Shown here: in pieces, positions 1-64,000 of the stretch
Numbering within the stretch: the stretch's first letter is position 1
Layout of the letters: each line of letters opens with the position of its first letter
Source: Eledone cirrhosa
Taxonomy: Eukaryota
DNA: 64,000 bases
Assembly: GCA_964016885.1 (NCBI GenBank)
Contig: OZ024743.1
Span: 286,006,001 to 286,070,000 of the forward strand
Direction of reading: 5' to 3'
The notes under the pieces: generated by a model
The model's database searches: none
What the model was told of the DNA's origin: nothing
The model's input: only the letters and a program-made list of their open reading frames with translations
Translations under genes and position numbers: made by a program

Positions 1-830
1 AGCTTCATTTCTTTACAATTTTCACAAGTCTTCTGCACACAGCTCCCAGGTCTCACTATCATGCAATATTGCTGTTCGTATGCACGCATCACACATTCTG
101 CCTTTCATTTTGAGGGAAAAAAGCCTTTTGTAGCTAGCAGTGGTAGTAGTTCCCTGAACTTCTTCCATCCCATTCTCACCCTGGCTACTTTACTTTCGGA
201 ACACCCACCCCCACTGTTAATTTGGTCACCCAGGTTGCAGAAGCTGTCTACTGCTTCTACTGAACCTACCCAGAATTTGATGGTGCTTGTTTCCTGTGGC
301 CATTTACTGCCTACTGCTCCAGTGCAACAGCTACATGTAAAGCCTACGTTTTTAGCTAAACTACCTGAGATCCCACTACATCCCTTGTGTACCCATAGTT
401 TGCGTTTGAGACAGAGGGTGGAATTTCTACCTACACCTTTCCTATACACTGAACGAGGCCATTTCCTTGAGGGGATCAGGATTCTGTTTTCCCTTCTACT
501 TACTAGGATGTTAGTCTTTGTCAGGTTGACTTTACGACCCTTTGTTTCTAGCCCATGTTTCCAGATTTGGAATTTCTTTTCTAATTCTGCCACAGACTCT
601 GCTATGAGTTATAGCTTGCAGTATGATAATAAATAGGAGAAGTCTAAGAACAGATCCCTTGTTGATGCCAACTTGCACGCTAAATTCCTCGCTATAGTCG
701 TCGTTAATCCTAACTTTGCTGACTTCTCCCCTATACATGGCTTGTACAGCCTTCACAAGCCACTCATCTACTCCTAGTTTTCTAAGAACCCACCAGATTA
801 TGGCAGAGGAACTCTGTCAAAAGTTTATAT
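1..830 (-). mobile_element. Decayed RTE-clade LINE fragment (RT C-terminal region)
   Basis: Minus-strand ORFs 532-756 (EEFSVQVGINKGSVL) and 105-593 (GRKVNLTKTNILV...SFCNLGDQINSGGGC...ARVRMGWKKFREL) match the other RTE copies in the window. Frameshifted. Confidence 0.85.
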
Positions 831-1010
831 ATATATATATGGAGTATCTACTGTGCTAAGCCTGTAATTTTGTAATGCTCAATGCATAATGGGATGCAGA
901 CTTAGTATATTTAGGAAGAAAATATCTGACTGAACGCTTATGATTTCTCTTTTTATATATATATATATATGAATGAGATTGGTGCCCTATCTTTCCTACT
1001 TTTGCTAAGT

Positions 1011-1440
1011 TTACGCCAAGAGCTCTTTTGATCCTAAGTTCTGTTTCCACAGCCAGAATATATTCTCTAGTTTTTCCACAGATTCAGCAATGAAAAGGAA
1101 ATCATTGACATACAAAAATTTCCATGGGCAACCAGTCTTAAACTCCTCTGTTATGGCTTGGGGGACTATGATGGACAGAAGAACTGAACCCTGATGCACT
1201 TCTACTTCTACCTTTAATTCCTCTCTAAACTCACTTCCTATTCTGACTTTTCTGTACATGGCTTGCACTGCTCTTACAAGCCACTCTTCTACACCTAGTT
1301 TCCTTAAGGACCACCAGATGACCTATCAAAGTACTTTGTCAAAGGCTTTCTCTAGATCAACAAAAGCTAGAAACAAAATTGTTTCTCATCTAATTTGACT
1401 CTTTCCCTAATTAGTTGTGCTAGAACACTTTCTGTCACAT
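1011..1440 (-). mobile_element. Decayed RTE-clade LINE RT fragment
   Basis: ORF 1011-1268: VHQGSVL...EEFKTGCPWKFLYVND, degenerate RT motifs QG and YADD. Confidence 0.8.
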
Positions 1441-1649
1441 TCATAACAATGTTCTTCTGTAGTTTCTCCCTAATGAATGATTAGGCTACTGGTAATTTAG
1501 TATAGCCCTATTCTGTGTTATCTGATCGACTATATGGGTGACTGGTTCAACTCCTGCTTCCCCAGATGCTTTCAGCATCTCAGAGGCTATCTCAGGCAGT
1601 CCTGTGGCTTTATCATTTTTCATCTCCTTGATTGCTTCTTTGACTCTAT

Positions 1650-2980
1650 AAATATCAATTTTGATAGCTGGTCCCTCTGTTGGGTCAGATGTAGTAGTCT
1701 ACCTTCCTTCTATTCATTCTCCACATTCATTAACCTCTAATAGTAGCATTTCCAGGCTTTCTTTTGTGCATCAGTGATGTTAAGTGCACCAGTGTCATTT
1801 CAAATACACTTTTCCCCAACAATATCTTGATTCACACTGACACACTGCCTTGCAATTCAGAACACCACACGTCTCTAATCTCCACGTCACAAGACATAGG
1901 CAAATCTCCTTCAAATCTCCTTCCTTCGGCATATTTTCATACTATGTATACCTGTTCCTAGCCTCTCTTTTAGCTACAGTGGAACCTTGGTTCATGAACT
2001 TAATTTGTTCCCCCAAGGCCATTTGTCACCCGAAATGTTTGTAAACCAAAACTATTTTCAATACAAAATGTTGAGAGAGAGACTGTATGTGAGAGACAGA
2101 TAGATATCACCATAGTAACTAACTACACAGTAAGTGACGCTTTCCCACTGATACTCCCAGCTTGTCACCAACCATTGTTGTCGGCTTGCATGTTCAATAC
2201 TTGCGACACCATTCATCACCCAAGACATTTATGTTCGGAAAAATTGTTCATGAATCAATTTGTTTGTGATGAGAGGCATTCATAAACTAAAATTCCACTG
2301 TACCTGGTAACCCTATTTTTCCAGTCTTTCCACGCCTGTCTCTTGGCTTTAATAGCTCTATCCACTGTGCTCTTCCACCACCAAGTATGAAGTCTATCTA
2401 GTTTAAATATTAACCTGATGTGTTTCCTGAAGTTAGTGTTGGAAATGGTTAAATCATTTGCATTACAGAACTCTAGGAGCCTCATTTCCTCTTCATTTCT
2501 TAAGCCATAACCTTAGCCACCATGTACACAGGTGTAGCCATCCTTGTGCTATCCAGCATGTCCATTGAAGTTGCCTCCTAGGATGATGAAGTCCATGTCA
2601 TCTAGGCTGTCTATAAATGTTGCTCATAAAAACAGTCTTTTTGTTTCTTACTTTGTCCTGCTTGTGGTGTGTAGCTAAAGATAATGTCATTCTATTGCCC
2701 ATGATTATTCTGAGTTTGATAATTCTTCTCACTTACTCTAACTACTTCAATTACTTTATCTGTACTCTTCTCAGCTAGTAGAATGCCTACTCCACCTATC
2801 CAATCATCATTACTTATCCAGAAGAGATTTATCTATGTTGTTTGTCTGTGAGAAGTCTTGCAGAGGCGCCTCTCCATCTCACCTCCTGAACACAACATAC
2901 ACCCACTCGTCACCTCTCAAACAACTCCACAATTTCACCTGATCTACCTTTCATTGTGCCTATATTGAGTGTGGTAGCTC
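1650..2980 (-). mobile_element. Decayed RTE-clade LINE fragments (APE endonuclease and tether region)
   Basis: ORF 2255-2485 (RLLEFCNANDLTISNTNFRK...TWWWKSTVDRAIKAK). The minus strand near 2940-2980 reads ATTLNIGTMKGRSGEI, the APE N-terminus. Confidence 0.75.
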
Positions 2981-4346
2981 TGAGATTGAGTTACCTGGTA
3001 ATGGTGATTTGGTCTTTTTGTAGTTCTTTGTACCAGAAATGGAATAAGAGTGTGGGACAGCTTGATGACTGTCAAGGAGTCCTTGCACATGGCTTAGTTA
3101 GCCACCCCAGTACCATGCACAGCACTGACATGACTAGTGTTGGTTCTGTATACACAATTAGTAAGAGATTTATGTGTTGTGCTTTGCATAGTTTTACTGA
3201 CTGGATGCCCAACCACTTTACAGCGTAGACAGAGTGCATTATTCGTACCATCCGCACTAGAGAGGCTGTCTTACTGGACTGAAGGGCGCTCTTCAAGACA
3301 GGCTGCCTGTCATAGATTTAAACGTTTGTAAAGGTATTCTGCTGAACTCACATGGTAAGCTGCACATCTAACTACACTTATGTTTCATAATTGTATACTT
3401 GATAAAAGAAAAGACTTCCAGCTGTAAGATGTCTTCACATTTTCCTATTTCACCCATACTTAATAACACAAAATTTGTTAATATAATCAGATTAACTTAA
3501 ACATCACTCTATTATATTCATAATTGACAAAACACACATATTATAAAAGTATATTAATAATTAGTAGCACATCTTAGATGTATGTTCCCATTGTATATTG
3601 TAAGTAATATAAATGTCTACTAATCATTGAAGAGTTGATGCTTACTTTGGTTTCATAATGTGAAGTGGATATGAAATATCTCCTTTATGCCAGTCATTAC
3701 TTGTAATCAGGTATGATCTTATACCATGCCTTTTGCTAATAGTATTTATGTGATTTTGGGGACCCCTGTTGTAATGAGCAGACCACCTTGATCCTCCCTC
3801 TGTTGACCCAGTGGAATGCCCAAGGCATGACAGTTAGAGCGAGATAGAAAAGGTTGCATCCCAACACTGGGCTAGTTCTTTATTTTATTGACTCTAGGAG
3901 GATAAAAGGCAGAGTTTTAACCTTGGCAGAATGTGAAATCAACATAAAGAACCAAAATAAATACTGGCCATTTACTGCCAGTCTATTACAGTTTAATTAA
4001 AAAACAATTTGGTGCCTATTTCCAATAGTTATGTGCAATGAGACATCTAAAATAATGTTATGTATCCAGAAACAAAGGAATTCAGCAATTGATTTAAACT
4101 CACAAATAATAAATTAATATTTCTCCACTTGGTTATTTGATGAGGCTTCTGAAGGAAAAGGATGTGTTCATGACCTTCAAAGACACAAATATGAATATAT
4201 GTGATCATACATACAATGTCACTTATTATCTGAAATAGCTTAACCCTTTCTTCCCTCAAAACAACCTTTGTAGCAGTTACATTATATTCTTCCTACCAAT
4301 CTGTGTCTATGTAGTAACATAGAGTTTCTTCTAATCTATTTCACAG

Positions 4347-5092
4347 GAAAGTCTGCCACTCTCTATGAAACAGCAAATCCTGATTGGGCTCCAACACTTC
4401 GGCTCGGCCGTGATCGTGCAAAAGATTTCCAAGCTGGTTCAGTCCGAGGTAAAACAAAACGCAAACGGAAATTGGATTCTAGTTCAGATGATACACTGTT
4501 TGCTCTGTCTGTTTGCAATTCAGAGTTGCAACAAAGGTGCCAATCTCTTACAAATGTTGGACCTGAATCCTACCGAAAAGCAGTTCATAAGTTTCTTGAA
4601 ACAAAAGAAGTTATGGATTTATTAATGCTTCCAGATGAAGTTTTTTCAACTCAACCTCCTTGTGAGCCAATTCGAGGAGAAATTTACCTTATGAAAATAG
4701 ATTCATCTCAAGAATCCAGTGACTGGACTAAAGATGGCTACAGTTGGTTAAATTTAGGATCAAATGACTTAATCCTGAATCAGAGCCCTGCTCTGCGTCA
4801 AAGTACATTTCGAATGTTGGTAAACAATGAGATTGAAACATGTCTACTGAAACATGTTTATCGGTCTTTCAACAATAATCAAAAAGTTGTCATTCATTAT
4901 GTCACTGATGAAAGACTCAGTAATAGTAAGTCTTATCCACATGCTATGTATATCACTGGACCTTTATCAGCTTCACAGACCCATTTAGGAATCACTCAGT
5001 ACTACCAGCAGCTAGTAGAAGATTGTAATGTTGACAGTCAAAAACCATCTGAAGCTCTCTGGGAGTTGGCCCCCACCAGCAAAGAAAAATCT
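4347..5092 (+). CDS. Internal coding exon: C-terminal end of a THAP domain followed by a CG-1-like DNA-binding domain (upstream exons not found in the window)
   Basis: Acceptor tttcacAG at 4345-46 (phase 1) and donor GTAAGT at 5093 (phase 0), with an open frame throughout. It starts (G)KSATLYETANPDWAPTLRLG, an invertebrate THAP C-terminal motif, then KTKRKRK (NLS-like). It continues PPCEPIRGEIYL...DWTKDGYSW...KHVYR...VVIHY, which resembles the CG-1/CAMTA signature (KDGxxW...RxYw...LVHY). Confidence 0.75.
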
Positions 5093-5834
5093 GTAAGTTA
5101 TTTTTTTATTATTATTATGACATCACCAATATTATATCAAACCACTTTGTATTTTGTAATTTTGGGTTTAATTCTTTGTTTGGCCAGCTACATTAAAGCA
5201 TAGTGATGACTGTTATTATCACCATTGTTTTAATATCCATTTTCTCATGTTAGCATGGGTTGACTAGGTCTCCAGTATGACATACTACCATTTGTCTTAG
5301 TCCTGCATCATTTAATGTGAAGCTCAACTTCCCCATATCTAACCTCACCACCTCTTGCTTTTACCACAAATATTTTCCACTGTTATGGCACTTTCATTGA
5401 GCAAATATCTTCTATTTACATTGCATGCCTATACCAGTGCAGCTGCTTTTATCAATCTTCAATGCAACACAATAGCAGCATATTAATATGACAATAATTG
5501 TTATTATCAGCACTATAAGAACAACAGATGGTTCTATAAAAGGTCCAACTGTTCCTACTTAACCCTCAACCAACAAAGTGCTCAATACCTCACACTCACA
5601 CCACACCTGTTGATAACTCTTATACACACTTTAGCTCTTGCTATGTCTTGGTGGATTATTATTATTGTTGCAATCACTATAAACAAAGGCCACAAATATG
5701 ACAAATAATATGTAAATATCTCCTCGGGACACATTATGATTAACAGTATAAAGTGAATGATGGGGAAAATTTTCCACTTGATAAGCTACTAGATTATCAC
5801 AAAAAATATCCTCAGAAAGATAATTAGCTATTTA

Positions 5835-6285
5835 TGATAGCCCAAGGTACAGCGTGGCCAACTGACCAGACATGCCTTATAAGTGTGACCACCCAGTCCC
5901 ACACTGTCAACATGGTTGGTGTTAGGAAGGACATTCTAGCAGTTGTAAAAACCAAGCCAAAATGCATTCCCATATGTGCAAGGTCTGGCGCAACCAACTG
6001 GCAAGACCATCCCCATAAAGAGAACATACAGTTCCACGCTGTAAATATGATTACTGTTAGGAAGGGCATCTAATAGCCATAAGAACCCAGCCAAAGCATG
6101 ATCCTATATGAGCAAGGCACGGCACAGTCAATTGGCCAGAGTTACCTCATAAGGGTGACCATCTAATCCCACACTGTAAATGTGGTAAAAATCCTCAGCC
6201 AAAACACAGGCCCAGCTATGAGCAACGCCTGATGTGGTCAACTGGTCAGATCTATCTCATTACAGGTCCACCTGATGATGATGAC
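5835..6285 (+). repeat. Three to four tandem degenerate ~120-nt units of an RTE-tail/SINE-like repeat
   Basis: Recurring 'ccacactgtaaa..tggttggtgttaggaagggcatc...aaccaagccaaa...caactggccaga' ending in (GAT)n. Confidence 0.6.
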
Positions 6286-6561
6286 GAAACCAACAGACAT
6301 AGAATTAAGGGTCTTGTCCTTAAACACAATAAAACACACATCAAACAAGGCTTTTCCAAATTGGAGACATTCATCAATGATTGATTGCTGCTTTATTGAC
6401 TTCAGAACATGAAATACCCATCTTGTAGTAAAGATACATTAGAATAGCGTTTATATTGCTTTATTCTGGCAAATGAGAGGATTTACCTCAGGTTTGTAAA
6501 CTAACAGAAAAACCAGCAATTGTACAATGAATTTCCTCATGTCACATCATTGAACTGTACT

Positions 6562-6680
6562 TCATCATCATCATAATCATCGTTTAACGTCCATCTTCCA
6601 CGCTAGCATGGGTTAGACGGGAGTTGTCCCACTTAAGGCAAGTTTGGTCGGGTGACCGTGTCTCACTCATATTGTACTTC
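6562..6680 (-). repeat. RTE-tail-derived SINE-like repeat 3' end
   Basis: (CAT)n followed by 'cgtttaacgtccatcttccacgctagcatgggttagacggg'. It is the reverse complement of copies at 26900-26997, 31400-31480 and 40305-40420. Confidence 0.75.
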
Positions 6681-8199
6681 TGTATAGTAAATAGTTGCAG
6701 CATTGAATTGAGCTTTTGACAGTTTACTGACTTTATCATGGACATAACTCCCAGAAATATACAAAATATCAACCTTTTAAGTGGAAGATTTGCATACCAC
6801 TGATTCATTCAGCTGTTATTTCTTTTATGAGAGTATGATGTCTTTATCTGTGGTTTTAGACTACTAAAACATATTTCTTAGTTAATCATTTTTTTATTCT
6901 TTTGTAGAAATGTAAATATTCAGAACCATTTGAAAATTCTTGTTCTTGTTAATTCTACATCTAATTTATTCTAAGTTTTCAATATGACTGTTAATTATAG
7001 TGGTTTCTGTTTGCTCTTAGAGGGCCTGTGAAGACCACAGGTACAGCCCCTTCCTCCAGACCTAGCAAATGAATTTATGATTTACATGATAAATGTACCC
7101 AGTATATGCTGTAAAGTGATTGGTGATAGGAAGGGCATGCATAGAAATCTTTACAAACAAATGTTTGAGCGGACCCTCAGTTGTGTCAAAGGCATGACAA
7201 CCTCCCCTGAGAACTTGATGGAACATGGGACCGTACATAAGTAAGACACAGGTCCCTGGCCTGCGTGGGAGATCAGTGACTCTACTTCAGTACTGACATG
7301 GTTTATATAGACCCATCCAACCCTTGCTAGCAGGGAAAGCATACATTAAAACAACAGTGATGATGATGATGATATACAAGATAAACCATAACTCCAAATC
7401 AAGTGCTATCTAAAAGTGACTCCAAATCAATGCTATCCACTCAAGCAAATATTATTCATATACTCAACCTGACCCACCAGATACATACCACACTAGACAT
7501 GAAGATATGCTGATGATCAAGATATCTTGTAAAAAATAAATCTTTTTTTCTAAAGCTAAGATTCCTGAACATATCTTACAAAATTTTTATGCACCTAGAC
7601 ACATTACTCAGACAGTCATACATGCATTTCACTTAATATTATGTCAAGTGGAGAGTTTATAATGAAATATGATATCATCTTGTCTATACAAAAGTTACAT
7701 ACTTCTTTAAAAGTTTACATGCCCAAAGAAATTGTTTAAAAAAAGAATATATGAACTTTACATATTTTAAAACTATCATCAGATAGTTCTCATAACCTAA
7801 AAGTGTGTATAAGAACACTAACACTTCATGAGAATGGGCAACCAAACATCATCCTAAAATGTATTGAAACCATGTCACTATCAAGAAATCTCCTAAAAGA
7901 AATTATCAGTGTAGTATCATTGGATTAAGGAAAAGTTGATATCACCTAATATTTTAACTATGGCCCAAATAAAGCAAGTCATTGGGATAGATGCTGACAA
8001 GGATGAATTTACTGAAAAACTATCAATTACCTTGTCAATTACCTGTCCAAATTTCAACATGGAATTCTTAAATTCTAAATTTGGATGATGCAATCCAATT
8101 GATTCATCAAGCATGTTTAGTGTGCTGAAAAGAAAGATACTCGGAAGTATTACTATGTGAGGTTGTTGAGTGAAGAGAATGTATGGGAGAGTAGGGGTT

Positions 8200-8530
8200 T
8201 TCCCCAAGTCGACCCAACTGAGAGACCAGTCATCAAAGCTGACAACAGTATAGTAAAGTGATTAAGGATATGAAAATAGGGAGGGCAGCCAGCCCGACAG
8301 GGAATGTCTCTGTGCAGAGTAGGACACGTTAATCACTCACATAGTTAATCAGGTAGTACAGGAAGGTGCCATACCCAATGACGTGTAGCAGCATCATTGT
8401 TAATTGCCATAAGAGCAAACAAAATGCACTAGAGAGAAGAGGCAATTTACAGAGGTGTCAAATTGTTGGATTAGGTTATGAAAAGTGATGGCAAAATTGA
8501 TAAGGGACAAAATAAATTTTGAATGTAGTT
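8200..8530 (+). mobile_element. Decayed RTE LINE fragment
   Basis: Homologous to the RTE region 'aaggatatgaaa...gtcatacccaatgactggtgtagcagcatcat...gtcatgaa' seen at 25000-25300. Confidence 0.6.
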
Positions 8531-10139
8531 TGGTTTTGACTTTACAATCAATATTCTTTAGTTTGAGATCATGTCCATAGCCTTTTTGTACACTTCTAGT
8601 GTGAGGTAGAAGTAGGTGAAGTTAATGTGGTCAACGGTTATCTAGGGCTTTTTAGAAGGGGAAAACAACCAGGTTTTGATTCTAGTTAAGAAGGATTAGA
8701 AATTTGCTATTGCAAGATTTGAAGATTATACACAGATGCATCAAGGAGATTGTGTGAGGGTGATGTATGCTATTGAGTTCAGCAGAGTAGAGTCAATTAC
8801 AGGAGAAGAAACAGAAGGAAGATACAGATTGAGATTTTCTTCTAAGAAATGTTTATGTGGGTACACCATTCTTGATATGTGTAAGATAGAGAAATCTTAG
8901 ACTATGTATTGAAATGTGTATAGTTCTAATTGGCAACCTGGCAATGTAGTATGTGTGACCTCTGTGAAATGTCATCAGATAATTAAGCCTTGGATTTGTA
9001 AATTGGTTAAGTTATATGAGTTAGAGGGAATGCAGTGTCAGGTGTTTGTTTCCATGGAGTGTCATGTGCTGATTCTAGTGCTATTGAAGGCGACAAAGTT
9101 GTTGAGTGCCCAGGAAAAAATGTGAATGCCTGACAGAAAGAAACAAAATTGTACAGAAACAAATACATATATTAAAAAATAAAATGTCCAACACAGGACC
9201 ATAGAACTAGCAAAACAGACCTTGGGAGATTGCAACTATGTTAGAGACCAGTATCATTATGGAGCAGTGGAAAAATATACCAATAACCTGCCTTACAAAC
9301 AAACTGCCAAAATAATCATCATCACTGTTTAACATCTATTTTTTCCATGCTAATCATTTATGAAAATAAATCTTTCATTTTTACATTGGCATTGCCATCA
9401 AACTATGTATAATTCCTCTCCACTTCATTGAACTGCCATATCTATAAACCTACTTCATACTTAGAACATTCTACAACTTTTCAATTTTAAAGACCTAAAA
9501 TAAGAACAAAATTTGGCAATTTTGTACTTACAAAGTGTGCTCAAAGCTGAATAATTCTGTCAGAAATAAGATGAGTGTAACTAATAGAAGAGAGAAAAAA
9601 ACTCATAAACTACTTGCATATAAACCCTTTATAACAAACTATTACTTGATTATTTTGAATTTATTGTTTATTTTAAACAACTCATTTATGAAAAATGAAG
9701 CTTAAACATTTCCTTCATAGTTTTTGTTTATGTAAAGAACTGTCACTCTAGTGTACTGAATGATGTCAAAATCAAATTATTGACAGTCTGTAGAAATGCA
9801 GATAGGTTGACTGAACTTTCTGTAATCATACTTTATAAAAACCATTTGAAAAAGAATATTTGACTGTAGTATTTTGCATTAAATTATTGGCAGTACTTTC
9901 ATATGTACAATTTGCACTCATAAATTCAGAAAAGAAAAATATATAGATACATGGTAATTTGTCTGTATGTAAATTTAACCCCAATGTAAAGAAAGTAAAC
10001 AAAAGGTATTCTAGTTAAATCTTTGAAATTAGCTATGAGTTATATCTGGCCTGTTTCAAAACATTCAACTAAACTTTTAATTTAATAGTTATGGTTATGT
10101 ATAACTACACAAACACACATATATAGTGTCACTTCTATG

Positions 10140-11520
10140 AGGTCTTATTACAGACTATCTTGGTGACAAATGACAGTAACATCATTATCTTGGCTGGAGA
10201 TGTTAATGGACATGTTGGGTAACACAAGGATTGATTCACAATGTATATGGAGGCTTTTGACTTGGTATGAGAAATGAAAAGGGATAAAGGCCCTCTAGAA
10301 TTCTGTGACACAAATGACTTGTCAATCAGCAACACAAACTATAAGAAACCAACCAGCTACCTGATCACCTACCATTCAGGTTGACACACAAGCCAGATAG
10401 ACTTTTTTCTTATCAAGAAAAGAGGTAATCAGGTGGTTATAAATGCTAAAACCTTTCTTGATGAAGAATGCATTATCTAACATAGATTGGTGAGTAGTGA
10501 TTTAAGAGTACAAACTAGACACGTACAGAAATCTAAATATATTTCAGAGACTGAGGATATATATGGAAGCTTAGGGAGTGATGGGTTTAGAGATTCACTA
10601 GTTGAAACCCCCAATGAGGAGGAGGGATTAGACTCCTATAACATAAGGGATAACTGGAAACTTCTATAAGATAAACTATCGAGGGCTATGAATGAGATTT
10701 GTGATTTGGGCAAGGCACCAGCCAGGGAGAAGATGATATGGTGGTGGGACTGTTATGTAGATAAGGCCATAAAAGCTAGGAAACTGGGTTGGAAAGTCTG
10801 GAAGTAAGGAGGAGTAGGAAATAATATCAAGTGTCTAGAGGAGAAGCTGGACATCAGTTTAATGTAGAAAGAGAGGAAGCAGAAAGTAAATAGGTTTGCT
10901 GGTATATAGAGTAAACCTCTATAACTAGAGTTTGTCAGCCTGGAAAAGGTATTTTGTAGTTGCTAAGAAAACTAGGGTTAGAAAAAGGCTCCTAAAGGCT
11001 GTATAAGCCATGTACAGAGGTGCAGTCTGCAAGGTTAGAGTTGGCAGTAAATATAGTGATACATTTTGCATGCAGGAAGGAATTTGTATGGGATCAGTTC
11101 TGAGTCTCCTTCAGAGGAACTTAAAACTTATTGTCCATCAAAACGCCTGTAGACTGAGGATTTCATGCATATAGCAATATCTATAGAAGAATTAGAGAAG
11201 TAATTCCTGCCTTGGAAGCAAAACTTGGAATCAAAAGGCCTCAGAATAAACCTAACAAAGACTAAAGTTTAAGTAAGTAGGAAGGAGGATAGAACCCTGC
11301 TACCATCAAGGATATGGCTGTGCTTAATATGCAGAAATGGAGTATCAACTCCATATGGTGCACCCAGTGTTTGCAATGGCTACTCAAGAGAATTAATGGA
11401 ATCACAGTCACCTTGACTGATAGATGCACAGGAATAGTCACCATAATAGCACACATGAAATAAACTTCTCAAATGCTCAATAGGTTCATTAGAAGTACTT
11501 GATAGCTTTTGCTACTTTAG
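10140..11520 (+). mobile_element. Highly decayed RTE LINE (APE to RT)
   Basis: Motifs IILAGDVNGHVG, LEFCDTNDLSISNTNY, HRLVSSDL and WWWD, plus downstream RT-like DNA. Many stops and deletions. Confidence 0.75.
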
Positions 11521-12137
11521 AGAGTTGCCAGAGTGAAAAACTTGTGAAAGAAGAGCAGATTTTATGAGGCATGTGTCCAAAATGCAATGCAACATGGTAG
11601 CAAGACGTGAACCTTGAATGCAAAGAGGTGTCAAAGAAAAAATACCTGAAAGAATGTAACAGGAAAGCAACGATTCCATGACAAGTATATAGCTCTTGTC
11701 AAGCGAGTCACCAGGAGACATTCATCGGTCTGATGATTTAATGAATGAAACCCTCTAGGGTTAGCAATTGGTCAGAATTAAATTATCTTCTGGTTCTGAA
11801 GCTGTTGTTATTGAAAATATGCAATATCCTTGAAAGATTATGGAGATTAGTCTCTGGACATGTATTAATTATGAACAGATGTATTTATATTTATATATAT
11901 ATATCATCATCATCTTCATTGTTTAACATCTGTTTTCCACGCTAGCATATATATAATTAATTCCAGTGGAGGGACACCACTGTAGAGGAAGACCAAGGAA
12001 GGCCTGGATAGAAATAATGTTCACGGAGGAGATGACAAAGGAATGCAACAAGTAAAGAGTTGCTGTATTGAGAAGGACTCGTCCAACCGTTGTAAGCAAG
12101 GAACAATGGGCATAAAATGATGATGATATATATATAT

Positions 12138-12245
12138 ATCTTTATTTTATATAGAAATTACTTCTACAGGACTAGAACTGTTTCATTCCCATATGGATTA
12201 AACAGTTCTAGTCCTGTAGAAGTCATTTCTATATGAAATAAAGAT
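12138..12245. repeat. Near-perfect hairpin (~46-bp arms, ~16-nt loop)
   Basis: atctttattttatatagaaattacttctacaggactagaactgttt ... aaacagttctagtcctgtagaagtcatttctatatgaaataaagat, with 2 mismatches. Confidence 0.85.
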
Positions 12246-12337
12246 TCCTAGACTTTATTAATGTATTGAGTACTTTTTTAAACTTTGGTTACCTCCTGAT
12301 ACCCATTGGGAATCCACCCATAATTATATATATAATA

Positions 12338-13400
12338 TATTGGGTTGGACAGAAAGTTTCCACCATTTTTCAAAAGGAGGTATTTTGGTAGATTTTTTGC
12401 ACACATATATAAAAAAATGACATCGGTATGCACTATGTGCATTTCTCTTTTTCTGTTACGCTGTCAAAGAGGAAGCAACATGGATCTATCCAAATCATCT
12501 ATTCGTGGCTGTTTACTTTATGACTTGAAATCTGGCCTAAACGTAGCAGCATCAAGTGACCGCATTAACAATGCATTTGGATCATACACCATGTCTGAAC
12601 ATAGTGCCAGAGACTGGTTGGCATGCTTCTGTTCCAATGTTTACAGCCTTGAAGATCGAACTTATGCTAGATGTCTATCTGACTTCAATGATGAGCAACT
12701 GAATGAGCTGGTGGAAGTTGACCGACTCCAGACATCCCGTTAACTCTCTGAAGTACTTGGGGCATTGAAAACAACCATCCTGAATCACTCGCATGCAATA
12801 GGGAAAGAGTCCAAGATGGACCAATGGGTGCCTCACAATCTGACTGGCTATAATTGTGAATGTCAGGCAGCAGCTGCGACTTCTCTGCTCTCCTACCATC
12901 ACACAACGAACTGGTTATATTCCATCGTCACTGGTGATGAAAAATGGTGTCTCTACATTAATATCAAGCACAAGCGATCATGAGTATATAAAGAGAGTGC
13001 GCTACAATGGCAAGCAAACGCTGGCCTCCACCCTCACAAGGCCCTAATGAGCGTCTGGTGGGACTGGAAAGGCGTATCGGCTACAAGCTGCTGTCACTAA
13101 ACACCAGCATAACAACTTGACAGATTAGCAGCGAAAATAGATTCTTTCATGATAACACTCAGTCGCATACATCAAAGATGAACCGTGAGAAGCTGTTGGA
13201 GCTAGGTTGGGTGGTTCTGCCCCCAGCCGTTGTATTCACCTGACCTCGCATCTACAGACTATCACATTTTTCTCTCAATGGAATTCTTTGCATTGAAGGC
13301 AGAACTCTACAGGGATGGAATAATGTGCGTTTCCTAAATGATGGTAGATGGTAATTGCAAATGATGGCGAATATTTTGAATTGTAAAATTTTCCTAATGT
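12338..13400 (+). mobile_element. Decayed mariner transposon (transposase pseudogene)
   Basis: Starts TATTGGGTTGG, a mariner-type TIR. Translated pieces include IRGCLLYDLKSG (HTH), WVPHNL, IVTGDEKW, HDN and YSPDLASTDY. Multiple stops and frameshifts; right TIR not recognised. Confidence 0.9.
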
Positions 13401-13419
13401 TAAGAAACATCAAAGTCAA

Positions 13420-13459
<40 letters not shown>

Positions 13460-14179
13460 CACTCACCCTGTATATATATATATATTAATTTAATTACATA
13501 ATAAACAACACTATAATTATTTTATCTGATGAATGGGCTGGGTGTTTCTGAAAGAATCGTCTAGTTTCTTGAAACCTTCGGTAATGAAATAATTGTGTTG
13601 TTTTTTATGTAATCAAATAGTTCTGTACAATACATAGAGCACTCTTCTTTACCTTTTCTACGGAAATACTCAATACAGTATACATATATATGTCCCGAAC
13701 TCTCCTATGGTCGAGTTAACCAGGAGTGTACTAACTGCTTTTTCTAGCAAATGCGTTAGTCGCTCACTGTCCACCTTACTACCCTTCTGTGACCACTGTA
13801 TCACGTGTTAATTTCTCACTCCGCCTCTTGAGAAATTCTCACTTGTTACAAAAGAAACAGTCCTTTTTTTTACCACTATATCCATGTGTTAATTCTTCCC
13901 TCTGCCTCTTGAAACAGTCCTTTTTTCTTGGGGGGGGGGGGGGGGGTCTTGATAAGCCATATCAACCTCACAGCGGTGATGCATTTTTATAGTGCAGACA
14001 TCGTTGCACACAGATCGGCGAAACTGCAGTCGGGAATTTGAAGAAAAAATAGGTATATTTTTGTCTATTATTTCCTCATATTTTGTAATTTGATGTATAT
14101 ATAAATATAGGTGCAAGATAATTGCATCTGTAGGCAGTATGCTGGGTAGCACTCGATGCTCGCGCAGAGCAGACTATGA

Positions 14180-14403
14180 TAGTATAAGAATAAAGGAACA
14201 AAAAATCAGTGTTGCATTTTGGCACAAAATCAGCGACGAGCTTACATATTGAGTGAGGTATATCTGAGGATCTTTCGATTCCAGAATCAGGTTCGATCAA
14301 TAATGGATTGTTCCTCGAGCTGATCGACAGTGAAACATATGTGATATGTTATTAAATATGTTATGATGCAACACTGATTCTTTGTTCCTTTATTCCGATA
14401 CTA
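14180..14403. mobile_element. MITE with ~38-bp imperfect TIRs
   Basis: tagtataagaataaaggaacaaaaaatcagtgttgcat (14180-14217) is inverted to atgcaacactgattctttgttcctttattccgatacta (14366-14403). TA at the ends. Confidence 0.7.
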
Positions 14404-14659
14404 TATATATATATAAAATACTGAAATACCAATACACCTTCTATCATTTTCCCACTTACTCAATAATATAATTAAGTCAGTATCATTAAGATACCCACCG
14501 AAGGCAAATTAGAGTCTACACTAATATGTTAAATAAGGAGAAAAACAATTTTGTGTGGATAGAAAATTTGATTTTCTGGCCCCGGACTAATGCACTAGTT
14601 TCTGCTGGCGACGCCAAACGAAACTGTCGTGCACAGGTCTGAACACAGCCGATGTTTTC

Positions 14660-14825
14660 TATAGAGGAAGAATTGACCCCAGTACTGGACTGGCACTTTT
14701 TGATCGACCTTGAAAGGATGAAAGGCAAAGTTGGCCCCGGTAAGATTTGAACTCAGAATGCACAACGAGGTGGGACGAATACTGTAAAGCATTCTATCCA
14801 ACGTCTTAACGACTCTGCCAATTTG
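14660..14825 (-). mobile_element. tRNA-derived SINE (MetaSINE-like core)
   Basis: Minus strand shows a B-box 'gagttcaaatc' followed by the 'ctttgcctttcatccttt..ggtcgat' core. Confidence 0.7.
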
Positions 14826-15204
14826 CAGCTCAGAAATTAGGTAATGCTATTAAGCATTTCATTATTGGCTAAGAGCAGCTTCATCAGCGAGGAATTAGCC
14901 TCCCTGAATAGATTAGCTACCAGCCAACTGCTCTGGTGTGATTTAGCCATTGCAGTAGTAAACTCAAACTTTAGTGTCATGTGACAGTGAAGAGGGGATA
15001 GACTAATTCTGCCTATTCACAGAGATCACGTTGGCGCGTATTCAAATTGAAAAATGAAAATGGCCATGAAGCACTCAAACAAGGCTTCCATATAGAAAAC
15101 AAAGACATAATTGCAAACAGTAAGTAAATAAACCAAACTATAATAACCAGCGTGAAAAGTTCAACTTACAATTTGGATGCAGGTTATCCCTGGGAGTTTA
15201 AAAT

Positions 15205-15620
15205 AATAATTGTTTCTACTTTTGGCACAAGGCCAGCAATTATCTCAGTGCCTTACTGGTGCTTTATTTTATCGACTCCATAGGGATGAAAGGCAAAGTT
15301 AACCTCAGCAAGATTTGAACTGAGACCGTAAAGGGCTGTAGCTCTATGTTGCAAAGCATAGTGTCCGACCCTCTACCAATACTGCCAATCCACTGCCCTT
15401 TAAGTTTAAAATAATTGTTTCTAGTTTTTGGCTCAAGGCCAGCAATTACCCCAGTGCATTACTGGTGCTTTATTTTATCGACCCCGTAAGGATGATAGGC
15501 AAAGCTAACCTTGGCGGGATTTGAACTCAGAATGTAAAGGGCCATAACTCTATGCTGTGCAAAGCATGGTGTCTGATACTCCACCGATACTGCCAATCCA
15601 CCGCCTTTAAGTTTAAAATA
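15205..15620 (-). mobile_element. Tandem dimer of the tRNA-derived SINE
   Basis: Two adjacent ~205-bp copies (15205-15405 and 15410-15615), each 'aataattgtttcta..ttttggcacaaggccagc...ttatcgacccc.taaggatgaaaggcaaag...gatttgaactcag...gccaatcca'. Confidence 0.8.
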
Positions 15621-15771
15621 ATAATACTGAAACAAAGCTATCAAATAGGGCCGATATACCTTCAATCATTTTCCCACTCTCTCAATAATTTAATTAAGTC
15701 GATATCATTTAGATACCAGCTGAAGGCAAATTAGAGTGTACACTAATATGTTAAATATATATATATATATA

Positions 15772-16247
15772 TGTAGCGACGTGGTTAGTCAGTCTGGTAA
15801 CTACTTCTGATCAGATCCGAGAATAGCCCTTAGACGGACTGTTATCGCATATGGTCTGATCAGATCTGAAGATAGCCCTTAAAAGGACTGTTGTCGCATA
15901 TAGCCCTTAAAGGAACTGTTGAGGATGGACAGACGAAAGCACAAGTTGAAAGGACGAAGCAAGGCGAGATGTAAATTCGATCAGCTATTTATTTTCACAT
16001 GAAGCGATGATACGAGATACAAGGCATGTGTGCGTGACAAAGCGTGGCAGAGGCGAGGAACAACGATATGCGAGTTGACTCTGCCAAATGTTGACTGCTG
16101 AAGTGTTTGGACCCACTCTATTTATACAAATAATCGTTTGATGTTTAGCCGCTGTGTAGGCGTTTAAGGGTTCTTTTGTTTCACGTTGAGGTAGCTAGCT
16201 AACAGGTAGATGGCGCTGTATATTTCACATATTTTCGGTGGCTGTAC

Positions 16248-16248
<1 letters not shown>
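15772..16248 (-). mobile_element. Probable solo LTR inserted in a (TA)n tract
   Basis: 477 bp bounded by TG...CA (TGTAGCG...CTGTACA) with TA repeats on both sides. Minus strand has TATAAATA (16119-16126) upstream of AATAAA (15988-15993). Internal short direct repeats 'tctgatcagatc..atagccctta'. Confidence 0.7.
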
Positions 16249-16289
<41 letters not shown>

Positions 16290-16292
<3 letters not shown>

Positions 16293-16905
16293 AATGAGGT
16301 GTGTTTTCAAAAGGAAGAGATATTTTGGGTGAAAACTCAGTGATAGGGTGCATTCTCGTCGTGAAGAATCCAATTCTTCGTGCTCCACTAATCCGGTTAC
16401 TTTCGCTGAATGTCCTCCCTTAAATACCTCAAAACATTGCAGTAGAACTCTCGATTGATGGTCTGGCACTGGGAGATAAATTCTCAATGCACAATACCGT
16501 GGATATCAAAAAGAAACGATGAGTATGCTCTTGATTGAGCTGCAGCTGTCGTGCCTTCTTCAGGCATGGAGATAAAGGGTTTTTCCACTGTGTCGACTGC
16601 TGCTTCATCTCTGTAAGCTTGCCAAAGCATGCTCAATGTCTCTGTAGCAGACTTCCAAAGTTGAACGCAAAATTTCATGTTGCCGCTTTGTTCCAACTTC
16701 CTGTTCAAAACAAAATTGTAGGCTACAGCATACATATGTACACAAAAACACAAATTTCTCAACTTGGAAAGTGAACAGTGATGTCACTTGGTACACGTAT
16801 ACTGGCGCATGGAGGTCACTAGTTCTCACTGCGTATGCAGCCATGTGTTGTCATCTATTGGCGCACTATAGAACTAGTCCGGAATTTTTTTAATACCACC
16901 TCATA
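16290..16905 (-). mobile_element. Internally deleted mariner element
   Basis: Imperfect TIRs (atgaggtgtgttttcaaaa / ttttttaataccacctcat). ORF 16484-16762 LEQSGNMKFCVQLWKSATETLSMLWQAYRDEA is a mariner transposase N-terminus, followed by FDIHGIVH. Confidence 0.8.
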
Positions 16906-17070
16906 TATACAAACGATTCCTTCCACACACATAATCATATCAGATTCATTGCTTTTTATTCTGGTTTCGAATTTATTTTTAAAACTTATTGTTCTGAAGA
17001 TATTTAGTTAATACCTACCAATCCAATCTCGGAAGAAGAAAATATTTAACCATAACAAATAAGAAGCAAT

Positions 17071-17858
17071 TACCGTATATGCCGGCGTACAAGTCGAGCC
17101 GGCGCATTAGTCGACCCCCCTAAAATTCTGAGGTGTAATTCAGGTTTAGGCCTATATATGCCGGATTGGACGACTCCCAAAAAGTAAGGCAGTACCATCT
17201 CCCCAGCCAATCTTTATTTACACAAAATATAAAGCATGGAAATAAACACTAAATAGTTGTAAAATGTAGTTTGTGTAAACCATTGATATTATATGGTAAC
17301 TCCTCCTGGGAAATACCGGTAGATTTAACAAACATGAGTTCCAATAGAAAATAAATGTGGTTGGCTCTGAAAATTACGGTAAGTGGTGTAAATCGAATAT
17401 TAAGGTACATCAACTGATGTGAATGGCAAGTTTACATGGCGATACATTTTTATTTTCGGCCAGTTTTGTTTCGTGGTTAAATTACCGTAGTTTTTTCGAT
17501 AGTTTAGACAATTCTAAAACACTTCAGTCGCAAGTGAGCTCTAACTCACTGAGTAAACCAGCCTAGCCTTACCTTAACGAACCTATGGAACCTACCCTAT
17601 GAGCTACGGCAAGTCATTGATATTATTATAATCTCTACGTTAAATAGACTTAACAAATATGAGATTCAGTAGGAAATAAATGTGGAGGGCTGCTAGAGTT
17701 ATGGTAAGTGGTATACAACGAGTGTTAGGCAGGCAGTTTCACTGTTTACCCCTCAATGGTAAAGGTTCACATTTTATATTCGGCGGATAAGTCGAGCCTT
17801 GGTTTTGGAGAGTTATTTTTAGGCTCCAAATGTCGACTTGTACACCGGCATATACGGT
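17071..17858. mobile_element. pogo/Tigger-like non-autonomous DNA transposon (MITE)
   Basis: TIRs taccgtatatgccggcgtacaagtcga / tcgacttgtacaccggcatatacggt. Internal diverged duplication (17280-17460 vs 17615-17790). Confidence 0.8.
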
Positions 17859-17868
17859 TATTCTAAAA

Positions 17869-18182
17869 CAGGGGTGTGCAACATATTCCATTGGCGGGCC
17901 ACTTTTGAACAATGGAACAACTATTAGGGCCATTAATATTTATTAAGCACTATTTCAAAGATTCACCACAACTTCTTTCCATAACATGGTACTGGTAAAT
18001 TATAACATATATAACCCTATCAGTGAACCCCTTTAGTATAGGTCAATTAACAGAAAATTATATTACGGTTACGAACAAAATTCTAGATAAGTTTATAAGG
18101 TAAAAATTAAAAACGGTCATCGCGGGTCACCCTGGTCTGGCGGCCGGATTGTGGCCCACGGGCCACCTGTTGCACGTCCCTG
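17869..18182. mobile_element. hAT (Charlie-like) MITE with perfect 8-bp TSD
   Basis: TIRs CAGGGGTGTGCAACA / TGTTGCACGTCCCTG, flanked by TTCTAAAA at 17861-17868 and 18183-18190. Confidence 0.9.
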
Positions 18183-18456
18183 TTCTAAAACTACTATCTA
18201 AGACATGAGATTTGTTGTGACAGCTGTTAACAGAAGAGTTCTAATCCCGAACTGCAACCGGATACATAAAGAGTATCGTAAAGAACACCAGCAGTCGTTT
18301 TACACACGCGGAAGAATACAATGTTTATGTCAACTGGCTTTCCGTGTGTACTTCACATGTACTATTAACAGACATGTTTTGTTGTGATGCTCTCTTTTTG
18401 AGAAGTACCCCATAAATTTCATTGTTTTTTTTTATTTTACGTTGTTATCTATAAAT

Positions 18457-18999
18457 ATGCAAAAGCAAAGTATCAAGGTTTACAAAGCATCTTCTGGTAA
18501 TAAAATTGCGAGTGGTGAATGTAAAAGAAAAGCTATAACTCTTGAAGAAAAGCTAGATGTTATACAGCGTTTTGAACGTAATGAAAGAACATGTGAAATT
18601 GTTCGTGCAACCGGAATAAAGGAGTCTACTTTACGCACCATTAGAGACAATGCTGAAAAGATTAAAGCCAGCTACATTGCTGGAACAAGCCTTAGTGCTT
18701 GCAAATCAGTGAGATCGCGACCAAGGGAACTTGAGAAGATGGAGCGGCTTCTATGTATGTGGCTAGAAGATCAAACGGAAAAGCTATCAGGAACTAGCTT
18801 TCTTGCTATAAAAGAGAAAGCTTTATCAATTTATGAAGACCTGAAGAAGAAAGCTGAAAATCCGGCAATCGTACCCGCCTTTAGTGCTAGTAGTGGCTGG
18901 TTTGTTGGTTTTAAGAATCGTTATACTTTTTATAATGTAAAGTTTTGTAGTGAATCTAATAATGCAGACGATGAACGGGCTTTAACATTTCACTCCAAG
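18457..18999 (+). CDS. BTB gene A exon 1: CENP-B/Tigger-type DNA-binding region (HTH_psq plus HTH_Tnp_Tc5), transposase-derived, no DDE domain
   Basis: ATG at 18457; KRKAITLEEKLDVI...GIKESTLRTI, then MERLLCMWLEDQ...IKEKALSIY...FSASSGWFVGFKNRY. Donor AAG|GTAGAG at 19000 (phase 0). Confidence 0.85.
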
Positions 19000-19466
19000 G
19001 TAGAGTAGCACTTTCTTTCATTATGAGATGTAAATTAAACATTTTTCATAAGCCATATTATACTTTCATTTTTACGCAAGACCGATATTACATTCAGACA
19101 TACAAGTCTTGTTTTATAAATCAAATTTCACTGCCATAGATGCGTATGTTTTTGATATTGTTAATATATATATATATATATGGGTTTGTTACGAAATTTT
19201 ATTTCTAGCAGATTGATAGCACTTGAAATATTTCGACAAGTTTTCCAGCATTGTGTATTTCTCTTTATTTTTTCCGATTCTTACCTCGATTATGCGGATG
19301 TGTGAGTGTAATAGACGTTTTCTTTTATGTGAATTATCTAGACACACCACATCGTAAAACAAAGAGAAATAACTCATGCTGGAAAAGTTGTCAAAAAATT
19401 AAGGGGCGCGTGAAGATAATTCCTTAGATTGATATCGAAAGTAAAGTAACGTTTTTTTCTTTTTAG

Positions 19467-19903
19467 CCTCTAACACACCAACAGCGTTCCTCTTTGGCTA
19501 TATCTGACTTGACACAGCCGACAGAGTTCAATGCATCTGACCAGTTGAAAGTTAATTCTAACAACGATATACAAAAGACTACCAAACCCTCCAATATGAA
19601 TGATGTGCATCTTTCTAGTCGTTCCATTATTGATCTTGAACAAACAGGGAGATCTTTTGGGGCGAAACCTCGCATGAAACGGTTACCAAAATTAAAACGG
19701 CAATTTAGATCCGGAGCTAAAGATTTATCACTAAACAGAGCGAATTTATCTCAGAGACCATCCAATCATATTAGATCTCACCAGCGGTGGCTGAAAGAGT
19801 CAACAGGTCGCTCTGTTGGAGAGCAGCACTTTGACTTAGTTTTAAATAAAAACTCCGTAGAATACAATTCAAAAGCACCGAAAAGTAACAGCAATTCCAT
19901 ATC
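19467..19903 (+). CDS. BTB gene A exon 2 (basic, Ser/Asn-rich linker)
   Basis: Acceptor ttttttctttttAG (phase 0), open frame PLTHQQRSSLAISD...NSNSI, donor TC|GTAAGT (phase 2). Confidence 0.75.
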
Positions 19904-20102
19904 GTAAGTATCTTAAATACATTCCTGTCCTTTTAATGCTGATTTGCAAAAGAAATCTACTTTTCATTTTATTTGTATACCATGATAATAAATTGAAGTA
20001 TTGTTTTTCATAATCTTAATGTGTAAAATTTCAATTTTAATGCATTTAGTATTTTATATTTGAAAATATTCTGATTTCTTTAACAATTCATTTTATTTAA
20101 AG

Positions 20103-20283
20103 ACATTCTCTGTCTGATGAAATAATAGTTCTTCCACAATCAACCATACCCTCTGTTCAGAAGGAGAAACGTACTCTAGTGGTTCCAAATCACCAAGTGG
20201 CAGTGATGTCCAACCTATTTTCCATGTGGAAAGTTGGGCGTTTGTGTGATTCATATATTAGTAATGGTACCACAAATATAATG
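20103..20283 (+). CDS. BTB gene A exon 3 (N-terminal part of BTB domain)
   Basis: Phase-2 acceptor tttaaAG; HSLSDEII...VPNHQVAVMSNLFSMWKVGRLCDSYISNGTTNIM; donor GTATGT. Homologous to 48011-48188 and 60224-60401. Confidence 0.88.
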
Positions 20284-21290
20284 GTATGTATGTTATGATT
20301 ATTTATGCCTTTTACCCAATATAAAATATGAATAAGTCATTAATATCATAAAATGTATATTTTATTTATTCAGAAGGCATTTTTTTATATATGAGATTAT
20401 AGCAATGCAAATTAAACGTTAAATCTAAAAATAATAAAGGTATTGAAATGTTACTTTAGAAGTGTTTAATTAGTTGTATATATTTTTATTAATATATCCC
20501 CTTTTTCAATGGTGTTAAGAGAACGTCAGAGTGATGGGGTTATTGTGCATCCCTTATGTTGATATTCCAAATTATGAGGAGGAATTAAAGGGCCATGTGA
20601 TGGAGTAATTTGAGGCTTTTATTTGTGTTCACAGGCCGTCAGTGAGAAGTGACATGTAAAGGAATTGGATCAGGTATAATGATGTGACGCACCAATTCTG
20701 GGGTATTTTACAGGAAAAATATCTTAAGCAATAATTCAATATCTTTGTTAGTGTTATTTTTTTAAATTAATGTTCTATTTGTATTACTATAGCCTTCTAT
20801 ATATTAAAAAAATGTTGTCTACATATTCCTTAATGCTTCAAGCAAGCTACAACACTCTTCTATTATTTACTCAATTATATTGGTGCAATAAAATGAGTTG
20901 TTGTAAATTTGTCAATATGTCAATACTCTGAATGTAAAAAGAATTGAGTCAGTGTAATAATTATATGTTGACTGAAAGATCAGCAGTTCATATCCTGCCC
21001 ACTGCTTCTTAACTTTCAATATGGCACAATTAAGCTATGTGTTATCTGGGGATATAATCTCTATCATAGGCAAGAGAGGCTATTGCATAATTGATAAATT
21101 TTTTGTTAGCAAAACCAGCAGAAGCATTCCTATAAAACGAGAGAAATATCTTTTGGGCATATCAAAGCTAAATTATGTTGCTGCATACTTCACCTTTTAC
21201 ATGGGATGTTACTCAGCAAGATAACATACACAACTATTTATTTTGAAAAATCCAACTGAAATTAGATATAGTCAATAATCATCAGCAACC

Positions 21291-21480
21291 TACGAGGGTT
21301 GGTTGAAAAGTTCATACGAAGGAGTGATGCTAGAGCTGTGAAATCTTGTGTGCATTAATTTCAGTTCTTATTAATAACTGCATTGTTTCTTTCCAGGGAA
21401 TCTGTTGAAAAATAAACCTCACTTGGTCATTCCATGAGAGTAGCTTGGTCAACCTATGGATATTTCAGTTGACCCTCGTA
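21291..21480. mobile_element. mariner-type MITE in intron 3 of gene A
   Basis: TIRs tacgagggttggttgaaaagttcata / tatggatatttcagttgaccctcgta. A related inverted copy lies at ~27190-27385. Confidence 0.75.
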
Positions 21481-21628
21481 GTAAAACATAGACTCCATAT
21501 GTTCTTCACCTAGCCCATATTTTGATAGAATCTAGTGATATGTCAGTAATCAATAATCTTAACAAACATATGTTCAATATATAAAGTGTATTTTGCCATA
21601 TTTATCCCAGATATATTTTATATTTCAG

Positions 21629-22681
21629 GTTCATAAAATGGTTTTGGGAGCTGTATGTCCAAAAGTACTGCCCATCCTTTATAACACCTCAAGCAGTTTA
21701 TTTCCTAAAGTGACATTTCCATCATCAGTCAGTAAAGAAGCTCTATTAGCATTTGCAGAGTACATGTACAGTGGTGTGTTAGATCTGAATGAAGATATTC
21801 TTGTCCAACTGAAGACTATTGGTGAAAGATTAGATATGAAAGATTTTGAAGAACTTTGTAGTAATGAAATAAACAAAGCCAAGGCAAAAGATATTTTGTC
21901 AGCTGTGGTGGAACCGTTGTTGGCAGAACCTTGTTCTTTATCAGGACTGTTCTCTCCCAGAACACAAGGAGATTCTAATGAGGTTCAAAACTCAATGTTA
22001 ATGAAAATACTTGGAAATATTTACAGCAATAATAACATGCAATCTGATGTTGGTGTTAATATTGCATCAACATCCAGTCCATCTTCTTCTGATGTAAGGT
22101 CTACAGAAAATATGACTACAGATCAGATTGTTGATATCAAAACTGAAATGGAACCAGAGATAGAGCCTACAACAAATCAGAACTCTCTACAGTTAAAAAT
22201 AGAACCATGTAGTCCCAATGAAAATCAATATAATATCCAAGAAGAATTATTCATGGATATTGGTAACATTACTTCCAATAATAATCTTCATCTCACACCT
22301 GCTTCTGGAAATCTCAATAAAGACAATGATTTAACAGTTACTTATTCAAATAATCAGTATAGAAATGATATAAATATGGATTCCAGTGATATCATCAATA
22401 TATCCGATATCCATCGATCTGAAGTGACTTGTTTATCACAACATACAGAAGACTGTGATAAAGAGACAGAAAATCAGAAAGAATTACAGTTAATTTCAGT
22501 AACATCTGCAACAGGCAATATAAGTGAAGACAGTCTCAGCAATAATTCTGATTTGATAGAGATCTCCAGTACCATGTGCACAAATACAGACCCACTTCAA
22601 ACATCAAATTCTAGACCATACCCTGTTAGCCTTTTTTCTGTGAATGGCAGTAAAATTCCAACAACATTACCAGATAGTTGA
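21629..22681 (+). CDS. BTB gene A exon 4 (rest of BTB/POZ domain plus acidic/Ser/Asn-rich tail, stop TGA)
   Basis: Acceptor tatttcAG; VHKMVLGAVCP...VSKEALLAFAEYMYSGVLDLNEDILVQLKTIGERLDMKDFEELC is the BTB core. 1053-nt open frame. Confidence 0.9.
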   Translation, partial: VHKMVLGAVCPKVLPILYNTSSSLFPKVTFPSSVSKEALLAFAEYMYSGVLDLNEDILVQLKTIGERLDMKDFEELCSNEINKAKAKDILSAVVEPLLAEPCSLSGLFSPRTQGDSNEVQNSMLMKILGNIYSNNNMQSDVGVNIASTSSPSSSDVRSTENMTTDQIVDIKTEMEPEIEPTTNQNSLQLKIEPCSPNENQYNIQEELFMDIGNITSNNNLHLTPASGNLNKDNDLTVTYSNNQYRNDINMDSSDIINISDIHRSEVTCLSQHTEDCDKETENQKELQLISVTSATGNISEDSLSNNSDLIEISSTMCTNTDPLQTSNSRPYPVSLFSVNGSKIPTTLPDS

Positions 22682-22909
22682 ACATTTTTCTTCGATCACT
22701 TCCTGATATAATAGGTTTGTGTTTTATTTTCCTACAGCATTCTTAACAATTTATCTTTATTGTAGTATTAAATGTTCCTTTTATATAAAAGGAAAAAAGT
22801 TTAACCTCGTCATCTCATAAACTGTTGGAGACTGTTTTATACCTTGGCTAACAGTAATGGAAATGCTAAAAAAAATAATACTAATATGTATATATGTATT
22901 AGCTTTGTT

Positions 22910-23300
22910 CTGTTCATACTTTACTTATTATTATTTTTTTCTATTTCTCACACGTTTGGAGAGTATGTTTACTTCTCCAAAACATTGCCCCCCCCCCCCC
23001 CCCCATACATTCTCACTGCAAATATAAACTGTGGTTGATCTGTAATGTAAAATTTTACAATATCTCTCCTTCTTCTTAGTCCATTTGGTCATTTTGTGCA
23101 TATAGATTGTTCTAGATTTAACTTTTCTCTCACCTTCTTAGTCCATTTGGTCATTTTTGTTCGTAAAGATTGTCCTAGAATTAACTTTTCTCTCGGAATT
23201 TTCTGCTGTTCATGCTTTACTTCTTATTATTTTTTCTATTTCTCACAAGTTTGGAAAGTATGCTTATTTCTCCAAAAGTTACCCATTTCCCTCTTTCCCA
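22910..23300 (+). repeat. Local tandem duplications downstream of the gene A stop
   Basis: ~80-bp unit at 22912-22990 is repeated at 23210-23290; ~60-bp unit 'cttcttagtccatttggtcatttt...aacttttctctc' occurs twice within 23075-23195. Confidence 0.65.
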
Positions 23301-23439
23301 CCCCCACTCACCACCATAGCTATTTGGTCCAATCAAAACTCAGTTTATAGTATGGTTTCTAACACAAGTCTCTATCACAAAGCCACTACTCCTTAAGCTT
23401 AGACCTGGTTGTTTTGGTATGATAAATGGACTACAGAGA

Positions 23440-26400
23440 TGTAGAGTCTGAGCACTCACAATGACAATGACAAAGATAAATTCACCTACCATCTCAGGAC
23501 GAGCATGCAAGCACTTCTCTTTATTTCATGGAAGACCAAGACCAACGTAATTCCATCTCCCACACACTCACCCCTGTGCCCCCATCCCATCCCTTCCTCC
23601 CTCCCAGTGAACTCCAAAACTTCAGAGTTGGTACCATGAATGTAGGCACATTGAAAAGTCGCTCAAATGAGGTAGAGATGTTTGAACGTAAAGAAGTTGA
23701 TGTTTGTTGTGTTCAAGATACCAGGTGGAGGGGTGGGTCTGCTAGTCTCATTGTGAGCAAAAAATGATGCTATAAACTTTGCTGGATGGGATAACGGGCT
23801 GGGTGGAGTAGGAATTATGTTAGCAGAAAAATGGGTAGATAAGGCAATTGCCGTAAATAGAGTGAATGACAATAATGAAAATAAGACTAGTTCTAAATAG
23901 AACAACTGTGTCAATAACATCTGCTTATGCACCCCAATCTGGTCTACCAGACGTTATATAAGACAGGTTCTATGAGTCGCTAATGCTCACTACCTCCCAA
24001 ATGACCAACAGTGACTACATAATTATTGTTGGCGACCTTAATGGTCATGTTGGACAACGTTATAATGGATATGATGGAATCCATGGAGGTTATTGGTTTG
24101 GTACTAGAAATGATGAAGGCTCCAGGATCCTGGAATTCTGTGATGCTAATAACCTAACTATGCTAATAAAGAAATATATCTGTAATACAAGCTTCAAAAA
24201 ATGAGACAATCACTTGATCACTTATAGATCAAGGGAGCACACCAGCCGGATAGATTTTATCTTTACTAGAAGACGAGACAGAATGTCTGTTGTAAACACT
24301 AAGTCCCTGCCTCGTGAAGAATGCACCTCCCAACATAGCCTAATAGTTAGTGACCTCATAGTTAAGACTAGATGTACTCAACGACAGGACTATCTTGAGG
24401 AAAAGAATATGGAAGTTGAAGGACCCCACAGCCAATAACAAATTTAAAAGCATATTACTTGATGCTTTTGACAGTAATGGAAGAGCAATTAGAGACGTAC
24501 AATATAGAGGAACAGTGGGAATTCCTGAAAGATAACCTGCTGAAGGTGGTGAAATCTGTGGCTGGAGCATACCTTTAGGCAGGAGGTGAGTAATATGGTG
24601 GTGGAACAATAAAGTGGCAGAGACAAGCAGGCTTGGAAAGAATTACGGGATGGAGGTAGTAGAGAACACTATCAAGTAGCTTGGAGAGAAGCTATGCGAC
24701 AAGTGTACTTTGCAAGAAGGGAAGCAGAGGATAGAAAGTTCAAGCATATTCTGCAATGGGAGGACCAAAAACGTGAGGTGTTCAGGATTGCGAGACAATG
24801 TATCAAGGAAAATTGTGATATTGTCGGGGAGAAGTGTGTCCAGAATGATGATGGTATACTTGCCCTCACTGATACTGATAAGAAGGTAGCTTGGAAGTGT
24901 CACTAAAAGAGACTACTGAATAAGAAGAATAAATGGGAAAAAGATAGTCTGCCCTAAATCGATCCAATAGAGGGACCGGCTGTACAAGTTAATAGTAGTA
25001 TAATAAGTAAGGCAATCAAAGATATGAAGACAGGCAAGGCAGCTGGGCCTTCGGAGATAGTTGCTGGAATGGTGGGACAGACATAATATGGTCACCCGGA
25101 TAGTAAACCAAGTAATACAGAATGGGGTCATACCAAATGACTGGTGTAGCAGCATCATCGTTAACTGCTACAAGGGTAAAGGAGATGCCCTAGATAGAGG
25201 AAACTATAGAAGCATTAAGTTAGTTGACCAGGTCATGAAGGTCACAGAAAGAGTTATTGCACAACTGATTAGAGACCAAATTGATCTAGATGAAATGCAG
25301 TTTGGGTTTGTGCTAGGTAAAAGTACCATGGACGCTCTCTTCTTTGTACGGCAACTACAGGAGAAGTATCTAGCTAAAAGTAAACCTCTCTACTTAGCTT
25401 TTGTTGCTTTGGAGAAAACCTTTGACAGAGCCCCCCCCCCCCCCTCCATTATCTGGTGGGCTCTTAGAAAACTAGGAGTAGAGCTATACAAGCCATGTAT
25501 AGAGGAACAGTCAGCAAGGTTAGAATTAACAATGAATATAGTGAAGAATTTAGCGTAAAAGTGGGTGTTCACCAAGGTTCCATCCTTAGCCCCTCCTGTT
25601 TATTATTGCCCTACAGGCTATAACAGAAGGGTTTAAGACTGGCTGCCCATGGGAACTTCTATATGCAGATGATCTAACTCTCATATCTGAATATATGGCT
25701 GAACTAGAGAAGAAATTCCAAACATGGAAGCATGGCCTAGAATCAAAAAGCCTTAAAGTTAACTTGTCTAAGACTAAAGTCCTAGTGTGTAGAAAGGAAA
25801 ATAGGGCACAGGTGCTCTCTGGGAAATAGCCATGCTCAGTGTGTAGGAAAGGAGTAGGTAGAAATTCCATGCTATGCCTCAAATGTAAACTATGGCTACA
25901 TAAAAGATGTAGTGAGATCACAGGCAAGCTATCTAAGAATGTAGATTTTATATGTGGCCGATGCTCAGGTGCAGTAAGTAGCAAGTGCCCACTGGATACT
26001 AGCTCCTTCAACTGCCCAGATGGTTCTATAGAAATAGTAGACACTTTCTGTTACCTGGATGACAAAATCAGCAGTAGAGAAGGGTGTTCTGAAAGTACAG
26101 TAGCTAGAGTTAGAATGGGATGGAAAAAGTTCAGAGAGCTTTTGGCCACAAGGGGTTTCTCTCTAAAGATGAAAGGCTGATTGTATGATGCTTGTATACA
26201 AACAGCAATGTTACATGGCAGTGAGACCTGGGCACTGTGAACAGAGGACCTGGAAAAATTGGAAAGAAATGAAGCATGCATGCTCCGTTGAATGTGTAAT
26301 AGTAATATACACGAACAGCAAAACATAAACAAACTAAGACAGAAATTAGGAATAAGAGGGATCAGATGCAGTTTACTTGAGAGGAGATTACGTTGGTATG

Positions 26401-26997
26401 GTCATGTGATGGATACAGCTGTATAAAAAAGTGCAGGGCGATCAAAATTGATGGAAGTTACGGAGTAGGTAGACCCAGAAAAACCTGCGACGACATGGTA
26501 AAATCTGAACTTGCGCACTTACACTTCTCTAAGACAATGTCACTGGATTGAGATCTTTGGCGCTATGCTATAATACAGAAGAACCACCTTCCCTTACGTA
26601 CAAACTTAAACCTACGGTCAGTAGGCACCTCTTACCCCAATATACATCCACCCCACACTCTCTACTCCATCCTCCCACTTCTGCCCACACCACCCTTTCT
26701 CTGTAAAGTTATGTTGGTACCACAGAACATCCAGTCCACACTGTAAAGTGGTTGTGTAGGTGTCACGACAAAAAACACCCAGTCCACACTGTAAAGTGGT
26801 CATGTAGGAGACATGGTAAAAAGGTTCCCAGTCCACACTGTAAATGTTGGCGTTAGGAAGGGCATCCAGCCAGATACAGTTCTCTATGAGCGAGATACGG
26901 TCACCCGACCAATCTTGCCTCAAGTGGGACAAACCTGTCTAACCCATGCTAGGGTGGAAGATCGATGTTAAACAATGATGATGATGATGATGATGAT
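23440..26997 (+). mobile_element. Near full-length but inactivated RTE-clade LINE (APE, RT, PHD-like finger) with (GAT)n tail
   Basis: RVGTMNVGTLKSRS, VCCVQDTRW, IIVGDLNGHVG, SRIDFIF, NYRSIKL, EMQFGF, VHQGSILSPLLF, LYADDL and a Cys/His finger, then FCYL...ARVRMGWKKF. Many stops and frameshifts. Confidence 0.92.
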
Positions 26998-27640
26998 AAA
27001 ATTATAATTTTTCTTCTTCTTGAATTATTACAATGACTCAGTTGGGATTTTCTTTTTACATTCAGAGTACCGATATAGATGATTAAATAATAGAAGAGTG
27101 TTGTAGCTTGCTCGAAGCATTGAGGAATTGTCAAAAAATTATTTCCGGTTCCATTCCTTTTGAGCAAAGTCATTTTGAGTAATGCTAGAGCTGACAAGTT
27201 CATAGACTGACGAAGATACTCTCATGGAATGACCAAATAAGGTTTATTTTTCAACATAGTCCCTGGAACCCTGGAAAGAAATAATGCAGTTATTAATGAG
27301 AAGGGTTGAAATTAATGCACGCAAGATTTCACAGCTCAAGTATCACTACTTGGTAGTCAGCCTATGAACTTTTCAGCTGACACATGTACCACAGCCTGAT
27401 TTGTACATAATATTGTTATGCATTACACATATATGAAAACTATCTCATATTTTTCAAACTATCTATATTATAAAAGAGAATCTGTTTCTCCCTCTGTTTG
27501 TCCATCACAATATATATATGTAGATGGATGGGAAAACGGGTGGAGTGAAAAGTTGTTGTTGTATATATTGTATATAATATATATATATATATATGAGGAA
27601 AGTGTAGTTTACTTGAAGCATTGCGTAATGAGGTATAAAC

Positions 27641-28089
27641 GTTTGGAGGTAGAGGGCCAGAACAATGTAGGTATGGATATAGAATATAAATACAAATGTA
27701 AAAGATATTGCTGACCATTAGTCTTTTACCTTAAATTTATTTGAATATCCTTAATTTTCGAGATAATATCTCTTCTTCGGAGGGAAGTAAAGGGGTTAAT
27801 CCAGTGTTCTAATTAGCTTGCCAAGTCATGCTGACAGGAAATAGTATAGAAATTCCATTCTATTTCTAATGTCAAAGAGTGAAGGTTAGGTGGATAGAGG
27901 GTTGTCTCCCTTTAAAAGGGTTTGGACATGTATGTCTAAGCGTGCGTGGGAGAATACGTGAAGGTGTAAGCATGCGTGTGTGAGTGAGAGGATATGTTTA
28001 AATGTAAATGTGGGGGCTAGATGCTCTATCATGTTAAAACTGGTCTATGTGTGTGTGAGAGAGAGAATAAGTGAAGGTGTAAGCGTGCT

Positions 28090-28122
<33 letters not shown>

Positions 28123-29871
28123 TGGTACGTGGAGGTGTAAGTGTGGAGCTAGGTGCTCTATCATGTTAAAAATTGTCTGTTATTGATTGGTGATTGTGTT
28201 TTGTCTATAATTAGTGCTTCTTTAATTCTAAGATTGCCGAGGTTTCTTTCTTTAGCTTCTATTTTAACTATTATGTTTTTGTCAGTGATTTTGCATTTCA
28301 CTAGGTGTTTCTTAAATGAGGAAGCGTTAGTGTTGCGGTGTTCTTTTATTCTAATGTGAAGTGGTCTGGTGGTGCTACCTATGTAGAAGTTGCTGCATTT
28401 GTCGCACTCTAATCTGTACATGACGTAAGCCTGGTGGCATAGGTCTGTGTCGTCGATGGGGCAGTTGGCTAGCCTGCAGCGGTGATCATGTCTGGTGGAG
28501 TGTCTTTTGGTTAGCTGTCCGTGTAGAGAAGGTCCTGAGTGGGCTAGCTGGACATCTAGTCCCTCTCATCTGATAGCTCTGCGGATGGCTGTCGTTGTTT
28601 CATCACTGAAGTGTGGGAGCTTCAGGAAGCAGGTGTTAGTGCCTCAGGTGTGGTGTCCTCTGTTGTTTCTGGCATGGTTTGCGGTGGACGTCGGGTATCC
28701 GTTCAGTTTAAGTACTTCCAGGAAATGTGTGGTGTCTGTGTCTCGGTCTCTTGCGTCGGTGCATTTGTTCCGGATACGTGTTAGTTCGTTCCTTATGTAT
28801 CAGAACTTAGCGCTGACTGGGAGGGCTGATCTGAAATGTACGAACAGGTCCCTGCTGGCGGCTTTTTTATAGAAGCAGGTGTGGATGTCGCCTTCCTCTG
28901 TTACCCTGAGTTGGAAGTCCAATAAGGATAGGGATCCACGGTTATTGGGGTGTTCCATGTTGAACTTTATATTGGCGTCCATGCTGGAGAATGTCATGTA
29001 TATTTTATCCGCTTCTTCACGGGATGATGTAAGAATGGGTATGTCATCTACATATCGGGTGAAGCAGGTATAGGAATGGCAGGTGTTGAGGGCTCGGCAT
29101 TCCAGCTGGTTCATATAATTGATGGCCAGCAGGCCCGATAGGCTGGATCCTATGGTAATCCTGTTGTCTGTCTGTATGTGTGATGGTGGAAGGTGAAGTA
29201 CGTGTTGTCCACTGTGAAAGACAAAAGTTGGTGTATGTCCGTTGGATGGAGGCCATAGTAGTGGACGTCCTCTGCGACCACGAAGTCCGTCAATAAATCG
29301 ACAGCTGGATGAGCGGGGACTGTAGTGTAGAGGGAGACAATGTCGAGGCTAAAGGTGTATCTATATAGTTTAAGTTGTTCTGGCTGGAGTTGGTGTAGTC
29401 TACGTATGACCTTGTCGGAGCTACTGACATGCCCGGGAAAGGTGGAGAGTAGAGACTTGATGACCTGGGAGAGGAGCCAGGAGATTTTGTATAGGAGCCC
29501 TTCTATGCTAGAGACGATGGGTCTTATTTGTGTCTTAGTACTATTCTTGTGGATCTTGATGAGGTGATAAGTCTGCTATTTCTAGTGGTGTAATCAAACT
29601 TAAATTTATTTGGGAGTTGTCTTCTACTACAGATGTCGAACCAGATGGAGTTGGCCTGTTTTTCGATCTGTCAGCATGACTTGGCAAGCTAATTAGAACA
29701 CTGGATTAACCCCTTTACTTCCCTCCGAAGAAGAGATATTATCTATTATCTCGAAAATTAAGGATATTCAAATAAATTTAAGGTAAAAGACTAATGGTCA
29801 GCAATATCTTTTGCATTTGTAATTATATTCTATATCCATACCTGCATTGTTCTGGCCTTCTAACTCCAAAC
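27641..29871 (-). mobile_element. Penelope-like element (RT plus GIY-YIG endonuclease), 5'-truncated, with inverted pLTRs
   Basis: Minus-strand RT 'RYVDDIPIL...LSLLDF...YKK' (28800-29114) and GIY-YIG 'YRLECDKCSNFYIGSTTRPLHIRIKEH' (28161-28421). ~200-bp terminal repeats at 27641-27837 and 29668-29871 are in inverted orientation. Confidence 0.9.
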
Positions 29872-29897
29872 ATATATATATATATATATATATATAT

Positions 29898-30128
29898 GTA
29901 CCAAAGTTTTGGTACCCTTGAAATATGTATAATAGAATAAGTTTTGGTACCCTTGAAATATGTATAATAGAATAAATATGGTTTTATAAATATAGTTTCC
30001 ATTTATTAATATCATTGATATTATACTCCAGAAAACTTGTTGAGTGCTTCGAATCAGTTATAAATAAATATGTTTGTTGAATTACCAACAAATTAAATAT
30101 CCCTTGTGCTTATATATATATATCATAT

Positions 30129-30172
<44 letters not shown>

Positions 30173-30186
30173 ATATATATATATAT

Positions 30187-30232
<46 letters not shown>

Positions 30233-30246
30233 ATATATATATATAT

Positions 30247-30305
<59 letters not shown>

Positions 30306-30563
30306 TATATATATATATATATCATATATATATATATATATCATATATATATATATATATATATGATATATGATATATATATATAAGCACAAGGGATATT
30401 TAATTTGTTGGTAATTCAACAAACATATTTATTTATAACTGATTCGAAGCACTCAACAAGTTTTCTGGAGTATAATATCAATGATATTAATAAATGGAAA
30501 CTATATTTATAAAACCATATTTATTCTATTATACATATTTCAAGGGTACCAAAACTTTGGTAC
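29898..30563. repeat. Foldback: ~175-bp inverted arms around a ~270-bp (TA)n microsatellite
   Basis: 29941-30111 is the reverse complement of 30385-30555. Additional partial direct copies of the arm lie at 29898-29940 and 30892-30980. Confidence 0.9.
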
Positions 30564-31000
30564 AAATTCTGGAATCATATTCCACCATTCCTACAAACTG
30601 TCAATTCTTTTTAAATTCACGTAAATACAAGCTTTTCTTTCTTTCTCTTTCTACACATATATATATATCCTAATAATTATTTAAAATCTACCTAGCGTCT
30701 AAAAATAACGTTTTTTTTTCAGCCCTATACCTCAACCTCATTTGCATATTCATCTTAATAATTTGAAATATTTGACTTTTCCTCTCTTTCCCCTCTTTCC
30801 TTTTACTATCCAGGAAAAACTTGAACTGTTAAGATCTTCCTGGATATGTCAATATTTATAAAACAAATTTTGTATTTTATCTGATGAGAGCGTACCAAAG
30901 TTTTGGTACCCTTGAAATATATATAATAGAATAAATATGGTTTTATAAATATAGTTTCCATTTATTAATATCATTGATATATATATATATATATATATAT

Positions 31001-31480
31001 AGGCAGACCCAGAAAAACCTGGGACGACTTGATAAATTCCAACCTCAGACACTTACACCTCTCCAAGACAATGTCACTGGACCGAGATCTTTGGCGCTAT
31101 ACAGTAATACAGAAGACCCACCTTGCCTAAGTACAAAGCGTAACCTACAGTCAGTAGGCACCTCTAACAAAAATACACCCCCGTCCCGTCCCACCCCCAC
31201 CCCACCCCCACCCCATCCCATCTACACCACCCCTTTCGATGTAATGTTATGTTGGTACCACAACATCCAGTCTGAAATAAATGAGGTCGTGTAGGTAACA
31301 CGGTAAAAACCTCCCAGTCCACACTGTAAACGTGGTTGGTGTTAGGAAGGGCATCCAGCCGCAGAAAACCCACCAGACAGTCCTATACGAGCAAGACAAC
31401 CAATCTTGCCTCAAGTGGGAAAACTCCCGTCCAAACCCATGCAAGCGTGGAAGATGGACGTTAAACGATGATGATGATGA
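31001..31480 (+). repeat. Second copy of the RTE 3' end/tail
   Basis: Highly similar to 26466-26997 (agacccagaaaaacctg...caatgtcactgga...cagtaggcacctct...(GAT)n). Confidence 0.8.
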
Positions 31481-33619
31481 TATATATATATATATTCCTT
31501 CCATATACTGTACCAATTGTGTTGTTATTTCTGTTTACCTTTTACATACGTATATATATACTGACATTGCTTAATAGGCTCGCTCAAAATGCACATAATT
31601 TTAACTTCCCTCAACTTGACTTTGCTCAAATGACTATATCCAGTGTATCCAATTTAGATTATCTAATTCTGAAGACTTATTTTCTAAACATCTTTCATTA
31701 CCTTGTGATTTTTTATATTATGTATAAATATTAAAATTTGCTTTGAAATATTCTTTATATTTCTATTTCTATAAAATAGAAAATACAATTGGTTTGTATG
31801 CACCTCCACCCTAAAAAAATAAAAAGGAATTAATTAAATATTTCTTATAATATATCTGTTATAAAATTACCTGTTTTATTTTGTTTTGTTTATTTATTTA
31901 TTAGCATAATCCACTTTACTTTCCCAATATCACTGAAGTATTAAATAAATAATTTCACTGTACAATGAAGTATCGCAAAGTTTACAGCAGCAATTTAGGA
32001 CAGTATAGCATTTCTATTTTATTTCTACATTAAAAAGCTAAAATTTAAAACATTATGAAGAAAATAAAACATCTGAAAGCTTTTGGTATAGTGTTTTAAA
32101 AGAAATTAAAAAATGTTTGTAACAATGTTATATTTGTTTATTTAAGCTCACAATTTTTTTTTTTTCATTGCAGAGTGAACAAAACTGCCAAACACTTCAT
32201 TGAAATAATTTGAGATTGTTCTCTAAGATATGTGATGAAAACAATCATCATCTGAAACTGCTGCAATTTCATTCACCCACTTCTTGTGTATGACTTGTCG
32301 ATTGTTGATTTCTTTTAAGATCTATCCAAGTTGTTGTCACGTTATGTGCAATGAAATTTATGGTGGTAACTTCCACTTTGAAAGTTCTTTTCTGAGAAAA
32401 ATATGTATTGGAAAGATATTTCCATCAAGGTTTCCACTTTAGAAACTAATTTTCTCTTGTATGCAATTCTCCTTCAGCAACAGGGAATATATAAAAAAAA
32501 ATAAAAAACAATAACAGACAGAAAATTATGAAGACAAATGTTTGCACTCTGTCTAATCTGTCAAATTGACTGCAAATTATATAAAGTAACAGACTGAAAC
32601 AATTTGAGGTAAAATTAGAAGTAGAATAACTTTTTTTTTATCATTGAAAACTGACGATTGTCTTTCCTTGCCAATCAAGGAAATTGAATGTGTCTAAAAA
32701 AAGGAAAAAAGACTGTTCCTTAATATAATTGTCTACTCGGAAGTAAGAAAGAAATACTGAGAAAATAAACCGTTGATGATTTACCATGATTACTGGATGC
32801 GGGTGGTGCAAGCTGATATGTAAAAGGAATAAAATTATGTGAATTTTCATATTGCAAGATTTTCTAAACATTAATTTCACATAACATTTGTTTTCCTCTG
32901 TGATAGACTATGTTCATTATACATATTCCTGAAATGGTACAGTCTGCTTTAATTTTGTGTGATGAAATAATCAGCATTTGAAATACATTTATATTTTATA
33001 ACTCCGGTGAAACGATTGTTCTGTATTTGTTTGCTTATTGCTGATGTTCTTATCTATTTGACATGTGAACAACAACTCAGTTCTTTAAAACTTTTCATTC
33101 AATCGATTCTTGCATTCACATGTCATGTTCTACGAAGAAATGTGGTGTCACAAGATTTCCTACAATCATCACCAATATTTAAAATTCAAACAGCAATCTT
33201 TGCTCTCGTATTTATTTTGGTAGGAAATTATTGATGAGAAATATCAAAGTGGTTAAACAAAGGACGCAACTCTAACATTATCTTTCTTTTATTAAGAACA
33301 CTGTCCAAAATGGCTAATTGAATTAGCTTTCTCGATTTTACATGACAGCTAAAATTGCGTCTATATTTATCTATATTATTTCACATATTTTTAAAGAACT
33401 GAAGACTCTTATCCATAAAAGAGTTTATGTTTTGTTGTATTTGTAGAAATTAAATTAAAACAGAATTGTGGGTAATATTTATTTGTTATGAATTTAATTA
33501 TTACAATTGACCTTTAAATTAATTTTTTTACTCTTTAATTATTGTGTAAGCATTTTCTCTTTCAATTCTTGTAAAACAATTCTATAGCTTAAATGGCAAT
33601 AACTATAATCTACTTCATC

Positions 33620-35215
33620 ATTTTGACTTTTTTTTCCATACTTGCATGGATTGGACAAGTCTTTTCTAGCTTAGCCTTTTTCCACTTTTCATGTTGTTTT
33701 TATATTTTTTCTGAGAAGTTCAGCCACTAAGAGTGCTAACCATTTCTGCACAGGTTTTCCTCAGTCTTCCTTTTCTGTAATCACTTTCTACATGGAGTTC
33801 CTGGCATTTCTTCACCCAACAATCATCATCTATATGTATCACATGTCCATACCAATGCAATCTTTTCTCTTATACAGTACATCCGATTCCTCTTACGCTG
33901 TTTTTGTTTCTTCAACTCATCTGTTCTTTATGCACACTAGCATTTCACATCCAGTGGAGAATGCTAGCCTTATTTCTTTCTAACCTTCACAACATATCCT
34001 CTGCATTTGAACCTTGTTTTACTACCATGCAACACTGTACTTCATATACAGGTATCATATAATCTGGATGAGAATGATATGTAAGTTTATAAGGAAGAAT
34101 TTAGAGTGCAGGTATGTGTACATCAGGGCTCCATCCTTTACCCTCCTGTTTATTATTGTTAAACAGGCTATAACAGTAGAGTTTAAGACTGGTTTCCCAT
34201 GAGAACTTCTGTAGGCAGATAATCTAACCCTTACAGCTGAATCTATGGCAGGATTAGAGAAGAAATTCCAAACCTGGAAGTATGGTCTAGAATAAAAAGG
34301 TTTCAAAGTTAACTTGTCAAAGACTAAAGTCCTAGTATCATCATCATCATCACCGTTTAACATCCATTTTTCCATGCTAGCATGTGTTAGCCAAGTTGTC
34401 CTGCTGTGAGAAATGCCAGGTGTGGTGACCATGTCTTGCTCCTACAGAAATGATTTTGGCTTGGTTTCTACAGCTGGATGCCCTTCCTAATGCCAAATAC
34501 ATTTAGTGAGGGGTGCTTTTTGTCATGACACCTACACGACCACTTTACAGTGTGAGCTGGGTGCTTTTTGTTGTCATCATCACAACCACTTCACAGTGTG
34601 GACAGGGGTTTCACTAAATGTATGCTTCAGCTTGTCCTCATGGGAGATGTATGGAAAAGTGGGGTGGAGGTGGTGCATATTATATGTATGCTTCAACCTG
34701 TGCCCATGGGGAGGCAGGTCTTCTGTATTAGTGCATAATGCCAGAGATCTTGGTCCTGTGTCATCATCTTTGAGAAAGGTCAGCTTTTATTACCTCATCC
34801 TAAGTCTTCCTGGGTCTCCCCACTCTATGGCTTCCATCAACTTTGAGTTCTCTGTACCTTTTTATACAGCTGCCGTTCATGTATATTACAAACTTCATTT
34901 CTTTCCAATCTTCGCAAGTCCTCTGCACACAGTGCTCAGGTCCACTACCATGTGGCATTGCTGTTCATATGCACACATCATACAGTCTGCCTTTCATTTT
35001 CAGGGAAAAGCCTTTTGTCGCTAGCAGTGGTAGTAGCTCCCTGAACTTTGTCCATCCAATGTGGTTGGCATTAGGAAGGGCATCCAGCCAGCCATAGAAA
35101 CCAAGTCAGGAACAGTTCTGTATGAGCAAGACACAGCCTCCTGACCTGACTTGCCTCAAATAGGACAACCCATCTAACCCATGCTAGCATGGAAAATAGA
35201 CATTAAATGATGATA
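33620..35215. mobile_element. Mosaic of RTE LINE fragments and tail SINEs in both orientations
   Basis: Minus-strand RTE 3' pieces (33620-34050, 34700-35060), a plus-strand RT piece (34100-34335) and (CAT)n/(GAT)n tails. Confidence 0.7.
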
Positions 35216-35219
35216 ATAA

Positions 35220-37010
35220 GGAATGTATTCTCAGCAAGTTAAAAATTTAGATGTATTTTGTTTGAGGATTATGACAATAAGGAAGAACAGATAGCAACAT
35301 TCAACATAGAGGAGTATTGAGAGATCCCAAAAATAAATTTACTGAAGGTAACAAATGAGAAGAGAGTGACTTGGTGGTGAATGAGACAATTAAGGCCAAG
35401 AGACAGACATGGAAGAATGGATGAAGCAGGGTGCACTACCTGAAAGCTCAGAGAGAAGGTAGGTGACAAGTATACTTTGTAAGGAGTAAAGCAGAAAATA
35501 AAAAATGTAAGCATGTTTTGCAACATGAGGACCAAAGATGCAAGGTAGTTTGATAGAGAAAATTGTGATGTTGCTGGGGAAAAGTGTGTATAAGATGATA
35601 ATGGCGCACTTGCCCTCACCGATGCTGAGAAAAAAGTAGCAAGGAAGTGTCATTATGAAAGATTATTGAATGAGGAAAATGCATGGGAGGAAGATAGTCT
35701 ACTCCAAGTAGACACAACAGAGAGTCCAGCTGTACAACTCAGCAGCAGTGTAGTAAGCCAACAATTAAGGATATGAGGATGAGGAAAGCATAGGGATAGT
35801 TGCTGAGATACTGAAAGCATCTGGGACGGTCGGTCACATCTTAACCATATGTATTGCAAACCAAGTAATACAAAATGGTGTCATACCCAATGATTGGTGT
35901 AGCAGCATCATCGTCAACTACTACAAGGGCAAAGGAGATGCTCTAGACAAAGGAAACTATATAGGCATCATGAAGGTCACAGAAAGAGTTATAGCACAGT
36001 TGATTAAGGACCAAGTTAACCTAGATGAGATGCAGTTTGGATTTGTGCCAAGTAAAAGTAGCACTGATGTCCTCTTCCTTGTGAGGCAACTACAGGAAAA
36101 GTACCTAGCTAAAAGTAAACTGTTCTACTTGGTATTTGTTGACCTGGAGAAAGCTTTTGACAGTTTCTTTGCTATAATCTGGTGAGCTCTAAGAAAACTA
36201 GGAGTAGATGAGTGACTTGTGAAGGCAGTACAAGCCATGTATAGAGGAGCAGTGAGTAAGGTTAGGATTAATAATGGCTACAGCAAAGAATTTAGTGTGC
36301 AGGTAGGAGTCCATCAGAGCTCTGTTCTTAGCCCCCCTCCTGTTTATTGTCATACTGCAGGCTATAACAGAGGAGTTTAAAACTGGCTGCCCATGGGAAC
36401 TCCTGTATGCAGGTAACCTTTATAGATGAATATATGCAGAATTCCAACAGTGAGAACGGGATGGAAAAAGTTTAGGGAGCTACTGCTGCTGCTAGTTACT
36501 GTGGGGCTGCCGCAAGATAGAGGGGGGTGTAGAGCTGCCGGAAGTTGGGGGACACCTGACTGGAAGCTGGAGGATGGGAGCGACTTGAGGGACCAGGCAG
36601 TCAACAGAGGCCTCTTAGCTATACGCCCTGCGAGGTGACGGTTGTGTGAAGACAGATGCGAGCGGAAAGTACCCCCACATGGACCAGAGAGATGCAAGGG
36701 AAGTCCGAATGCCTCTGGCTACAGCTACAAAAGGCTTTTCCCTCAAAATGAAAGGTAGATTGTACGAACAGAACTGCTGCATGGAAGTGAGACCTGTGCA
36801 ATATGTGCAGAGGATTAGAAAGAAATGAAGCTTACATGCTCCAACTATTGTGTAATGCATGAATGACAAAAGAATCAGTGAACTGAGAGAGAAACTAGGC
36901 ACAAGAGGGATCAAATGCAGTGTACAGGAGAGGAGATTGTAGTGGTTTGGACTTGTGATGAGTATGGAGGTTGACAGATGTATAAAAAGGGACAGGGCAC
37001 TCAAAGTCAA
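35220..37010 (+). mobile_element. Decayed RTE LINE (tether-RT-C-terminus) interrupted by a GC-rich insert
   Basis: ORF 35970-36185 (EMQFGF...LVFVDLEKAFD) and RTGWKKFRELL. An unrelated GC-rich segment lies at ~36495-36720. Confidence 0.8.
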
Positions 37011-37016
37011 TAGTAG

Positions 37017-37370
37017 CAGTCTGCGACTGACCTAGGTTCTGCTGCACGTCAGGCTGAGGAGGCCAAACTCCTCAAATACCGGTCGCTCTCTGACAGGTTT
37101 GCGGTCATACCCCTGGCAGTGGAGACTTCTGGTGTCCTCGGCCCCAGGGCTACCTCCTTACTCATCACCATAGGCGCTGAGCTGGCCAGCCGTAGGTGTG
37201 AGCCCCGCGAGTTGGAGTGGCTTTTCCAGCGCGTCTCCCTTGCTGTCCTCCGGGGAAACGCCTTCTCCATTCTGTCCGCCGGGGCTGTGGGTGGGCCCCA
37301 TCGCGTATCATTTTTGTAAATATGACAACAATCTATCCAACTATACTAACATCTATATAGATGTAACATA
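37017..37370 (+). mobile_element. 3' end of a CRE-clade (restriction-like endonuclease) non-LTR retrotransposon
   Basis: Open frame 37017-37319: SAARQAEEAKLLKYRSLSDRFAVIPLAVETSGVLG...LFQRVSLAVLRGNA, the characteristic CRE C-terminal RLE motif. GC-rich, followed by an AT-rich 3' UTR. Confidence 0.75.
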
Positions 37371-37454
37371 AATATTTATATATAAAGCATATATATAACA
37401 AATATTTATATTATATGCTATATATATATATAGCAAATACATAACATAAATATT

Positions 37455-40275
37455 TATCATCATCATCATCATCATTTTACATCCGCCTTTCCCTGCTTGC
37501 AAGGGTGGGACGAGAACTGATTCTGGCTTGATTTCTACAGTTGGATGCCCTTCCTAACACCAACCTCATTTACAGTGAGTGCTGGGTCCTCTTTTGCCGT
37601 GGCAACTCCACGACCACTTTGCAGAAATATGAAGACGTCGCATCTCAGAGTTGCAACACTTAATGTTGGCACTCTCAGAGGTAGATCTGCTGAAATAGTC
37701 AATCTGGCTTATGTGCTCGCCAGATTTGTAGGTTATTAGGTGGTTGGCAGGTTTTTGGAAGTTAGTGTTGCAAATAGTCAGTGTACTTGCATCACAAAAT
37801 TCAAGAAGTCTCACTCTTTCTTCATTTCTTGAGCCGTAACTTCTTACTAGTTAGGCAGCAGGACAGGCAGATAGTGTCTAATACCAAGGCATACCCTGGG
37901 GAAGAATGTACCCCACAGCATAGGTTAGTTGTTAGTGATATCTCAGTAAGCAAGAGATGGAATGAGACATACAGGAAGGTGTGGAGAAGAAAGGTCTGGA
38001 AGCTAAAAGACCTTTCACTAAAATACAAATTTAGGAAAGCCCTTCAAGATGTGTATGACGAAAAAGAAGACGATTTAGAGACGTATGACAGAAAATAACT
38101 GGAATTTCTAACGTGACAACTTACTGCAGGCTACTGATGAAACTTGTGGCTGGAGCAGAGCTCCAACCAGACAGAGAGTGACCTGGTGGTGGAACAGCAC
38201 AGTAGATAAGGCCATTAGAGACAAAAGACTAGCATGGAAGGCTTGGAAAAAGGGTGGGAGTAGGGAAGGATATACAGCCACTAAGAGAAAAGCTAGACGT
38301 CAGGTGTACTTAGCACGCAGGGAGGCTGAGAGTAGGAGGTTTGCCAATGTTCTGCAACGGGAAGATCAGAGGCGTGCAGTGTTCCACATTGCAAGGCAGT
38401 GTGTTAATGCAAATCAGGATGTTGTTGGAGATAAATGTATCCGGAATGATGCCAGTGTACTTAGTGTCACAAATGATCAGAAAAAGGAGGCCTGGAAATG
38501 TCATTATGAGAGACTGATGAATGTGGAGAACGAATGGGAGAGAGAGAAATTGCCCTCAGTAAATCAGACAGAGGGACTAGCTATTGAGATTGACGAATAT
38601 AGGGTCCAAGAGGTGAATAAAGAAATGAAAAATGGTAAGACTGCTGGACCGTCGGGGATAGTTGCTGAGATGCTGAAGGCATCAGGGGATGTAGGCACTA
38701 AACTGGTTGCACGCATCATCAATCAGGTTATATATGGTGGAGTCATACCCAAAGACTGGTGTAGCAGTATTTTCATAAATTGCGACAAAGGTAAAGGGGA
38801 TGGTCTGGAGAGGAGCAATTATAGGGGTATAAAACTGATGGATCAGGTTATGAAAGTGGCAGAAAGGATTTTAGCGCAACTGATTAGAGAAAGGGTCAAA
38901 CTAGATGAGATGCAGTTTGGTTTTGTGCCTGGGAAGAGTACAACAGATGCCCTCTTCTTGGTGAGACAATTACAAGAGAGTTTCTTAGAGAAAAATAAGC
39001 CACTATACTTAGCCTTTGTTGACCTAGAGAAGGCCTTTGATAGGGTACCCCGATCTGTCATCTGGTGGTCTCTAAGGAAACTAGGTGTTGAGGAATGGCT
39101 TGTGAGGACAGTGCAAACTTTGTACAGAGGTGCTGTCAGTAAAGTCAGGGTAGGAATGGAGTTTAGTGAGGAATTCCAGATACAAGTAGGAGTACAAGGT
39201 TCGGTCCTCAGCCCGCTCTTGTTCATTATAGTCCTCCAAGCCATAACAGAGGAATTTAAGACTGGCTGTCCATGGGAACTTCTCTATGCTGACGATCTGG
39301 TTCTTATAGCAGAATCAGTAGAGGAGCTAGAGAATAAATTCTGGCTATGGAAACAGCAGTTGGAAGCAAGAGGACTGAGAGTGAACCTAGCTAAGACAAA
39401 AGTGTTGATGAGTAGAAAAGAGGACAAAACCCTGATTCCGTCAGGGAAATGGCCATGTTCGATATGCAGAAAAGGAACTGGCATAAATTCTATAAAATGC
39501 ACACAATGCAGATCCTGGATACACAAGAGATGTAGCGGGATAGCAGGCAAACTAACAGGTAGGGAAATATGTATGCAGTAGATGTACAGGGAAATTAGAC
39601 AGTAGAAGTCGCATTGATAGACACATTTTTCAAATGCAGGCGGGTGCTATAGAAGTGGTGGATAGCTTCCGGTACCTAGGAGATCAGATTAGCATGGGAA
39701 GGGGGGTGTTCCGAGGCCATAGTATCTAGAATAAGGATGGGTTGGAAGAAGTTTAGGGAGCTGCTTCCTCTGCTGACGAAGAAGGGTTTCTCTCTGCATA
39801 CGAAAGGCCGGTTATATGATGCCTGTGTGAGGAGCGCGATGCTGCATGGTAGTGAGACATGGGCAGCAACTGCAGAGGATATGTGACGGCTGGAGAGAAA
39901 TGAGGCAAGCATGCTCCGTTGGATGTGCAGTGTCAATGTGCGTGAACGACCCAGCATGAATGTGTTGAGAAAGAAACTGTGTCTGAGAGGGATAGAATGT
40001 AGTGTGCGAGAGAGGAGACTGAGGTGGTATGGACATGTGATTCGCATGGAGGATGACCGATGGGTGAAGAAGTGCCAGGAAATGCCAGTTGAAGGAAGAC
40101 GTGGTAGAGGTAGACCACAAAAAACATGGGCGGAGGTGGTGAGAACAGACCTCAAATCGCTGAAGCTCACGGTGGAGATGACGAAGGACCGTGACAAGTG
40201 GAGAGATGCTGTGCTGAATAAGACCCATCCCACCCTTGCAAGCAGGGAAGAGCGGACGTAAAATGATGATGATGA
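37455..40275 (+). mobile_element. Least-decayed RTE-clade LINE copy (467-aa RT ORF), rearranged 5' end
   Basis: ORF 38178-39581 with NYRGIKL, MQFGF, FVDLEKAFDRV, QGSVLSPLLF, LYADDL and a CxxC finger. C-terminal RLRWYGHV...GRGRPQKTW and a (GAT)n tail. Inverted APE segment at 37694-37840. Confidence 0.93.
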
Positions 40276-40304
40276 TATATATATATAGCATATATATAAC
40301 ATAT

Positions 40305-41010
40305 ACAGTTCCTGTATGAGCAAGGCATGGTCAGCCGACCAGACACTACCCACAACAGGACAACCCGTCTAACCCATGCTAGCGTGGAAGAACGGACGTA
40401 AAACGGTGATGATGATGATGATACTATGGAACTGGAAGACCTAGGAACATTTGGGATGAACCGATAAAAACTGACCTTGCCCAATTAAACCTCACAAAAT
40501 GAAATGAAACAAACATGCAGAGGACACTAGTCTGCCGCAATCATCCCCTCCCCCCATCCATTCTTCCTTGTTTTAATACCCTGCTCACACCTGTTAAATA
40601 TCCCACGCACCTAATTAATGTCAAACCTATTTACCTACCCCCATCCCTAAACACCTCACCTGCCCAGCCCATTAAAGCTAGACATGCTCGACATCTGATC
40701 TCTCCCAATGCCGTTGCCATGACAAAAGGAACAAAGTCCACTCTGTACGCTAATCTGGTGCCATAACAACAAAAGCACCCAGTTCCTTCTGTATAGTGGT
40801 CGTATTGGTGATACGAGAAAAAGCACCCAGTCCACATTGTAACGTGGTTGGCATTAGGAAAGGCATCCAACCGTTGAAAATAAGCCAAAACAGAGATTCG
40901 TATGAGCAAGACGTGGTCACCCGACCTGACTTGTCTCATAATATGACAACCCGTCTAATCCATGCGAGGATGGAAAATTATACGTTAACCGATGATGATG
41001 ATGATGATAT
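40305..41010 (+). repeat. RTE-tail SINE-like repeats
   Basis: Copies at 40305-40420 and 40720-41010 ending in (GAT)n. Confidence 0.7.
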
Positions 41011-42439
41011 TTGTTTCTACGTGTACTAATTTTATAAAATGGATGCTGTTGGATATGGCCTGCTGTTGCTCAATTTTTTGTCCATGGTTGATGGGACAAG
41101 GCTAGATAGTCTTACCATTTAATTCTGGTTTAAAGGTTGATGTCATAATACATGCTATTGTACATTTTTGGAAATGTTTCGTATAAATAAATACGGTAAT
41201 TTGTAAAGTTAGCTCCCTTGATATACAATTTTATTCAATGCTTTCATGAAATTAATTATTCCTTTGAATTAATAAAATTATAATTTTAAAATCAAATCAG
41301 ATCTACGCTTCATTCTATATATCCTTATAAACTGTCAGAAAATATAACTCTATTAAAAGTAACAGCAAAATTAATATTTCTATGAAGACGATATTTCCCT
41401 CCATAACACTCGTTCCATTTTATTAATAATACGCCTTACACGCCGAAATTCACTGCTTTCCTAATTTACTAAATTAAGCAACACTAAAATAATTTAAAAT
41501 ATATTTCAAGAAAATATCAGGTGAGTTGATTTTTCATACAAAATAATTACATCAATTTTGTTTAAAGAGACTAGACTTTTTCTACTTGAATTAATAAAAG
41601 CATATATGAACCCATTTACAATATAAACATACATTTAATCTTGATGAACGTTAGGTGCATGCTTTTATCGTTAAAGATCATCATTTATTTGCGATATTAT
41701 CACAGTTTAAAATACCAATTGCAAAATAAATGTATGTTTATTATATATATAAACATGTATATTTTTTCCGTTTTATATACTCTTTTATTCAGAATCACGC
41801 TGAATATCTAATCTACTTTAGTTGTTTATTTTCATTTGGTGAGTGTGTGTCGGAAACTACTGGAAACAAATTATACTAATAACAAAGTAGTTAATTAATT
41901 CTAAAAGAACCATTGAATTTTACTATTATTACTGTTGTTGTATTATAATATTAGCATGATGTATGTTTTGTAAGCATAACATTTAATACAGTAAAATTCT
42001 ATAAAGATAGACTCCATGTGATCGAAAAGGTTATTGATCCGAATACATTTAAAACAATTTCTACATATTATTTTATACCACGATAAAATATAGTACCAGT
42101 AATGCATTGAGATAATTGCTGGCCTTGTGCCAAAAGTAGAAGCAATTATTTTATACCACGATAGTCATTATAGTTTTAGTTCTTTTCTTATTTTTGCGTG
42201 AAAATACTATTTTGTTATATTCTTATTCTAAAAATTATTGTAAACGAAAAGTTTATGGTGAGATGGCTTACAGAAGAAAATTGTTAAATAATTGTTTCTA
42301 CTTTAGGCACAAGGCCAGCAATTATTCAGTGCATTACTGGTACTTTATTTTATCGACCCCGTAAGGATGAAAATAAACAGGAAAAAACTATAATGAAAAT
42401 AAGGGGAAGGGAGGGTAGATCCTACACCTCTATGTTGGC

Positions 42440-42560
42440 AGTATATCTCAGCTGCGCCTCTCTGACAAGATGGCGAAAGCATTGGCGCAGACAATAGCCA
42501 GTGACACCCGCTGCATCAGCCACTCCAGCCCACAGGGCTCCTTTCTCATTGCAGGAAACA
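42440..42560 (+). promoter_or_regulatory. Candidate promoter/5' end of BTB gene B (YY1-like motif)
   Basis: Local GC/CpG-richer patch with CAAGATGGCG at 42466-42475, ~950 bp upstream of the gene B ATG. That ATG is preceded by a splice acceptor (ttctttgaAG, 43400). Confidence 0.35.
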
Positions 42561-43409
42561 TTGACAATGTTATTGACTATCAAAAGACAGAAAAATCTAC
42601 TGCATAACCCGTTGATGCTACTATTATACAGCATTATCCACAAAATTGCTGCAAAATCTAGCGAAACCAAAATAAAACAGATTTTTCAACTAATCAAAAC
42701 ATAGATCAACTCTGTAAACATGGAACTCTTATGCAGAAGTTTCGAATAGTCGCCAGTACAATATATGATATTTATAAATAAGTTGCAGTAATATATTTCT
42801 AGGTTTCACTGAGTGAGGAGAATTTGGTACTAAAGAAAAGTATGTCAGACATGTAGTTTAATGAGATATGCTTTAGTTTGTATGAGTCAGTTGCTAAAGA
42901 ATTTGAAAATGGCCTTTAATTAAAAGGAGAAACAATCAAATACAACAGAAAAAATGTATTTTCTCAACAATTGGTTGCAAAGATCCAAAGATTGTCATAG
43001 GATATTTTATTTTGTTCATTCATTAATTATTGTCAGAGGGGGGTATACTAAAGTATCTCAGATATTGTAACACATTTATTTGCATATTCTTTCGACAATA
43101 TGGAATATCTTAAGAGTTATGGAGGAGTGGGGGTCTATGCTATGGTATATCTTCTGACAATAAAGCATAGGACATACCACAGAGGTTTAAAACAGAAGTA
43201 GTTAATTAAATTTATTCTCTGGTAATTTATATAGTAGTTTCTAACACAAAAGTAAGTTGTCATTCATGGAAGAGAGATTTCAAATATATGGAATTTTAGT
43301 GCATTAAAAAGCTTATGTCATGTTTGTAGCCTGAAAACAATGAACTCAGAAAAAGCTCTAAATGAAATATCTTCAAATTTGTCTTTTTGTTTCTTTGAAG
43401 GGAGAAATA

Positions 43410-43842
43410 ATGGGGAGGTTCAAGAAGTACCGTAATGAAATAGAAAGGCAAGCAGCCAGAAAACAACGTGAACGAGAAAGACGTGCTACTGAAACAAATG
43501 AAGAAAGAGAAGAAAGATTGAGAAAGCTGTCTATAAATGCACAAAAAAGAAGAGCTGAGGAATCAACAGAAGAAAGAAAACAGAGGCTTAGAAGATTGTC
43601 TCAGAATGAATTGAAGAGAAGGGCTAAAGAAACAAATGAAGAAAGAGATGAAAGACTTAAGAAACTCTCTCAATATGCAAAGAACAGGCGTGCTGCAGGG
43701 CCAAACAATCATAATACTCAACTAGGTAAAAAAATGGATCGAGGCCAGAATCAAAATGCTAATGGTTACATTAAAGTCAACCTTTTAAAGTATTATGATG
43801 TCCATGAAGACCATCATCAGGAGCAGATGCAACACAATCCTG
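43410..43842 (+). CDS. BTB gene B exon 1: STPR-like 23-aa repeat DNA-binding domain
   Basis: ATG at 43410; three exact 23-aa repeats ETNEEREERLRKLSINAQKRRAE / ESTEERKQRLRRLSQNELKRRAK / ETNEERDERLKKLSQYAKNRRAA (43491-43697). Donor CCTG|GTATCT (phase 1). Confidence 0.8.
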
Positions 43843-44395
43843 GTATCTGTTCCTCTGAACTTTTAATTCATTAGGGTGATAATATCTAGTTTAATTTCTA
43901 TACAATACTTAATTGCCTTTCTCACCTTCTTAACTGATGTAAATATTCTGTAAAACTAGCAGCTATCAATTGTGCGCAGATTATTTGAAACTCTCTCTTT
44001 AAACTTATTTCAATATTTTATATTATTATTCTACATAGTGGTTTGCAACAAATAAAATACCTTGTTGTTTTCTGAGTGTTATTCTCAAGTAATCCCCATG
44101 AGTGCTTTTAGCAGTGTCCATTCTGTTGCAAGCATTCGAGTTAGGTCTCCAGATTGAGGATACCTCCCATTAAAATTGGAAGTACCAGAAAATGCCCTTC
44201 CTAAGCAATTTAAAAAATGTTTTTCAAAACCCAAACTGCTCTAGTATGTGTTCCTACTTGAGAAATAGATCAGATATTAACTAAATTATTTTGAAATCTC
44301 GACAGTACACTAATGTATCTGTTATTTTTTTTTCTATCCAAACTGTTTTAAATAATTCTAATGAAGATTAATTAGATTTGCTTATTTTCTCTTAG

Positions 44396-44537
44396 GAAAC
44401 AAATTAAGTCACTTAAAGAGAACATCAAAATGGAAAAGGAATGTCTCTAAAACATTACAGATAGAAGAGATAATCCCAGGCACAAACTCTAGACAGAAGA
44501 ATTCAAGACTATCACAAACCAGAAGTAGATTAACATC
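44396..44537 (+). CDS. BTB gene B exon 2 (basic linker)
   Basis: Acceptor ttttctcttAG (phase 1), open frame GNKLSHLKRTSKWKR...NSRLSQTRSRLT, donor TC|GTAAGT (phase 2). Joins exons 1 and 3 in frame. Confidence 0.72.
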
Positions 44538-45422
44538 GTAAGTGTTACTCTAATTTCTTTTATATAGGTGTCTTGATAAAAGGCATCTAGTACACTCTGT
44601 AAATTGGCATTTTAAAGGGCATCCAGTTACAGGAACTATGCAAAAATGGAATGTATCATGCTCTGATTAAGTACTGATTGGTTTGTAACAACCCACCTAA
44701 CCCATGCCAGCATAGAAAACCAGACATAAAATGGTGATGATAATTGTGTTTTCTGTAGCTCTGATTAATTCTGCATTGGAAATTATATCATCTACAAACA
44801 GAAGATCCCGTGGTCATTTATTTCTGAATAACAACTTCAAGGAAAAAAAGATAAATCAGAACTTTAGAAACTCTTAAAGGAATTTTTAATTTTACCAAAA
44901 CCATTATATCAACATGCATGGTCTAAGATGCTCTCATTTGTTGTTTACAACCAGCTTTCTTACTATGCATGAAGCTACAGTGTTTTCAGGCCAATAAATA
45001 CAAGAGTGTATTAGTTAATCTTTACCAAATTCTCTGGCAATTGCTTGAAAAATAGAGCATTGTATTGATACAAAATTAAATTATGTTCTAGACACTTTAA
45101 TTCAACTTTGCATTGGTCTGGCTATATCTTCCACCACCATCATAATTTGTTTCATTAACTTAAGTTCCTTGTAACTTACTTTCTAGCTATCAAGGATAAT
45201 GTCATTTTACACAATCTTAATGAAAAATAGAAGCTAGTATAATATCTACTCTCTCATGCTCACATCATCAACTTCAGTACAGTATATTGCCATTTTTCAT
45301 AGTCTTGTTACCTTGTCTGTAAGCTGAACAATGTCAAATCTGATTTCATTATTTCCTCCAATGTTACATTTTCAAAAGCTGTTTGATTCAGTTTCTTATT
45401 TAGATGGTAAGATGTTATCAAG

Positions 45423-45495
45423 TGTCCCTTACCTCAATGGTTAGAGCACCTAGCCAGTATCTGGGAGGTATAGAGTTCAATTCTTTGTAGTGGCT
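45423..45495 (+). pseudogene. Degenerate tRNA-like sequence or SINE head
   Basis: A-box-like tacctcaatgg and B-box-like gagttcaattc, with stem cctag/ctggg around loop ccagtat. Acceptor stem is poor. Confidence 0.3.
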
Positions 45496-46319
45496 CTTAA
45501 CATATTTTTATCTCAAGGGGTCCTTACCCAATTTTTATAAACTATTTTATAGTAACTGATTGTAATTGCAGTTATTTTCAGCACCTGAGCTTCCTACATC
45601 TTCTTATATATATAGCAGAAGCACCACCCCTTGGGAGATTTTCTACTAGTCAATGTATACAAAATGTGTGAAAATGAAAAATTATACCTTTCATGTATGG
45701 ATCATACAACCTCATACTGACGTATTTAATTTTGCAGTTTATGTAATGATGAGGTTGTGAAGACCAACTTTATAAAATTAAGCCTCACAACAGAGATGAC
45801 AAAGGGTTGTAAGGGCTCGTGAAGACATGGTCAACAGCATACAATGTGACCTGATTTATCCCCATGTCCCCCCTTCCGCAAACACTCCCTATCCTTACCA
45901 TCACTACACACCCCTACACCATCCATGCCCCCTCCAGTATCCACTCCTTAGCTGCTGCTCCCACTAAAGCTCTTAGATACCCTTACACACACACCCTAGT
46001 AGATACTCTCTCCACTGCTATGCACTTCACCCATGCCCCCTCCACTATCTATCACTCCTTAGCTATTCTCTCCATCACTTCACTTCTCCTTCCTGGCACA
46101 GACGAATACCATCCCCCACTCTGCACTATCCCCCCCCCACACACACACACACACACAATGACTATATCTGCTTCAGTGTTCTCATCACCACATCCCCTCT
46201 CCTTTATGCTGTTAAAAGACTCCTCCTTCACCACAGCCAAATCACACCATACTTGCCATAACGTAATACTTATCTTCTATCACTCCCACCCACCCCACTC
46301 ACCATAGAACAGAGAGGCT

Positions 46320-47110
46320 CTTTTGTTGGGACCATACCAACAACCTCTCAAGCATTGGTACCATGAAAATGCACCTGGTACACCCTGTAAGGTGGTTGGC
46401 AACAGGAAGGGCACCCTGCTGTAAAAATCATGCCTAAAAAGGTTGAGAGGACCCTTCAGTAATGTTATGCCACAGCATCTCTAGTGTTAGTGATTTATAC
46501 AGTAAACACTCTCAGTATACACTGTAGAGGGGTTGGTGATATGAAGGGTATCGAACTATAGAAAGCTTGCCAAACAAAGGGTTGTGAAGACCCTTCAGTT
46601 ATGTCAAGGACATGACAGCTTCCCTAGTGTTCATGATCTACACAATAAATGCATGCAGTACACACTGTAAAATGGTTGGTAATAGGAAGGGCATTCAGCC
46701 ATAGAAACTTTGTATGCAGCAGATGTACATGGGAGATAAGCACTAAGAACACACAAGAAATAGATTCTCTCAATTGCTTGGGAGTCTCGTTAGAAATCGT
46801 TGACAGCTTTTGTTACCTAGGTGACCTAATCAGAAGACTAAGAGCAGGATGGGAAAATGCCAGGGAACTACTACCTTTGTTGACAACAAAAGGTTTCTCT
46901 GTATGAACAAAAGCATCACTATATGATGCACACTACATTTGTCTCCTCTTATACTCAGTTTCATTCTCAGCTCATCCATTCTTTGCCATATATGCACATT
47001 AACATCACTCATCCATCGAAGCATGCTTGCTTCATTTCTCTCCAGCCTTCACCTTTCTGTGTTTACTGCCCATGTTTCATTTGTATGTAACATTGCATTT
47101 GATACAATTC
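46320..47110. mobile_element. Tail-SINE tandem units and RTE fragments in opposite orientations
   Basis: ORF 46649-46906 ends FVCSRC...EIVDSFCYLGD...RAGWENARELL; minus ORF 46830-47024 MLRWMSDVNV. Confidence 0.65.
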
Positions 47111-47519
47111 ATCATTGTCATCATTTTCACATCTGCTTCTTCATGATAGTATGAGTTGGATGAAGCAGTTTTCTTTGGCTGGATGCTTTTCCTAATACTA
47201 ACTTATAATTATTTTCTTCTTCAAACCGTTATCCTAATTCCAGTCTAATGCATATTGTAGCATCATCACCATTTAACATCCATTTTCCATGGTTACATTG
47301 TTTAAACATGTCACATTATAAGGCTCGACATGTCAGGTGACTACATGTTACATATATTTTAAGTTTGGTTTTCCATGGCTGCTACCCTTCCTAATGCCTA
47401 TCACTTTACAGCGTGTACTGGGAACTTTTTTTTATGCACTAGTATTGTCACCTTACAGAGTAAAAGCTCTTATTAACACCATTGCTTTATCTAAGATTGG
47501 GTCATTATATTAACGGAAG

Positions 47520-47685
47520 AGGGTCGGACGCCATGCTTTGCAACAAAGAGTTACGGCCCTTGCCATTCTGAGTTCAAATCCCGCCGAGGTTAACTTTGCC
47601 TTTCATCCTTACGGTGTCGATAAAATAAAGTACCAGTAATACACTGGGATAATTGCTGGTCTTGTGCCAAAAGTAGAAACAATTA
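47520..47685 (+). mobile_element. tRNA-derived SINE (MetaSINE-like core)
   Basis: gagttcaaatcccgccgaggttaactttgcctttcatccttacggtgtcgataaaataaagtaccagt...ataattgctggtcttgtgccaaaagtagaaacaattat. Confidence 0.8.
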
Positions 47686-48010
47686 TATTAACTTGTGCCA
47701 CCTTCCACCACTGAAACTTGAGTTTGTAGAGCATGAATATTTTTGTCAGTTGGAATGTTTTCCTAAACCACTTAAATATTTTAAGTAAATTATATTGGGA
47801 AAAAACCAAAACAATTGATACCAAATTAGTTAAATTAAAAATTTATTTATTTATGTGTACTCCTAAAGTGAGCTGTAACAAGTTGAATTATTTTAGTCTC
47901 CCTGCAAAAAATGATTCTTATATTACCATATAGATAACCATTGATGTTTTTTTCTATCCTCTTATCTCTATATATCTAATCAATGCATATTTTATATTTT
48001 GGATTTAAAG

Positions 48011-48188
48011 CCATGCCCTGTCTGATGAAATCTCTGTTGTTCCACAATCGACTATACCTGAAGTTCATGAGAAACATATTTTAGTAGTTCCCAATCACCA
48101 AACAGCAGTAATGTCAAATCTGTTTTCTCTTTGGAAGACACGACGCCTGTGTGACTCGTACATTAGTAATGGTACTACGAATGTAATG
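48011..48188 (+). CDS. BTB gene B exon 3 (N-terminal part of BTB domain)
   Basis: Phase-2 acceptor tttaaAG; HALSDEISV...VPNHQTAVMSNLFSLWKTRRLCDSYISNGTTNVM; donor GTATGT. Confidence 0.88.
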
Positions 48189-48229
48189 GTATGTATGTCA
48201 TAATTCTATTATAATTCCATTCACATTTA

Positions 48230-49255
48230 TCATCATCATCATTGTTTAATGTCCATCTTCCACGCTAGTATAAGTAGGATGGGCTGTCCCTTTGTGAGAG
48301 ATCAGGTCGAAGGACTGATCCACTCACACAGAACTGATTTTGGTTTGGTTTCTGCAGCTGGATGCCCTTCCTAATGCTAACCATATTTACAGTATGTGCT
48401 GGGTGCTTTTTGCCATGTCACCTACATGACCACTTTATTACATGGATTGGGTACTTTTTGTTATGACACCTACATGACCACTTTACAGTGTGGACTGGGC
48501 GCTTTGTTGTGACACTTACATGACCTCTATATAGTGTGAGCTGGGCTCTTTTGTTGTGGCTCCAGGGAAAAGGATCACATTATGGAGGGGGTTGGGAAAT
48601 TGGGGGCATAAGTATAGGGGAGGTTTATAGGAGGGGAGATGGTAGGGAATGGTGTTGCCTACTAGGTATATGCCTCAGCCCGAGAATAATACTAGGCAGG
48701 TCTTCTGTAATTCTTCATAGCGCCAGAGGTCATGGCCCTGTGGCATCGAGCAGTGGTGTAATTGAGCAAAGTCAGCTCTTATTACCTCATCCCAAGTCTT
48801 CCTAAGCCTGCCTACTCCATGGCTACCATCAACTTGAGTGCTCAGCACATTTTTATACAGTTGTCATTCTTCATACGCATCACATGTCCATACCAATGCA
48901 ATCTCCTCTCCTGCACACATCTGATCCCTCTTATGCCTAATTTCTTGCACAGTTCATTTATGCTTTGCTGTTTGCAATGTTGCTATTGCACATCCATCGA
49001 AGCATGGAGGCTTCATTTCTTTCCAATCTTTGCAGATCCTCAACAGATAGTGCCCAGGTCTCATTGCTGTGTAACATAGTTGTTCTTATACATGCATCAT
49101 ACAGTTTGCTTTTTATTTTGAGGAAAAAAAAACTTTTGTAGTTAACAGCGGTAGTAGATCCCTGAACTTTCTACAACCTGATCTCACTCTGGCTACTGTA
49201 CTTTTGAAATACCCTTCCCCACCATTGATTTGGTCACCCAGGTAACAGAAGCTAT
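48230..49255 (-). mobile_element. RTE LINE 3' portion plus tail repeat in intron 3 of gene B
   Basis: (CAT)n tail, ~45-bp tandem units, and minus-strand RT C-terminal DNA (ttctgttacctgggtgacc...). Confidence 0.75.
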
Positions 49256-49615
49256 CTTATGATAGTGTAAATTGATATCCAGGACCTAACTGGTACTTTA
49301 TTTTATTGACCATGGAAAGATGAAAGGCAAACTTTACTTCAGCAGGACTTGAACGCAAAACAAAATTGTTTTAACCAATTTTTTTTTTTTTATACTATGT
49401 ATAGTTGTATATTTAAGACATTAATCTCTAACATTTAGTCATGCAGTTATGATTTAAAGGTGTCATAAAGTATTCAGTAACTGTGAAGCAGTCAAGATTA
49501 TATTAAATTTAGTAACAGGCTATTGATGAATGATTTTGCAAAGATATATGTAACATACTATCAAATTGTCCATTTGTCATATTTATTCCAGATGTATTTT
49601 ATCATATGTTTTCAG

Positions 49616-50623
49616 GTTCATAAAATGGTTTTAGGAGCTGTATGTCCAAAGTTATTGCCTGCTCTTCACTACTCATCAAAAGGTTCATTTCCCAAAGTGG
49701 TATTTCCAAGTTCGGTCAGTAGGGAAGGACTTTTAGCATTTATAGAATACATGTACACTGGTGTGTTAGATCTGAATGAAGATATTCTTGTCCAACTGAA
49801 GACTATTGGTGAAAAACTAGAAATGAAAGATTTTGAAGAACTTTGTAGTAAAGAACTGAAGAAAGCTAAGGCTAAAAATATTTTATCAACTGTGGTGGAA
49901 CCTTTGTTGGCAGAACCTTGTTCTTTATCAGGACTGTTCCCTTCCAAAAATCAAGTCGATACTAATGAGATTCAGAATTCTACATTAATGAAGTTACTTA
50001 GAAATATTTGCAATAATACTAGCATACAAACTGATGTTGCTATTAATGTTGCATCAACATCTAGATCCTCTCCGTCTTGTGCTTCTGATGTAAGATCTGC
50101 AGAAAATATGGCTACAAGCCAGATTCTTGATATCAAGACTGAAATGGAACCAGAGACAGAGCCTGCACCAAACCAGAATTCTCTAGAGTTAAATAGTCCT
50201 GAAGAAGAAATGTGCATGGGTATTAACAATGTTCAGTTAAAGCCTGCTGCCACTGATGGAAATATTAATAAAGACAATGGGTTAACAGTTACATATTCAA
50301 ATAACCAGTATAAAAATGATATAAACATGGATTCCAGTGATATGAATGTATCTGATATCAATCAATCTGAAGAGACTTGTTTATCACAGCATACAGAAAA
50401 CTGCGATAAAGAAACAGATAATCAGAAAGAATTACAGTTAATTTCAGTAACATCTGCAACAGGCAATATAAGTGAAGACAGTTTCGGCAATAATTCTGAT
50501 GTAATGGAGATCTCCAGTACCATGTGCACAAATACAGACCCACCTCAAACATCAAATCCTCAACCATTCCCTGTTAGTTTATTTTCTGTGAATGATGATG
50601 AAGATGCAACTCTATTAATATAG
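49616..50623 (+). CDS. BTB gene B exon 4 (BTB/POZ core plus tail, stop TAG)
   Basis: Acceptor gttttcAG; VHKMVLGAVCP...EYMYTGVLDLNEDILVQLKTIGEKLEMKDFEELC. 1008-nt open frame, paralogous to 21629-22681. Confidence 0.9.
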   Translation, partial: VHKMVLGAVCPKLLPALHYSSKGSFPKVVFPSSVSREGLLAFIEYMYTGVLDLNEDILVQLKTIGEKLEMKDFEELCSKELKKAKAKNILSTVVEPLLAEPCSLSGLFPSKNQVDTNEIQNSTLMKLLRNICNNTSIQTDVAINVASTSRSSPSCASDVRSAENMATSQILDIKTEMEPETEPAPNQNSLELNSPEEEMCMGINNVQLKPAATDGNINKDNGLTVTYSNNQYKNDINMDSSDMNVSDINQSEETCLSQHTENCDKETDNQKELQLISVTSATGNISEDSFGNNSDVMEISSTMCTNTDPPQTSNPQPFPVSLFSVNDDEDATLLI

Positions 50624-51509
50624 TGGACTTTATCAATTAAATTTCCCAGTATTCAGATTTTGTACAAAATATTTGCAATTATTTTTAATTGCAAATTTCA
50701 GATTTCATTTCATTATTTAAATTCTATTAAAGCAATCACCTACTTAATCATTAATTTTTTTGTATCTTATTTTTATCAATAAACTTTTGAAAAACATTTT
50801 CAGTTTTGGTTTTGGTGGATAATTTCATTACATGTCTTTTGAAATGTATGAAAAACTGAAAGAATGTTTTAGTGAATAAATAAAAAATTTTCTGGTTTTA
50901 ACAGTAAAAAGATATAGTGAGTACCACTGTGATAATTTTGTATTACCTGTATTGCTGAAACATTTCTCATTGTTTTTTAAAGGGATTACCTGGTGTCAGC
51001 TACTTCCTGTGAATAACAGTAGTAATGTATAAATGAAAACTGGTTCAGTAGCATATTGTTGAGCTATAAAATCAACTGTAACTCCCTAAATCTCAAGATT
51101 TACCTTACTACATACAACTTCTCTCTCAAATCATATTGTCATAAAAAAGGTAGAACACATTAGATAACTGTCTGAATCTCCATTGCTCTTAAAGTTACAG
51201 TTTGAAGTATTGGATGATTGTGGTGTCAATATAGCAAACCCCCTCAAGGTCTTCATGGATTGTCATGTCAGCTGAAGGTGAGTTGCTTCACTCACCCGAC
51301 TAAAAAAAAAAAATAGAATGAGACTTTTCCAGAGAAAATATGTCTACTTCTGAAGCCACTGGGGTGGTACAAGGATGATGAAAAAATGTCTGTTAAGTTT
51401 ACCCTTTACCTTTTGACCATCTGATGCGTTATATAGGAACACCATTGCCAGTGGTTATTGCAGAGATATGTACTAATATTTTTAAAACAAAAATAATATA
51501 CAAAGTAGT

Positions 51510-51640
51510 ATCAAGAAGTTTTTGGACTAGTTCTGTAGTGCACCAACAGATGGCAACACGGTTGCGTGCGCAGTGACCTTCATGTGCCAGTCTTACGAGT
51601 GACATTGCTGTGTTCACTTCCCAAGTTGTGAAATTTTACC
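51510..51640 (+). mobile_element. 5' fragment of the mariner family seen at 16290-16905
   Basis: ggactagttctgtagtgcaccaacagatggcaacac...ttcacttcccaagttgtgaaattt matches the reverse complement of 16755-16885. Confidence 0.65.
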
Positions 51641-52806
51641 TGTTCCAGCTGAAGCTATGCTGGGGCACCACCATTATTATCAACTTATTGAATTTTTATC
51701 TTTGTCCATATATATTTCATATAATATATTTTTATATTAGAAATGTACTATTTGTAGTCCAGTTTTCCTTAGGATATACAGAAACACACACATACACTTT
51801 TTTTAGTCTGTTGCACTTAAAATTCCTGCATTTTCAATCAAAACTCTTAGTGTGGTAACAACTCTATCTCCCTATCTATCTTTCACATACACACTCTCTC
51901 TGTCTCACTGTATTGCTTTCTCAATAACAACAACCACCTGTCATTATAGTGAAAGTTTTTTTTTTTTAGTCTGTGTTGCGTTTTCTCTATGCTGAAGGAC
52001 ATACAGAAACACTCACACAAACAACAACAAAAAACTGTATTCTTTTCGTTTGTTTGCAGGTTAAGTTTTAGTTAGAGAGAGGGGGCATGGGGAGTATCAT
52101 TTCCATTACTATATAAGGAGAGCCTGATGGACGGATTGACAGGCATTATTATAATTTAGACTAGCTGGTTCTGTGCCGTCAAAAATGACAGCTAATTGTA
52201 ATATACATACATAATATAAAAAAGAGATGTTTGTTTGTTGGTTGGTTGCTTCCTTCACACAAGTGATACAAACATACAAACACACAGTCAATGTGTGTAG
52301 CCAAATCACTACACATACACACAGTTGTGACGAATCTTTGCTGGATTCTATAGTTTCTCACCCCCTCCTTCTTCAGTCATCACATAGATGTGTGAGTATG
52401 TAGCGTGGTAGACGTTACACGATGATGATGAAATATAATTTACACAAACACACACATAATCATAACAGCCAAGTCGCTATGCATATAGACACACAAATGT
52501 AGTGAATAATGGATGCTGCTACCCCTTCCTTTCTCAGTTTGTCATCACCCCTTACTTCCTCAGTCATCTCTTGTGACAGACAAATACATAAGCGTATTAT
52601 CTACTTATATATATAACCAGCAATTTCTCTGTCTGTCTGTCCGACAGTGGAAACACGTGCGTAGAGAGAGAGTGAGAGTGAAAGAAAGAGACAGACTACG
52701 AGAGGGAGAGAGAGAGTGAATAGACGCTAAAACACGTGCTACAGAAACATTACCTTCCCCTCTCCACTGACTTTGGTCACTGAGGCCGAGGGAATCGCGC
52801 TGAGCA

Positions 52807-53381
52807 CGTCATAATGACGTAATGCAGACATACAGACAGATATAAGGGCGCAACGTTATATCTATGTATCTATCTAAAAAGAAAGACTAAGAATTATATA
52901 GAGAGAACGCTAAATCGCCTAATGCGGTCCCTAGGGCATTGAAAATTTGAAATAATTTTTGCTCAAAACACTCACAGGACCATAAGTATTAAAGTTTGAA
53001 AACAATCGGTTGGATGGTTCTCAAGTTTTAGTGAGCTGACAGACAGACAGACATTCTCTGTTTTAGATATATAGACTAGCAGAAAACCACACCCCGGGTG
53101 GTTTTCTGCTAGTCTATATATCTAAAACAGAGAATGTTTGTTTGTCTGACTCCCTAAAACTCAAGAACCACCCAACCGATTGTTTTCAAACTTTACACAT
53201 GTAATACTTATGGTCCTGCGAGTGTTTTGAGAAAAAAAATATTTCAAATTTTCAATACCCTAGGGATTAGGCGATTTAGCGATCTCTCTATAATTCTTAG
53301 TCTTCCTTTTTAGATAGATACATAGATATAACGTTGCACCCTTATAATATGTCTGTATGTCTGCATTACGACATTATGACG
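52807..53381. repeat. ~575-bp imperfect palindrome (two inverted copies of a Helitron-like non-autonomous element)
   Basis: Arms 52807-53090 and 53098-53381 are reverse-complementary around the loop accccgg. They contain 'ctagtctatatatctaaaa...(tgtc)n', resembling Helitron/Helentron-type MITE termini. Confidence 0.85.
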
Positions 53382-53699
53382 CCATATGAGTGTGTGTGTG
53401 TGTGTATATATGTATATATATAATGTGTGTATATATATATATAGTGTGTAACGTTTTTAGAAATATTTACTTCTGCATTCACAGATTGATTTTTTTAGTT
53501 TCAGGAGATCCCGTTAAGGGTGAAAGCAGCGATTCTTTGCTTTTAATCTGTTATTTTAATATATATATATAATTATATATTCGTATATAGATATTTTTGC
53601 ATACTCAATAACAAAATATAAACAAACGTATTTATTTCACGAGGCTCGATAAGGATAAATATATATCAAATATATAAGAACCCTAGAGCAAATCCCGAA

Positions 53700-53850
53700 T
53701 TACTCAGTGCATTACTGGTACTTTATTTTATCGACCCCGTAAGGGTGAAAGGCAAAGTCAACCTCGGCCGGATTTGAACTCAGATCGTAAAGGGACGTAA
53801 CTATGCTGGAAAGCATGGCGTCCGACCCTCTACCGATACTGCCAATCCAA
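53700..53850 (-). mobile_element. tRNA-derived SINE (MetaSINE-like core)
   Basis: actggtactttattttatcgaccccgtaagggtgaaaggcaaagtcaacctcggccggatttgaactc...gccaatcca. Confidence 0.8.
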
Positions 53851-54864
53851 ATGTTGAGACATAGTAAATGGAGTTACAGCGATGAGTTATATTGAATTAT
53901 AAAATGAATAAAACAACAATGAATACTACCTCCAGCTTCTATATATTTATTGTTATTACTCTACAGGAAGCTGGATGCAATCATAAGGTCCCTCTGCGTG
54001 GAACCTTGGGCAAGTGTCATGTATCAACCAAAATGAAACTGCGTGGTCGTAAACTGTTTGGAAGCCCGTTGGGTGGACTGTAAATCTTGTCGCCGTTTCC
54101 ACTGGAAATTACGTTATGTATGGGTTCATATGTTTGTTGAATGCTCAGCCACTTGCACGATAATTTCACGAGGAAGCTGTTTCGTTGAGTGAAAAACTCA
54201 TTGTAGAAATCAACGGAAGTTCATGGCATCCCACAGTGGATGTTGCTTGGAATTACTTCGAGTAAACCATTTTAGTCATTATAACTGGCTTTCCATGCGT
54301 ATTGGTTTCTGATTTAGGCAACAAGATCAACATTTCTGGCGGAAAGGGAAAGTCAATTAAATCGTCACCAGTGTGTTATTGGTGCTTTATTTATCGACCC
54401 CTTAAGGAGGAAAGGCAGAGCTAACATCGTAAAGGGCCATAACTATGCCGCAAAGTATGTCTACGGATACTGCCAATTTATTGAAATTAATATCATTAAA
54501 AAGGATTGCAACAGAATCAAAAATAGTCTGTAATTACCTCCCTTTACTTCCCCTCTTTTGAAAATTTTTTTGTTATACTTACTCTTCAAACCACGGATCT
54601 CGGAAGCTAACGAACATTTCCGAAAACAAATTTGTTTAAAAATAGAAAAAAACCTAACGAAAAACAAATCGAAAATGCTGTAATGTCCCTTCATTTTTAC
54701 TATTAATATATCTGTTTATGCTATCATATTCTTTAATGTCTAAAGCATTACAGGCTAAATTATAAAAGATTACAATACTTCTCTAATCTCGGATATCGCT
54801 GCATCAATCATCTTTATCATCGCATCACACAGTTTCTTAGGAAATCCGATTACAGTAACAGATA

Positions 54865-55321
54865 ATGGCAAGGCCAAAAAAATACAAGACTGAAGCAGAA
54901 AGATTAGCAGTCATGCGACAACGTCAAAGAATTAAAAGAGCTAACGAAACACCTTTAGAAAGAGATCGAAGATTGCGGATATTATCTATGAATGAACTGA
55001 AACGACGTCGAAGCGAAACAGCTGAAGAGAGAAATGAGAGACTTAAAAGGTTGTCTGTAAATGCACGTAAGAGACGAGCTAAACAAATGATAAACCAGAG
55101 AAAGGAGAAGCTTAGAAAATTGTCTGGGAGTGAAATGAAAAAACGAGCCAGCGAAACGGATCAGAAAAGAAACGAGCGTGCATCAGAACCAACCTGTCGT
55201 ACTCAACTGGGTATCGGGACAAGAGGCCGAAAGCGGAATTCTAATGGTATTAAAATGGACTTGACTAACTGTTTGGATGACCACAAAAATCATTTCCTGG
55301 AGCGGCTGCAACACGACCCTG
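54865..55321 (+). CDS. BTB gene C exon 1: STPR-like 23-aa repeat DNA-binding domain
   Basis: ATG at 54865; MARPKKYKTEAER then ETPLERDRRLRILSMNELKRRRS / ETAEERNERLKRLSVNARKRRAK / QMINQRKEKLRKLSGSEMKKRAS. Donor CCTG|GTATCT (phase 1) at the same position as in gene B. Confidence 0.8.
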
Positions 55322-56759
55322 GTATCTGTCTCTATGAACTTTTGATTTACGGGTGATAATAACTAGCATACCTAATTTCATTTCCCTCCAACACAGAATA
55401 TTAAGAAATCAATATTTTTTTTTAAATTCTGGTTTAGTTTTGGGGGTTCTAATAATCTAGTTACACTTTTTTTCTTTTACGTATATCACAATATTTTGAT
55501 ATCTTTTCAAACCTGAATTATGTTTGTTTAATTCTCTCATCTCTAGGTGATCTGGGTGAGAGATTTACTATCTATATGTTAATCGTTTCTTTTTCGCCCT
55601 ACACATCAACTTACGATGGAAAAGTTGTCAAAATGCCACATGGATCGTAAAAGTACCAAGTGCTCATAATTGAATTTTGCCAATTTATAATACATTCTAA
55701 TAAATATTCCTAAGATGTACTTCTTTTCTCCAGTCAGCTAATTGATATAAAGTCATTCACAGACACGCACCATCCTCTGTCCCACGGACATGTCCTTTCT
55801 GTTTGCCTCTTCTATTGCTTCAACAACAGCCTCGGTTACACAGTGTCTAGTCTTATATCAGCTCCATTCTGGCACTCCCAACTTATTCCCCTTTCTTTCT
55901 CTCATTGTCAGGGCCTCCAAGGGAAATTTTGCAAGGCGGTACAAGACCCCTTTATGGTCTGAAACAGGCAAAGATTTTTCTGAAAATGGATGTTGCATGG
56001 TTGCTGTGGGGCCTTCTTAGCTCTTGGGCTCCAGAACAAAGAACCGACCGGACCCCACTCTCATAAGCCCTGCATATTGTGTCAACACAAACAACTACAC
56101 CTAATCATTCTTGCCGATATGACAGTCCTCTAGAAATTCCTCTTACAGATGTTGACTTGCAACTATTAAAGTAGGATATCAACGGCACCAATCTCATTGA
56201 TTTTGGAGCACCTACAAGGGCCATGGGCATTTTCCCTTCTCCCAAACCTAAGAAAAATAATATTAATTCTTAGATATTTAAAAAAAATATATTAGTCTTT
56301 TATGTACTGATTCTGTCTGGTGCTCAGTTTAATTCCCTAGTTGCTATTTTTTGTGGGAGGGATCATATTTCAAGGATCCACTGGTGTTTTGGTTGCCCAT
56401 TACCTTTAGTTAGTGTTTGGTTTGCGAGGAAGTCCAAGTAGACCATCTTATCTGCCTGATATTGATTGCACACTAATCATGGATGAAATCACTTTCAGAA
56501 ACATGCACAGCAGCTAATAATAAGTCTTTTAATTAAACATAAGCCAAAATGGTGTGTGTATGTCTGTTTATAAGTTTATTTATCATCAAATTGTAGTTGT
56601 AAAATTACACAATTCCAATAGAAATAATATATATTTGAAAATCTATTTTGACTATGGAATGGAAAAAGCATCCATAGCTGAATTTTGCCACTGTGACATA
56701 GACATTTAAGATAATGTTTATACATATAAGCACGTTTGTGCAACTTAAAAACGTATGTT

Positions 56760-58080
56760 ATCATTATCAAACGCATGTTATCATTATCAAACGTTTTTCC
56801 ATGCTTGTATGAGTTAGGTAGATCTTTTCTAACACAGCTTCCCGCTCCTTCTTGCGATCCTTCATCATCTCTCAACTTCAGCATTCTGAGATTACTTCTC
56901 ACTTCTGCCCACAAGTTTTCCTTTTCTGCAGTCTCTTTCCACTGGGAGCTCTTGAAACTTATTCACTCAATGATTATCAACAATATGTACCATTTGTCCA
57001 TACCAGTACAATCTTTGTACACTGCATTTGATTCCTCTTATACCCAGTTTTTCTCTCAACTCACCTGTGCTTCGTTGTTATTGCACACTAACATTACACA
57101 TCCAACCAAGCATACTAGCTTCATTTCTTTCCAACATTCACACATATTCTGCATTCAATTACCATTTCTCATACCATGCAACATCACACTTTGTATGCAG
57201 GCATCATGTAGTCTACCTTTTGCTAAGAGACAGAATCCCTTTGTTGCTAGCAAAAGTAGTAGCTCCCTGAGCTTTTTCCTCCTCGTTTATATTCTGGCTA
57301 CTATGCTTTTATAACACCCTCCTCAACTGCTAATTTGGTCTCTAGGCATCAGAAGCTATCAACTACTTCTTTAGTTTGGAAACAATTTATTTCACATGTG
57401 CTCTTATAACTAACCACTCCTGTCCATCTGCTACACACAAAATCTCTTTTCGCTGTTAACCTTCCTGTGATCCTACTCCATCTCTTGTACACTTAAAGTT
57501 TACACTAGATGCATTGAATGAAGTCTACCTAATCCTTTTCTGTAAATTGAACATGATTCTGTCTTTTTTCCAACTTAGTAAAACTTTGGTTTTTGCTATG
57601 TTTACCCTGGAACTTCTCTAAATCTTCTGCAGGTTCAACTATTAGTGCCAAATCATCAGCAGTTCTCATGGACAACTTGTCTTAAACTCCTTTGTCATAG
57701 CCTGGAGGACTTTCATAAACAAGAGTGGAATGAGGTCAAAGACTTGATGAACACCCACCTGCACTTTGAATTCTGTGCTAAACACATTGCTTACTCTTTA
57801 CTGATAGCACTTCGGTACATGGCTTGCACTTTTCTCATAAGCTATACATTTTCACCTAGTTTTCCTAAGGACCATCAGTTGACAGATTGTGGTACTCTAT
57901 TAAAACCCTTTTCCAAATCATTGAAAGCTATGTATAGCAGCTTACACTTAACTAGGAACATCTTACTAAGAGGGCATCAGTGCTGCTCCTTTCTGGCACA
58001 AAACCAAACTGCATCTCATCTAATTTGATTCTTTCTCTAATTAGTTGTGCTAAAACACTTTCTGCTACCTTAATAATGTA
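56760..58080 (-). mobile_element. Decayed RTE LINE (RT to 3' end) in intron 1 of gene C
   Basis: Minus-strand 'gagatgcagtttggttttgtgcc' (EMQFGFV) and C-terminal MWAEVRSNLRMLKL. Many disablements. Confidence 0.75.
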
Positions 58081-59270
58081 ATCCATGTATGTTTCATTAT
58101 CTATCTGCTTTTATGTGTGTGTGTGTGTAATTATTTTAGCCATTTCAGTCATTTGACTGCAGGTATGCTGGGGTTCTGCTTTGATTTAGTCAATCATATC
58201 AACACTAATATAGCTTAGTTCTTATCTTAGTGATAACTATTTTTGTTGAACTACTAAGTTACAGACATGGACAGAAACTCATATACACATACAAACACAC
58301 ACACACATATATATAGATGCAGAGGTGGTGAATTGGCAGAGTTGATAGAATGTTTCCTGTATTTTGGTTTCTGAATCAATGTTTGATTCAAATCCCACTG
58401 ATGACCAGGGCTAATCACTTGATCACAGTTGATTATACTGCAGACAACTGATGATAATGATTTATATTATATATATGATAAAGTTATATCTGAAACTGTA
58501 AATATGCCAAATATATGTATTTCCCTGTAAATTGAAAATATGATAAATAACATTAATCAATTTTTAATCTAGTCAGGCTCTCATTAGAAGGTATATATAT
58601 CATCTAAACAATCACAAGGAAATATATAAACGAGTACTTATACACCCACTTAATGTATCCGAAAATGAATGTACTAATTTGCATATTATTAGCATTCATG
58701 CTAATAGTTAATTAAGATATATATTAAGCTGTGCACTAAGCAGCCAAAATATACGATATCTGTGAATATATACAAGAGGTAACTAAGACTACATAAATGT
58801 GTATATTAATTTACACATTTTTAATATATAGATATATAAACACATCAAATATATGTATTTCCTTGTACATTATAAAAATGATCAATACCTTTAATTAATT
58901 TTCTAACTTTGGAATGAAGAATTGGGATAAGTATATGGCTGCAGGGATTTAGTATAGATGGTAATGACATGAGTTAGATTTATGTGGGATTGGTGCAGTT
59001 GTAGAGGAGATATAGAGCCGACACAGTATATTAGCTATTTGGTAGTTGTAGAATGAAGTATTGCGTATGATGATAATGATAAACAAGGTAGATGGTGATG
59101 TGGAACAGCAATAATGATGATATTGATGAATGTTGGACTTAAAAGACACTACCTAGATATCTTTGACACTTAAAAAGAAAAAAAATATACCTTGAAATGG
59201 GAAATATGAACTATACAAATATAGAATTGTTAATATTTTAAAATACTCATTTTTTATTGTTTTCATTCAG

Positions 59271-59523
59271 AAAATTCTTTACTTGGATGTAACTCTCATT
59301 TTATAGAGAAGTTTGAAGTTCTTGTTGAAAAATCGGAACTGAATTCCATCCCATCTTCCCAACTCCATTGTGGTGAAAAAAGAAAATTGAAAAAAGTCTC
59401 TGGAAATTGTGTAAATCAGAAACAGAAAAACAAAACCGGAACACACAGAAACCAATCAACCTCAGTCAACAGTTCTAATGAAGTGAATTCAAGATTATAC
59501 CAAAATAGTACCAATACAGTGTT
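59271..59523 (+). CDS. BTB gene C exon 2 (linker with KRKLKK basic motif)
   Basis: Acceptor ttttcattcAG (phase 1), 253-nt open frame ENSLLGCNSHF...GEKRKLKKVSG...NSRLYQNSTNTV, donor TT|GTGAGT (phase 2). Joins exons 1 and 3 in frame. Confidence 0.72.
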
Positions 59524-59590
59524 GTGAGTGTTTTAAACATTTCTTTTAATACTATCCTTTATTTTGCAAATATAGCTATTTAGTTGGAGT

Positions 59591-59864
59591 CAGAGGCATA
59601 ACTAGGGAAATTAGCGCCTATGGCAAGTAGTGAAATTGCACCTCTGCCCAGCATTGTATATTTACCTATGGGCCTAATAATTTATATAAATGGTTTAATG
59701 ATTCAGCCACCATAGTGTTCTTGCCCATGATAATCAGAGACAGATCATACATCTGAAGAAGTTTCTTTTTTAACTTTAATAGAAAGTGCTCCTAGTCCAA
59801 GTGGTACCCCCTTCATGTGGCAAACATGTCGTGCCATGCTTGCCATACCCTAGTTACACCTCTG
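59591..59864. mobile_element. hAT-like MITE in intron 2 of gene C
   Basis: TIRs cagaggcataactaggg / ccctagttacacctctg; degenerate 8-bp TSD gttggagt / gttgaagc. Confidence 0.7.
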
Positions 59865-60223
59865 GTTGAAGCAGATGTCCATATAGCTGAATGTCCTTCC
59901 TACAGCTAGGCACCCAACCTAGAGGTTCAAGCAAACTACAAATATACAATATTATCTTAGATTTATTAATGTGAGTGTTTGTGTACACTCTAAAATAGTT
60001 AATATTACTACAAACTGTTAATAGCATATTACACCCCAAACCTCAGTATTACATAGAGTATTTCATACATGTAGTAGTTTTACATGTGTATAGTTCTGCA
60101 AGAGACTATCTGATGCCCTTCTATGTAGAAAAAATAAAAGCTAGATTTATTACCCAGCCTGAAGTCTACTCTAATTGCATTGTTGACTAACTATTGATAT
60201 GTTTTATGTTTTTATATTTCAAG

Positions 60224-60401
60224 CCATTCTGTTTCCAGTGAAAGCTTACTTCACCCACAATCAACTGTACCTAATGCTAAGGAGAAACGCATTTTAGTGA
60301 TTCCAAATCACCAAGTGGCAATGATGTCCAATCTATTTTCTATGTGGAAAGCTGAACGTTTGTGTGACTCATACATTAGTAATGGTACTACGAATATATT
60401 G
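60224..60401 (+). CDS. BTB gene C exon 3 (N-terminal part of BTB domain)
   Basis: Phase-2 acceptor tttcaAG; HSVSSES...IPNHQVAMMSNLFSMWKAERLCDSYISNGTTNIL; donor GTATGT. Confidence 0.88.
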
Positions 60402-60489
60402 GTATGTTATAACCTTCATTATGATGTATAATATAGAATCAGTTGACAGCTTCTGTTACCTGAGTAACCAAATTAGTCATGTTAGATGC

Positions 60490-61080
60490 TCATCTTGGAG
60501 TCATGACAAAAGAACCTAGTCCTCTCTGTAAGGTATCATGACAAAAGAGCACTTAGGCCTCCTTGCAGGGTGGTCATGCTGGTGGCATGACAAATAAGCA
60601 CCCAGTTCACCCTGTAAAGTGGTTATGTTGGTGGCATCACAGAAGGTGCCTGATCTGCCCCTTGGAATGGTCATGTTGGTGAAACGACAAATGCACCCAA
60701 CCTAACCTTGGTAACATGACAAAAAGCACTTAGCCCAGTCTTGGTGACATGACAAAAAGCACCCAGTCCACACTGTAAAGTGGTTGTGTTGGTGATATGA
60801 CAAAAAGTATCCTGTCCACATTGTAAAGTTGTTGTTTTGGTGCCACAACAAAAAGTGCCCAGCCCACACTGTAAATTGGTTGTGTCAGTATCATGACAAA
60901 AAGTGCCAACTACACTGTAAAGTGGTCATTTCGATGTCCCAATAAAAGGCATCCAGTAAATGGGGCTGACGTTAGGAAGGGCATCCAACCATAGAACTAA
61001 GCCAGAAACAATTCTGTATGAGAAAGACATGGTCATCTGATCCGACTTGTCTTACAAAGGAATAACTTGTCTAACCCATG
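60490..61080 (+). repeat. Degenerate ~45-bp minisatellite expanded inside an RTE-tail SINE
   Basis: About ten variants of 'catgacaaaaagcacccagtccacactgtaaagtggttgtgttggtg', followed by the 'aggaagggcatcc...ctaacccatg' tail. Confidence 0.8.
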
Positions 61081-61248
61081 TTACAAATATAAATATATAT
61101 AGTTAATTGGGTGAAAGCATATTTAATGTATGTAATAAAGTTAAAGTAAAATTAAATACACTGTGAGAGCAACATACAATCATTATTATTTTTGAACAAT
61201 TATTATTTTTGCCACATTTATTCCAGATGTATTTTATCATGTTTTCAG

Positions 61249-62271
61249 GTTCATAAAATAGTTTTAGGAGCTGTATGTCCAAAATTAATGCCTACACTTC
61301 ATTCATCAAATGATTCATTTCCCAAAGTGGTGCTTCCATCTTCAGTCAGTAAAGATGCTCTATTAGCATTTGCAGAGTACATGTACAGTGGTGTGTTAGA
61401 TCTGAATGAAGATATTCTTGTCCAACTGAAGACTATTGGTGAAAAATTAGATATGAAAGATTTTGAACAACTTTGTATTAATGAATTGAACAAAGCTAGA
61501 GCAAAAAATATTTTGTCAGCTGTGGTGGAACCTTTGTTGGCAGAACCTTGTTCTTTATCAGGATTATTCTCTCCCAGAACACAAGGGGATTCTAATGAGG
61601 TTCAAAACTCAATATTAATGAAAATATTTGGAAATATTTACAGCAATAATAATAACAACAATAATAATAACATGCAAGCAGATGTTGCTGTTAGCATTGC
61701 ATCTAGATCCAGTCCATCTTCTGCTTCTGATGTAAGGTTTGCAGAAAATATGTTTGTGGACCAGATTAACATCAAGACTGAAGTGGAACCAGAAATAGAG
61801 CCCTCTATTCCTGATGAAAATCAAAATTGTATCCAAGAAGAATTATTCTTGGATATTGGTAATATTACTTCCAATAATGACCTTCATCTCACACCTGCTT
61901 CCACTGATGGAAATCTCAATAAAGACAATGATTTAACAGTTACTTCAAATAACCAGTATAGAGATAATATAGAAATGGATTCCTGTGATATCATCAATAT
62001 ATCTAATATCCATCGATCTGAAGAGACTTGTTTATCACAACATACAGAAAACTGTGATAAAGAGACAGAAAATCAGAAAGAATTACAGTTAATTTCAGTA
62101 ACATCTGCAACAGGCAATATAAGTGAAGACAGTCTCAGCAATAATTCTGATGTAATAGAGATCTCCAGTACCATGTGCACAAATACAGACCCACCTCAAA
62201 CATCAAATTCTCTACCATACCCTGTTAGCTTATTTTCAGTGAATGACGGTGGATATACAACTATAGAGTAA
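61249..62271 (+). CDS. BTB gene C exon 4 (BTB/POZ core plus tail, stop TAA)
   Basis: Acceptor gttttcAG; VHKIVLGAVCP...EYMYSGVLDLNEDILVQLKTIGEKLDMKDFEQLC. 1023-nt open frame with a poly-Asn run. Confidence 0.9.
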   Translation, partial: VHKIVLGAVCPKLMPTLHSSNDSFPKVVLPSSVSKDALLAFAEYMYSGVLDLNEDILVQLKTIGEKLDMKDFEQLCINELNKARAKNILSAVVEPLLAEPCSLSGLFSPRTQGDSNEVQNSILMKIFGNIYSNNNNNNNNNMQADVAVSIASRSSPSSASDVRFAENMFVDQINIKTEVEPEIEPSIPDENQNCIQEELFLDIGNITSNNDLHLTPASTDGNLNKDNDLTVTSNNQYRDNIEMDSCDIINISNIHRSEETCLSQHTENCDKETENQKELQLISVTSATGNISEDSLSNNSDVIEISSTMCTNTDPPQTSNSLPYPVSLFSVNDGGYTTIE

Positions 62272-62869
62272 ACATTTTCAATTAAATTTCCCAGTGTATC
62301 AGATTTTGTACAAAATATTTGCAATTATTTTTAAATGCAAATCTCAGGTCTGCTTTCATTGTTCAAATTAATCATCTCCACTTTTACATCAGTCTCATTA
62401 TATCACTGTTATAATTTGCCTTGACAAATTTTATCTGATATCTGCCTAACTGAACTAATATTTTTTTAGAAAACAAACAGAATATAAATTTCATTTTATG
62501 TACTTGGTTTATACAACATATTTTTTGAATTTAAAAAAAAAAATTAAAAAATGAAATAAAGAAATAAAAACGACATTTGATTACTGCCAAATTTTCAATA
62601 AATTTTATATAATTTTTGGAGGATAAAAATTCTGAATTTCTATTTTGATTTTATCGATAAACTTTTTGATTTTGTTGAAAAATTTTAATATAAAATGTCT
62701 TTTGAAATGTTCGAAAGAAAGTTTTGGTGAATAAATAAAAGGGAAGAAAATAATATTTGTAACCTTCAGTTGTTCAGATTTACTTGTCAATGAGTTTAAC
62801 TCTAAACTATCACAGTAAGTACCAGCTAATCTCTGTAAATAACAAGGATACCATTTAAGTGATAACTGT

Positions 62870-63830
62870 TTCAGTGCATGAATGGCATAGCATAAGTGAC
62901 CTGAGAGAAAAACCTAGCGTAAAATGAATTGAATGTAGTGTGCAAGAGAGAAGACTGTGTTGGTATGAACATGAGATGCATATAGAAGATGACAGTTGTT
63001 TAAAGAAGTGCAGAGAAATCTCAGTGATTGGAATTTGTGGAAGAAGCAGACTCAGGAAGACAGAATAATGGAGTAAGAACTGATATTAAGAAGCTGAACC
63101 TGACAAAGGGCCACGAGAACTGGTGACCTACTGTACTGAAGAAGACTTGCCTACCAGCATAAAATTTGATGTGACCTGAATTATCCATGTGCCCCTCCCC
63201 TCTACCAGCACTCCTTAGTAGTTATCCTAGCCATGATTGTACACCCCCACCTAATCCGTGGTTTTTAACTATTTCTCACCATCACTGTACATGCCCACTC
63301 CATTCATGCTCCCTTCCACATCATTCCTTAGTAGCTATTCTCACATCATTACACTCCACTCTAAAATCCTGACACAACAGTCATAACACCACAGAAGCTA
63401 CAATCACCACCTCTTAATCATCATATACACCCATGACATTATACTAATCATCCTCATCTGTAGGGTAGCAAGGGCTCTATATTTGAGTCAATAATATAAC
63501 AACCTCTTTAGTGCTGGTGCCACGAAAAAGGCACCCAATACATCTTATAAGGTGATTGGCGATAAGAAGGGTACCCTTCTGTAGAAACCATGCCAAAAAG
63601 GGCCGAGTGGAGTCTTTAGTTAACAGCAGGACATCCTTTCTAGTGTTGATATACTGTAAAGTGGTTGGTGATAAGAAAAGCATTCAGCTGTAGAAAACTT
63701 GCCACACAAAGGGTCAGGAGTACTCTTCAGTCGTGTCAAAAACATGACAACCTGTCTAGTGTTGGTGTTATATGTAAGAGGGATGTAGGCTCCTAGCCGA
63801 AAGATGGATGTTAAATGATGATGATGATCT
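62870..63830 (+). mobile_element. RTE 3' fragment and tail-SINE units
   Basis: gagagaagactgtgttggtatgaacatg (RL.WY.H), 'ggaagaagcagactcaggaagac', then 'aaagtggttggtgataagaa' units and (GAT)n. Confidence 0.6.
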
Positions 63831-64000
63831 CTAGTTGTATATTTCCAGCTTATGGAAAGTAGGTGTAACAACTACCTTACATAACAAGTTTGGTGGTTTG
63901 TCTCCTCAGATTATGACCTTTATATATCCAACTTAACAGATAATGAAAGGTTGCACTGGTACATTTTATCTGGTGTGGAATTTCCTCATCAATACCTGTG

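What the first reader, a model, noticed from the sequence alone, without database searches (positions are those of the whole stretch)
18457..62271. Tandem cluster of DNA-binding-domain-swapped BTB genes: one shared BTB cassette behind different transposon-type DNA-binding exons
Seen in sequence: three plus-strand genes share homologous exon 3 (178-181 nt, phase 2 to 0) and exon 4 (BTB core plus tail). Gene A begins with a CENP-B/Tigger HTH exon (18457-18999). Genes B and C begin with 23-aa STPR-like repeat exons (43410-43842, 54865-55321). All nine proposed introns are GT-AG and phase-compatible, giving intact frames of ~737, ~586 and ~636 aa among otherwise decayed repeats. Established: BTB/POZ domains dimerise and recruit co-repressors or Cullin3. 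In ZBTB, tramtrack, lola, mod(mdg4) and pipsqueak the BTB is N-terminal and the DNA-binding domain C-terminal; here the order is reversed. Inference: a lineage-specific modular transcription-factor family built by exon-shuffling TE DNA-binding domains onto a constant effector, analogous to KRAB-transposase fusions. It may target TE-derived sites and heterodimerise through the near-identical BTBs.
Basis: partly seen in the sequence, partly recalled or inferred. Interest (0 to 1): 0.92.

Follow-up and report, generated by a model that had tools for sequence, protein, structure and literature searches.

The report
Octopus BTB genes swapping DNA-binding exons
These octopus genes belong to a cephalopod family in which alternative first exons, each carrying a different transposon-type DNA-binding domain, are spliced onto one constant BTB module, the mirror image of the insect lola and mod(mdg4) genes.

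Summary
In detail: nine GT-AG introns, open frames of 737, 586 and 636 aa, and Pfam CENP-B/Tc5, STPR and BTB domains. Annotated Octopus orthologs have the same junctions, except that C's exon 2 acceptor is probably 59307.

Gene A has a second start, a THAP exon 15 kb upstream plus a CG-1-like exon (4347-5092). A zero-mismatch RNA contig splices the CG-1-like exon to 19467, skipping CENP-B. RefSeq lists both A isoforms in two Octopus species. The cluster has six cassettes. A paralog at C4:234.7 Mb carries at least 18 variable exons and matches an Octopus gene with at least 36 annotated isoforms.

The THAP-BTB and CENP-B-BTB pairings are published (PMC10027918). I found no paper describing the variable-first-exon design. 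The CENP-B and STPR joins were not seen directly in RNA. DNA targets, dimerisation and promoter use are untested.

The parts
4347..5092 (+). Gene A, alternative 5' module, second exon: end of the THAP domain plus a CG-1-like domain; phase 1 to 0. Its THAP first exon lies outside the window (G000:C4:285990636-285990855).
   Evidence: RNA contig X22 record 17 joins it to 19467 with 0 differences and X4 record 24 shows the same join; 234/248 aa identical to O. sinensis isoform X1; CG-1 match weak, E 3e-4, below cut-off, atlas feature score 0.90
18457..18999 (+). Gene A, alternative 5' exon: CENP-B_N plus Tc5 double HTH (pogo/Tigger type), phase 0 donor
   Evidence: Pfam; CENP-B structure 1hlv E 9e-7 for the ortholog; 155/181 aa identical to RefSeq isoform X2 with the same junction; join not directly seen in RNA
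19467..19903 (+). Gene A constant exon (linker); common acceptor for both 5' modules
20103..20283 (+). Gene A BTB exon 3 (N-terminal part of the BTB)
   Evidence: same contig as the upstream exons in run X4
21629..22681 (+). Gene A exon 4: BTB core, Ser/Asn-rich tail, stop
   Evidence: RNA contigs of three relatives start at 21628
43410..43842 (+). Gene B first exon: STPR repeats, phase 1
   Evidence: Pfam E 5e-23; 113/143 aa identical to O. sinensis LOC115209332
44396..44537 (+). Gene B linker exon
   Evidence: only candidate passing my splice filter between 43842 and 48011; junctions match the ortholog
48011..48188 (+). Gene B BTB exon 3
49616..50623 (+). Gene B exon 4; its BTB core appears recently homogenised with gene D
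   Evidence: 96% aa identity and dS 0.036 to D, against dS 1.0 in exon 3
54865..55321 (+). Gene C first exon: STPR repeats, phase 1
   Evidence: Pfam E 3e-14; 96-99 of about 152 aa identical to Octopus STPR-BTB proteins
59307..59523 (+).
60224..60401 (+). Gene C BTB exon 3
61249..62271 (+). Gene C exon 4: BTB core, tail, stop

Best explanation
A, B and C are members of a coleoid-cephalopod family of BTB transcription factors built as 'variable 5' DNA-binding exon + constant 3' BTB cassette'. SHOWN: intact, conserved, same-strand exons of many DNA-binding families lie upstream of the cassettes; gene A splices the CG-1-like exon to its constant exons in RNA; annotated isoforms in Octopus share a constant C-terminus and differ in the N-terminal domain; their junctions fall on GT donors in this genome. 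INFERRED: each variable exon has its own promoter and is cis-spliced; the exons were captured from the 5' ends of DNA transposons (pogo/Tigger for CENP-B, Helitron for STPR, others by family), which supply start codon and N-terminal DNA-binding domain and need only an in-phase donor, which would explain the reversed domain order; the BTB dimerises, so isoforms can pair different specificities and act as regulators or chromatin organisers of host genes. B, C and D are octopod tandem duplicates fixed on an STPR exon in this genome, with gene conversion among the cassettes.
For: RNA join 5092 to 19467 with 0 differences in X22 and the same join in X4. RefSeq isoform pairs THAP/CG-1 versus CENP-B for the A ortholog in two species, and STPR versus two CENP-B types for the probable C ortholog. 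Two Logan contig proteins of cuttlefish type share 846 C-terminal residues but begin with THAP or ZSWIM3_N. THAP exon 73/73 aa identical to Octopus and 60/73 to the cuttlefish-type protein. 10 of 18 THAP and 4 of 18 FLYWCH genome hits lie within 100 kb upstream on the same strand of one of 19 BTB cassettes, none on the opposite strand, 0.006 expected. At C4:234.67-234.78 Mb, 18 Pfam-positive variable exons precede one cassette, orthologous to O. bimaculoides LOC106877732 with isoforms numbered to X36. Of 15 isoform junctions tested, 14 map to a GT donor here and 1 gave no hit. STPR and CENP-B domains head Helitron and pogo-type ORFs in this genome (PMC11417382 passages). No BACK or Kelch domain follows the BTB.
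Against: The CENP-B to 19467 join was not seen in any listed contig; only the exon itself appears, in one relative's run, and the tables were cut. Contigs cannot show transcription starts, so 'alternative promoters' is not shown. A's CENP-B exon is only 25-38% identical to the four pogo-type ORFs sampled and the STPR exons match Helitron ORFs only in short stretches at about 24-41%, so no cognate element or target site is identified. The profile's best solved-structure matches mix ZBTB, SLX4 and Kelch-type BTBs. BTB-last proteins also occur outside the coleoid clade (P0193 and P0219 unnamed, P0168 Lymnaea), so the reversed order is not unique to coleoids.
Confidence: 0.77

Rival explanations
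1. One reading: separate paralogous genes, each with one fixed captured DNA-binding exon; diversity comes only from duplication and exon replacement.
For: B, C and D each show only an STPR first exon here; no further Pfam DNA-binding exon in the 27 window ORFs and 21 downstream ORFs scanned, apart from D's own STPR exon. The two CENP-B alternatives of the Octopus C ortholog have no close match in 264 kb.
Against: A's constant exons take a second, RNA-supported 5' module. Neighbouring cassettes have 2-6 upstream DNA-binding exons and the 234.7 Mb paralog at least 18.
Confidence: 0.07
2. The CENP-B exon of A is a stand-alone domesticated ORF or silent remnant in an intron; the real gene A is only THAP-CG-1-BTB, and CENP-B-BTB is an annotation artefact.
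For: The only join displayed for the own-species-like run skips this exon; its donor (AAG|GTAGAG) is further from consensus than the CG-1 exon's.
Against: Frame, phase-0 donor position and 86% identity are kept in two Octopus species whose RefSeq models make the same join. A relative's RNA run holds the exon, and another contig there enters exon 19467 with an upstream AG, as the CENP-B exon end would give; this is suggestive only.
Confidence: 0.06
3. The family is a transposon-defence or ubiquitin-ligase system: captured transposase domains guide the BTB to transposon ends or transposases, and the BTB recruits Cullin3 or silencing machinery, rather than regulating host genes.
For: The variable domains are drawn almost wholly from DNA-transposon families. 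Exon content turns over between lineages; an Octopus-only alternative exon is 52% identical to a pogo-type ORF of this genome. Kelch-type BTBs are among the structure matches.
Against: Many exons are 85-100% identical between this genome and Octopus, which fits fixed host targets better than an arms race. No BACK domain follows the BTB.
Confidence: 0.08
4. The isoforms arise by trans-splicing, as in mod(mdg4) and lola.
For: Precedent in the insect counterparts (PMC11426971 passages).
Against: All THAP and FLYWCH hits near cassettes are upstream on the sense strand, so cis-splicing is enough.
Confidence: 0.02

Closest known systems
Octopus 'THAP BTB', 'CENPB BTB', 'HTH-PSQ BTB' and 'BTB-FLYWCH' proteins in Mukherjee & Moroz 2023 (PMC10027918)
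   Same: Same family; the supplement lists the A ortholog LOC106872000 (THAP BTB), LOC106872008 (CENPB BTB) and many entries with one shared constant region under LOC106877732.
   Different: The text counts them as separate factors and calls BTB a transposon source; 'isoform', 'alternative', 'first exon' and 'promoter' do not occur in the main text. STPR, CG-1 and DUF3504 forms are not among the 30 BTB places of the supplement table.
Drosophila mod(mdg4) and lola
   Same: One constant BTB joined to 20-30 variable DNA-binding exons, FLYWCH among them (PMC11426971 passages).
   Different: There the BTB is N-terminal and TTK-type (arthropod-only), the variable exons are 3', and trans-splicing is used. 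Here the variable exons are 5', come from at least eight unrelated families, and the BTB lacks the TTK motif.
Vertebrate host-transposase fusions, e.g. KRAB-transposase (bioRxiv 10.1101/2020.05.07.082677)
   Same: Transposase DNA-binding domains captured by alternative splicing onto a host effector domain (passages).
   Different: Those are one capture per gene, with the host domain usually first (order recalled). Here many captures are kept side by side as alternatives of one gene.
KCTD1 isoform b (Crypton DUF3504 + BTB) and ZBTB11 (integrase zinc domain before BTB)
   Same: A transposon-derived domain N-terminal to a BTB; KCTD1b arose as an upstream insertion giving a second isoform (PMC3212892, PMC12062965 passages).
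   Different: Single captures in unrelated BTB subfamilies; no array of alternatives.
Oyster-type BTB-first proteins (Magallana gigas 'BCL6/ZBTB16 isoform X11' and unnamed relatives)
   Same: Among the nearest BTBs outside the coleoid clade; they also pair a constant part with variable DNA-binding domains (C2H2, BEN, Psq, Ets, DUF3504, Brinker).
   Different: Opposite polarity: constant N-terminal BTB, variable C-terminus, as in lola.
Clustered protocadherin and UGT1A loci (recalled, no call)
   Same: Variable first exons spliced to constant exons.
   Different: Their variable exons are paralogs of one domain and do not encode DNA-binding domains.

Membership tests
BTB/POZ superfamily | BTB domain above the Pfam cut-off | tested here: met
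   23-29 bits against cut-off 20.5 on exon 4 alone
lola / mod(mdg4)-type loci | Constant BTB joined to many alternative DNA-binding exons | tested here: met
lola / mod(mdg4)-type loci | BTB N-terminal, variable exons at the 3' end | tested here: not met
   BTB follows the variable part in all window models
lola / mod(mdg4)-type loci | TTK-type BTB with the FxLRWN motif | tested here: not met
   motif absent from the aligned N-terminal extension; motif definition from PMC11426971
lola / mod(mdg4)-type loci | Trans-splicing | not testable with these tools
   sense-strand upstream layout makes it unnecessary
ZBTB transcription factors | C-terminal C2H2 zinc fingers | tested here: not met
   no C2H2 in exon 4 of A, B or C
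Cullin3 adaptors (KLHL/KBTBD/SPOP type) | BACK/3-box and substrate-binding domain after the BTB | tested here: not met
   no BACK, Kelch or MATH hit in window exons or close homologs; Cullin3 binding itself not tested
Host-transposase fusion transcription factors | Domain traceable to a DNA transposon | tested here: inconclusive
   same domain families head Helitron and pogo ORFs in this genome, but identity to the sampled elements is low
Host-transposase fusion transcription factors | Joined to the host gene by splicing and kept under purifying selection | tested here: met
   RNA join for the CG-1-like exon; conserved junctions and identity; dN/dS 0.32-0.41 in STPR repeats
Host-transposase fusion transcription factors | Binds cognate transposon ends and regulates transcription | not testable with these tools
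   needs binding and reporter assays
Ancient pan-bilaterian ortholog group | Orthologs with this architecture outside cephalopods | tested here: not met
   48 of 48 named hits coleoid; 38-row clade at 100/99 whose named rows are all coleoid; unnamed rows and Nautilus could not be placed
Protocadherin/UGT1A-type variable first exon loci (recalled) | Each variable exon has its own promoter | not testable with these tools
   contigs give no starts; Octopus cDNA entries begin with different 5' sequences

The most novel reading that the evidence does not exclude
Coleoid cephalopods evolved, independently of insects and with opposite polarity, a combinatorial transcription-factor system: promoter choice selects one of dozens of transposon-derived DNA-binding domains, BTB dimerisation pairs them, and the arrays keep capturing new transposon 5' ends. 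Cell-type-specific promoter choice could then act as an identity code, for example in neurons.
Probability: 0.3. Interest if true: 0.9.

Novelty: new variant of a known kind. Interest (0 to 1): 0.74.

Why it matters
It gives cephalopods a counterpart of lola and mod(mdg4), genes central to insect neural wiring and chromatin insulation (roles partly recalled), built the other way round. Standard gene counts hide it: dozens of DNA-binding specificities sit under a few 'uncharacterized' loci. Because exons are both deeply conserved and gained or lost between octopods, the arrays are a tractable record of how transposase domains become host transcription factors, and they make promoter choice and heterodimer pairing directly testable in cephalopod single-cell and long-read data.

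Tried and rejected
No run was on record as RNA; I laid 4 of the 24 listed runs on 4001-24000 only, so B and C had no RNA test, and repeat-derived joints crowded the junction table. Lack of a listed CENP-B junction there is not evidence of absence. The bacterial promoter scan is irrelevant to an animal gene and found nothing. A search for the cuttlefish-type ZSWIM3_N exon found no copy near gene A; 3 matches elsewhere, one 48 kb upstream of another cassette. High-scoring non-cephalopod hits P0143, P0154, P0158, P0161 and P0167 owe their scores to several summed BTB stretches and were left out of the tree. My first THAP-isoform and gene D models had boundaries off by one base and were corrected; the dN/dS values used single exons and are unaffected. 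ORF scans covered 345 of 424 filtered plus-strand ORFs (from 980 of at least 60 aa); minus-strand ORFs were not scanned this way. Earlier scan notes: none. Rejected: pseudogene or repeat artefact (open conserved frames, dN/dS below 1); BTB as a transposon domain (19 intron-split cassettes, nearest kin are host BTBs).
Full report
OBSERVATION. The three gene models are in the sequence as described. All nine introns are GT-AG and the frames are open at 737, 586 and 636 aa. Pfam gives CENP-B_N plus HTH_Tnp_Tc5 for A exon 1, STPRs for B and C exon 1, and BTB for each exon 4. The window is G000:C4:286006001-286070000 in a 3.0 Gb genome with 19 matches to the BTB exon among 27 candidates. Homologs are from Octopus sinensis, O. 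bimaculoides, O. vulgaris, Argonauta and the cuttlefish Acanthosepion pharaonis. A's BTB is 98% identical to Octopus, so the genome is an octopod. By exon identity A matches LOC115209549/LOC106872000, B matches LOC115209332/LOC106872009, and a fourth gene D just downstream (644 aa, open) matches LOC115209550/LOC106872012. C is probably LOC115209617/LOC106872008, by elimination. Junction positions agree with these models, except that C's exon 2 more likely starts at 59307.

RefSeq lists two isoforms for the A ortholog in both O. sinensis and O. bimaculoides: X1 begins THAP plus CG-1-like, X2 begins CENP-B, and they share about 570 C-terminal residues. Both starts exist here. A 220-nt THAP exon lies 15 kb upstream of the window and a 746-nt exon at 4347-5092 completes it, giving an open 878-aa frame. 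In run X22 one contig covers 4346-5092 and continues directly into 19467-19903 with no differences. Run X4 from a relative shows the same join and continues into exon 3. The 28 bases upstream in the X22 contig were not displayed, so the THAP join itself rests on orthology. The CENP-B join was not displayed in any of the four runs; run X17 holds the exon (18480-18891, 49 differences). The Octopus ortholog of C has three annotated starts (STPR and two CENP-B types) in two species; the CENP-B ones have no close match in 264 kb here. Two Logan contig proteins, whose shared part matches the named cuttlefish protein, have 846 residues in common and begin with THAP or ZSWIM3_N.

THE FAMILY PATTERN. 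I scanned 345 of 424 filtered plus-strand ORFs in 464 kb against Pfam. The two cassettes upstream of the window are preceded by CG-1, THAP, three FLYWCH and one Brinker-Tc5 exon, and by CENP-B and Brinker-Tc5 exons. At C4:234.67-234.78 Mb one cassette is preceded by 18 Pfam-positive ORFs: 9 THAP, 4 CENP-B, 3 DUF3504/QRICH1, 1 Psq and 1 zinc finger (three are below the curated cut-off or weak). Its constant exons match O. bimaculoides LOC106877732, whose RefSeq isoforms are numbered up to X36. I tested 15 isoform junctions: 12 variable exons and 1 adaptor exon end exactly on a phase-0 GT, 1 ends on a phase-1 GT, and 1 gave no hit. Six further variable exons map to unplaced contig C581. Several THAP exons stop before the last zinc ligand and are completed by a shared exon (ligand assignment from my knowledge of THAP). 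Genome-wide, 10 of 18 THAP and 4 of 18 FLYWCH hits lie within 100 kb upstream and on the same strand of a cassette, none on the opposite strand, against 0.006 expected; these searches score only the best candidates.

ORIGIN. STPR matches are dispersed (176 matches, 150 of 2172 candidates scored), and sampled copies head Helitron Rep-helicase ORFs (Rep-helicase recognised by eye), in line with STPRs as a stable Helitron domain (PMC11417382, passages). CENP-B/Tc5 heads pogo-type ORFs. Identity to the sampled elements is low (25-38% for A exon 1), so the captures are old; an Octopus-only alternative exon is 52% identical to one of them. All 48 named proteins among 65 profile hits are coleoid. In a 54-row BTB tree, midpoint-rooted, the family forms a 38-row clade at 100/99. 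The nearest outside group includes oyster-type proteins with the opposite layout, a constant N-terminal BTB and variable C-terminal domains, and a few BTB-last proteins, one from Lymnaea and two unnamed. Paralog dN/dS is 0.11-0.51 in STPR and BTB parts and 0.47-0.81 in the tail; the B and D BTB cores are 96% identical (dS 0.036), indicating gene conversion.

MECHANISM. Shown: exon layout, conservation, one RNA join, concordance with annotated isoforms. Inferred: separate promoters, cis-splicing, capture of transposon 5' ends, BTB dimerisation and transcriptional regulation. The BTB has the N-terminal extension and no BACK domain, which favours a dimerising transcription-factor BTB over a Cullin3 adaptor, but structure matches are mixed and no model could be built. 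Rivals are a silent CENP-B exon, fixed one-exon paralogs, transposon defence and trans-splicing.

PRIOR WORK. Mukherjee and Moroz 2023 (PMC10027918; I read passages, the domain-analysis section and all 30 BTB places in supplement Table 1) report that most Octopus THAP and CENP-B factors carry BTB, list the A ortholog, treat BTB as transposon-derived, and never use 'isoform', 'alternative', 'first exon' or 'promoter' in the main text. lola and mod(mdg4): PMC11426971, passages. KRAB-transposase fusions: bioRxiv 10.1101/2020.05.07.082677, passages, supplements not seen. KCTD1b: PMC3212892, passages. ZBTB11: PMC12062965, passages. PMC12111275 and PMC8887127 (passages) had nothing on this design. 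STPR as a DNA-binding domain: PMC4856987 and PMC4821344, listing and abstract start only. Searches found no description of the variable-first-exon architecture; subscription papers, including some cephalopod genome papers, are outside the library. The isoforms themselves are visible in RefSeq as 'uncharacterized' proteins.

VERDICT. Real, conserved genes. It works like lola or mod(mdg4) but is not a member: polarity and BTB subtype differ. The domain pairings are known; the architecture appears undescribed. Novelty: new variant of a known kind. Interest 0.74.

Noticed in passing
G000:C4:286076445-286084567 (just downstream of the window; L029, L030): Fourth tandem gene D: STPR first exon plus BTB cassette, 644-aa open frame, GT-AG introns.
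   Followed up: yes
G000:C4:285922724-285972900 (L020-L025): Two more cassettes upstream with 6 and 2 candidate variable exons (CG-1, THAP, FLYWCH, Brinker-Tc5, CENP-B); the two Brinker-Tc5 exons are near copies.
   Followed up: partly
G000:C4:234669374-234841600 (L055-L073) and contig C581 (L088-L093): Large variable-exon array; unplaced contig C581 carries its 5' part and may belong in the 200-N gap at C4:234660713. A partial duplicate of constant exons lies at 234796614.
   Followed up: partly
window 4346, run X4 record 24: The contig has 3010 bases before the CG-1-like exon, far more than the THAP exon explains; possibly another 5' module or a long UTR in that species.
   Followed up: no
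window 12336-12743 +: Mariner Mos1-type HTH ORF (E 1e-8) on the sense strand between A's two 5' modules; probably a decayed repeat copy, but placed where a new capture could begin.
   Followed up: no
window 28161-29575 -: Fragments with GIY-YIG and reverse-transcriptase matches, Penelope-like (family name recalled).
   Followed up: no
window 24310-26410, 35417-36436, 37895-40041: Decayed copies of one LINE family; the longest ORF is 489 aa with RT and a PHD-like finger.
   Followed up: no
P0177, P0271, P0184-P0189, P0226/P0238, P0244/P0246: Oyster-type BTB-first proteins share 550-640 N-terminal residues and differ in C-terminal DNA-binding domains: a lola-like gene in molluscs. Not searched in the literature separately.
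   Followed up: partly
P0141 (unnamed source): Family member with THAP, a full DDE_3 transposase-type domain and BTB in one protein.
   Followed up: no
G000:C4:297.95-298.33 Mb, C4:312.38 Mb, C7, C10, C11, C21, C23: Eleven further BTB cassettes; several have THAP, FLYWCH or ZSWIM3_N-like exons upstream.
   Followed up: no

Follow-up and report, generated by a model that had tools for sequence, protein, structure and literature searches.

How does a transposase DNA-binding domain come to stand in front of a host BTB domain, and is the resulting protein kept by selection? The locus considered here, gene A of the octopod Eledone cirrhosa, raises this question within the stretch of 64,000 nucleotides that was analysed (the window). 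A first reading made from the letters alone (the sequence-only reading) had described it as a Tigger/pogo DNA-binding region captured by splicing to a BTB domain. With a probability of about 0.8 we conclude that a conserved, single-copy Tigger DNA-binding region, located in the second intron of a THAP-BTB gene of octopods, acts as an alternative first exon and gives a second isoform on the same BTB body.

Results

A Tigger-type candidate first exon

The exon opens with an ATG at 18457 and runs for 543 nt (181 amino acids) to a phase-0 donor, AAG/GTAGAG, which stands where it had been placed from sequence; an in-frame stop follows two codons beyond. Both CENP-B-type HTH motifs are indeed intact, as Pfam recognises CENP-B_N at amino acids 23-71 (E 8.8e-11) and HTH_Tnp_Tc5 at amino acids 93-157 (E 2.4e-7), the combination by which the available part of PMC7386202 defines the Tigger DNA-binding region. 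The top match among PDB sequences is CENP-B (1hlv, E 1.4e-8), while a PDB profile search gave no match at 1e-5. PPR matches in the PDB sequence search were dismissed as chance. The predicted structure is of low confidence (pLDDT 60, pTM 0.33), and a fold search with this model ranked CENP-B first, with no match at E <= 0.001.

When the 3.0-Gb genome was searched at the DNA level, one copy was found, the sole match being the exon itself. The sequence-only reading had recognised neither a DDE remnant nor flanking TIRs, and our searches agree. With the C-terminal regions of six transposases related to it as queries, no catalytic-domain match below E 0.47 was found in 5093-19466, where the one strong match is the Tigger exon itself. 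A TIR pair flanking the exon was looked for and none was found; a search for Tigger-type TIRs in 5093-19466 found none (best candidate with 7 mismatches in 22), and a repeat search of the 290-nt upstream flank found nothing. Compared with an autonomous Tigger, the locus has the CENP-B_N plus HTH_Tnp_Tc5 region and lacks the DDE domain, CAG-type TIRs with a TA duplication, and multiple copies.

Table 1. Features of gene A and its surroundings (window positions unless stated otherwise)
Feature	Position	Strand	Remarks
Parental (THAP) isoform, exon 1	contig 285990636-285990855, outside window		THAP N-terminal part, 220 nt
Parental (THAP) isoform, exon 2	4347..5092	+	THAP end and CG-1-like region; phase-0 donor to 19467
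Passer-type (pogo superfamily) MITE	17073..17857		CCGTA-type TIRs; arms 93% complementary
hAT-like MITE	17869..18182		8-bp target duplication 17861-17868 / 18183-18190; 274 nt upstream of ATG
Tigger-derived candidate alternative first coding exon	18457..18999	+	CENP-B_N, HTH_Tnp_Tc5, phase-0 donor; from frame, Pfam, genome search and tree
First constant exon	19467..19903	+	low-complexity linker; acceptor for both heads
Constant exon	20103..20283	+	BTB N-terminal part with beta1/alpha1 extension; spliced to 19467-19903 in cDNA-like contig
Last constant exon	21629..22681	+	remaining BTB and low-complexity tail; stop 22679-22681
Tandem paralogue B	43410..50617	+	STPR head and BTB body
Tandem paralogue C	54865..62265	+	STPR head and BTB body

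Two heads on one body

The three constant exons are bounded by AG/GT and continue the Tigger exon into a 737-aa HTH-BTB frame without internal stop, in which exons 3-4 encode the BTB; the transposase domain thus lies on an exon separate from those of the host domain. The sequence-only reading mentioned neither the parental exons upstream (4347-5092 and another 15 kb before the window) nor the hAT-type MITE. The THAP isoform likewise has an open frame, of 878 aa. Its exon within the window matches O. vulgaris isoform X1 at 93% and a cuttlefish-type protein at 47%, and contains a CG-1 match (E 2e-4) under the curated cut-off. In our tree, gene A groups with its STPR paralogues and the THAP/CG-1 protein of cuttlefish falls outside them as the outgroup, for which reason we regard THAP as the older head.

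The same Tigger head, junction and body are present in the models XP_036357331.1 (O. sinensis X2) and XP_052822519.1 (O. bimaculoides X2), and RefSeq therefore already contains the Tigger isoform, in the form of uncharacterised models. Isoform X1 of both species joins a THAP head to the same acceptor, and with X1 models in three Octopus species the parental isoform co-exists with the Tigger form. From the X2 models of the two Octopus species we predict the 18999-19467 junction in E. cirrhosa. Because the Tigger exon sits in intron 2 of an older gene whose head cuttlefish share, it is likely to be an alternative first exon of this THAP/CG-1-like-BTB gene; it could instead be internal, behind a non-coding leader.

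In RNA, the 19903-20103 intron is spliced in one contig from one of four read sets, which is cDNA-like. The sole spliced contig that enters exon 19467-19903 brings 775 other letters, the number predicted for the THAP isoform (746 + 29), so that, judged by length alone, what was assembled in this sample is the parental form. Over the Tigger exon the cDNA-like set comprises two short low-depth contigs (18346-18496 and 18486-18672) that leave the 3' end uncovered, and an intronic contig is of similar depth.

Donor clade and neighbouring MITEs

The search for a donor family, which the sequence-only reading had proposed, leads to a shark-related Tigger clade. The head is akin to carpet-shark Tiggers, the nearest relatives found (84% identity in the core), and in the tree the four gene-A heads group with shark Tiggers with support of 100/98. 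AU tests, with groups defined only after the first tree was seen, reject the grouping of gene-A heads with free octopod Tiggers (p 1.7e-54) and with the remaining BTB-linked Tigger heads taken together (p 2e-96). Full-length relatives exist in bamboo sharks. Shark elements that may or may not belong to the donor clade are listed in PMC7386202 and PMC9219625. Genome searches scored 150 of 311 and 73 of 1226 candidates, and those scored include no further donor-clade member from this genome; the candidates that come next are 32-48% identical. As the nearest relatives are carpet-shark Tiggers, the sequences suggest that a Tigger of this clade was acquired horizontally. The donor GT aligns with a Val in the shark transposases, which would fit a splice site supplied by the ancestral transposon.

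Of the two MITEs upstream, the Passer-type element is flanked by TA at the left and TT at the right and ends 599 nt before the ATG, with the hAT-like element between it and the Tigger exon; the hAT label presumably applies, following the rule of 8-bp duplications. The Passer-type TIR has 21 exact matches in the genome and agrees with a coelacanth PasserC TIR at 22 of 25 letters. No transposase match was found in 12 MITE loci or in the Passer-type MITE itself. The sequence-only reading had seen in this element a pogo/Tigger-like MITE and a possible cognate site. The MITE with its TIRs is real and lies about 600 bp upstream as described, but its ends are of Passer type (CCGTA) and the head is of Tigger type. 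Passer transposases bear a Brinker-type domain and Tigger ends are CAG-type; among the rows listed in the part available of PMC7386202, CCGTA ends occur in 16/16 BrkDBD rows and CAG ends in 16/16 Tigger rows. Since its ends match Passer and not Tigger, the MITE is probably not cognate to the Tigger exon.

TIR binding is the function of the transposase domain from which the head derives. This, together with the nearby MITE and its repeated TIR, would suit a fusion that silences transposons by binding TIRs of its own family or of the neighbouring MITE, as had been suggested from sequence. We consider such a factor unlikely, given the PasserC-like TIR, the consistent separation of CCGTA and CAG ends among the rows listed, and the lack of another donor-clade member among the genomic candidates scored.

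Fold and predicted function of the BTB body

The BTB model contains a beta1/alpha1 extension (strand 353-355, helix 361-372; pLDDT 74-97). Its top folds are ZBTB9, BCL6 and PLZF and the top 20 are all ZBTB-type; KLHL/KEAP1 folds score just behind, with KLHL11 and KEAP1 within the top 50. In sequence comparison, the solved BTBs that come nearest are of Kelch type, although weakly so (NS1-BP, E 4.7e-4, and gigaxonin). The domain has an internal position and begins with a strand of sequence TLVVPNH, without the FxLRWN motif. Pfam found neither a BACK or Kelch domain nor C2H2 zinc fingers C-terminal to the BTB. According to the model, the N-terminal dimerisation extension is common to gene A and ZBTB factors, while C-terminal C2H2 fingers belong to the latter only. 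From the fold class we infer that the BTB may homodimerise, and for the Tigger isoform, a double-HTH head on a BTB, we predict a role as a sequence-specific factor in transcription or chromatin.

The Kelch-type sequence neighbours and the KLHL11 and KEAP1 folds would also be compatible with a Cullin-3 adaptor, in which case the isoform would bring ubiquitylation to DNA sites instead of acting as a dimeric transcription factor. This appears improbable in view of the missing BACK and Kelch domains, the ZBTB-type top 20, and the recognised non-BTB domains of family members, which are DNA-binding or transposon-type.

Head exchange across the family

Gene A is a member of a cephalopod BTB family in which many heads of transposon type are spliced to BTB bodies that stay constant. 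At a sister locus of O. bimaculoides, a 534-aa C-terminus is common to 24/24 isoforms compared and the heads vary. In E. cirrhosa this locus has at least 21 candidate heads, and for 17 of 21 candidate ORFs the head could be assigned by a match (E <= 0.01) to THAP, CENP-B/Tc5, Psq or DUF3504. Cis-splicing would suffice there, because all 24 of the head or shared-segment matches mapped lie on the + strand; the mapped heads are all upstream. A search of the 264 kb surrounding the window did not find the two Tigger heads that Octopus LOC115209617/LOC106872008 carries, and their best genome matches reach 52-54%.

The stop two codons past the donor could indicate that the domesticated exon works on its own, its unspliced transcript giving a double-HTH protein of 183 aa that would act as a dominant-negative or a competitor and to which the BTB fusion would be incidental; an unnamed Logan protein of 184 aa terminates at the same donor position. 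We hold this to be very unlikely, since the spliced form is modelled in both RefSeq species, the donor shares phase 0 with the parental donor at 5092, and phase-0 donors stand just past HTH2 in 5/6 other pogo-type heads checked.

Protein-level conservation of the Tigger head

At the level of protein sequence the HTH core is strongly conserved. It is identical to the O. sinensis and O. bimaculoides orthologues at 136/141 positions, compared with 8/20 in the tail of the same exon (Fisher p 1.4e-9) and 123/146 in exon 19467-19903 (p 5e-4 vs HTH core); the BTB is identical at 117/120 positions and the C-terminus of gene A at 220-224 of 267. In a neutral simulation 136/141 was kept in 0/4000 runs at 0.10 or more substitutions per site and in 0.1% at 0.05. 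A by-eye count in 73 codons of the THAP exon gave nine synonymous and no replacement differences, or about 0.2 per synonymous site. The contrast between core and tail points to purifying selection on the HTH core, and serves as a protein-level proxy for the selection check proposed from sequence.

The least probable explanation, a decaying transposon fragment whose fusion is a rare leaky splice product caught by annotation, could appeal to the spliced contig of THAP length and to exon ends that drift fast (11-13/20 and 8/20 identical), but is opposed by a core far above neutral expectation, by an ATG, open frame and donor position preserved in four lineages, and by the single copy found. The domestication and fusion claimed by the sequence-only reading are supported by the shared RefSeq junction, the conservation of the HTH core among proteins and the single copy found. 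Its view of the exon as the start of the gene gives way to that of a second, alternative start, placed within intron 2 of a gene that is older.

Discussion

We propose that a Tigger of the shark-related clade, probably acquired horizontally, inserted before the split of E. cirrhosa and Octopus. A GT within its ORF, just past HTH2, would have been recruited as donor and spliced to the phase-0 acceptor that already existed at 19467, while the TIRs and the DDE part decayed and selection retained the head. Because a ZBTB-like BTB would dimerise and recruit cofactors, the choice of head may alter the target sites and leave the effector body constant. Mixed pairs of a THAP and a Tigger isoform could form as well, and the same head-swapping route may recur across the BTB family.

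That new transcription factors can arise by transposase capture has been demonstrated mainly for tetrapods, where KRAB and an upstream acceptor are involved. As in the tetrapod fusion genes, among them KRABINER, SETMAR and PGBD3-CSB (bioRxiv 10.1101/2020.05.07.082677), the transposase domain of gene A has its own exon in an intron of an older gene and would be joined by alternative splicing, the parental transcript is kept, and the captured domain shows signs of constraint at the protein level. In contrast, in 8/9 traced tetrapod cases the acceptor used lies upstream of the transposase ORF and the host domain comes first (same preprint), whereas in gene A the donor lies inside the ORF, so that the transposase head leads and the DDE domain is left out. 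The host domain is BTB, a term absent from the main text of that preprint, and the captured head replaces another transposon-type head, THAP.

The Drosophila-type arrangement of lola and mod(mdg4) similarly offers one constant BTB with mutually exclusive exons for different DNA-binding domains; there, however, the BTB is N-terminal and TTK-type (FxLRWN motif), the variable exons are 3' and trans-splicing occurs (PMC11426971, in part). In the gene A family the variable heads are 5', the BTB is without FxLRWN and the mapped heads lie upstream on the same strand, with two heads known at gene A and many at the sister locus. The insect BTB-Psq factors Pipsqueak and Bric-a-brac also combine a BTB with a pogo-related HTH (PMC11426971, in part), and CENP-B (1hlv) resembles the gene A head. 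Gene A differs from these in an origin that we infer to be independent, in the reversed order of its domains and in having a recent head whose donor clade can be identified. The Octopus 'CENPB-BTB' and 'THAP-BTB' proteins of PMC10027918 represent the same family and architecture and include the gene A orthologue LOC106872000. In the parts available this locus is listed once, as THAP BTB, and the Tigger isoform does not appear under its number; the word 'isoform' is absent from the main text, and the BTB is regarded as the transposon-derived part.

Set beside the transposase captures of tetrapods, gene A shows the opposite polarity, another host domain and another phylum, and one transposon-type head is swapped for another on the same body. 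More tentatively, and at somewhat less than even odds, cephalopod BTB genes may form a standing sink for transposase DNA-binding domains, in which a transposon upstream of a phase-0 acceptor becomes a new first exon. Gene A would then be a datable event involving a Tigger horizontally shared with carpet sharks, and dozens of heads on dimerising BTBs would give octopods a combinatorial code of transcription factors by promoter choice, an independent mirror image of lola/mod(mdg4). If so, the site bound ancestrally could be read from the surviving shark relatives. Since the donor clade can be identified and full-length relatives exist in bamboo sharks, it can be asked whether the captured head retains the ancestral TIR specificity, and gene A lets one ask which octopus genes the head came to regulate. 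Head swapping across the family offers a testable route to cephalopod regulatory diversity.

Results

A Tigger-type exon within an older THAP-BTB gene

The Tigger-type head of gene A, a BTB gene, lies in exon 1, whose frame stays open from its ATG as far as the phase-0 donor proposed in the sequence-only reading. CENP-B_N (E 8.8e-11) and HTH_Tnp_Tc5 (E 2.4e-7) are both recognised in its 181 residues, which confirms both CENP-B-type HTH motifs; the residues also match the CENP-B structure 1hlv. Together with the three downstream exons it forms a 737-aa frame with the BTB domain spread over exons 3-4. As a single 2067-letter contig (three DNA-like runs) covers 18147-20213 with zero differences, the exon layout is not an assembly artefact. 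In agreement with the earlier reading, a search across 5093-19466 found no DDE remnant and no TIR pair was found around exon 1. Searches of the 3.0-Gb genome with exon 1 and with its 290-nt upstream flank recovered one match apiece, the query itself; these counts are lower bounds.

The best homologue is isoform X2 of O. sinensis LOC115209549 (734 aa, HTH-HTH-BTB), which clusters with isoform X2 of O. bimaculoides LOC106872000; the exon 1 junction is identical in both models. In three Octopus species the locus also has an isoform X1, which carries a THAP and CG-1-like head at the same acceptor. A 220-nt THAP exon that precedes the window by 15 kb (identity 75/75 residues) and a second parental exon (93%) give an open 878-aa frame with the body of gene A. 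The Tigger exon thus sits in intron 2 of a THAP-BTB gene. In the BTB tree a cuttlefish protein with a THAP/CG-1 head branches off as outgroup of gene A and the STPR paralogues (96/89), so THAP is the older head. The proposed capture of a transposase by splicing is supported by the junction shared by the models of two Octopus species, but exon 1 is probably an alternative first exon in an existing gene. A contig from X4, a sequencing run without an RNA record, is spliced from 19903 to 20103, and its 775 letters preceding 19467 are absent from 16500-23500; this is exactly the length expected for the THAP isoform, 746 + 29 = 775 letters (31-letter words). Judged by this length, the contig supports the parental isoform, and the Tigger junction in Eledone cirrhosa remains predicted.

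Origin of the Tigger head

The HTH core is 84% identical to Tiggers of zebra shark and bamboo shark and 56-63% identical to relatives from Trichuris, marsupials, monotremes and lamprey; the whale shark holds degraded copies of the donor-clade Tigger. A shark transposase query gave 59 matches in the Eledone cirrhosa genome, exon 1 being the only one above 48% (73 of 1226 candidates scored), and an exon 1 query found other full-length matches of up to 39% (150 of 311 scored). In a 51-row tree the four gene A heads group with shark sequences (100/98). AU tests on a 25-row subset, with groups chosen after the first tree was known, reject grouping the gene A heads with free octopod Tiggers and likewise with other BTB-linked heads. 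Because of the age of the mollusc-vertebrate split, these sequence comparisons make horizontal transfer of the Tigger likely. Transfer of Tiggers is frequent according to the accessible part of PMC9219625, which reports that Chiloscyllium punctatum carries a Tigger in intact copies, not matched to this clade. The GT of the exon 1 donor aligns with a Val in the shark transposases, and the splice site may therefore have pre-existed in the transposon. Donor-clade Tiggers also occur within two shark gene models (P0006, zebra shark; P0273, whale shark), of which one is named TRIAP1 isoform X1 and the other clusters with a FATS model. Annotation artefacts or separate capture events could account for them.

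A family of BTB genes with many heads

The window lies in a tandem array of at least six BTB bodies, in which paralogues B, C and D have STPR heads. One Octopus paralogue, LOC115209617/LOC106872008 (P0024-P0029), combines an STPR head with two other, unrelated Tiggers, three heads in all. In Eledone cirrhosa those two Tiggers were not found in the 264 kb around the window, their best matches in the genome reaching 52-54%, and they are likely later captures or losses. At the sister locus, 24 of 24 O. bimaculoides isoforms compared (numbering up to X36) have a 534-aa C-terminus in common and differ at the front. In Eledone cirrhosa, 24 of 28 query heads matched within one 400-kb stretch, all on the + strand; for 13 of the candidate heads there is a matching head in O. 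bimaculoides or O. vulgaris at 74-100%. The first body is preceded by 21 candidate head ORFs, 17 of which match THAP (8), CENP-B/Tc5 (4), DUF3504 (3) or Psq (2) with E values up to 0.01, some of them short of curated cut-offs; the remaining four match none of these at that threshold. The head count is a floor because candidates were picked by similarity.

Features of gene A, its surroundings and its family (plain positions are those of the window; G000:C4 is contig OZ024743.1 of Eledone cirrhosa; L-numbers are genome stretches)
Feature	Position	Remarks
Second parental exon	4347-5092	
Decayed remnants, presumably mariner-like	12340-13400; 16500-16900	by eye
CCGTA-type MITE	17073-17857	
MITE taken to be hAT-like from its duplication	between CCGTA-type MITE and exon 1	8-bp duplication
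Exon 1	18457-18999	ATG at 18457; donor after 18999
Downstream exons of gene A	19467-19903; 20103-20283; 21629-22681	canonical ends
Broken element, which we take to be a LINE	23600-26400	immediately 3' of gene A; endonuclease and reverse transcriptase fragments
Tandem BTB cluster	43410-62265 with flanks	-57 kb to +79 kb relative to window start; same strand
Unrelated pogo-type double-HTH ORF	L007:5020-5652 (G000:C4:285961020)	~45 kb before window, ahead of a BTB paralogue further upstream in this cluster; a pattern search gave no phase-0 donor
Sister locus, orthologue of LOC106877732/LOC115209932	G000:C4:234567886-234784808 (L086, L096, L057-L068)	same-strand array; at least 21 candidate head exons, then one BTB body
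Split THAP-like heads, variable exons	L062:9719; L064:1853; L064:3370; L064:5272	finish at C-x-K, phase-0 donor
Common exon	L065:8190	opens with a His that would complete the zinc site of the split heads
Unsplit THAP-like version	L067:6557	
Brinker + Tc5 family head (Passer-type)	L070:3494-3976	
Further members of the BTB family	G000:C4:297.96-298.01 Mb; C10:2.71 Mb; C21:7.75 Mb; C23:6.42 Mb	

Discussion

The MITE beside exon 1 had been suggested as its cognate binding site. With 21 exact TIR matches in the genome and a second TIR at 9 of 12 fetched loci, it belongs to a real non-autonomous family. Its ends are CCGTA-type, as in all 16 BrkDBD rows shown (of 40) in the PMC7386202 supplement, one of which agrees with its TIR at 22/25 letters, whereas all 16 Tigger rows shown there begin with CAG; CAG-type TIR pairs occur at 6 of 35 Tigger loci of Eledone cirrhosa. 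The MITE is thus Passer-type and, judged from these ends, an unlikely site for a Tigger-type head; candidate binders would be Passer-type heads such as the Brinker + Tc5 head, not exon 1. That the Tigger isoform silences cognate TIRs is in itself unlikely.

The BTB model contains the N-terminal strand and helix described, in the text available from PMC11426971, as the mark of dimerising transcription-factor BTBs, and its best folds are ZBTB9, BCL6 and PLZF. On account of these dimerisation elements and ZBTB-like folds we interpret the Tigger isoform as a regulator that binds DNA and whose target would be set by the choice of head, the BTB providing dimerisation and cofactors. KEAP1 and KLHL folds follow near behind, and a role as Cul3 adaptor is rather improbable. 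An intronic stop lies two codons past the exon 1 donor and would suit a stand-alone HTH protein made from exon 1, a reading that nonetheless appears very doubtful.

In comparison with the two Octopus proteins, 136/141 positions of the HTH core (aa 21-161) are identical, as are 117/120 of the BTB and 123/146 of exon 2; the exon 1 ends show 11-13/20 (N-terminal 20 residues) and 8/20 (last 20). Between the THAP exon and the O. bimaculoides cDNA, a by-eye count gives 9 synonymous and 0 replacement changes in 73 codons, a distance of ~0.2 per synonymous site, at which neutrality predicts ~92/141 identical residues and an open frame in 3% of simulated runs. In 0 of 4000 neutral runs was 136 reached at distances ≥0.10. 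The purifying selection asked about earlier is thus addressed by protein identity and simulation, a proxy and not a codon test. That exon 1 is a relic fused by leaky splicing is the least credible reading, and we favour a functional fusion isoform with the Tigger head on the BTB body (probability roughly 80%).

The closest kind of system is tetrapod host-transposase fusion, with reversed polarity in gene A, to judge by the accessible part of the preprint (bioRxiv 10.1101/2020.05.07.082677). In its logic gene A is similar to lola and mod(mdg4), but it is not a member of these, since its BTB type and exon order are different. Octopus CENPB-BTB and THAP-BTB proteins are noted in the part of PMC10027918 available, where LOC106872000 is listed once, as THAP BTB; PMC12062965 treats BTB-integrase fusions, its main text being without octopus. 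A search with subscription journals largely outside its scope found no paper on the Tigger isoform or the alternative-first-exon system.

Transposase capture at gene A is real and conserved. On the best reading, exon 1 gives an older THAP-BTB gene an alternative first exon, and gene A is one recent, traceable event within a cephalopod family of swappable heads.

What the first reader, a model, noticed from the sequence alone, without database searches (positions are those of the whole stretch)
43410..55321. STPR-like 23-aa repeat modules fused to BTB (genes B and C)
Both first exons have exact 23-residue periodicity with the consensus ETxEERxxRLxxLSxNxxKRRA. This matches the STPR repeat of silkworm FMBP-1, a DNA-binding domain; similar ETxEER repeats occur at the N-termini of Helitron RepHel proteins. 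I do not know of an STPR-BTB architecture. The two exons have diverged substantially in amino-acid sequence but keep the repeat register, the start position and the donor site, which suggests selection and possibly different target specificity.
Basis: partly seen in the sequence, partly recalled or inferred. Interest (0 to 1): 0.75.

Follow-up and report, generated by a model that had tools for sequence, protein, structure and literature searches.

The report
Helical-repeat DNA-binding heads on octopus BTB
Two neighbouring genes of this octopus-type genome carry a silkworm-type helical repeat, predicted to bind DNA, in front of a protein-pairing (BTB) module, and they are one head type in a cephalopod gene family that likely builds many gene regulators by swapping such heads, many of them transposon-like, onto one shared body.

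Summary
Confirmed, with corrections. Both exons match Pfam STPR (81 and 53 bits, cut-off 27), and B's only PDB hit is silkworm FMBP-1. Four GT-AG exons give open 586- and 624-aa STPR-linker-BTB-tail proteins. Contigs from a related species join B's STPR exon to the BTB exons. Octopus and Argonauta annotations hold the same architecture, unnamed. B has three canonical repeats; C has two plus a decayed third. A third paralogue (D, four repeats) lies just past the window. STPR is one of several interchangeable heads. Gene A in this window uses THAP/CG-1 or a CENP-B-type helix-turn-helix on a sister BTB. An Octopus paralogue is annotated with STPR or either of two such helix-turn-helix heads on one BTB. 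Another locus has 16 DNA-binding-type ORFs upstream, all on the BTB strand. STPR-headed BTBs are not one clade. Helitrons here carry STPR, but a Helitron origin for B and C is not shown. DNA binding, dimerisation and C's splicing are untested. I found no paper on STPR-BTB. The layout is an inverted mod(mdg4)/lola. This scan reported the wider cassette system before on other windows, though not the STPR head.

The parts
43410..43842 (+). Gene B first coding exon: basic lead-in helix, 3 STPR repeats (43491-43697), start of linker; phase-1 donor
   Evidence: covered by bridging contigs
44396..44537 (+). Gene B exon 2, linker, phase 1 to 2; shorter than the Octopus orthologue's exon
   Evidence: AG/GT, in frame; one search shows about 210 letters at this position in a relative; junction not seen in reads of this species
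48011..48188 (+). Gene B exon 3: N-terminal part of the BTB (beta1-alpha1 extension)
   Evidence: (GT..AG joint to exon 4 in 4 of 4 runs laid)
49616..50623 (+). Gene B exon 4: BTB core, low-confidence tail, stop
   Evidence: fold from orthologue P0001
54865..55321 (+). Gene C first coding exon: lead-in helix, 2 canonical STPR repeats plus a degenerate third (54946-55152) and a truncated fourth; phase-1 donor
59307..59523 (+). Gene C exon 2, linker; acceptor 59307 matches the homologue junction (an in-frame acceptor at 59271 also exists)
60224..60401 (+). Gene C exon 3: N-terminal part of the BTB
61249..62271 (+). Gene C exon 4: BTB core and tail, stop
4347..5092 (+). Context, gene A head 1: end of THAP plus CG-1-like domain (THAP start exon lies about 15 kb before the window); phase-0 donor onto 19467
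   Evidence: annotated isoform P0013
18457..18999 (+). Context, gene A head 2: CENP-B_N plus HTH_Tnp_Tc5 exon; phase-0 donor onto 19467
   Evidence: annotated isoform P0012
19467..22681 (+). Context, gene A constant part: linker exon 19467-19903, BTB exons 20103-20283 and 21629-22681

Best explanation
Genes B and C are intact open reading frames that place STPR helical repeats ahead of a BTB domain, and they likely act as dimeric transcription or chromatin factors in which the repeats would track along AT-rich major-groove DNA while the BTB would pair two subunits. By analogy with FMBP-1, each 23-residue helix would cover about 4 bp, so B (3 repeats) would read about 12 bp per subunit, D (4) about 16 bp and C fewer (inferred). 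They belong to a coleoid BTB family with a fixed 3' body (linker, two BTB exons, tail) and exchangeable 5' coding exons holding DNA-binding domains of transposon type. B, C and D likely arose in octopods by tandem duplication of gene A's BTB body, with an STPR head taking the place of A's THAP/CG-1 head. The 3' bodies were then likely homogenised between neighbours while the heads diverged. Shown: ORFs, domains, splice chain in a relative, annotated isoforms, tree positions. Inferred: DNA binding, dimerisation, regulatory role, order of events.
For: Pfam STPR above cut-off in both exons, BTB above cut-off in exon 4. B's single PDB match is FMBP-1 5d23, E 9.5e-11. FMBP-1's contact residues R6, R9, L10, S14, R20 (PMC4856987 passages) are kept in all 3 B repeats and 2 of 3 C repeats. 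AlphaFold of orthologue P0001 gives helices 30-50, 53-73, 76-96 at pLDDT about 95, i.e. 21-residue helices with 2-residue breaks; its BTB matches ZBTB9, PLZF and BCL6 best. Contigs X2 record 8 and X3 record 14 each carry STPR exon, exon 3 and exon 4 in order. STPR+BTB proteins are annotated in O. sinensis, O. vulgaris, O. bimaculoides and Argonauta. B vs P0001 identity: STPR 84%, BTB 87%, linker 59%, tail 59%; dN/dS 0.41-0.54 in the STPR. One BTB gene has STPR or either of two CENP-B-type heads in two species (P0004-6, P0009-11). At a paralogous locus 16 of 48 same-strand ORFs and 0 of 32 opposite-strand ORFs hit such domains, and 20 O. bimaculoides isoforms share an identical 534-aa C-terminus. 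Tree: B/C/D clade 98/93, beside A 100/98, cuttlefish THAP-headed P0015 outside 96/91. B-C dS is 0.95-1.0 in head and linker but 0.28-0.34 in BTB and tail; B and D pair by BTB (96/85) but not by STPR exon.
Against: No binding, dimer or expression data for this species' proteins. The bridging contigs come from a relative about 88% alike, from one study, and RNA is the tool's guess. FMBP-1's L21 is R in all these repeats and Y16 is kept only in the last repeat of B and D. In this genome B, C and D each show only one head: no close match to the two helix-turn-helix heads of the Octopus three-head gene lies in the 264 kb examined (one head also sought genome-wide, best 54%). The BTB is divergent (Pfam 25-38 bits). 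Trees rest on about 124 columns.
Confidence: 0.78

Rival explanations
1. The STPR-BTB proteins are transposon silencers: the head, taken from a Helitron RepHel N-terminus, binds the ends or interior of Helitrons, and the BTB recruits co-repressors. This is a narrower version of the best explanation.
For: STPR lies at the N-terminus of an intact 1718-aa RepHel here; most of the 30 best STPR loci fetched are copies of such N-termini (read by eye). A sister BTB isoform in O. vulgaris (P0035) matches a local Helitron N-terminus from residue 1 at 43% over 104 aa. The BTB folds like the repressors PLZF and BCL6.
Against: B and C are no closer to local Helitron STPRs (28-35%) than to a host STPR ORF (37-39%). 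A genome search with B's exon finds only B, C and D at E 1e-6. The heads are conserved back to Argonauta (80%), which fits host targets better than an arms race. No binding data.
Confidence: 0.2
2. The proteins are real, but the repeat helix serves protein or RNA binding, or the BTB is a Cullin3 adaptor, so they are not sequence-directed DNA binders.
For: The repeats are highly charged helices. KLHL and KBTBD BTBs appear among the PDB sequence hits, one of them first. A captured transposase HTH was proposed to bind protein substrates in nematode F-box genes (PMC12062965 abstract and passages).
Against: No BACK or Kelch domain in any STPR-BTB protein scanned. The beta1-alpha1 extension of transcription-factor BTBs is in the model (PMC11426971 passages). 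The sister heads are recognised DNA-binding folds.
Confidence: 0.1
3. Gene C is a decaying or little-used duplicate, and only B and D are working STPR-BTB genes.
For: C's repeat 3 lacks E1, T2 and R9, its repeat 4 breaks off, and its STPR branch is four times D's. No read support was obtained for C.
Against: All four exons are open with GT-AG sites; C-D dN/dS is 0.41-0.51 in every region; homologues P0005 and P0010 also end after three repeats and are annotated in two species.
Confidence: 0.15
4. The STPR exons are Helitron remnants lying near BTB genes by chance, and the fusion is a gene-prediction artefact.
For: The genome holds at least 176 STPR matches. The homologues are predicted gene models.
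Against: The same exon type sits at the same place before three tandem BTBs with the same donor and phase, with no RepHel remainder beside it in the ORF lists. Single contigs join it to the BTB exons. It is better conserved than the linker across four species.
Confidence: 0.03

Closest known systems
STPR domain proteins: Bombyx FMBP-1 (PDB 5d23, 5d2q, 5d2s), ZNF821, Drosophila CG14440/CG14442 (PMC4856987: abstract, introduction and passages read)
   Same: 23-residue tandem repeats with E1, T/S2, R9; R6, L10, S14, R20 kept; 21-residue helices with 2-residue linkers in the model.
   Different: N-terminal and joined to a BTB through a disordered linker; 2-3 repeats instead of 4; L21 is R, Y16 mostly N; repeats less alike to each other; binding untested.
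Drosophila mod(mdg4) and lola (PMC11426971 and PMC13490949, passages read)
   Same: One BTB combined with many alternative exons that carry DNA-binding-type domains (about 30 isoforms in mod(mdg4)).
   Different: Inverted: variable exons are 5' and the BTB is internal. Heads come from many unrelated fold families (STPR, THAP, CENP-B HTH, Psq, FLYWCH, DUF3504, CG-1). The BTB lacks the FxLRWN motif. All heads seen lie upstream on the BTB strand, so cis-splicing suffices; trans-splicing was not tested.
KCTD1 isoform b (PMC3212892, passages read)
   Same: A transposon-derived N-terminal exon (DUF3504) spliced to a downstream BTB as an alternative isoform.
   Different: One head and a KCTD-type BTB; here a ZBTB-like BTB, many heads, and a tandem gene family.
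Octopus THAP-BTB and CENPB-BTB factors noted by Mukherjee and Moroz 2023 (PMC10027918: abstract, passages, section 3 read)
   Same: Very likely the same gene family: Octopus THAP and CENPB proteins carrying BTB/POZ.
   Different: That paper treats BTB as a transposon part. Its main text has no occurrence of 'Helitron' or 'isoform', and it was not among the papers holding STPR with BTB. Supplements not read.
HLE1 Helitron RepHel with STPR (HELIANO, PMC11417382, two passages read)
   Same: STPR is a domain carried stably by HLE1 elements; an intact STPR-Rep-PIF1 ORF is in this genome.
   Different: B and C have no Rep, zinc-binding or helicase part; they are spliced host genes conserved across octopods.
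ZBTB transcription factors (PLZF, BCL6, ZBTB9)
   Same: Long-form BTB with the N-terminal extension; best structural matches.
   Different: No C2H2 fingers in B or C; the BTB lies after the DNA-binding part; identity only 22-26%.

Membership tests
STPR domain (PF21107) | Score above Pfam gathering cut-off (27 bits) | tested here: met
   B 81, C 53.2; D 59.2
STPR domain (PF21107) | Strict 23-residue tandem period | tested here: met
   lag 23 highest, 0 of 20000 shuffles, both genes
STPR domain (PF21107) | E1, T/S2, R9 in each repeat | tested here: met
   B 3 of 3; C 2 of 3 full repeats (third not met); D 4 of 4
STPR domain (PF21107) | 2-residue linker plus 21-residue helix per repeat | tested here: met
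   predicted only, on orthologue P0001: H30-50, H53-73, H76-96
STPR domain (PF21107) | Binds AT-rich DNA in the major groove | not testable with these tools
   contact residues partly kept (R6, R9, L10, S14, R20), L21 and most Y16 changed
ZBTB-type (transcription-factor) BTB | BTB core with beta1-alpha1 N-terminal extension, no BACK domain | tested here: met
   E241-243 and H247-259 in model; ZBTB9/PLZF/BCL6 top; no BACK in Pfam scans
ZBTB-type (transcription-factor) BTB | Homodimerisation | not tested
ZBTB family proper | N-terminal BTB with C-terminal C2H2 zinc fingers | tested here: not met
   BTB is internal, no C2H2 hit in B, C or orthologues
TTK-type BTB (mod(mdg4), lola) | FxLRWN motif in the N-terminal extension | tested here: not met
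   extension reads ILVVPNHQ in the alignment; motif defined in PMC11426971
mod(mdg4)/lola-like variable-exon BTB locus | Several alternative DNA-binding exons on one constant BTB | tested here: inconclusive
   met for gene A, the Octopus three-head paralogue and the 234.7 Mb locus; B and C themselves show one head each in this genome
mod(mdg4)/lola-like variable-exon BTB locus | Constant 5' BTB, variable 3' exons, trans-splicing | tested here: not met
   order is inverted; trans-splicing not testable here
Helitron (HLE1) RepHel | Rep (Helitron_like_N) and PIF1 helicase after the STPR | tested here: not met
   absent from B, C and orthologues; present in L061
Host-transposase fusion gene | Head demonstrably derived from a transposon family | tested here: inconclusive
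   B/C no closer to Helitron than to host STPR; sister isoform P0035 is Helitron-like from residue 1

The most novel reading that the evidence does not exclude
Coleoid cephalopods run a transcription-factor 'head exchange': a ZBTB-like BTB body acts as a standing acceptor that has repeatedly captured the DNA-binding ends of unrelated transposons, Helitron STPR arrays on at least three BTB lineages among them. Alternative 5' exons, tandem duplication and homogenised BTB bodies let heads combine in heterodimers, giving a large combinatorial repertoire; STPR heads add a modular reader whose footprint is tuned by gaining, losing or reordering 4-bp helices.
Probability: 0.4. Interest if true: 0.85.

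Novelty: new variant of a known kind. Interest (0 to 1): 0.63.

Why it matters
STPR function is known almost only from one silkworm protein. Here three natural variants with 2, 3 and 4 canonical repeats in different orders make it testable whether STPR is a modular reader. The family also offers a case outside vertebrate KRAB fusions (recalled comparison) where one effector domain keeps acquiring transposon-type DNA-binding heads, and a convergent, inverted counterpart of mod(mdg4)/lola. Gene counts that take one protein per locus would miss this repertoire in cephalopods. The parts are known and the proteins sit unnamed in databases; the STPR-BTB join and the head-exchange layout were not found in print in my searches.

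Tried and rejected
Sequencing runs: no RNA holder listed on record; 8 runs from 2 studies. Run X5, with pieces identical to the window, shows the exon 3-4 joint but almost no cover of B's STPR exon (mean depth 0.44); a hole proves nothing. Alternative donors at 43726 and 55211 are phase 2 and do not fit exon 2; the bridging contigs run to 43843. C's acceptor at 59271 (636 aa) was set aside for 59307 (624 aa) by homologue junctions. Helitron origin by BLASTP against 3 Helitron N-termini and 2 host-type ORFs: undecided, tiny database, low-complexity queries. Single origin of all STPR-headed BTBs: rejected (p-AU 3e-36); B/C/D type plus cuttlefish P0017 as one clade: rejected (p-AU 8e-6); both groups were named after a quick tree had been seen. 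P0039's N-terminus has no 23-period (3000 of 3000 shuffles reached it) and was dropped as STPR-like; 6 of 7 tested had it, but none of those 6 reaches Pfam STPR, so they are called STPR-like only. Foldseek of the full model listed only BTB-containing structures, not FMBP-1. Atlas: STPR clusters at 0.82 (lead only), BTB clusters at 0.91; no STPR+BTB cluster shown. Literature searches with no describing paper: STPR+FMBP-1 (4 papers), Helitron+STPR (2), (0; 0; 'STPR domain'+BTB: 0). The library lacks most subscription papers, and no supplements were read.
Full report
Setting. The window is G000:C4:286006001-286070000 in a 3.0-Gb genome. Its closest named homologues are from Octopus species and Argonauta, so I infer an octopod; I did not identify the species.

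Observation. Both exons exist at the stated coordinates. Lag-23 self-identity is the highest of lags 2-39 (B 0.42, C 0.28), and 0 of 20000 shuffles reached it. Pfam STPR scores 81 and 53.2 bits against a cut-off of 27. The only PDB sequence match to B's head at E up to 1 is FMBP-1, E 9.5e-11. B has three canonical repeats. C has two, then one with Q1/M2/K9, then a broken-off fourth. Of the FMBP-1 DNA-contact positions (PMC4856987 passages), R6, R9, L10, S14 and R20 are kept, M13 is L, Y16 is kept only in the last repeat of B and D, and L21 is R. AlphaFold of the O. sinensis orthologue P0001 gives 21-residue helices with 2-residue breaks at pLDDT about 95, a BTB at 81-97, and low-confidence linker and tail. 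Foldseek ranks ZBTB9, PLZF and BCL6 BTBs first. A sequence-profile search of the PDB lists a Kelch-family BTB first, then MIZ1/BCL6.

Gene models. B is 43410-43842, 44396-44537, 48011-48188, 49616-50623 (586 aa). C is 54865-55321, 59307-59523, 60224-60401, 61249-62271 (624 aa; 636 with the acceptor at 59271). All introns are GT-AG with phases 1, 2, 0 and no internal stop. A third STPR-BTB gene, D, with four canonical repeats, starts 6.4 kb past the window end (655 aa).

Splicing. Laid on 43200-51000, 2 of 4 runs have a single contig holding the STPR exon, exon 3 and exon 4 in order, with about 210 unaligned letters where exon 2 lies. All 4 runs show the GT..AG joint from exon 3 to exon 4. The bridging contigs are from a relative (52 differences over 440 letters), one study, and RNA is the tool's guess. 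The run with window-identical pieces barely covers the STPR exon. Annotated STPR+BTB proteins exist in O. sinensis (XP_036357332), O. vulgaris, O. bimaculoides (XP_014774303) and Argonauta, all unnamed. They are predicted models.

Selection and history. B against P0001 is 84% identical in the STPR, 87% in the BTB and 59% in linker and tail. D against Argonauta P0014 is 80%, 78%, 32% and 31%. dN/dS between paralogues is 0.41-0.54 in the STPR (69 codons, rough Nei-Gojobori). Silent divergence B-C is 0.95-1.0 in head and linker but 0.28-0.34 in BTB and tail. B and D group by BTB exon (96/85), while B's STPR exon groups with the Octopus B-type genes (100/100). This fits homogenisation of the 3' bodies, or head swapping. 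In a 25-row BTB tree the B/C/D-type genes form a clade (98/93) beside gene A (100/98), with a cuttlefish-type THAP/CG-1-headed protein outside (96/91). I infer that the STPR head replaced A's older head after an octopod duplication. P0015 is unnamed; I call it cuttlefish-type because its pre-BTB stretch is the same as in the named Acanthosepion protein P0032.

The wider system. Gene A in this window has two heads with phase-0 donors onto exon 19467: THAP plus CG-1 (878 aa model) and CENP-B_N plus HTH_Tnp_Tc5 (737 aa). Both are annotated as isoforms in Octopus (P0012, P0013). LOC115209617 and LOC106872008 each have three isoforms on one BTB: STPR, or either of two CENP-B-type heads. No close match to those two heads lies in the 264 kb examined here, so heads are gained or lost. 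A paralogue at C4:234.78 Mb has, in 140 kb upstream, 16 of 48 same-strand ORFs matching THAP (7), CENP-B/Tc5 (4), Psq (2), DUF3504 (2) or QRICH1 (1, below cut-off), against 0 of 32 on the other strand. ORFs were filtered for length and low complexity, one was added by hand, and ORFs across 10-kb fetch borders were missed. Twenty O. bimaculoides isoforms of its orthologue, numbered up to X36, share an identical 534-aa C-terminus, though not all have distinct heads. Other BTB paralogues carry FLYWCH, FAR1-like, Brinker or CG-1 heads. STPR-like 23-residue heads also occur on other BTB paralogues (6 of 7 tested, 0 of 3000 shuffles each; none reaches the Pfam cut-off). Cuttlefish has two alternative STPR-like heads on one BTB (CAE1165623, CAE1165625). 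One clade for all STPR-headed BTBs is rejected (p-AU 3e-36). Among 1.84 billion representatives, 48 proteins scored E up to 1e-10; of the 20 proteins looked up by name, the named ones were cephalopod except one weaker snail hit, E 3e-9. An abalone counterpart reported by earlier scan notes was not tested here.

Helitron link. The genome has at least 176 STPR matches (150 of 2173 candidates scored). Most of the 30 loci fetched are copies of Helitron-type N-termini, and L061 is an intact 1718-aa STPR-Rep-PIF1 ORF. HELIANO lists STPR as a domain of HLE1 elements. But B and C match these no better than a host STPR ORF, and a genome search with B's exon finds only B, C and D. O. vulgaris P0035 matches a Helitron N-terminus from residue 1 at 43% over 104 aa, which suggests that such capture does happen in this family. 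A Helitron source for B and C is plausible (my estimate 0.55) but not shown.

Mechanism. Most likely these are dimeric DNA-binding regulators. The STPR helices would run along an AT-rich major groove at about 4 bp each, read largely by shape as in FMBP-1; the BTB would dimerise and recruit cofactors as ZBTB-type domains do. Near-identical BTBs would allow heterodimers with unlike heads. All of this is inferred.

Comparison and novelty. The layout resembles mod(mdg4) and lola turned round, and KCTD1 isoform b is a one-head precedent. Mukherjee and Moroz noted BTB on Octopus THAP and CENPB proteins without isoforms or Helitrons. No paper held 'STPR domain' with BTB; other searches found no description. 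Earlier notes of this scan describe the cassette system on other windows of this genome; none holds STPR, Helitron and BTB together. I had reached this reading before looking. Verdict: real, a new variant of a known kind, interest 0.63.

Noticed in passing
G000:C4:286076445-286084567 (L041:6445 onward; 6.4 kb past the window end): Gene D: third STPR-BTB paralogue with four canonical repeats; BTB core 97% identical to B's but head of the C type.
   Followed up: yes
G000:C4:234.64-234.79 Mb (L062-L065, L081-L090): Array of at least 16 same-strand DNA-binding-type ORFs upstream of one BTB; orthologue has isoforms numbered up to X36 in O. bimaculoides.
   Followed up: yes
L059:5345-8376, L057:5017-7419, L060:6783-7085, L080:6724-7299: Two more BTB genes upstream of gene A, preceded by CG-1-like, THAP, Brinker/Tc5 (two), FLYWCH (two) and CENP-B ORFs; only the CG-1 and THAP heads match annotated isoforms, and donors of the others were not established.
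   Followed up: partly
L072:3843-4253 (-): Separate STPR-like ORF (23-residue period, no Pfam hit) about 3.5 kb upstream of another BTB gene at C4:298.01 Mb.
   Followed up: partly
L061:2157-7310 (+): Intact 1718-aa Helitron RepHel ORF with a long array of near-identical STPR repeats.
   Followed up: partly
L001:1357-2031 (-): ORF with about five STPR repeats and no Helitron remainder in frame; may be a host FMBP-1/ZNF821-like gene.
   Followed up: no
protein P0007 (O. vulgaris): Model has the head and linker of one O. sinensis gene (P0005) and the BTB tail of its neighbour (P0008): either cross-gene splicing or a prediction artefact.
   Followed up: no
window:29939-30557 and window:52807-53381: Long inverted repeats (about 98% and 87% self-match), probably MITE-like elements.
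   Followed up: no
window:42460-42480: YY1-like motif (recalled consensus) about 950 bases upstream of B's ATG; possible promoter of a 5' non-coding exon.
   Followed up: no
window:23000-41000, 12336-13300: Gap between genes A and B is filled with LINE reverse-transcriptase fragments and short repeats; a decayed mariner-like element lies at about 12.3-13.3 kb (read by eye from ORFs).
   Followed up: no
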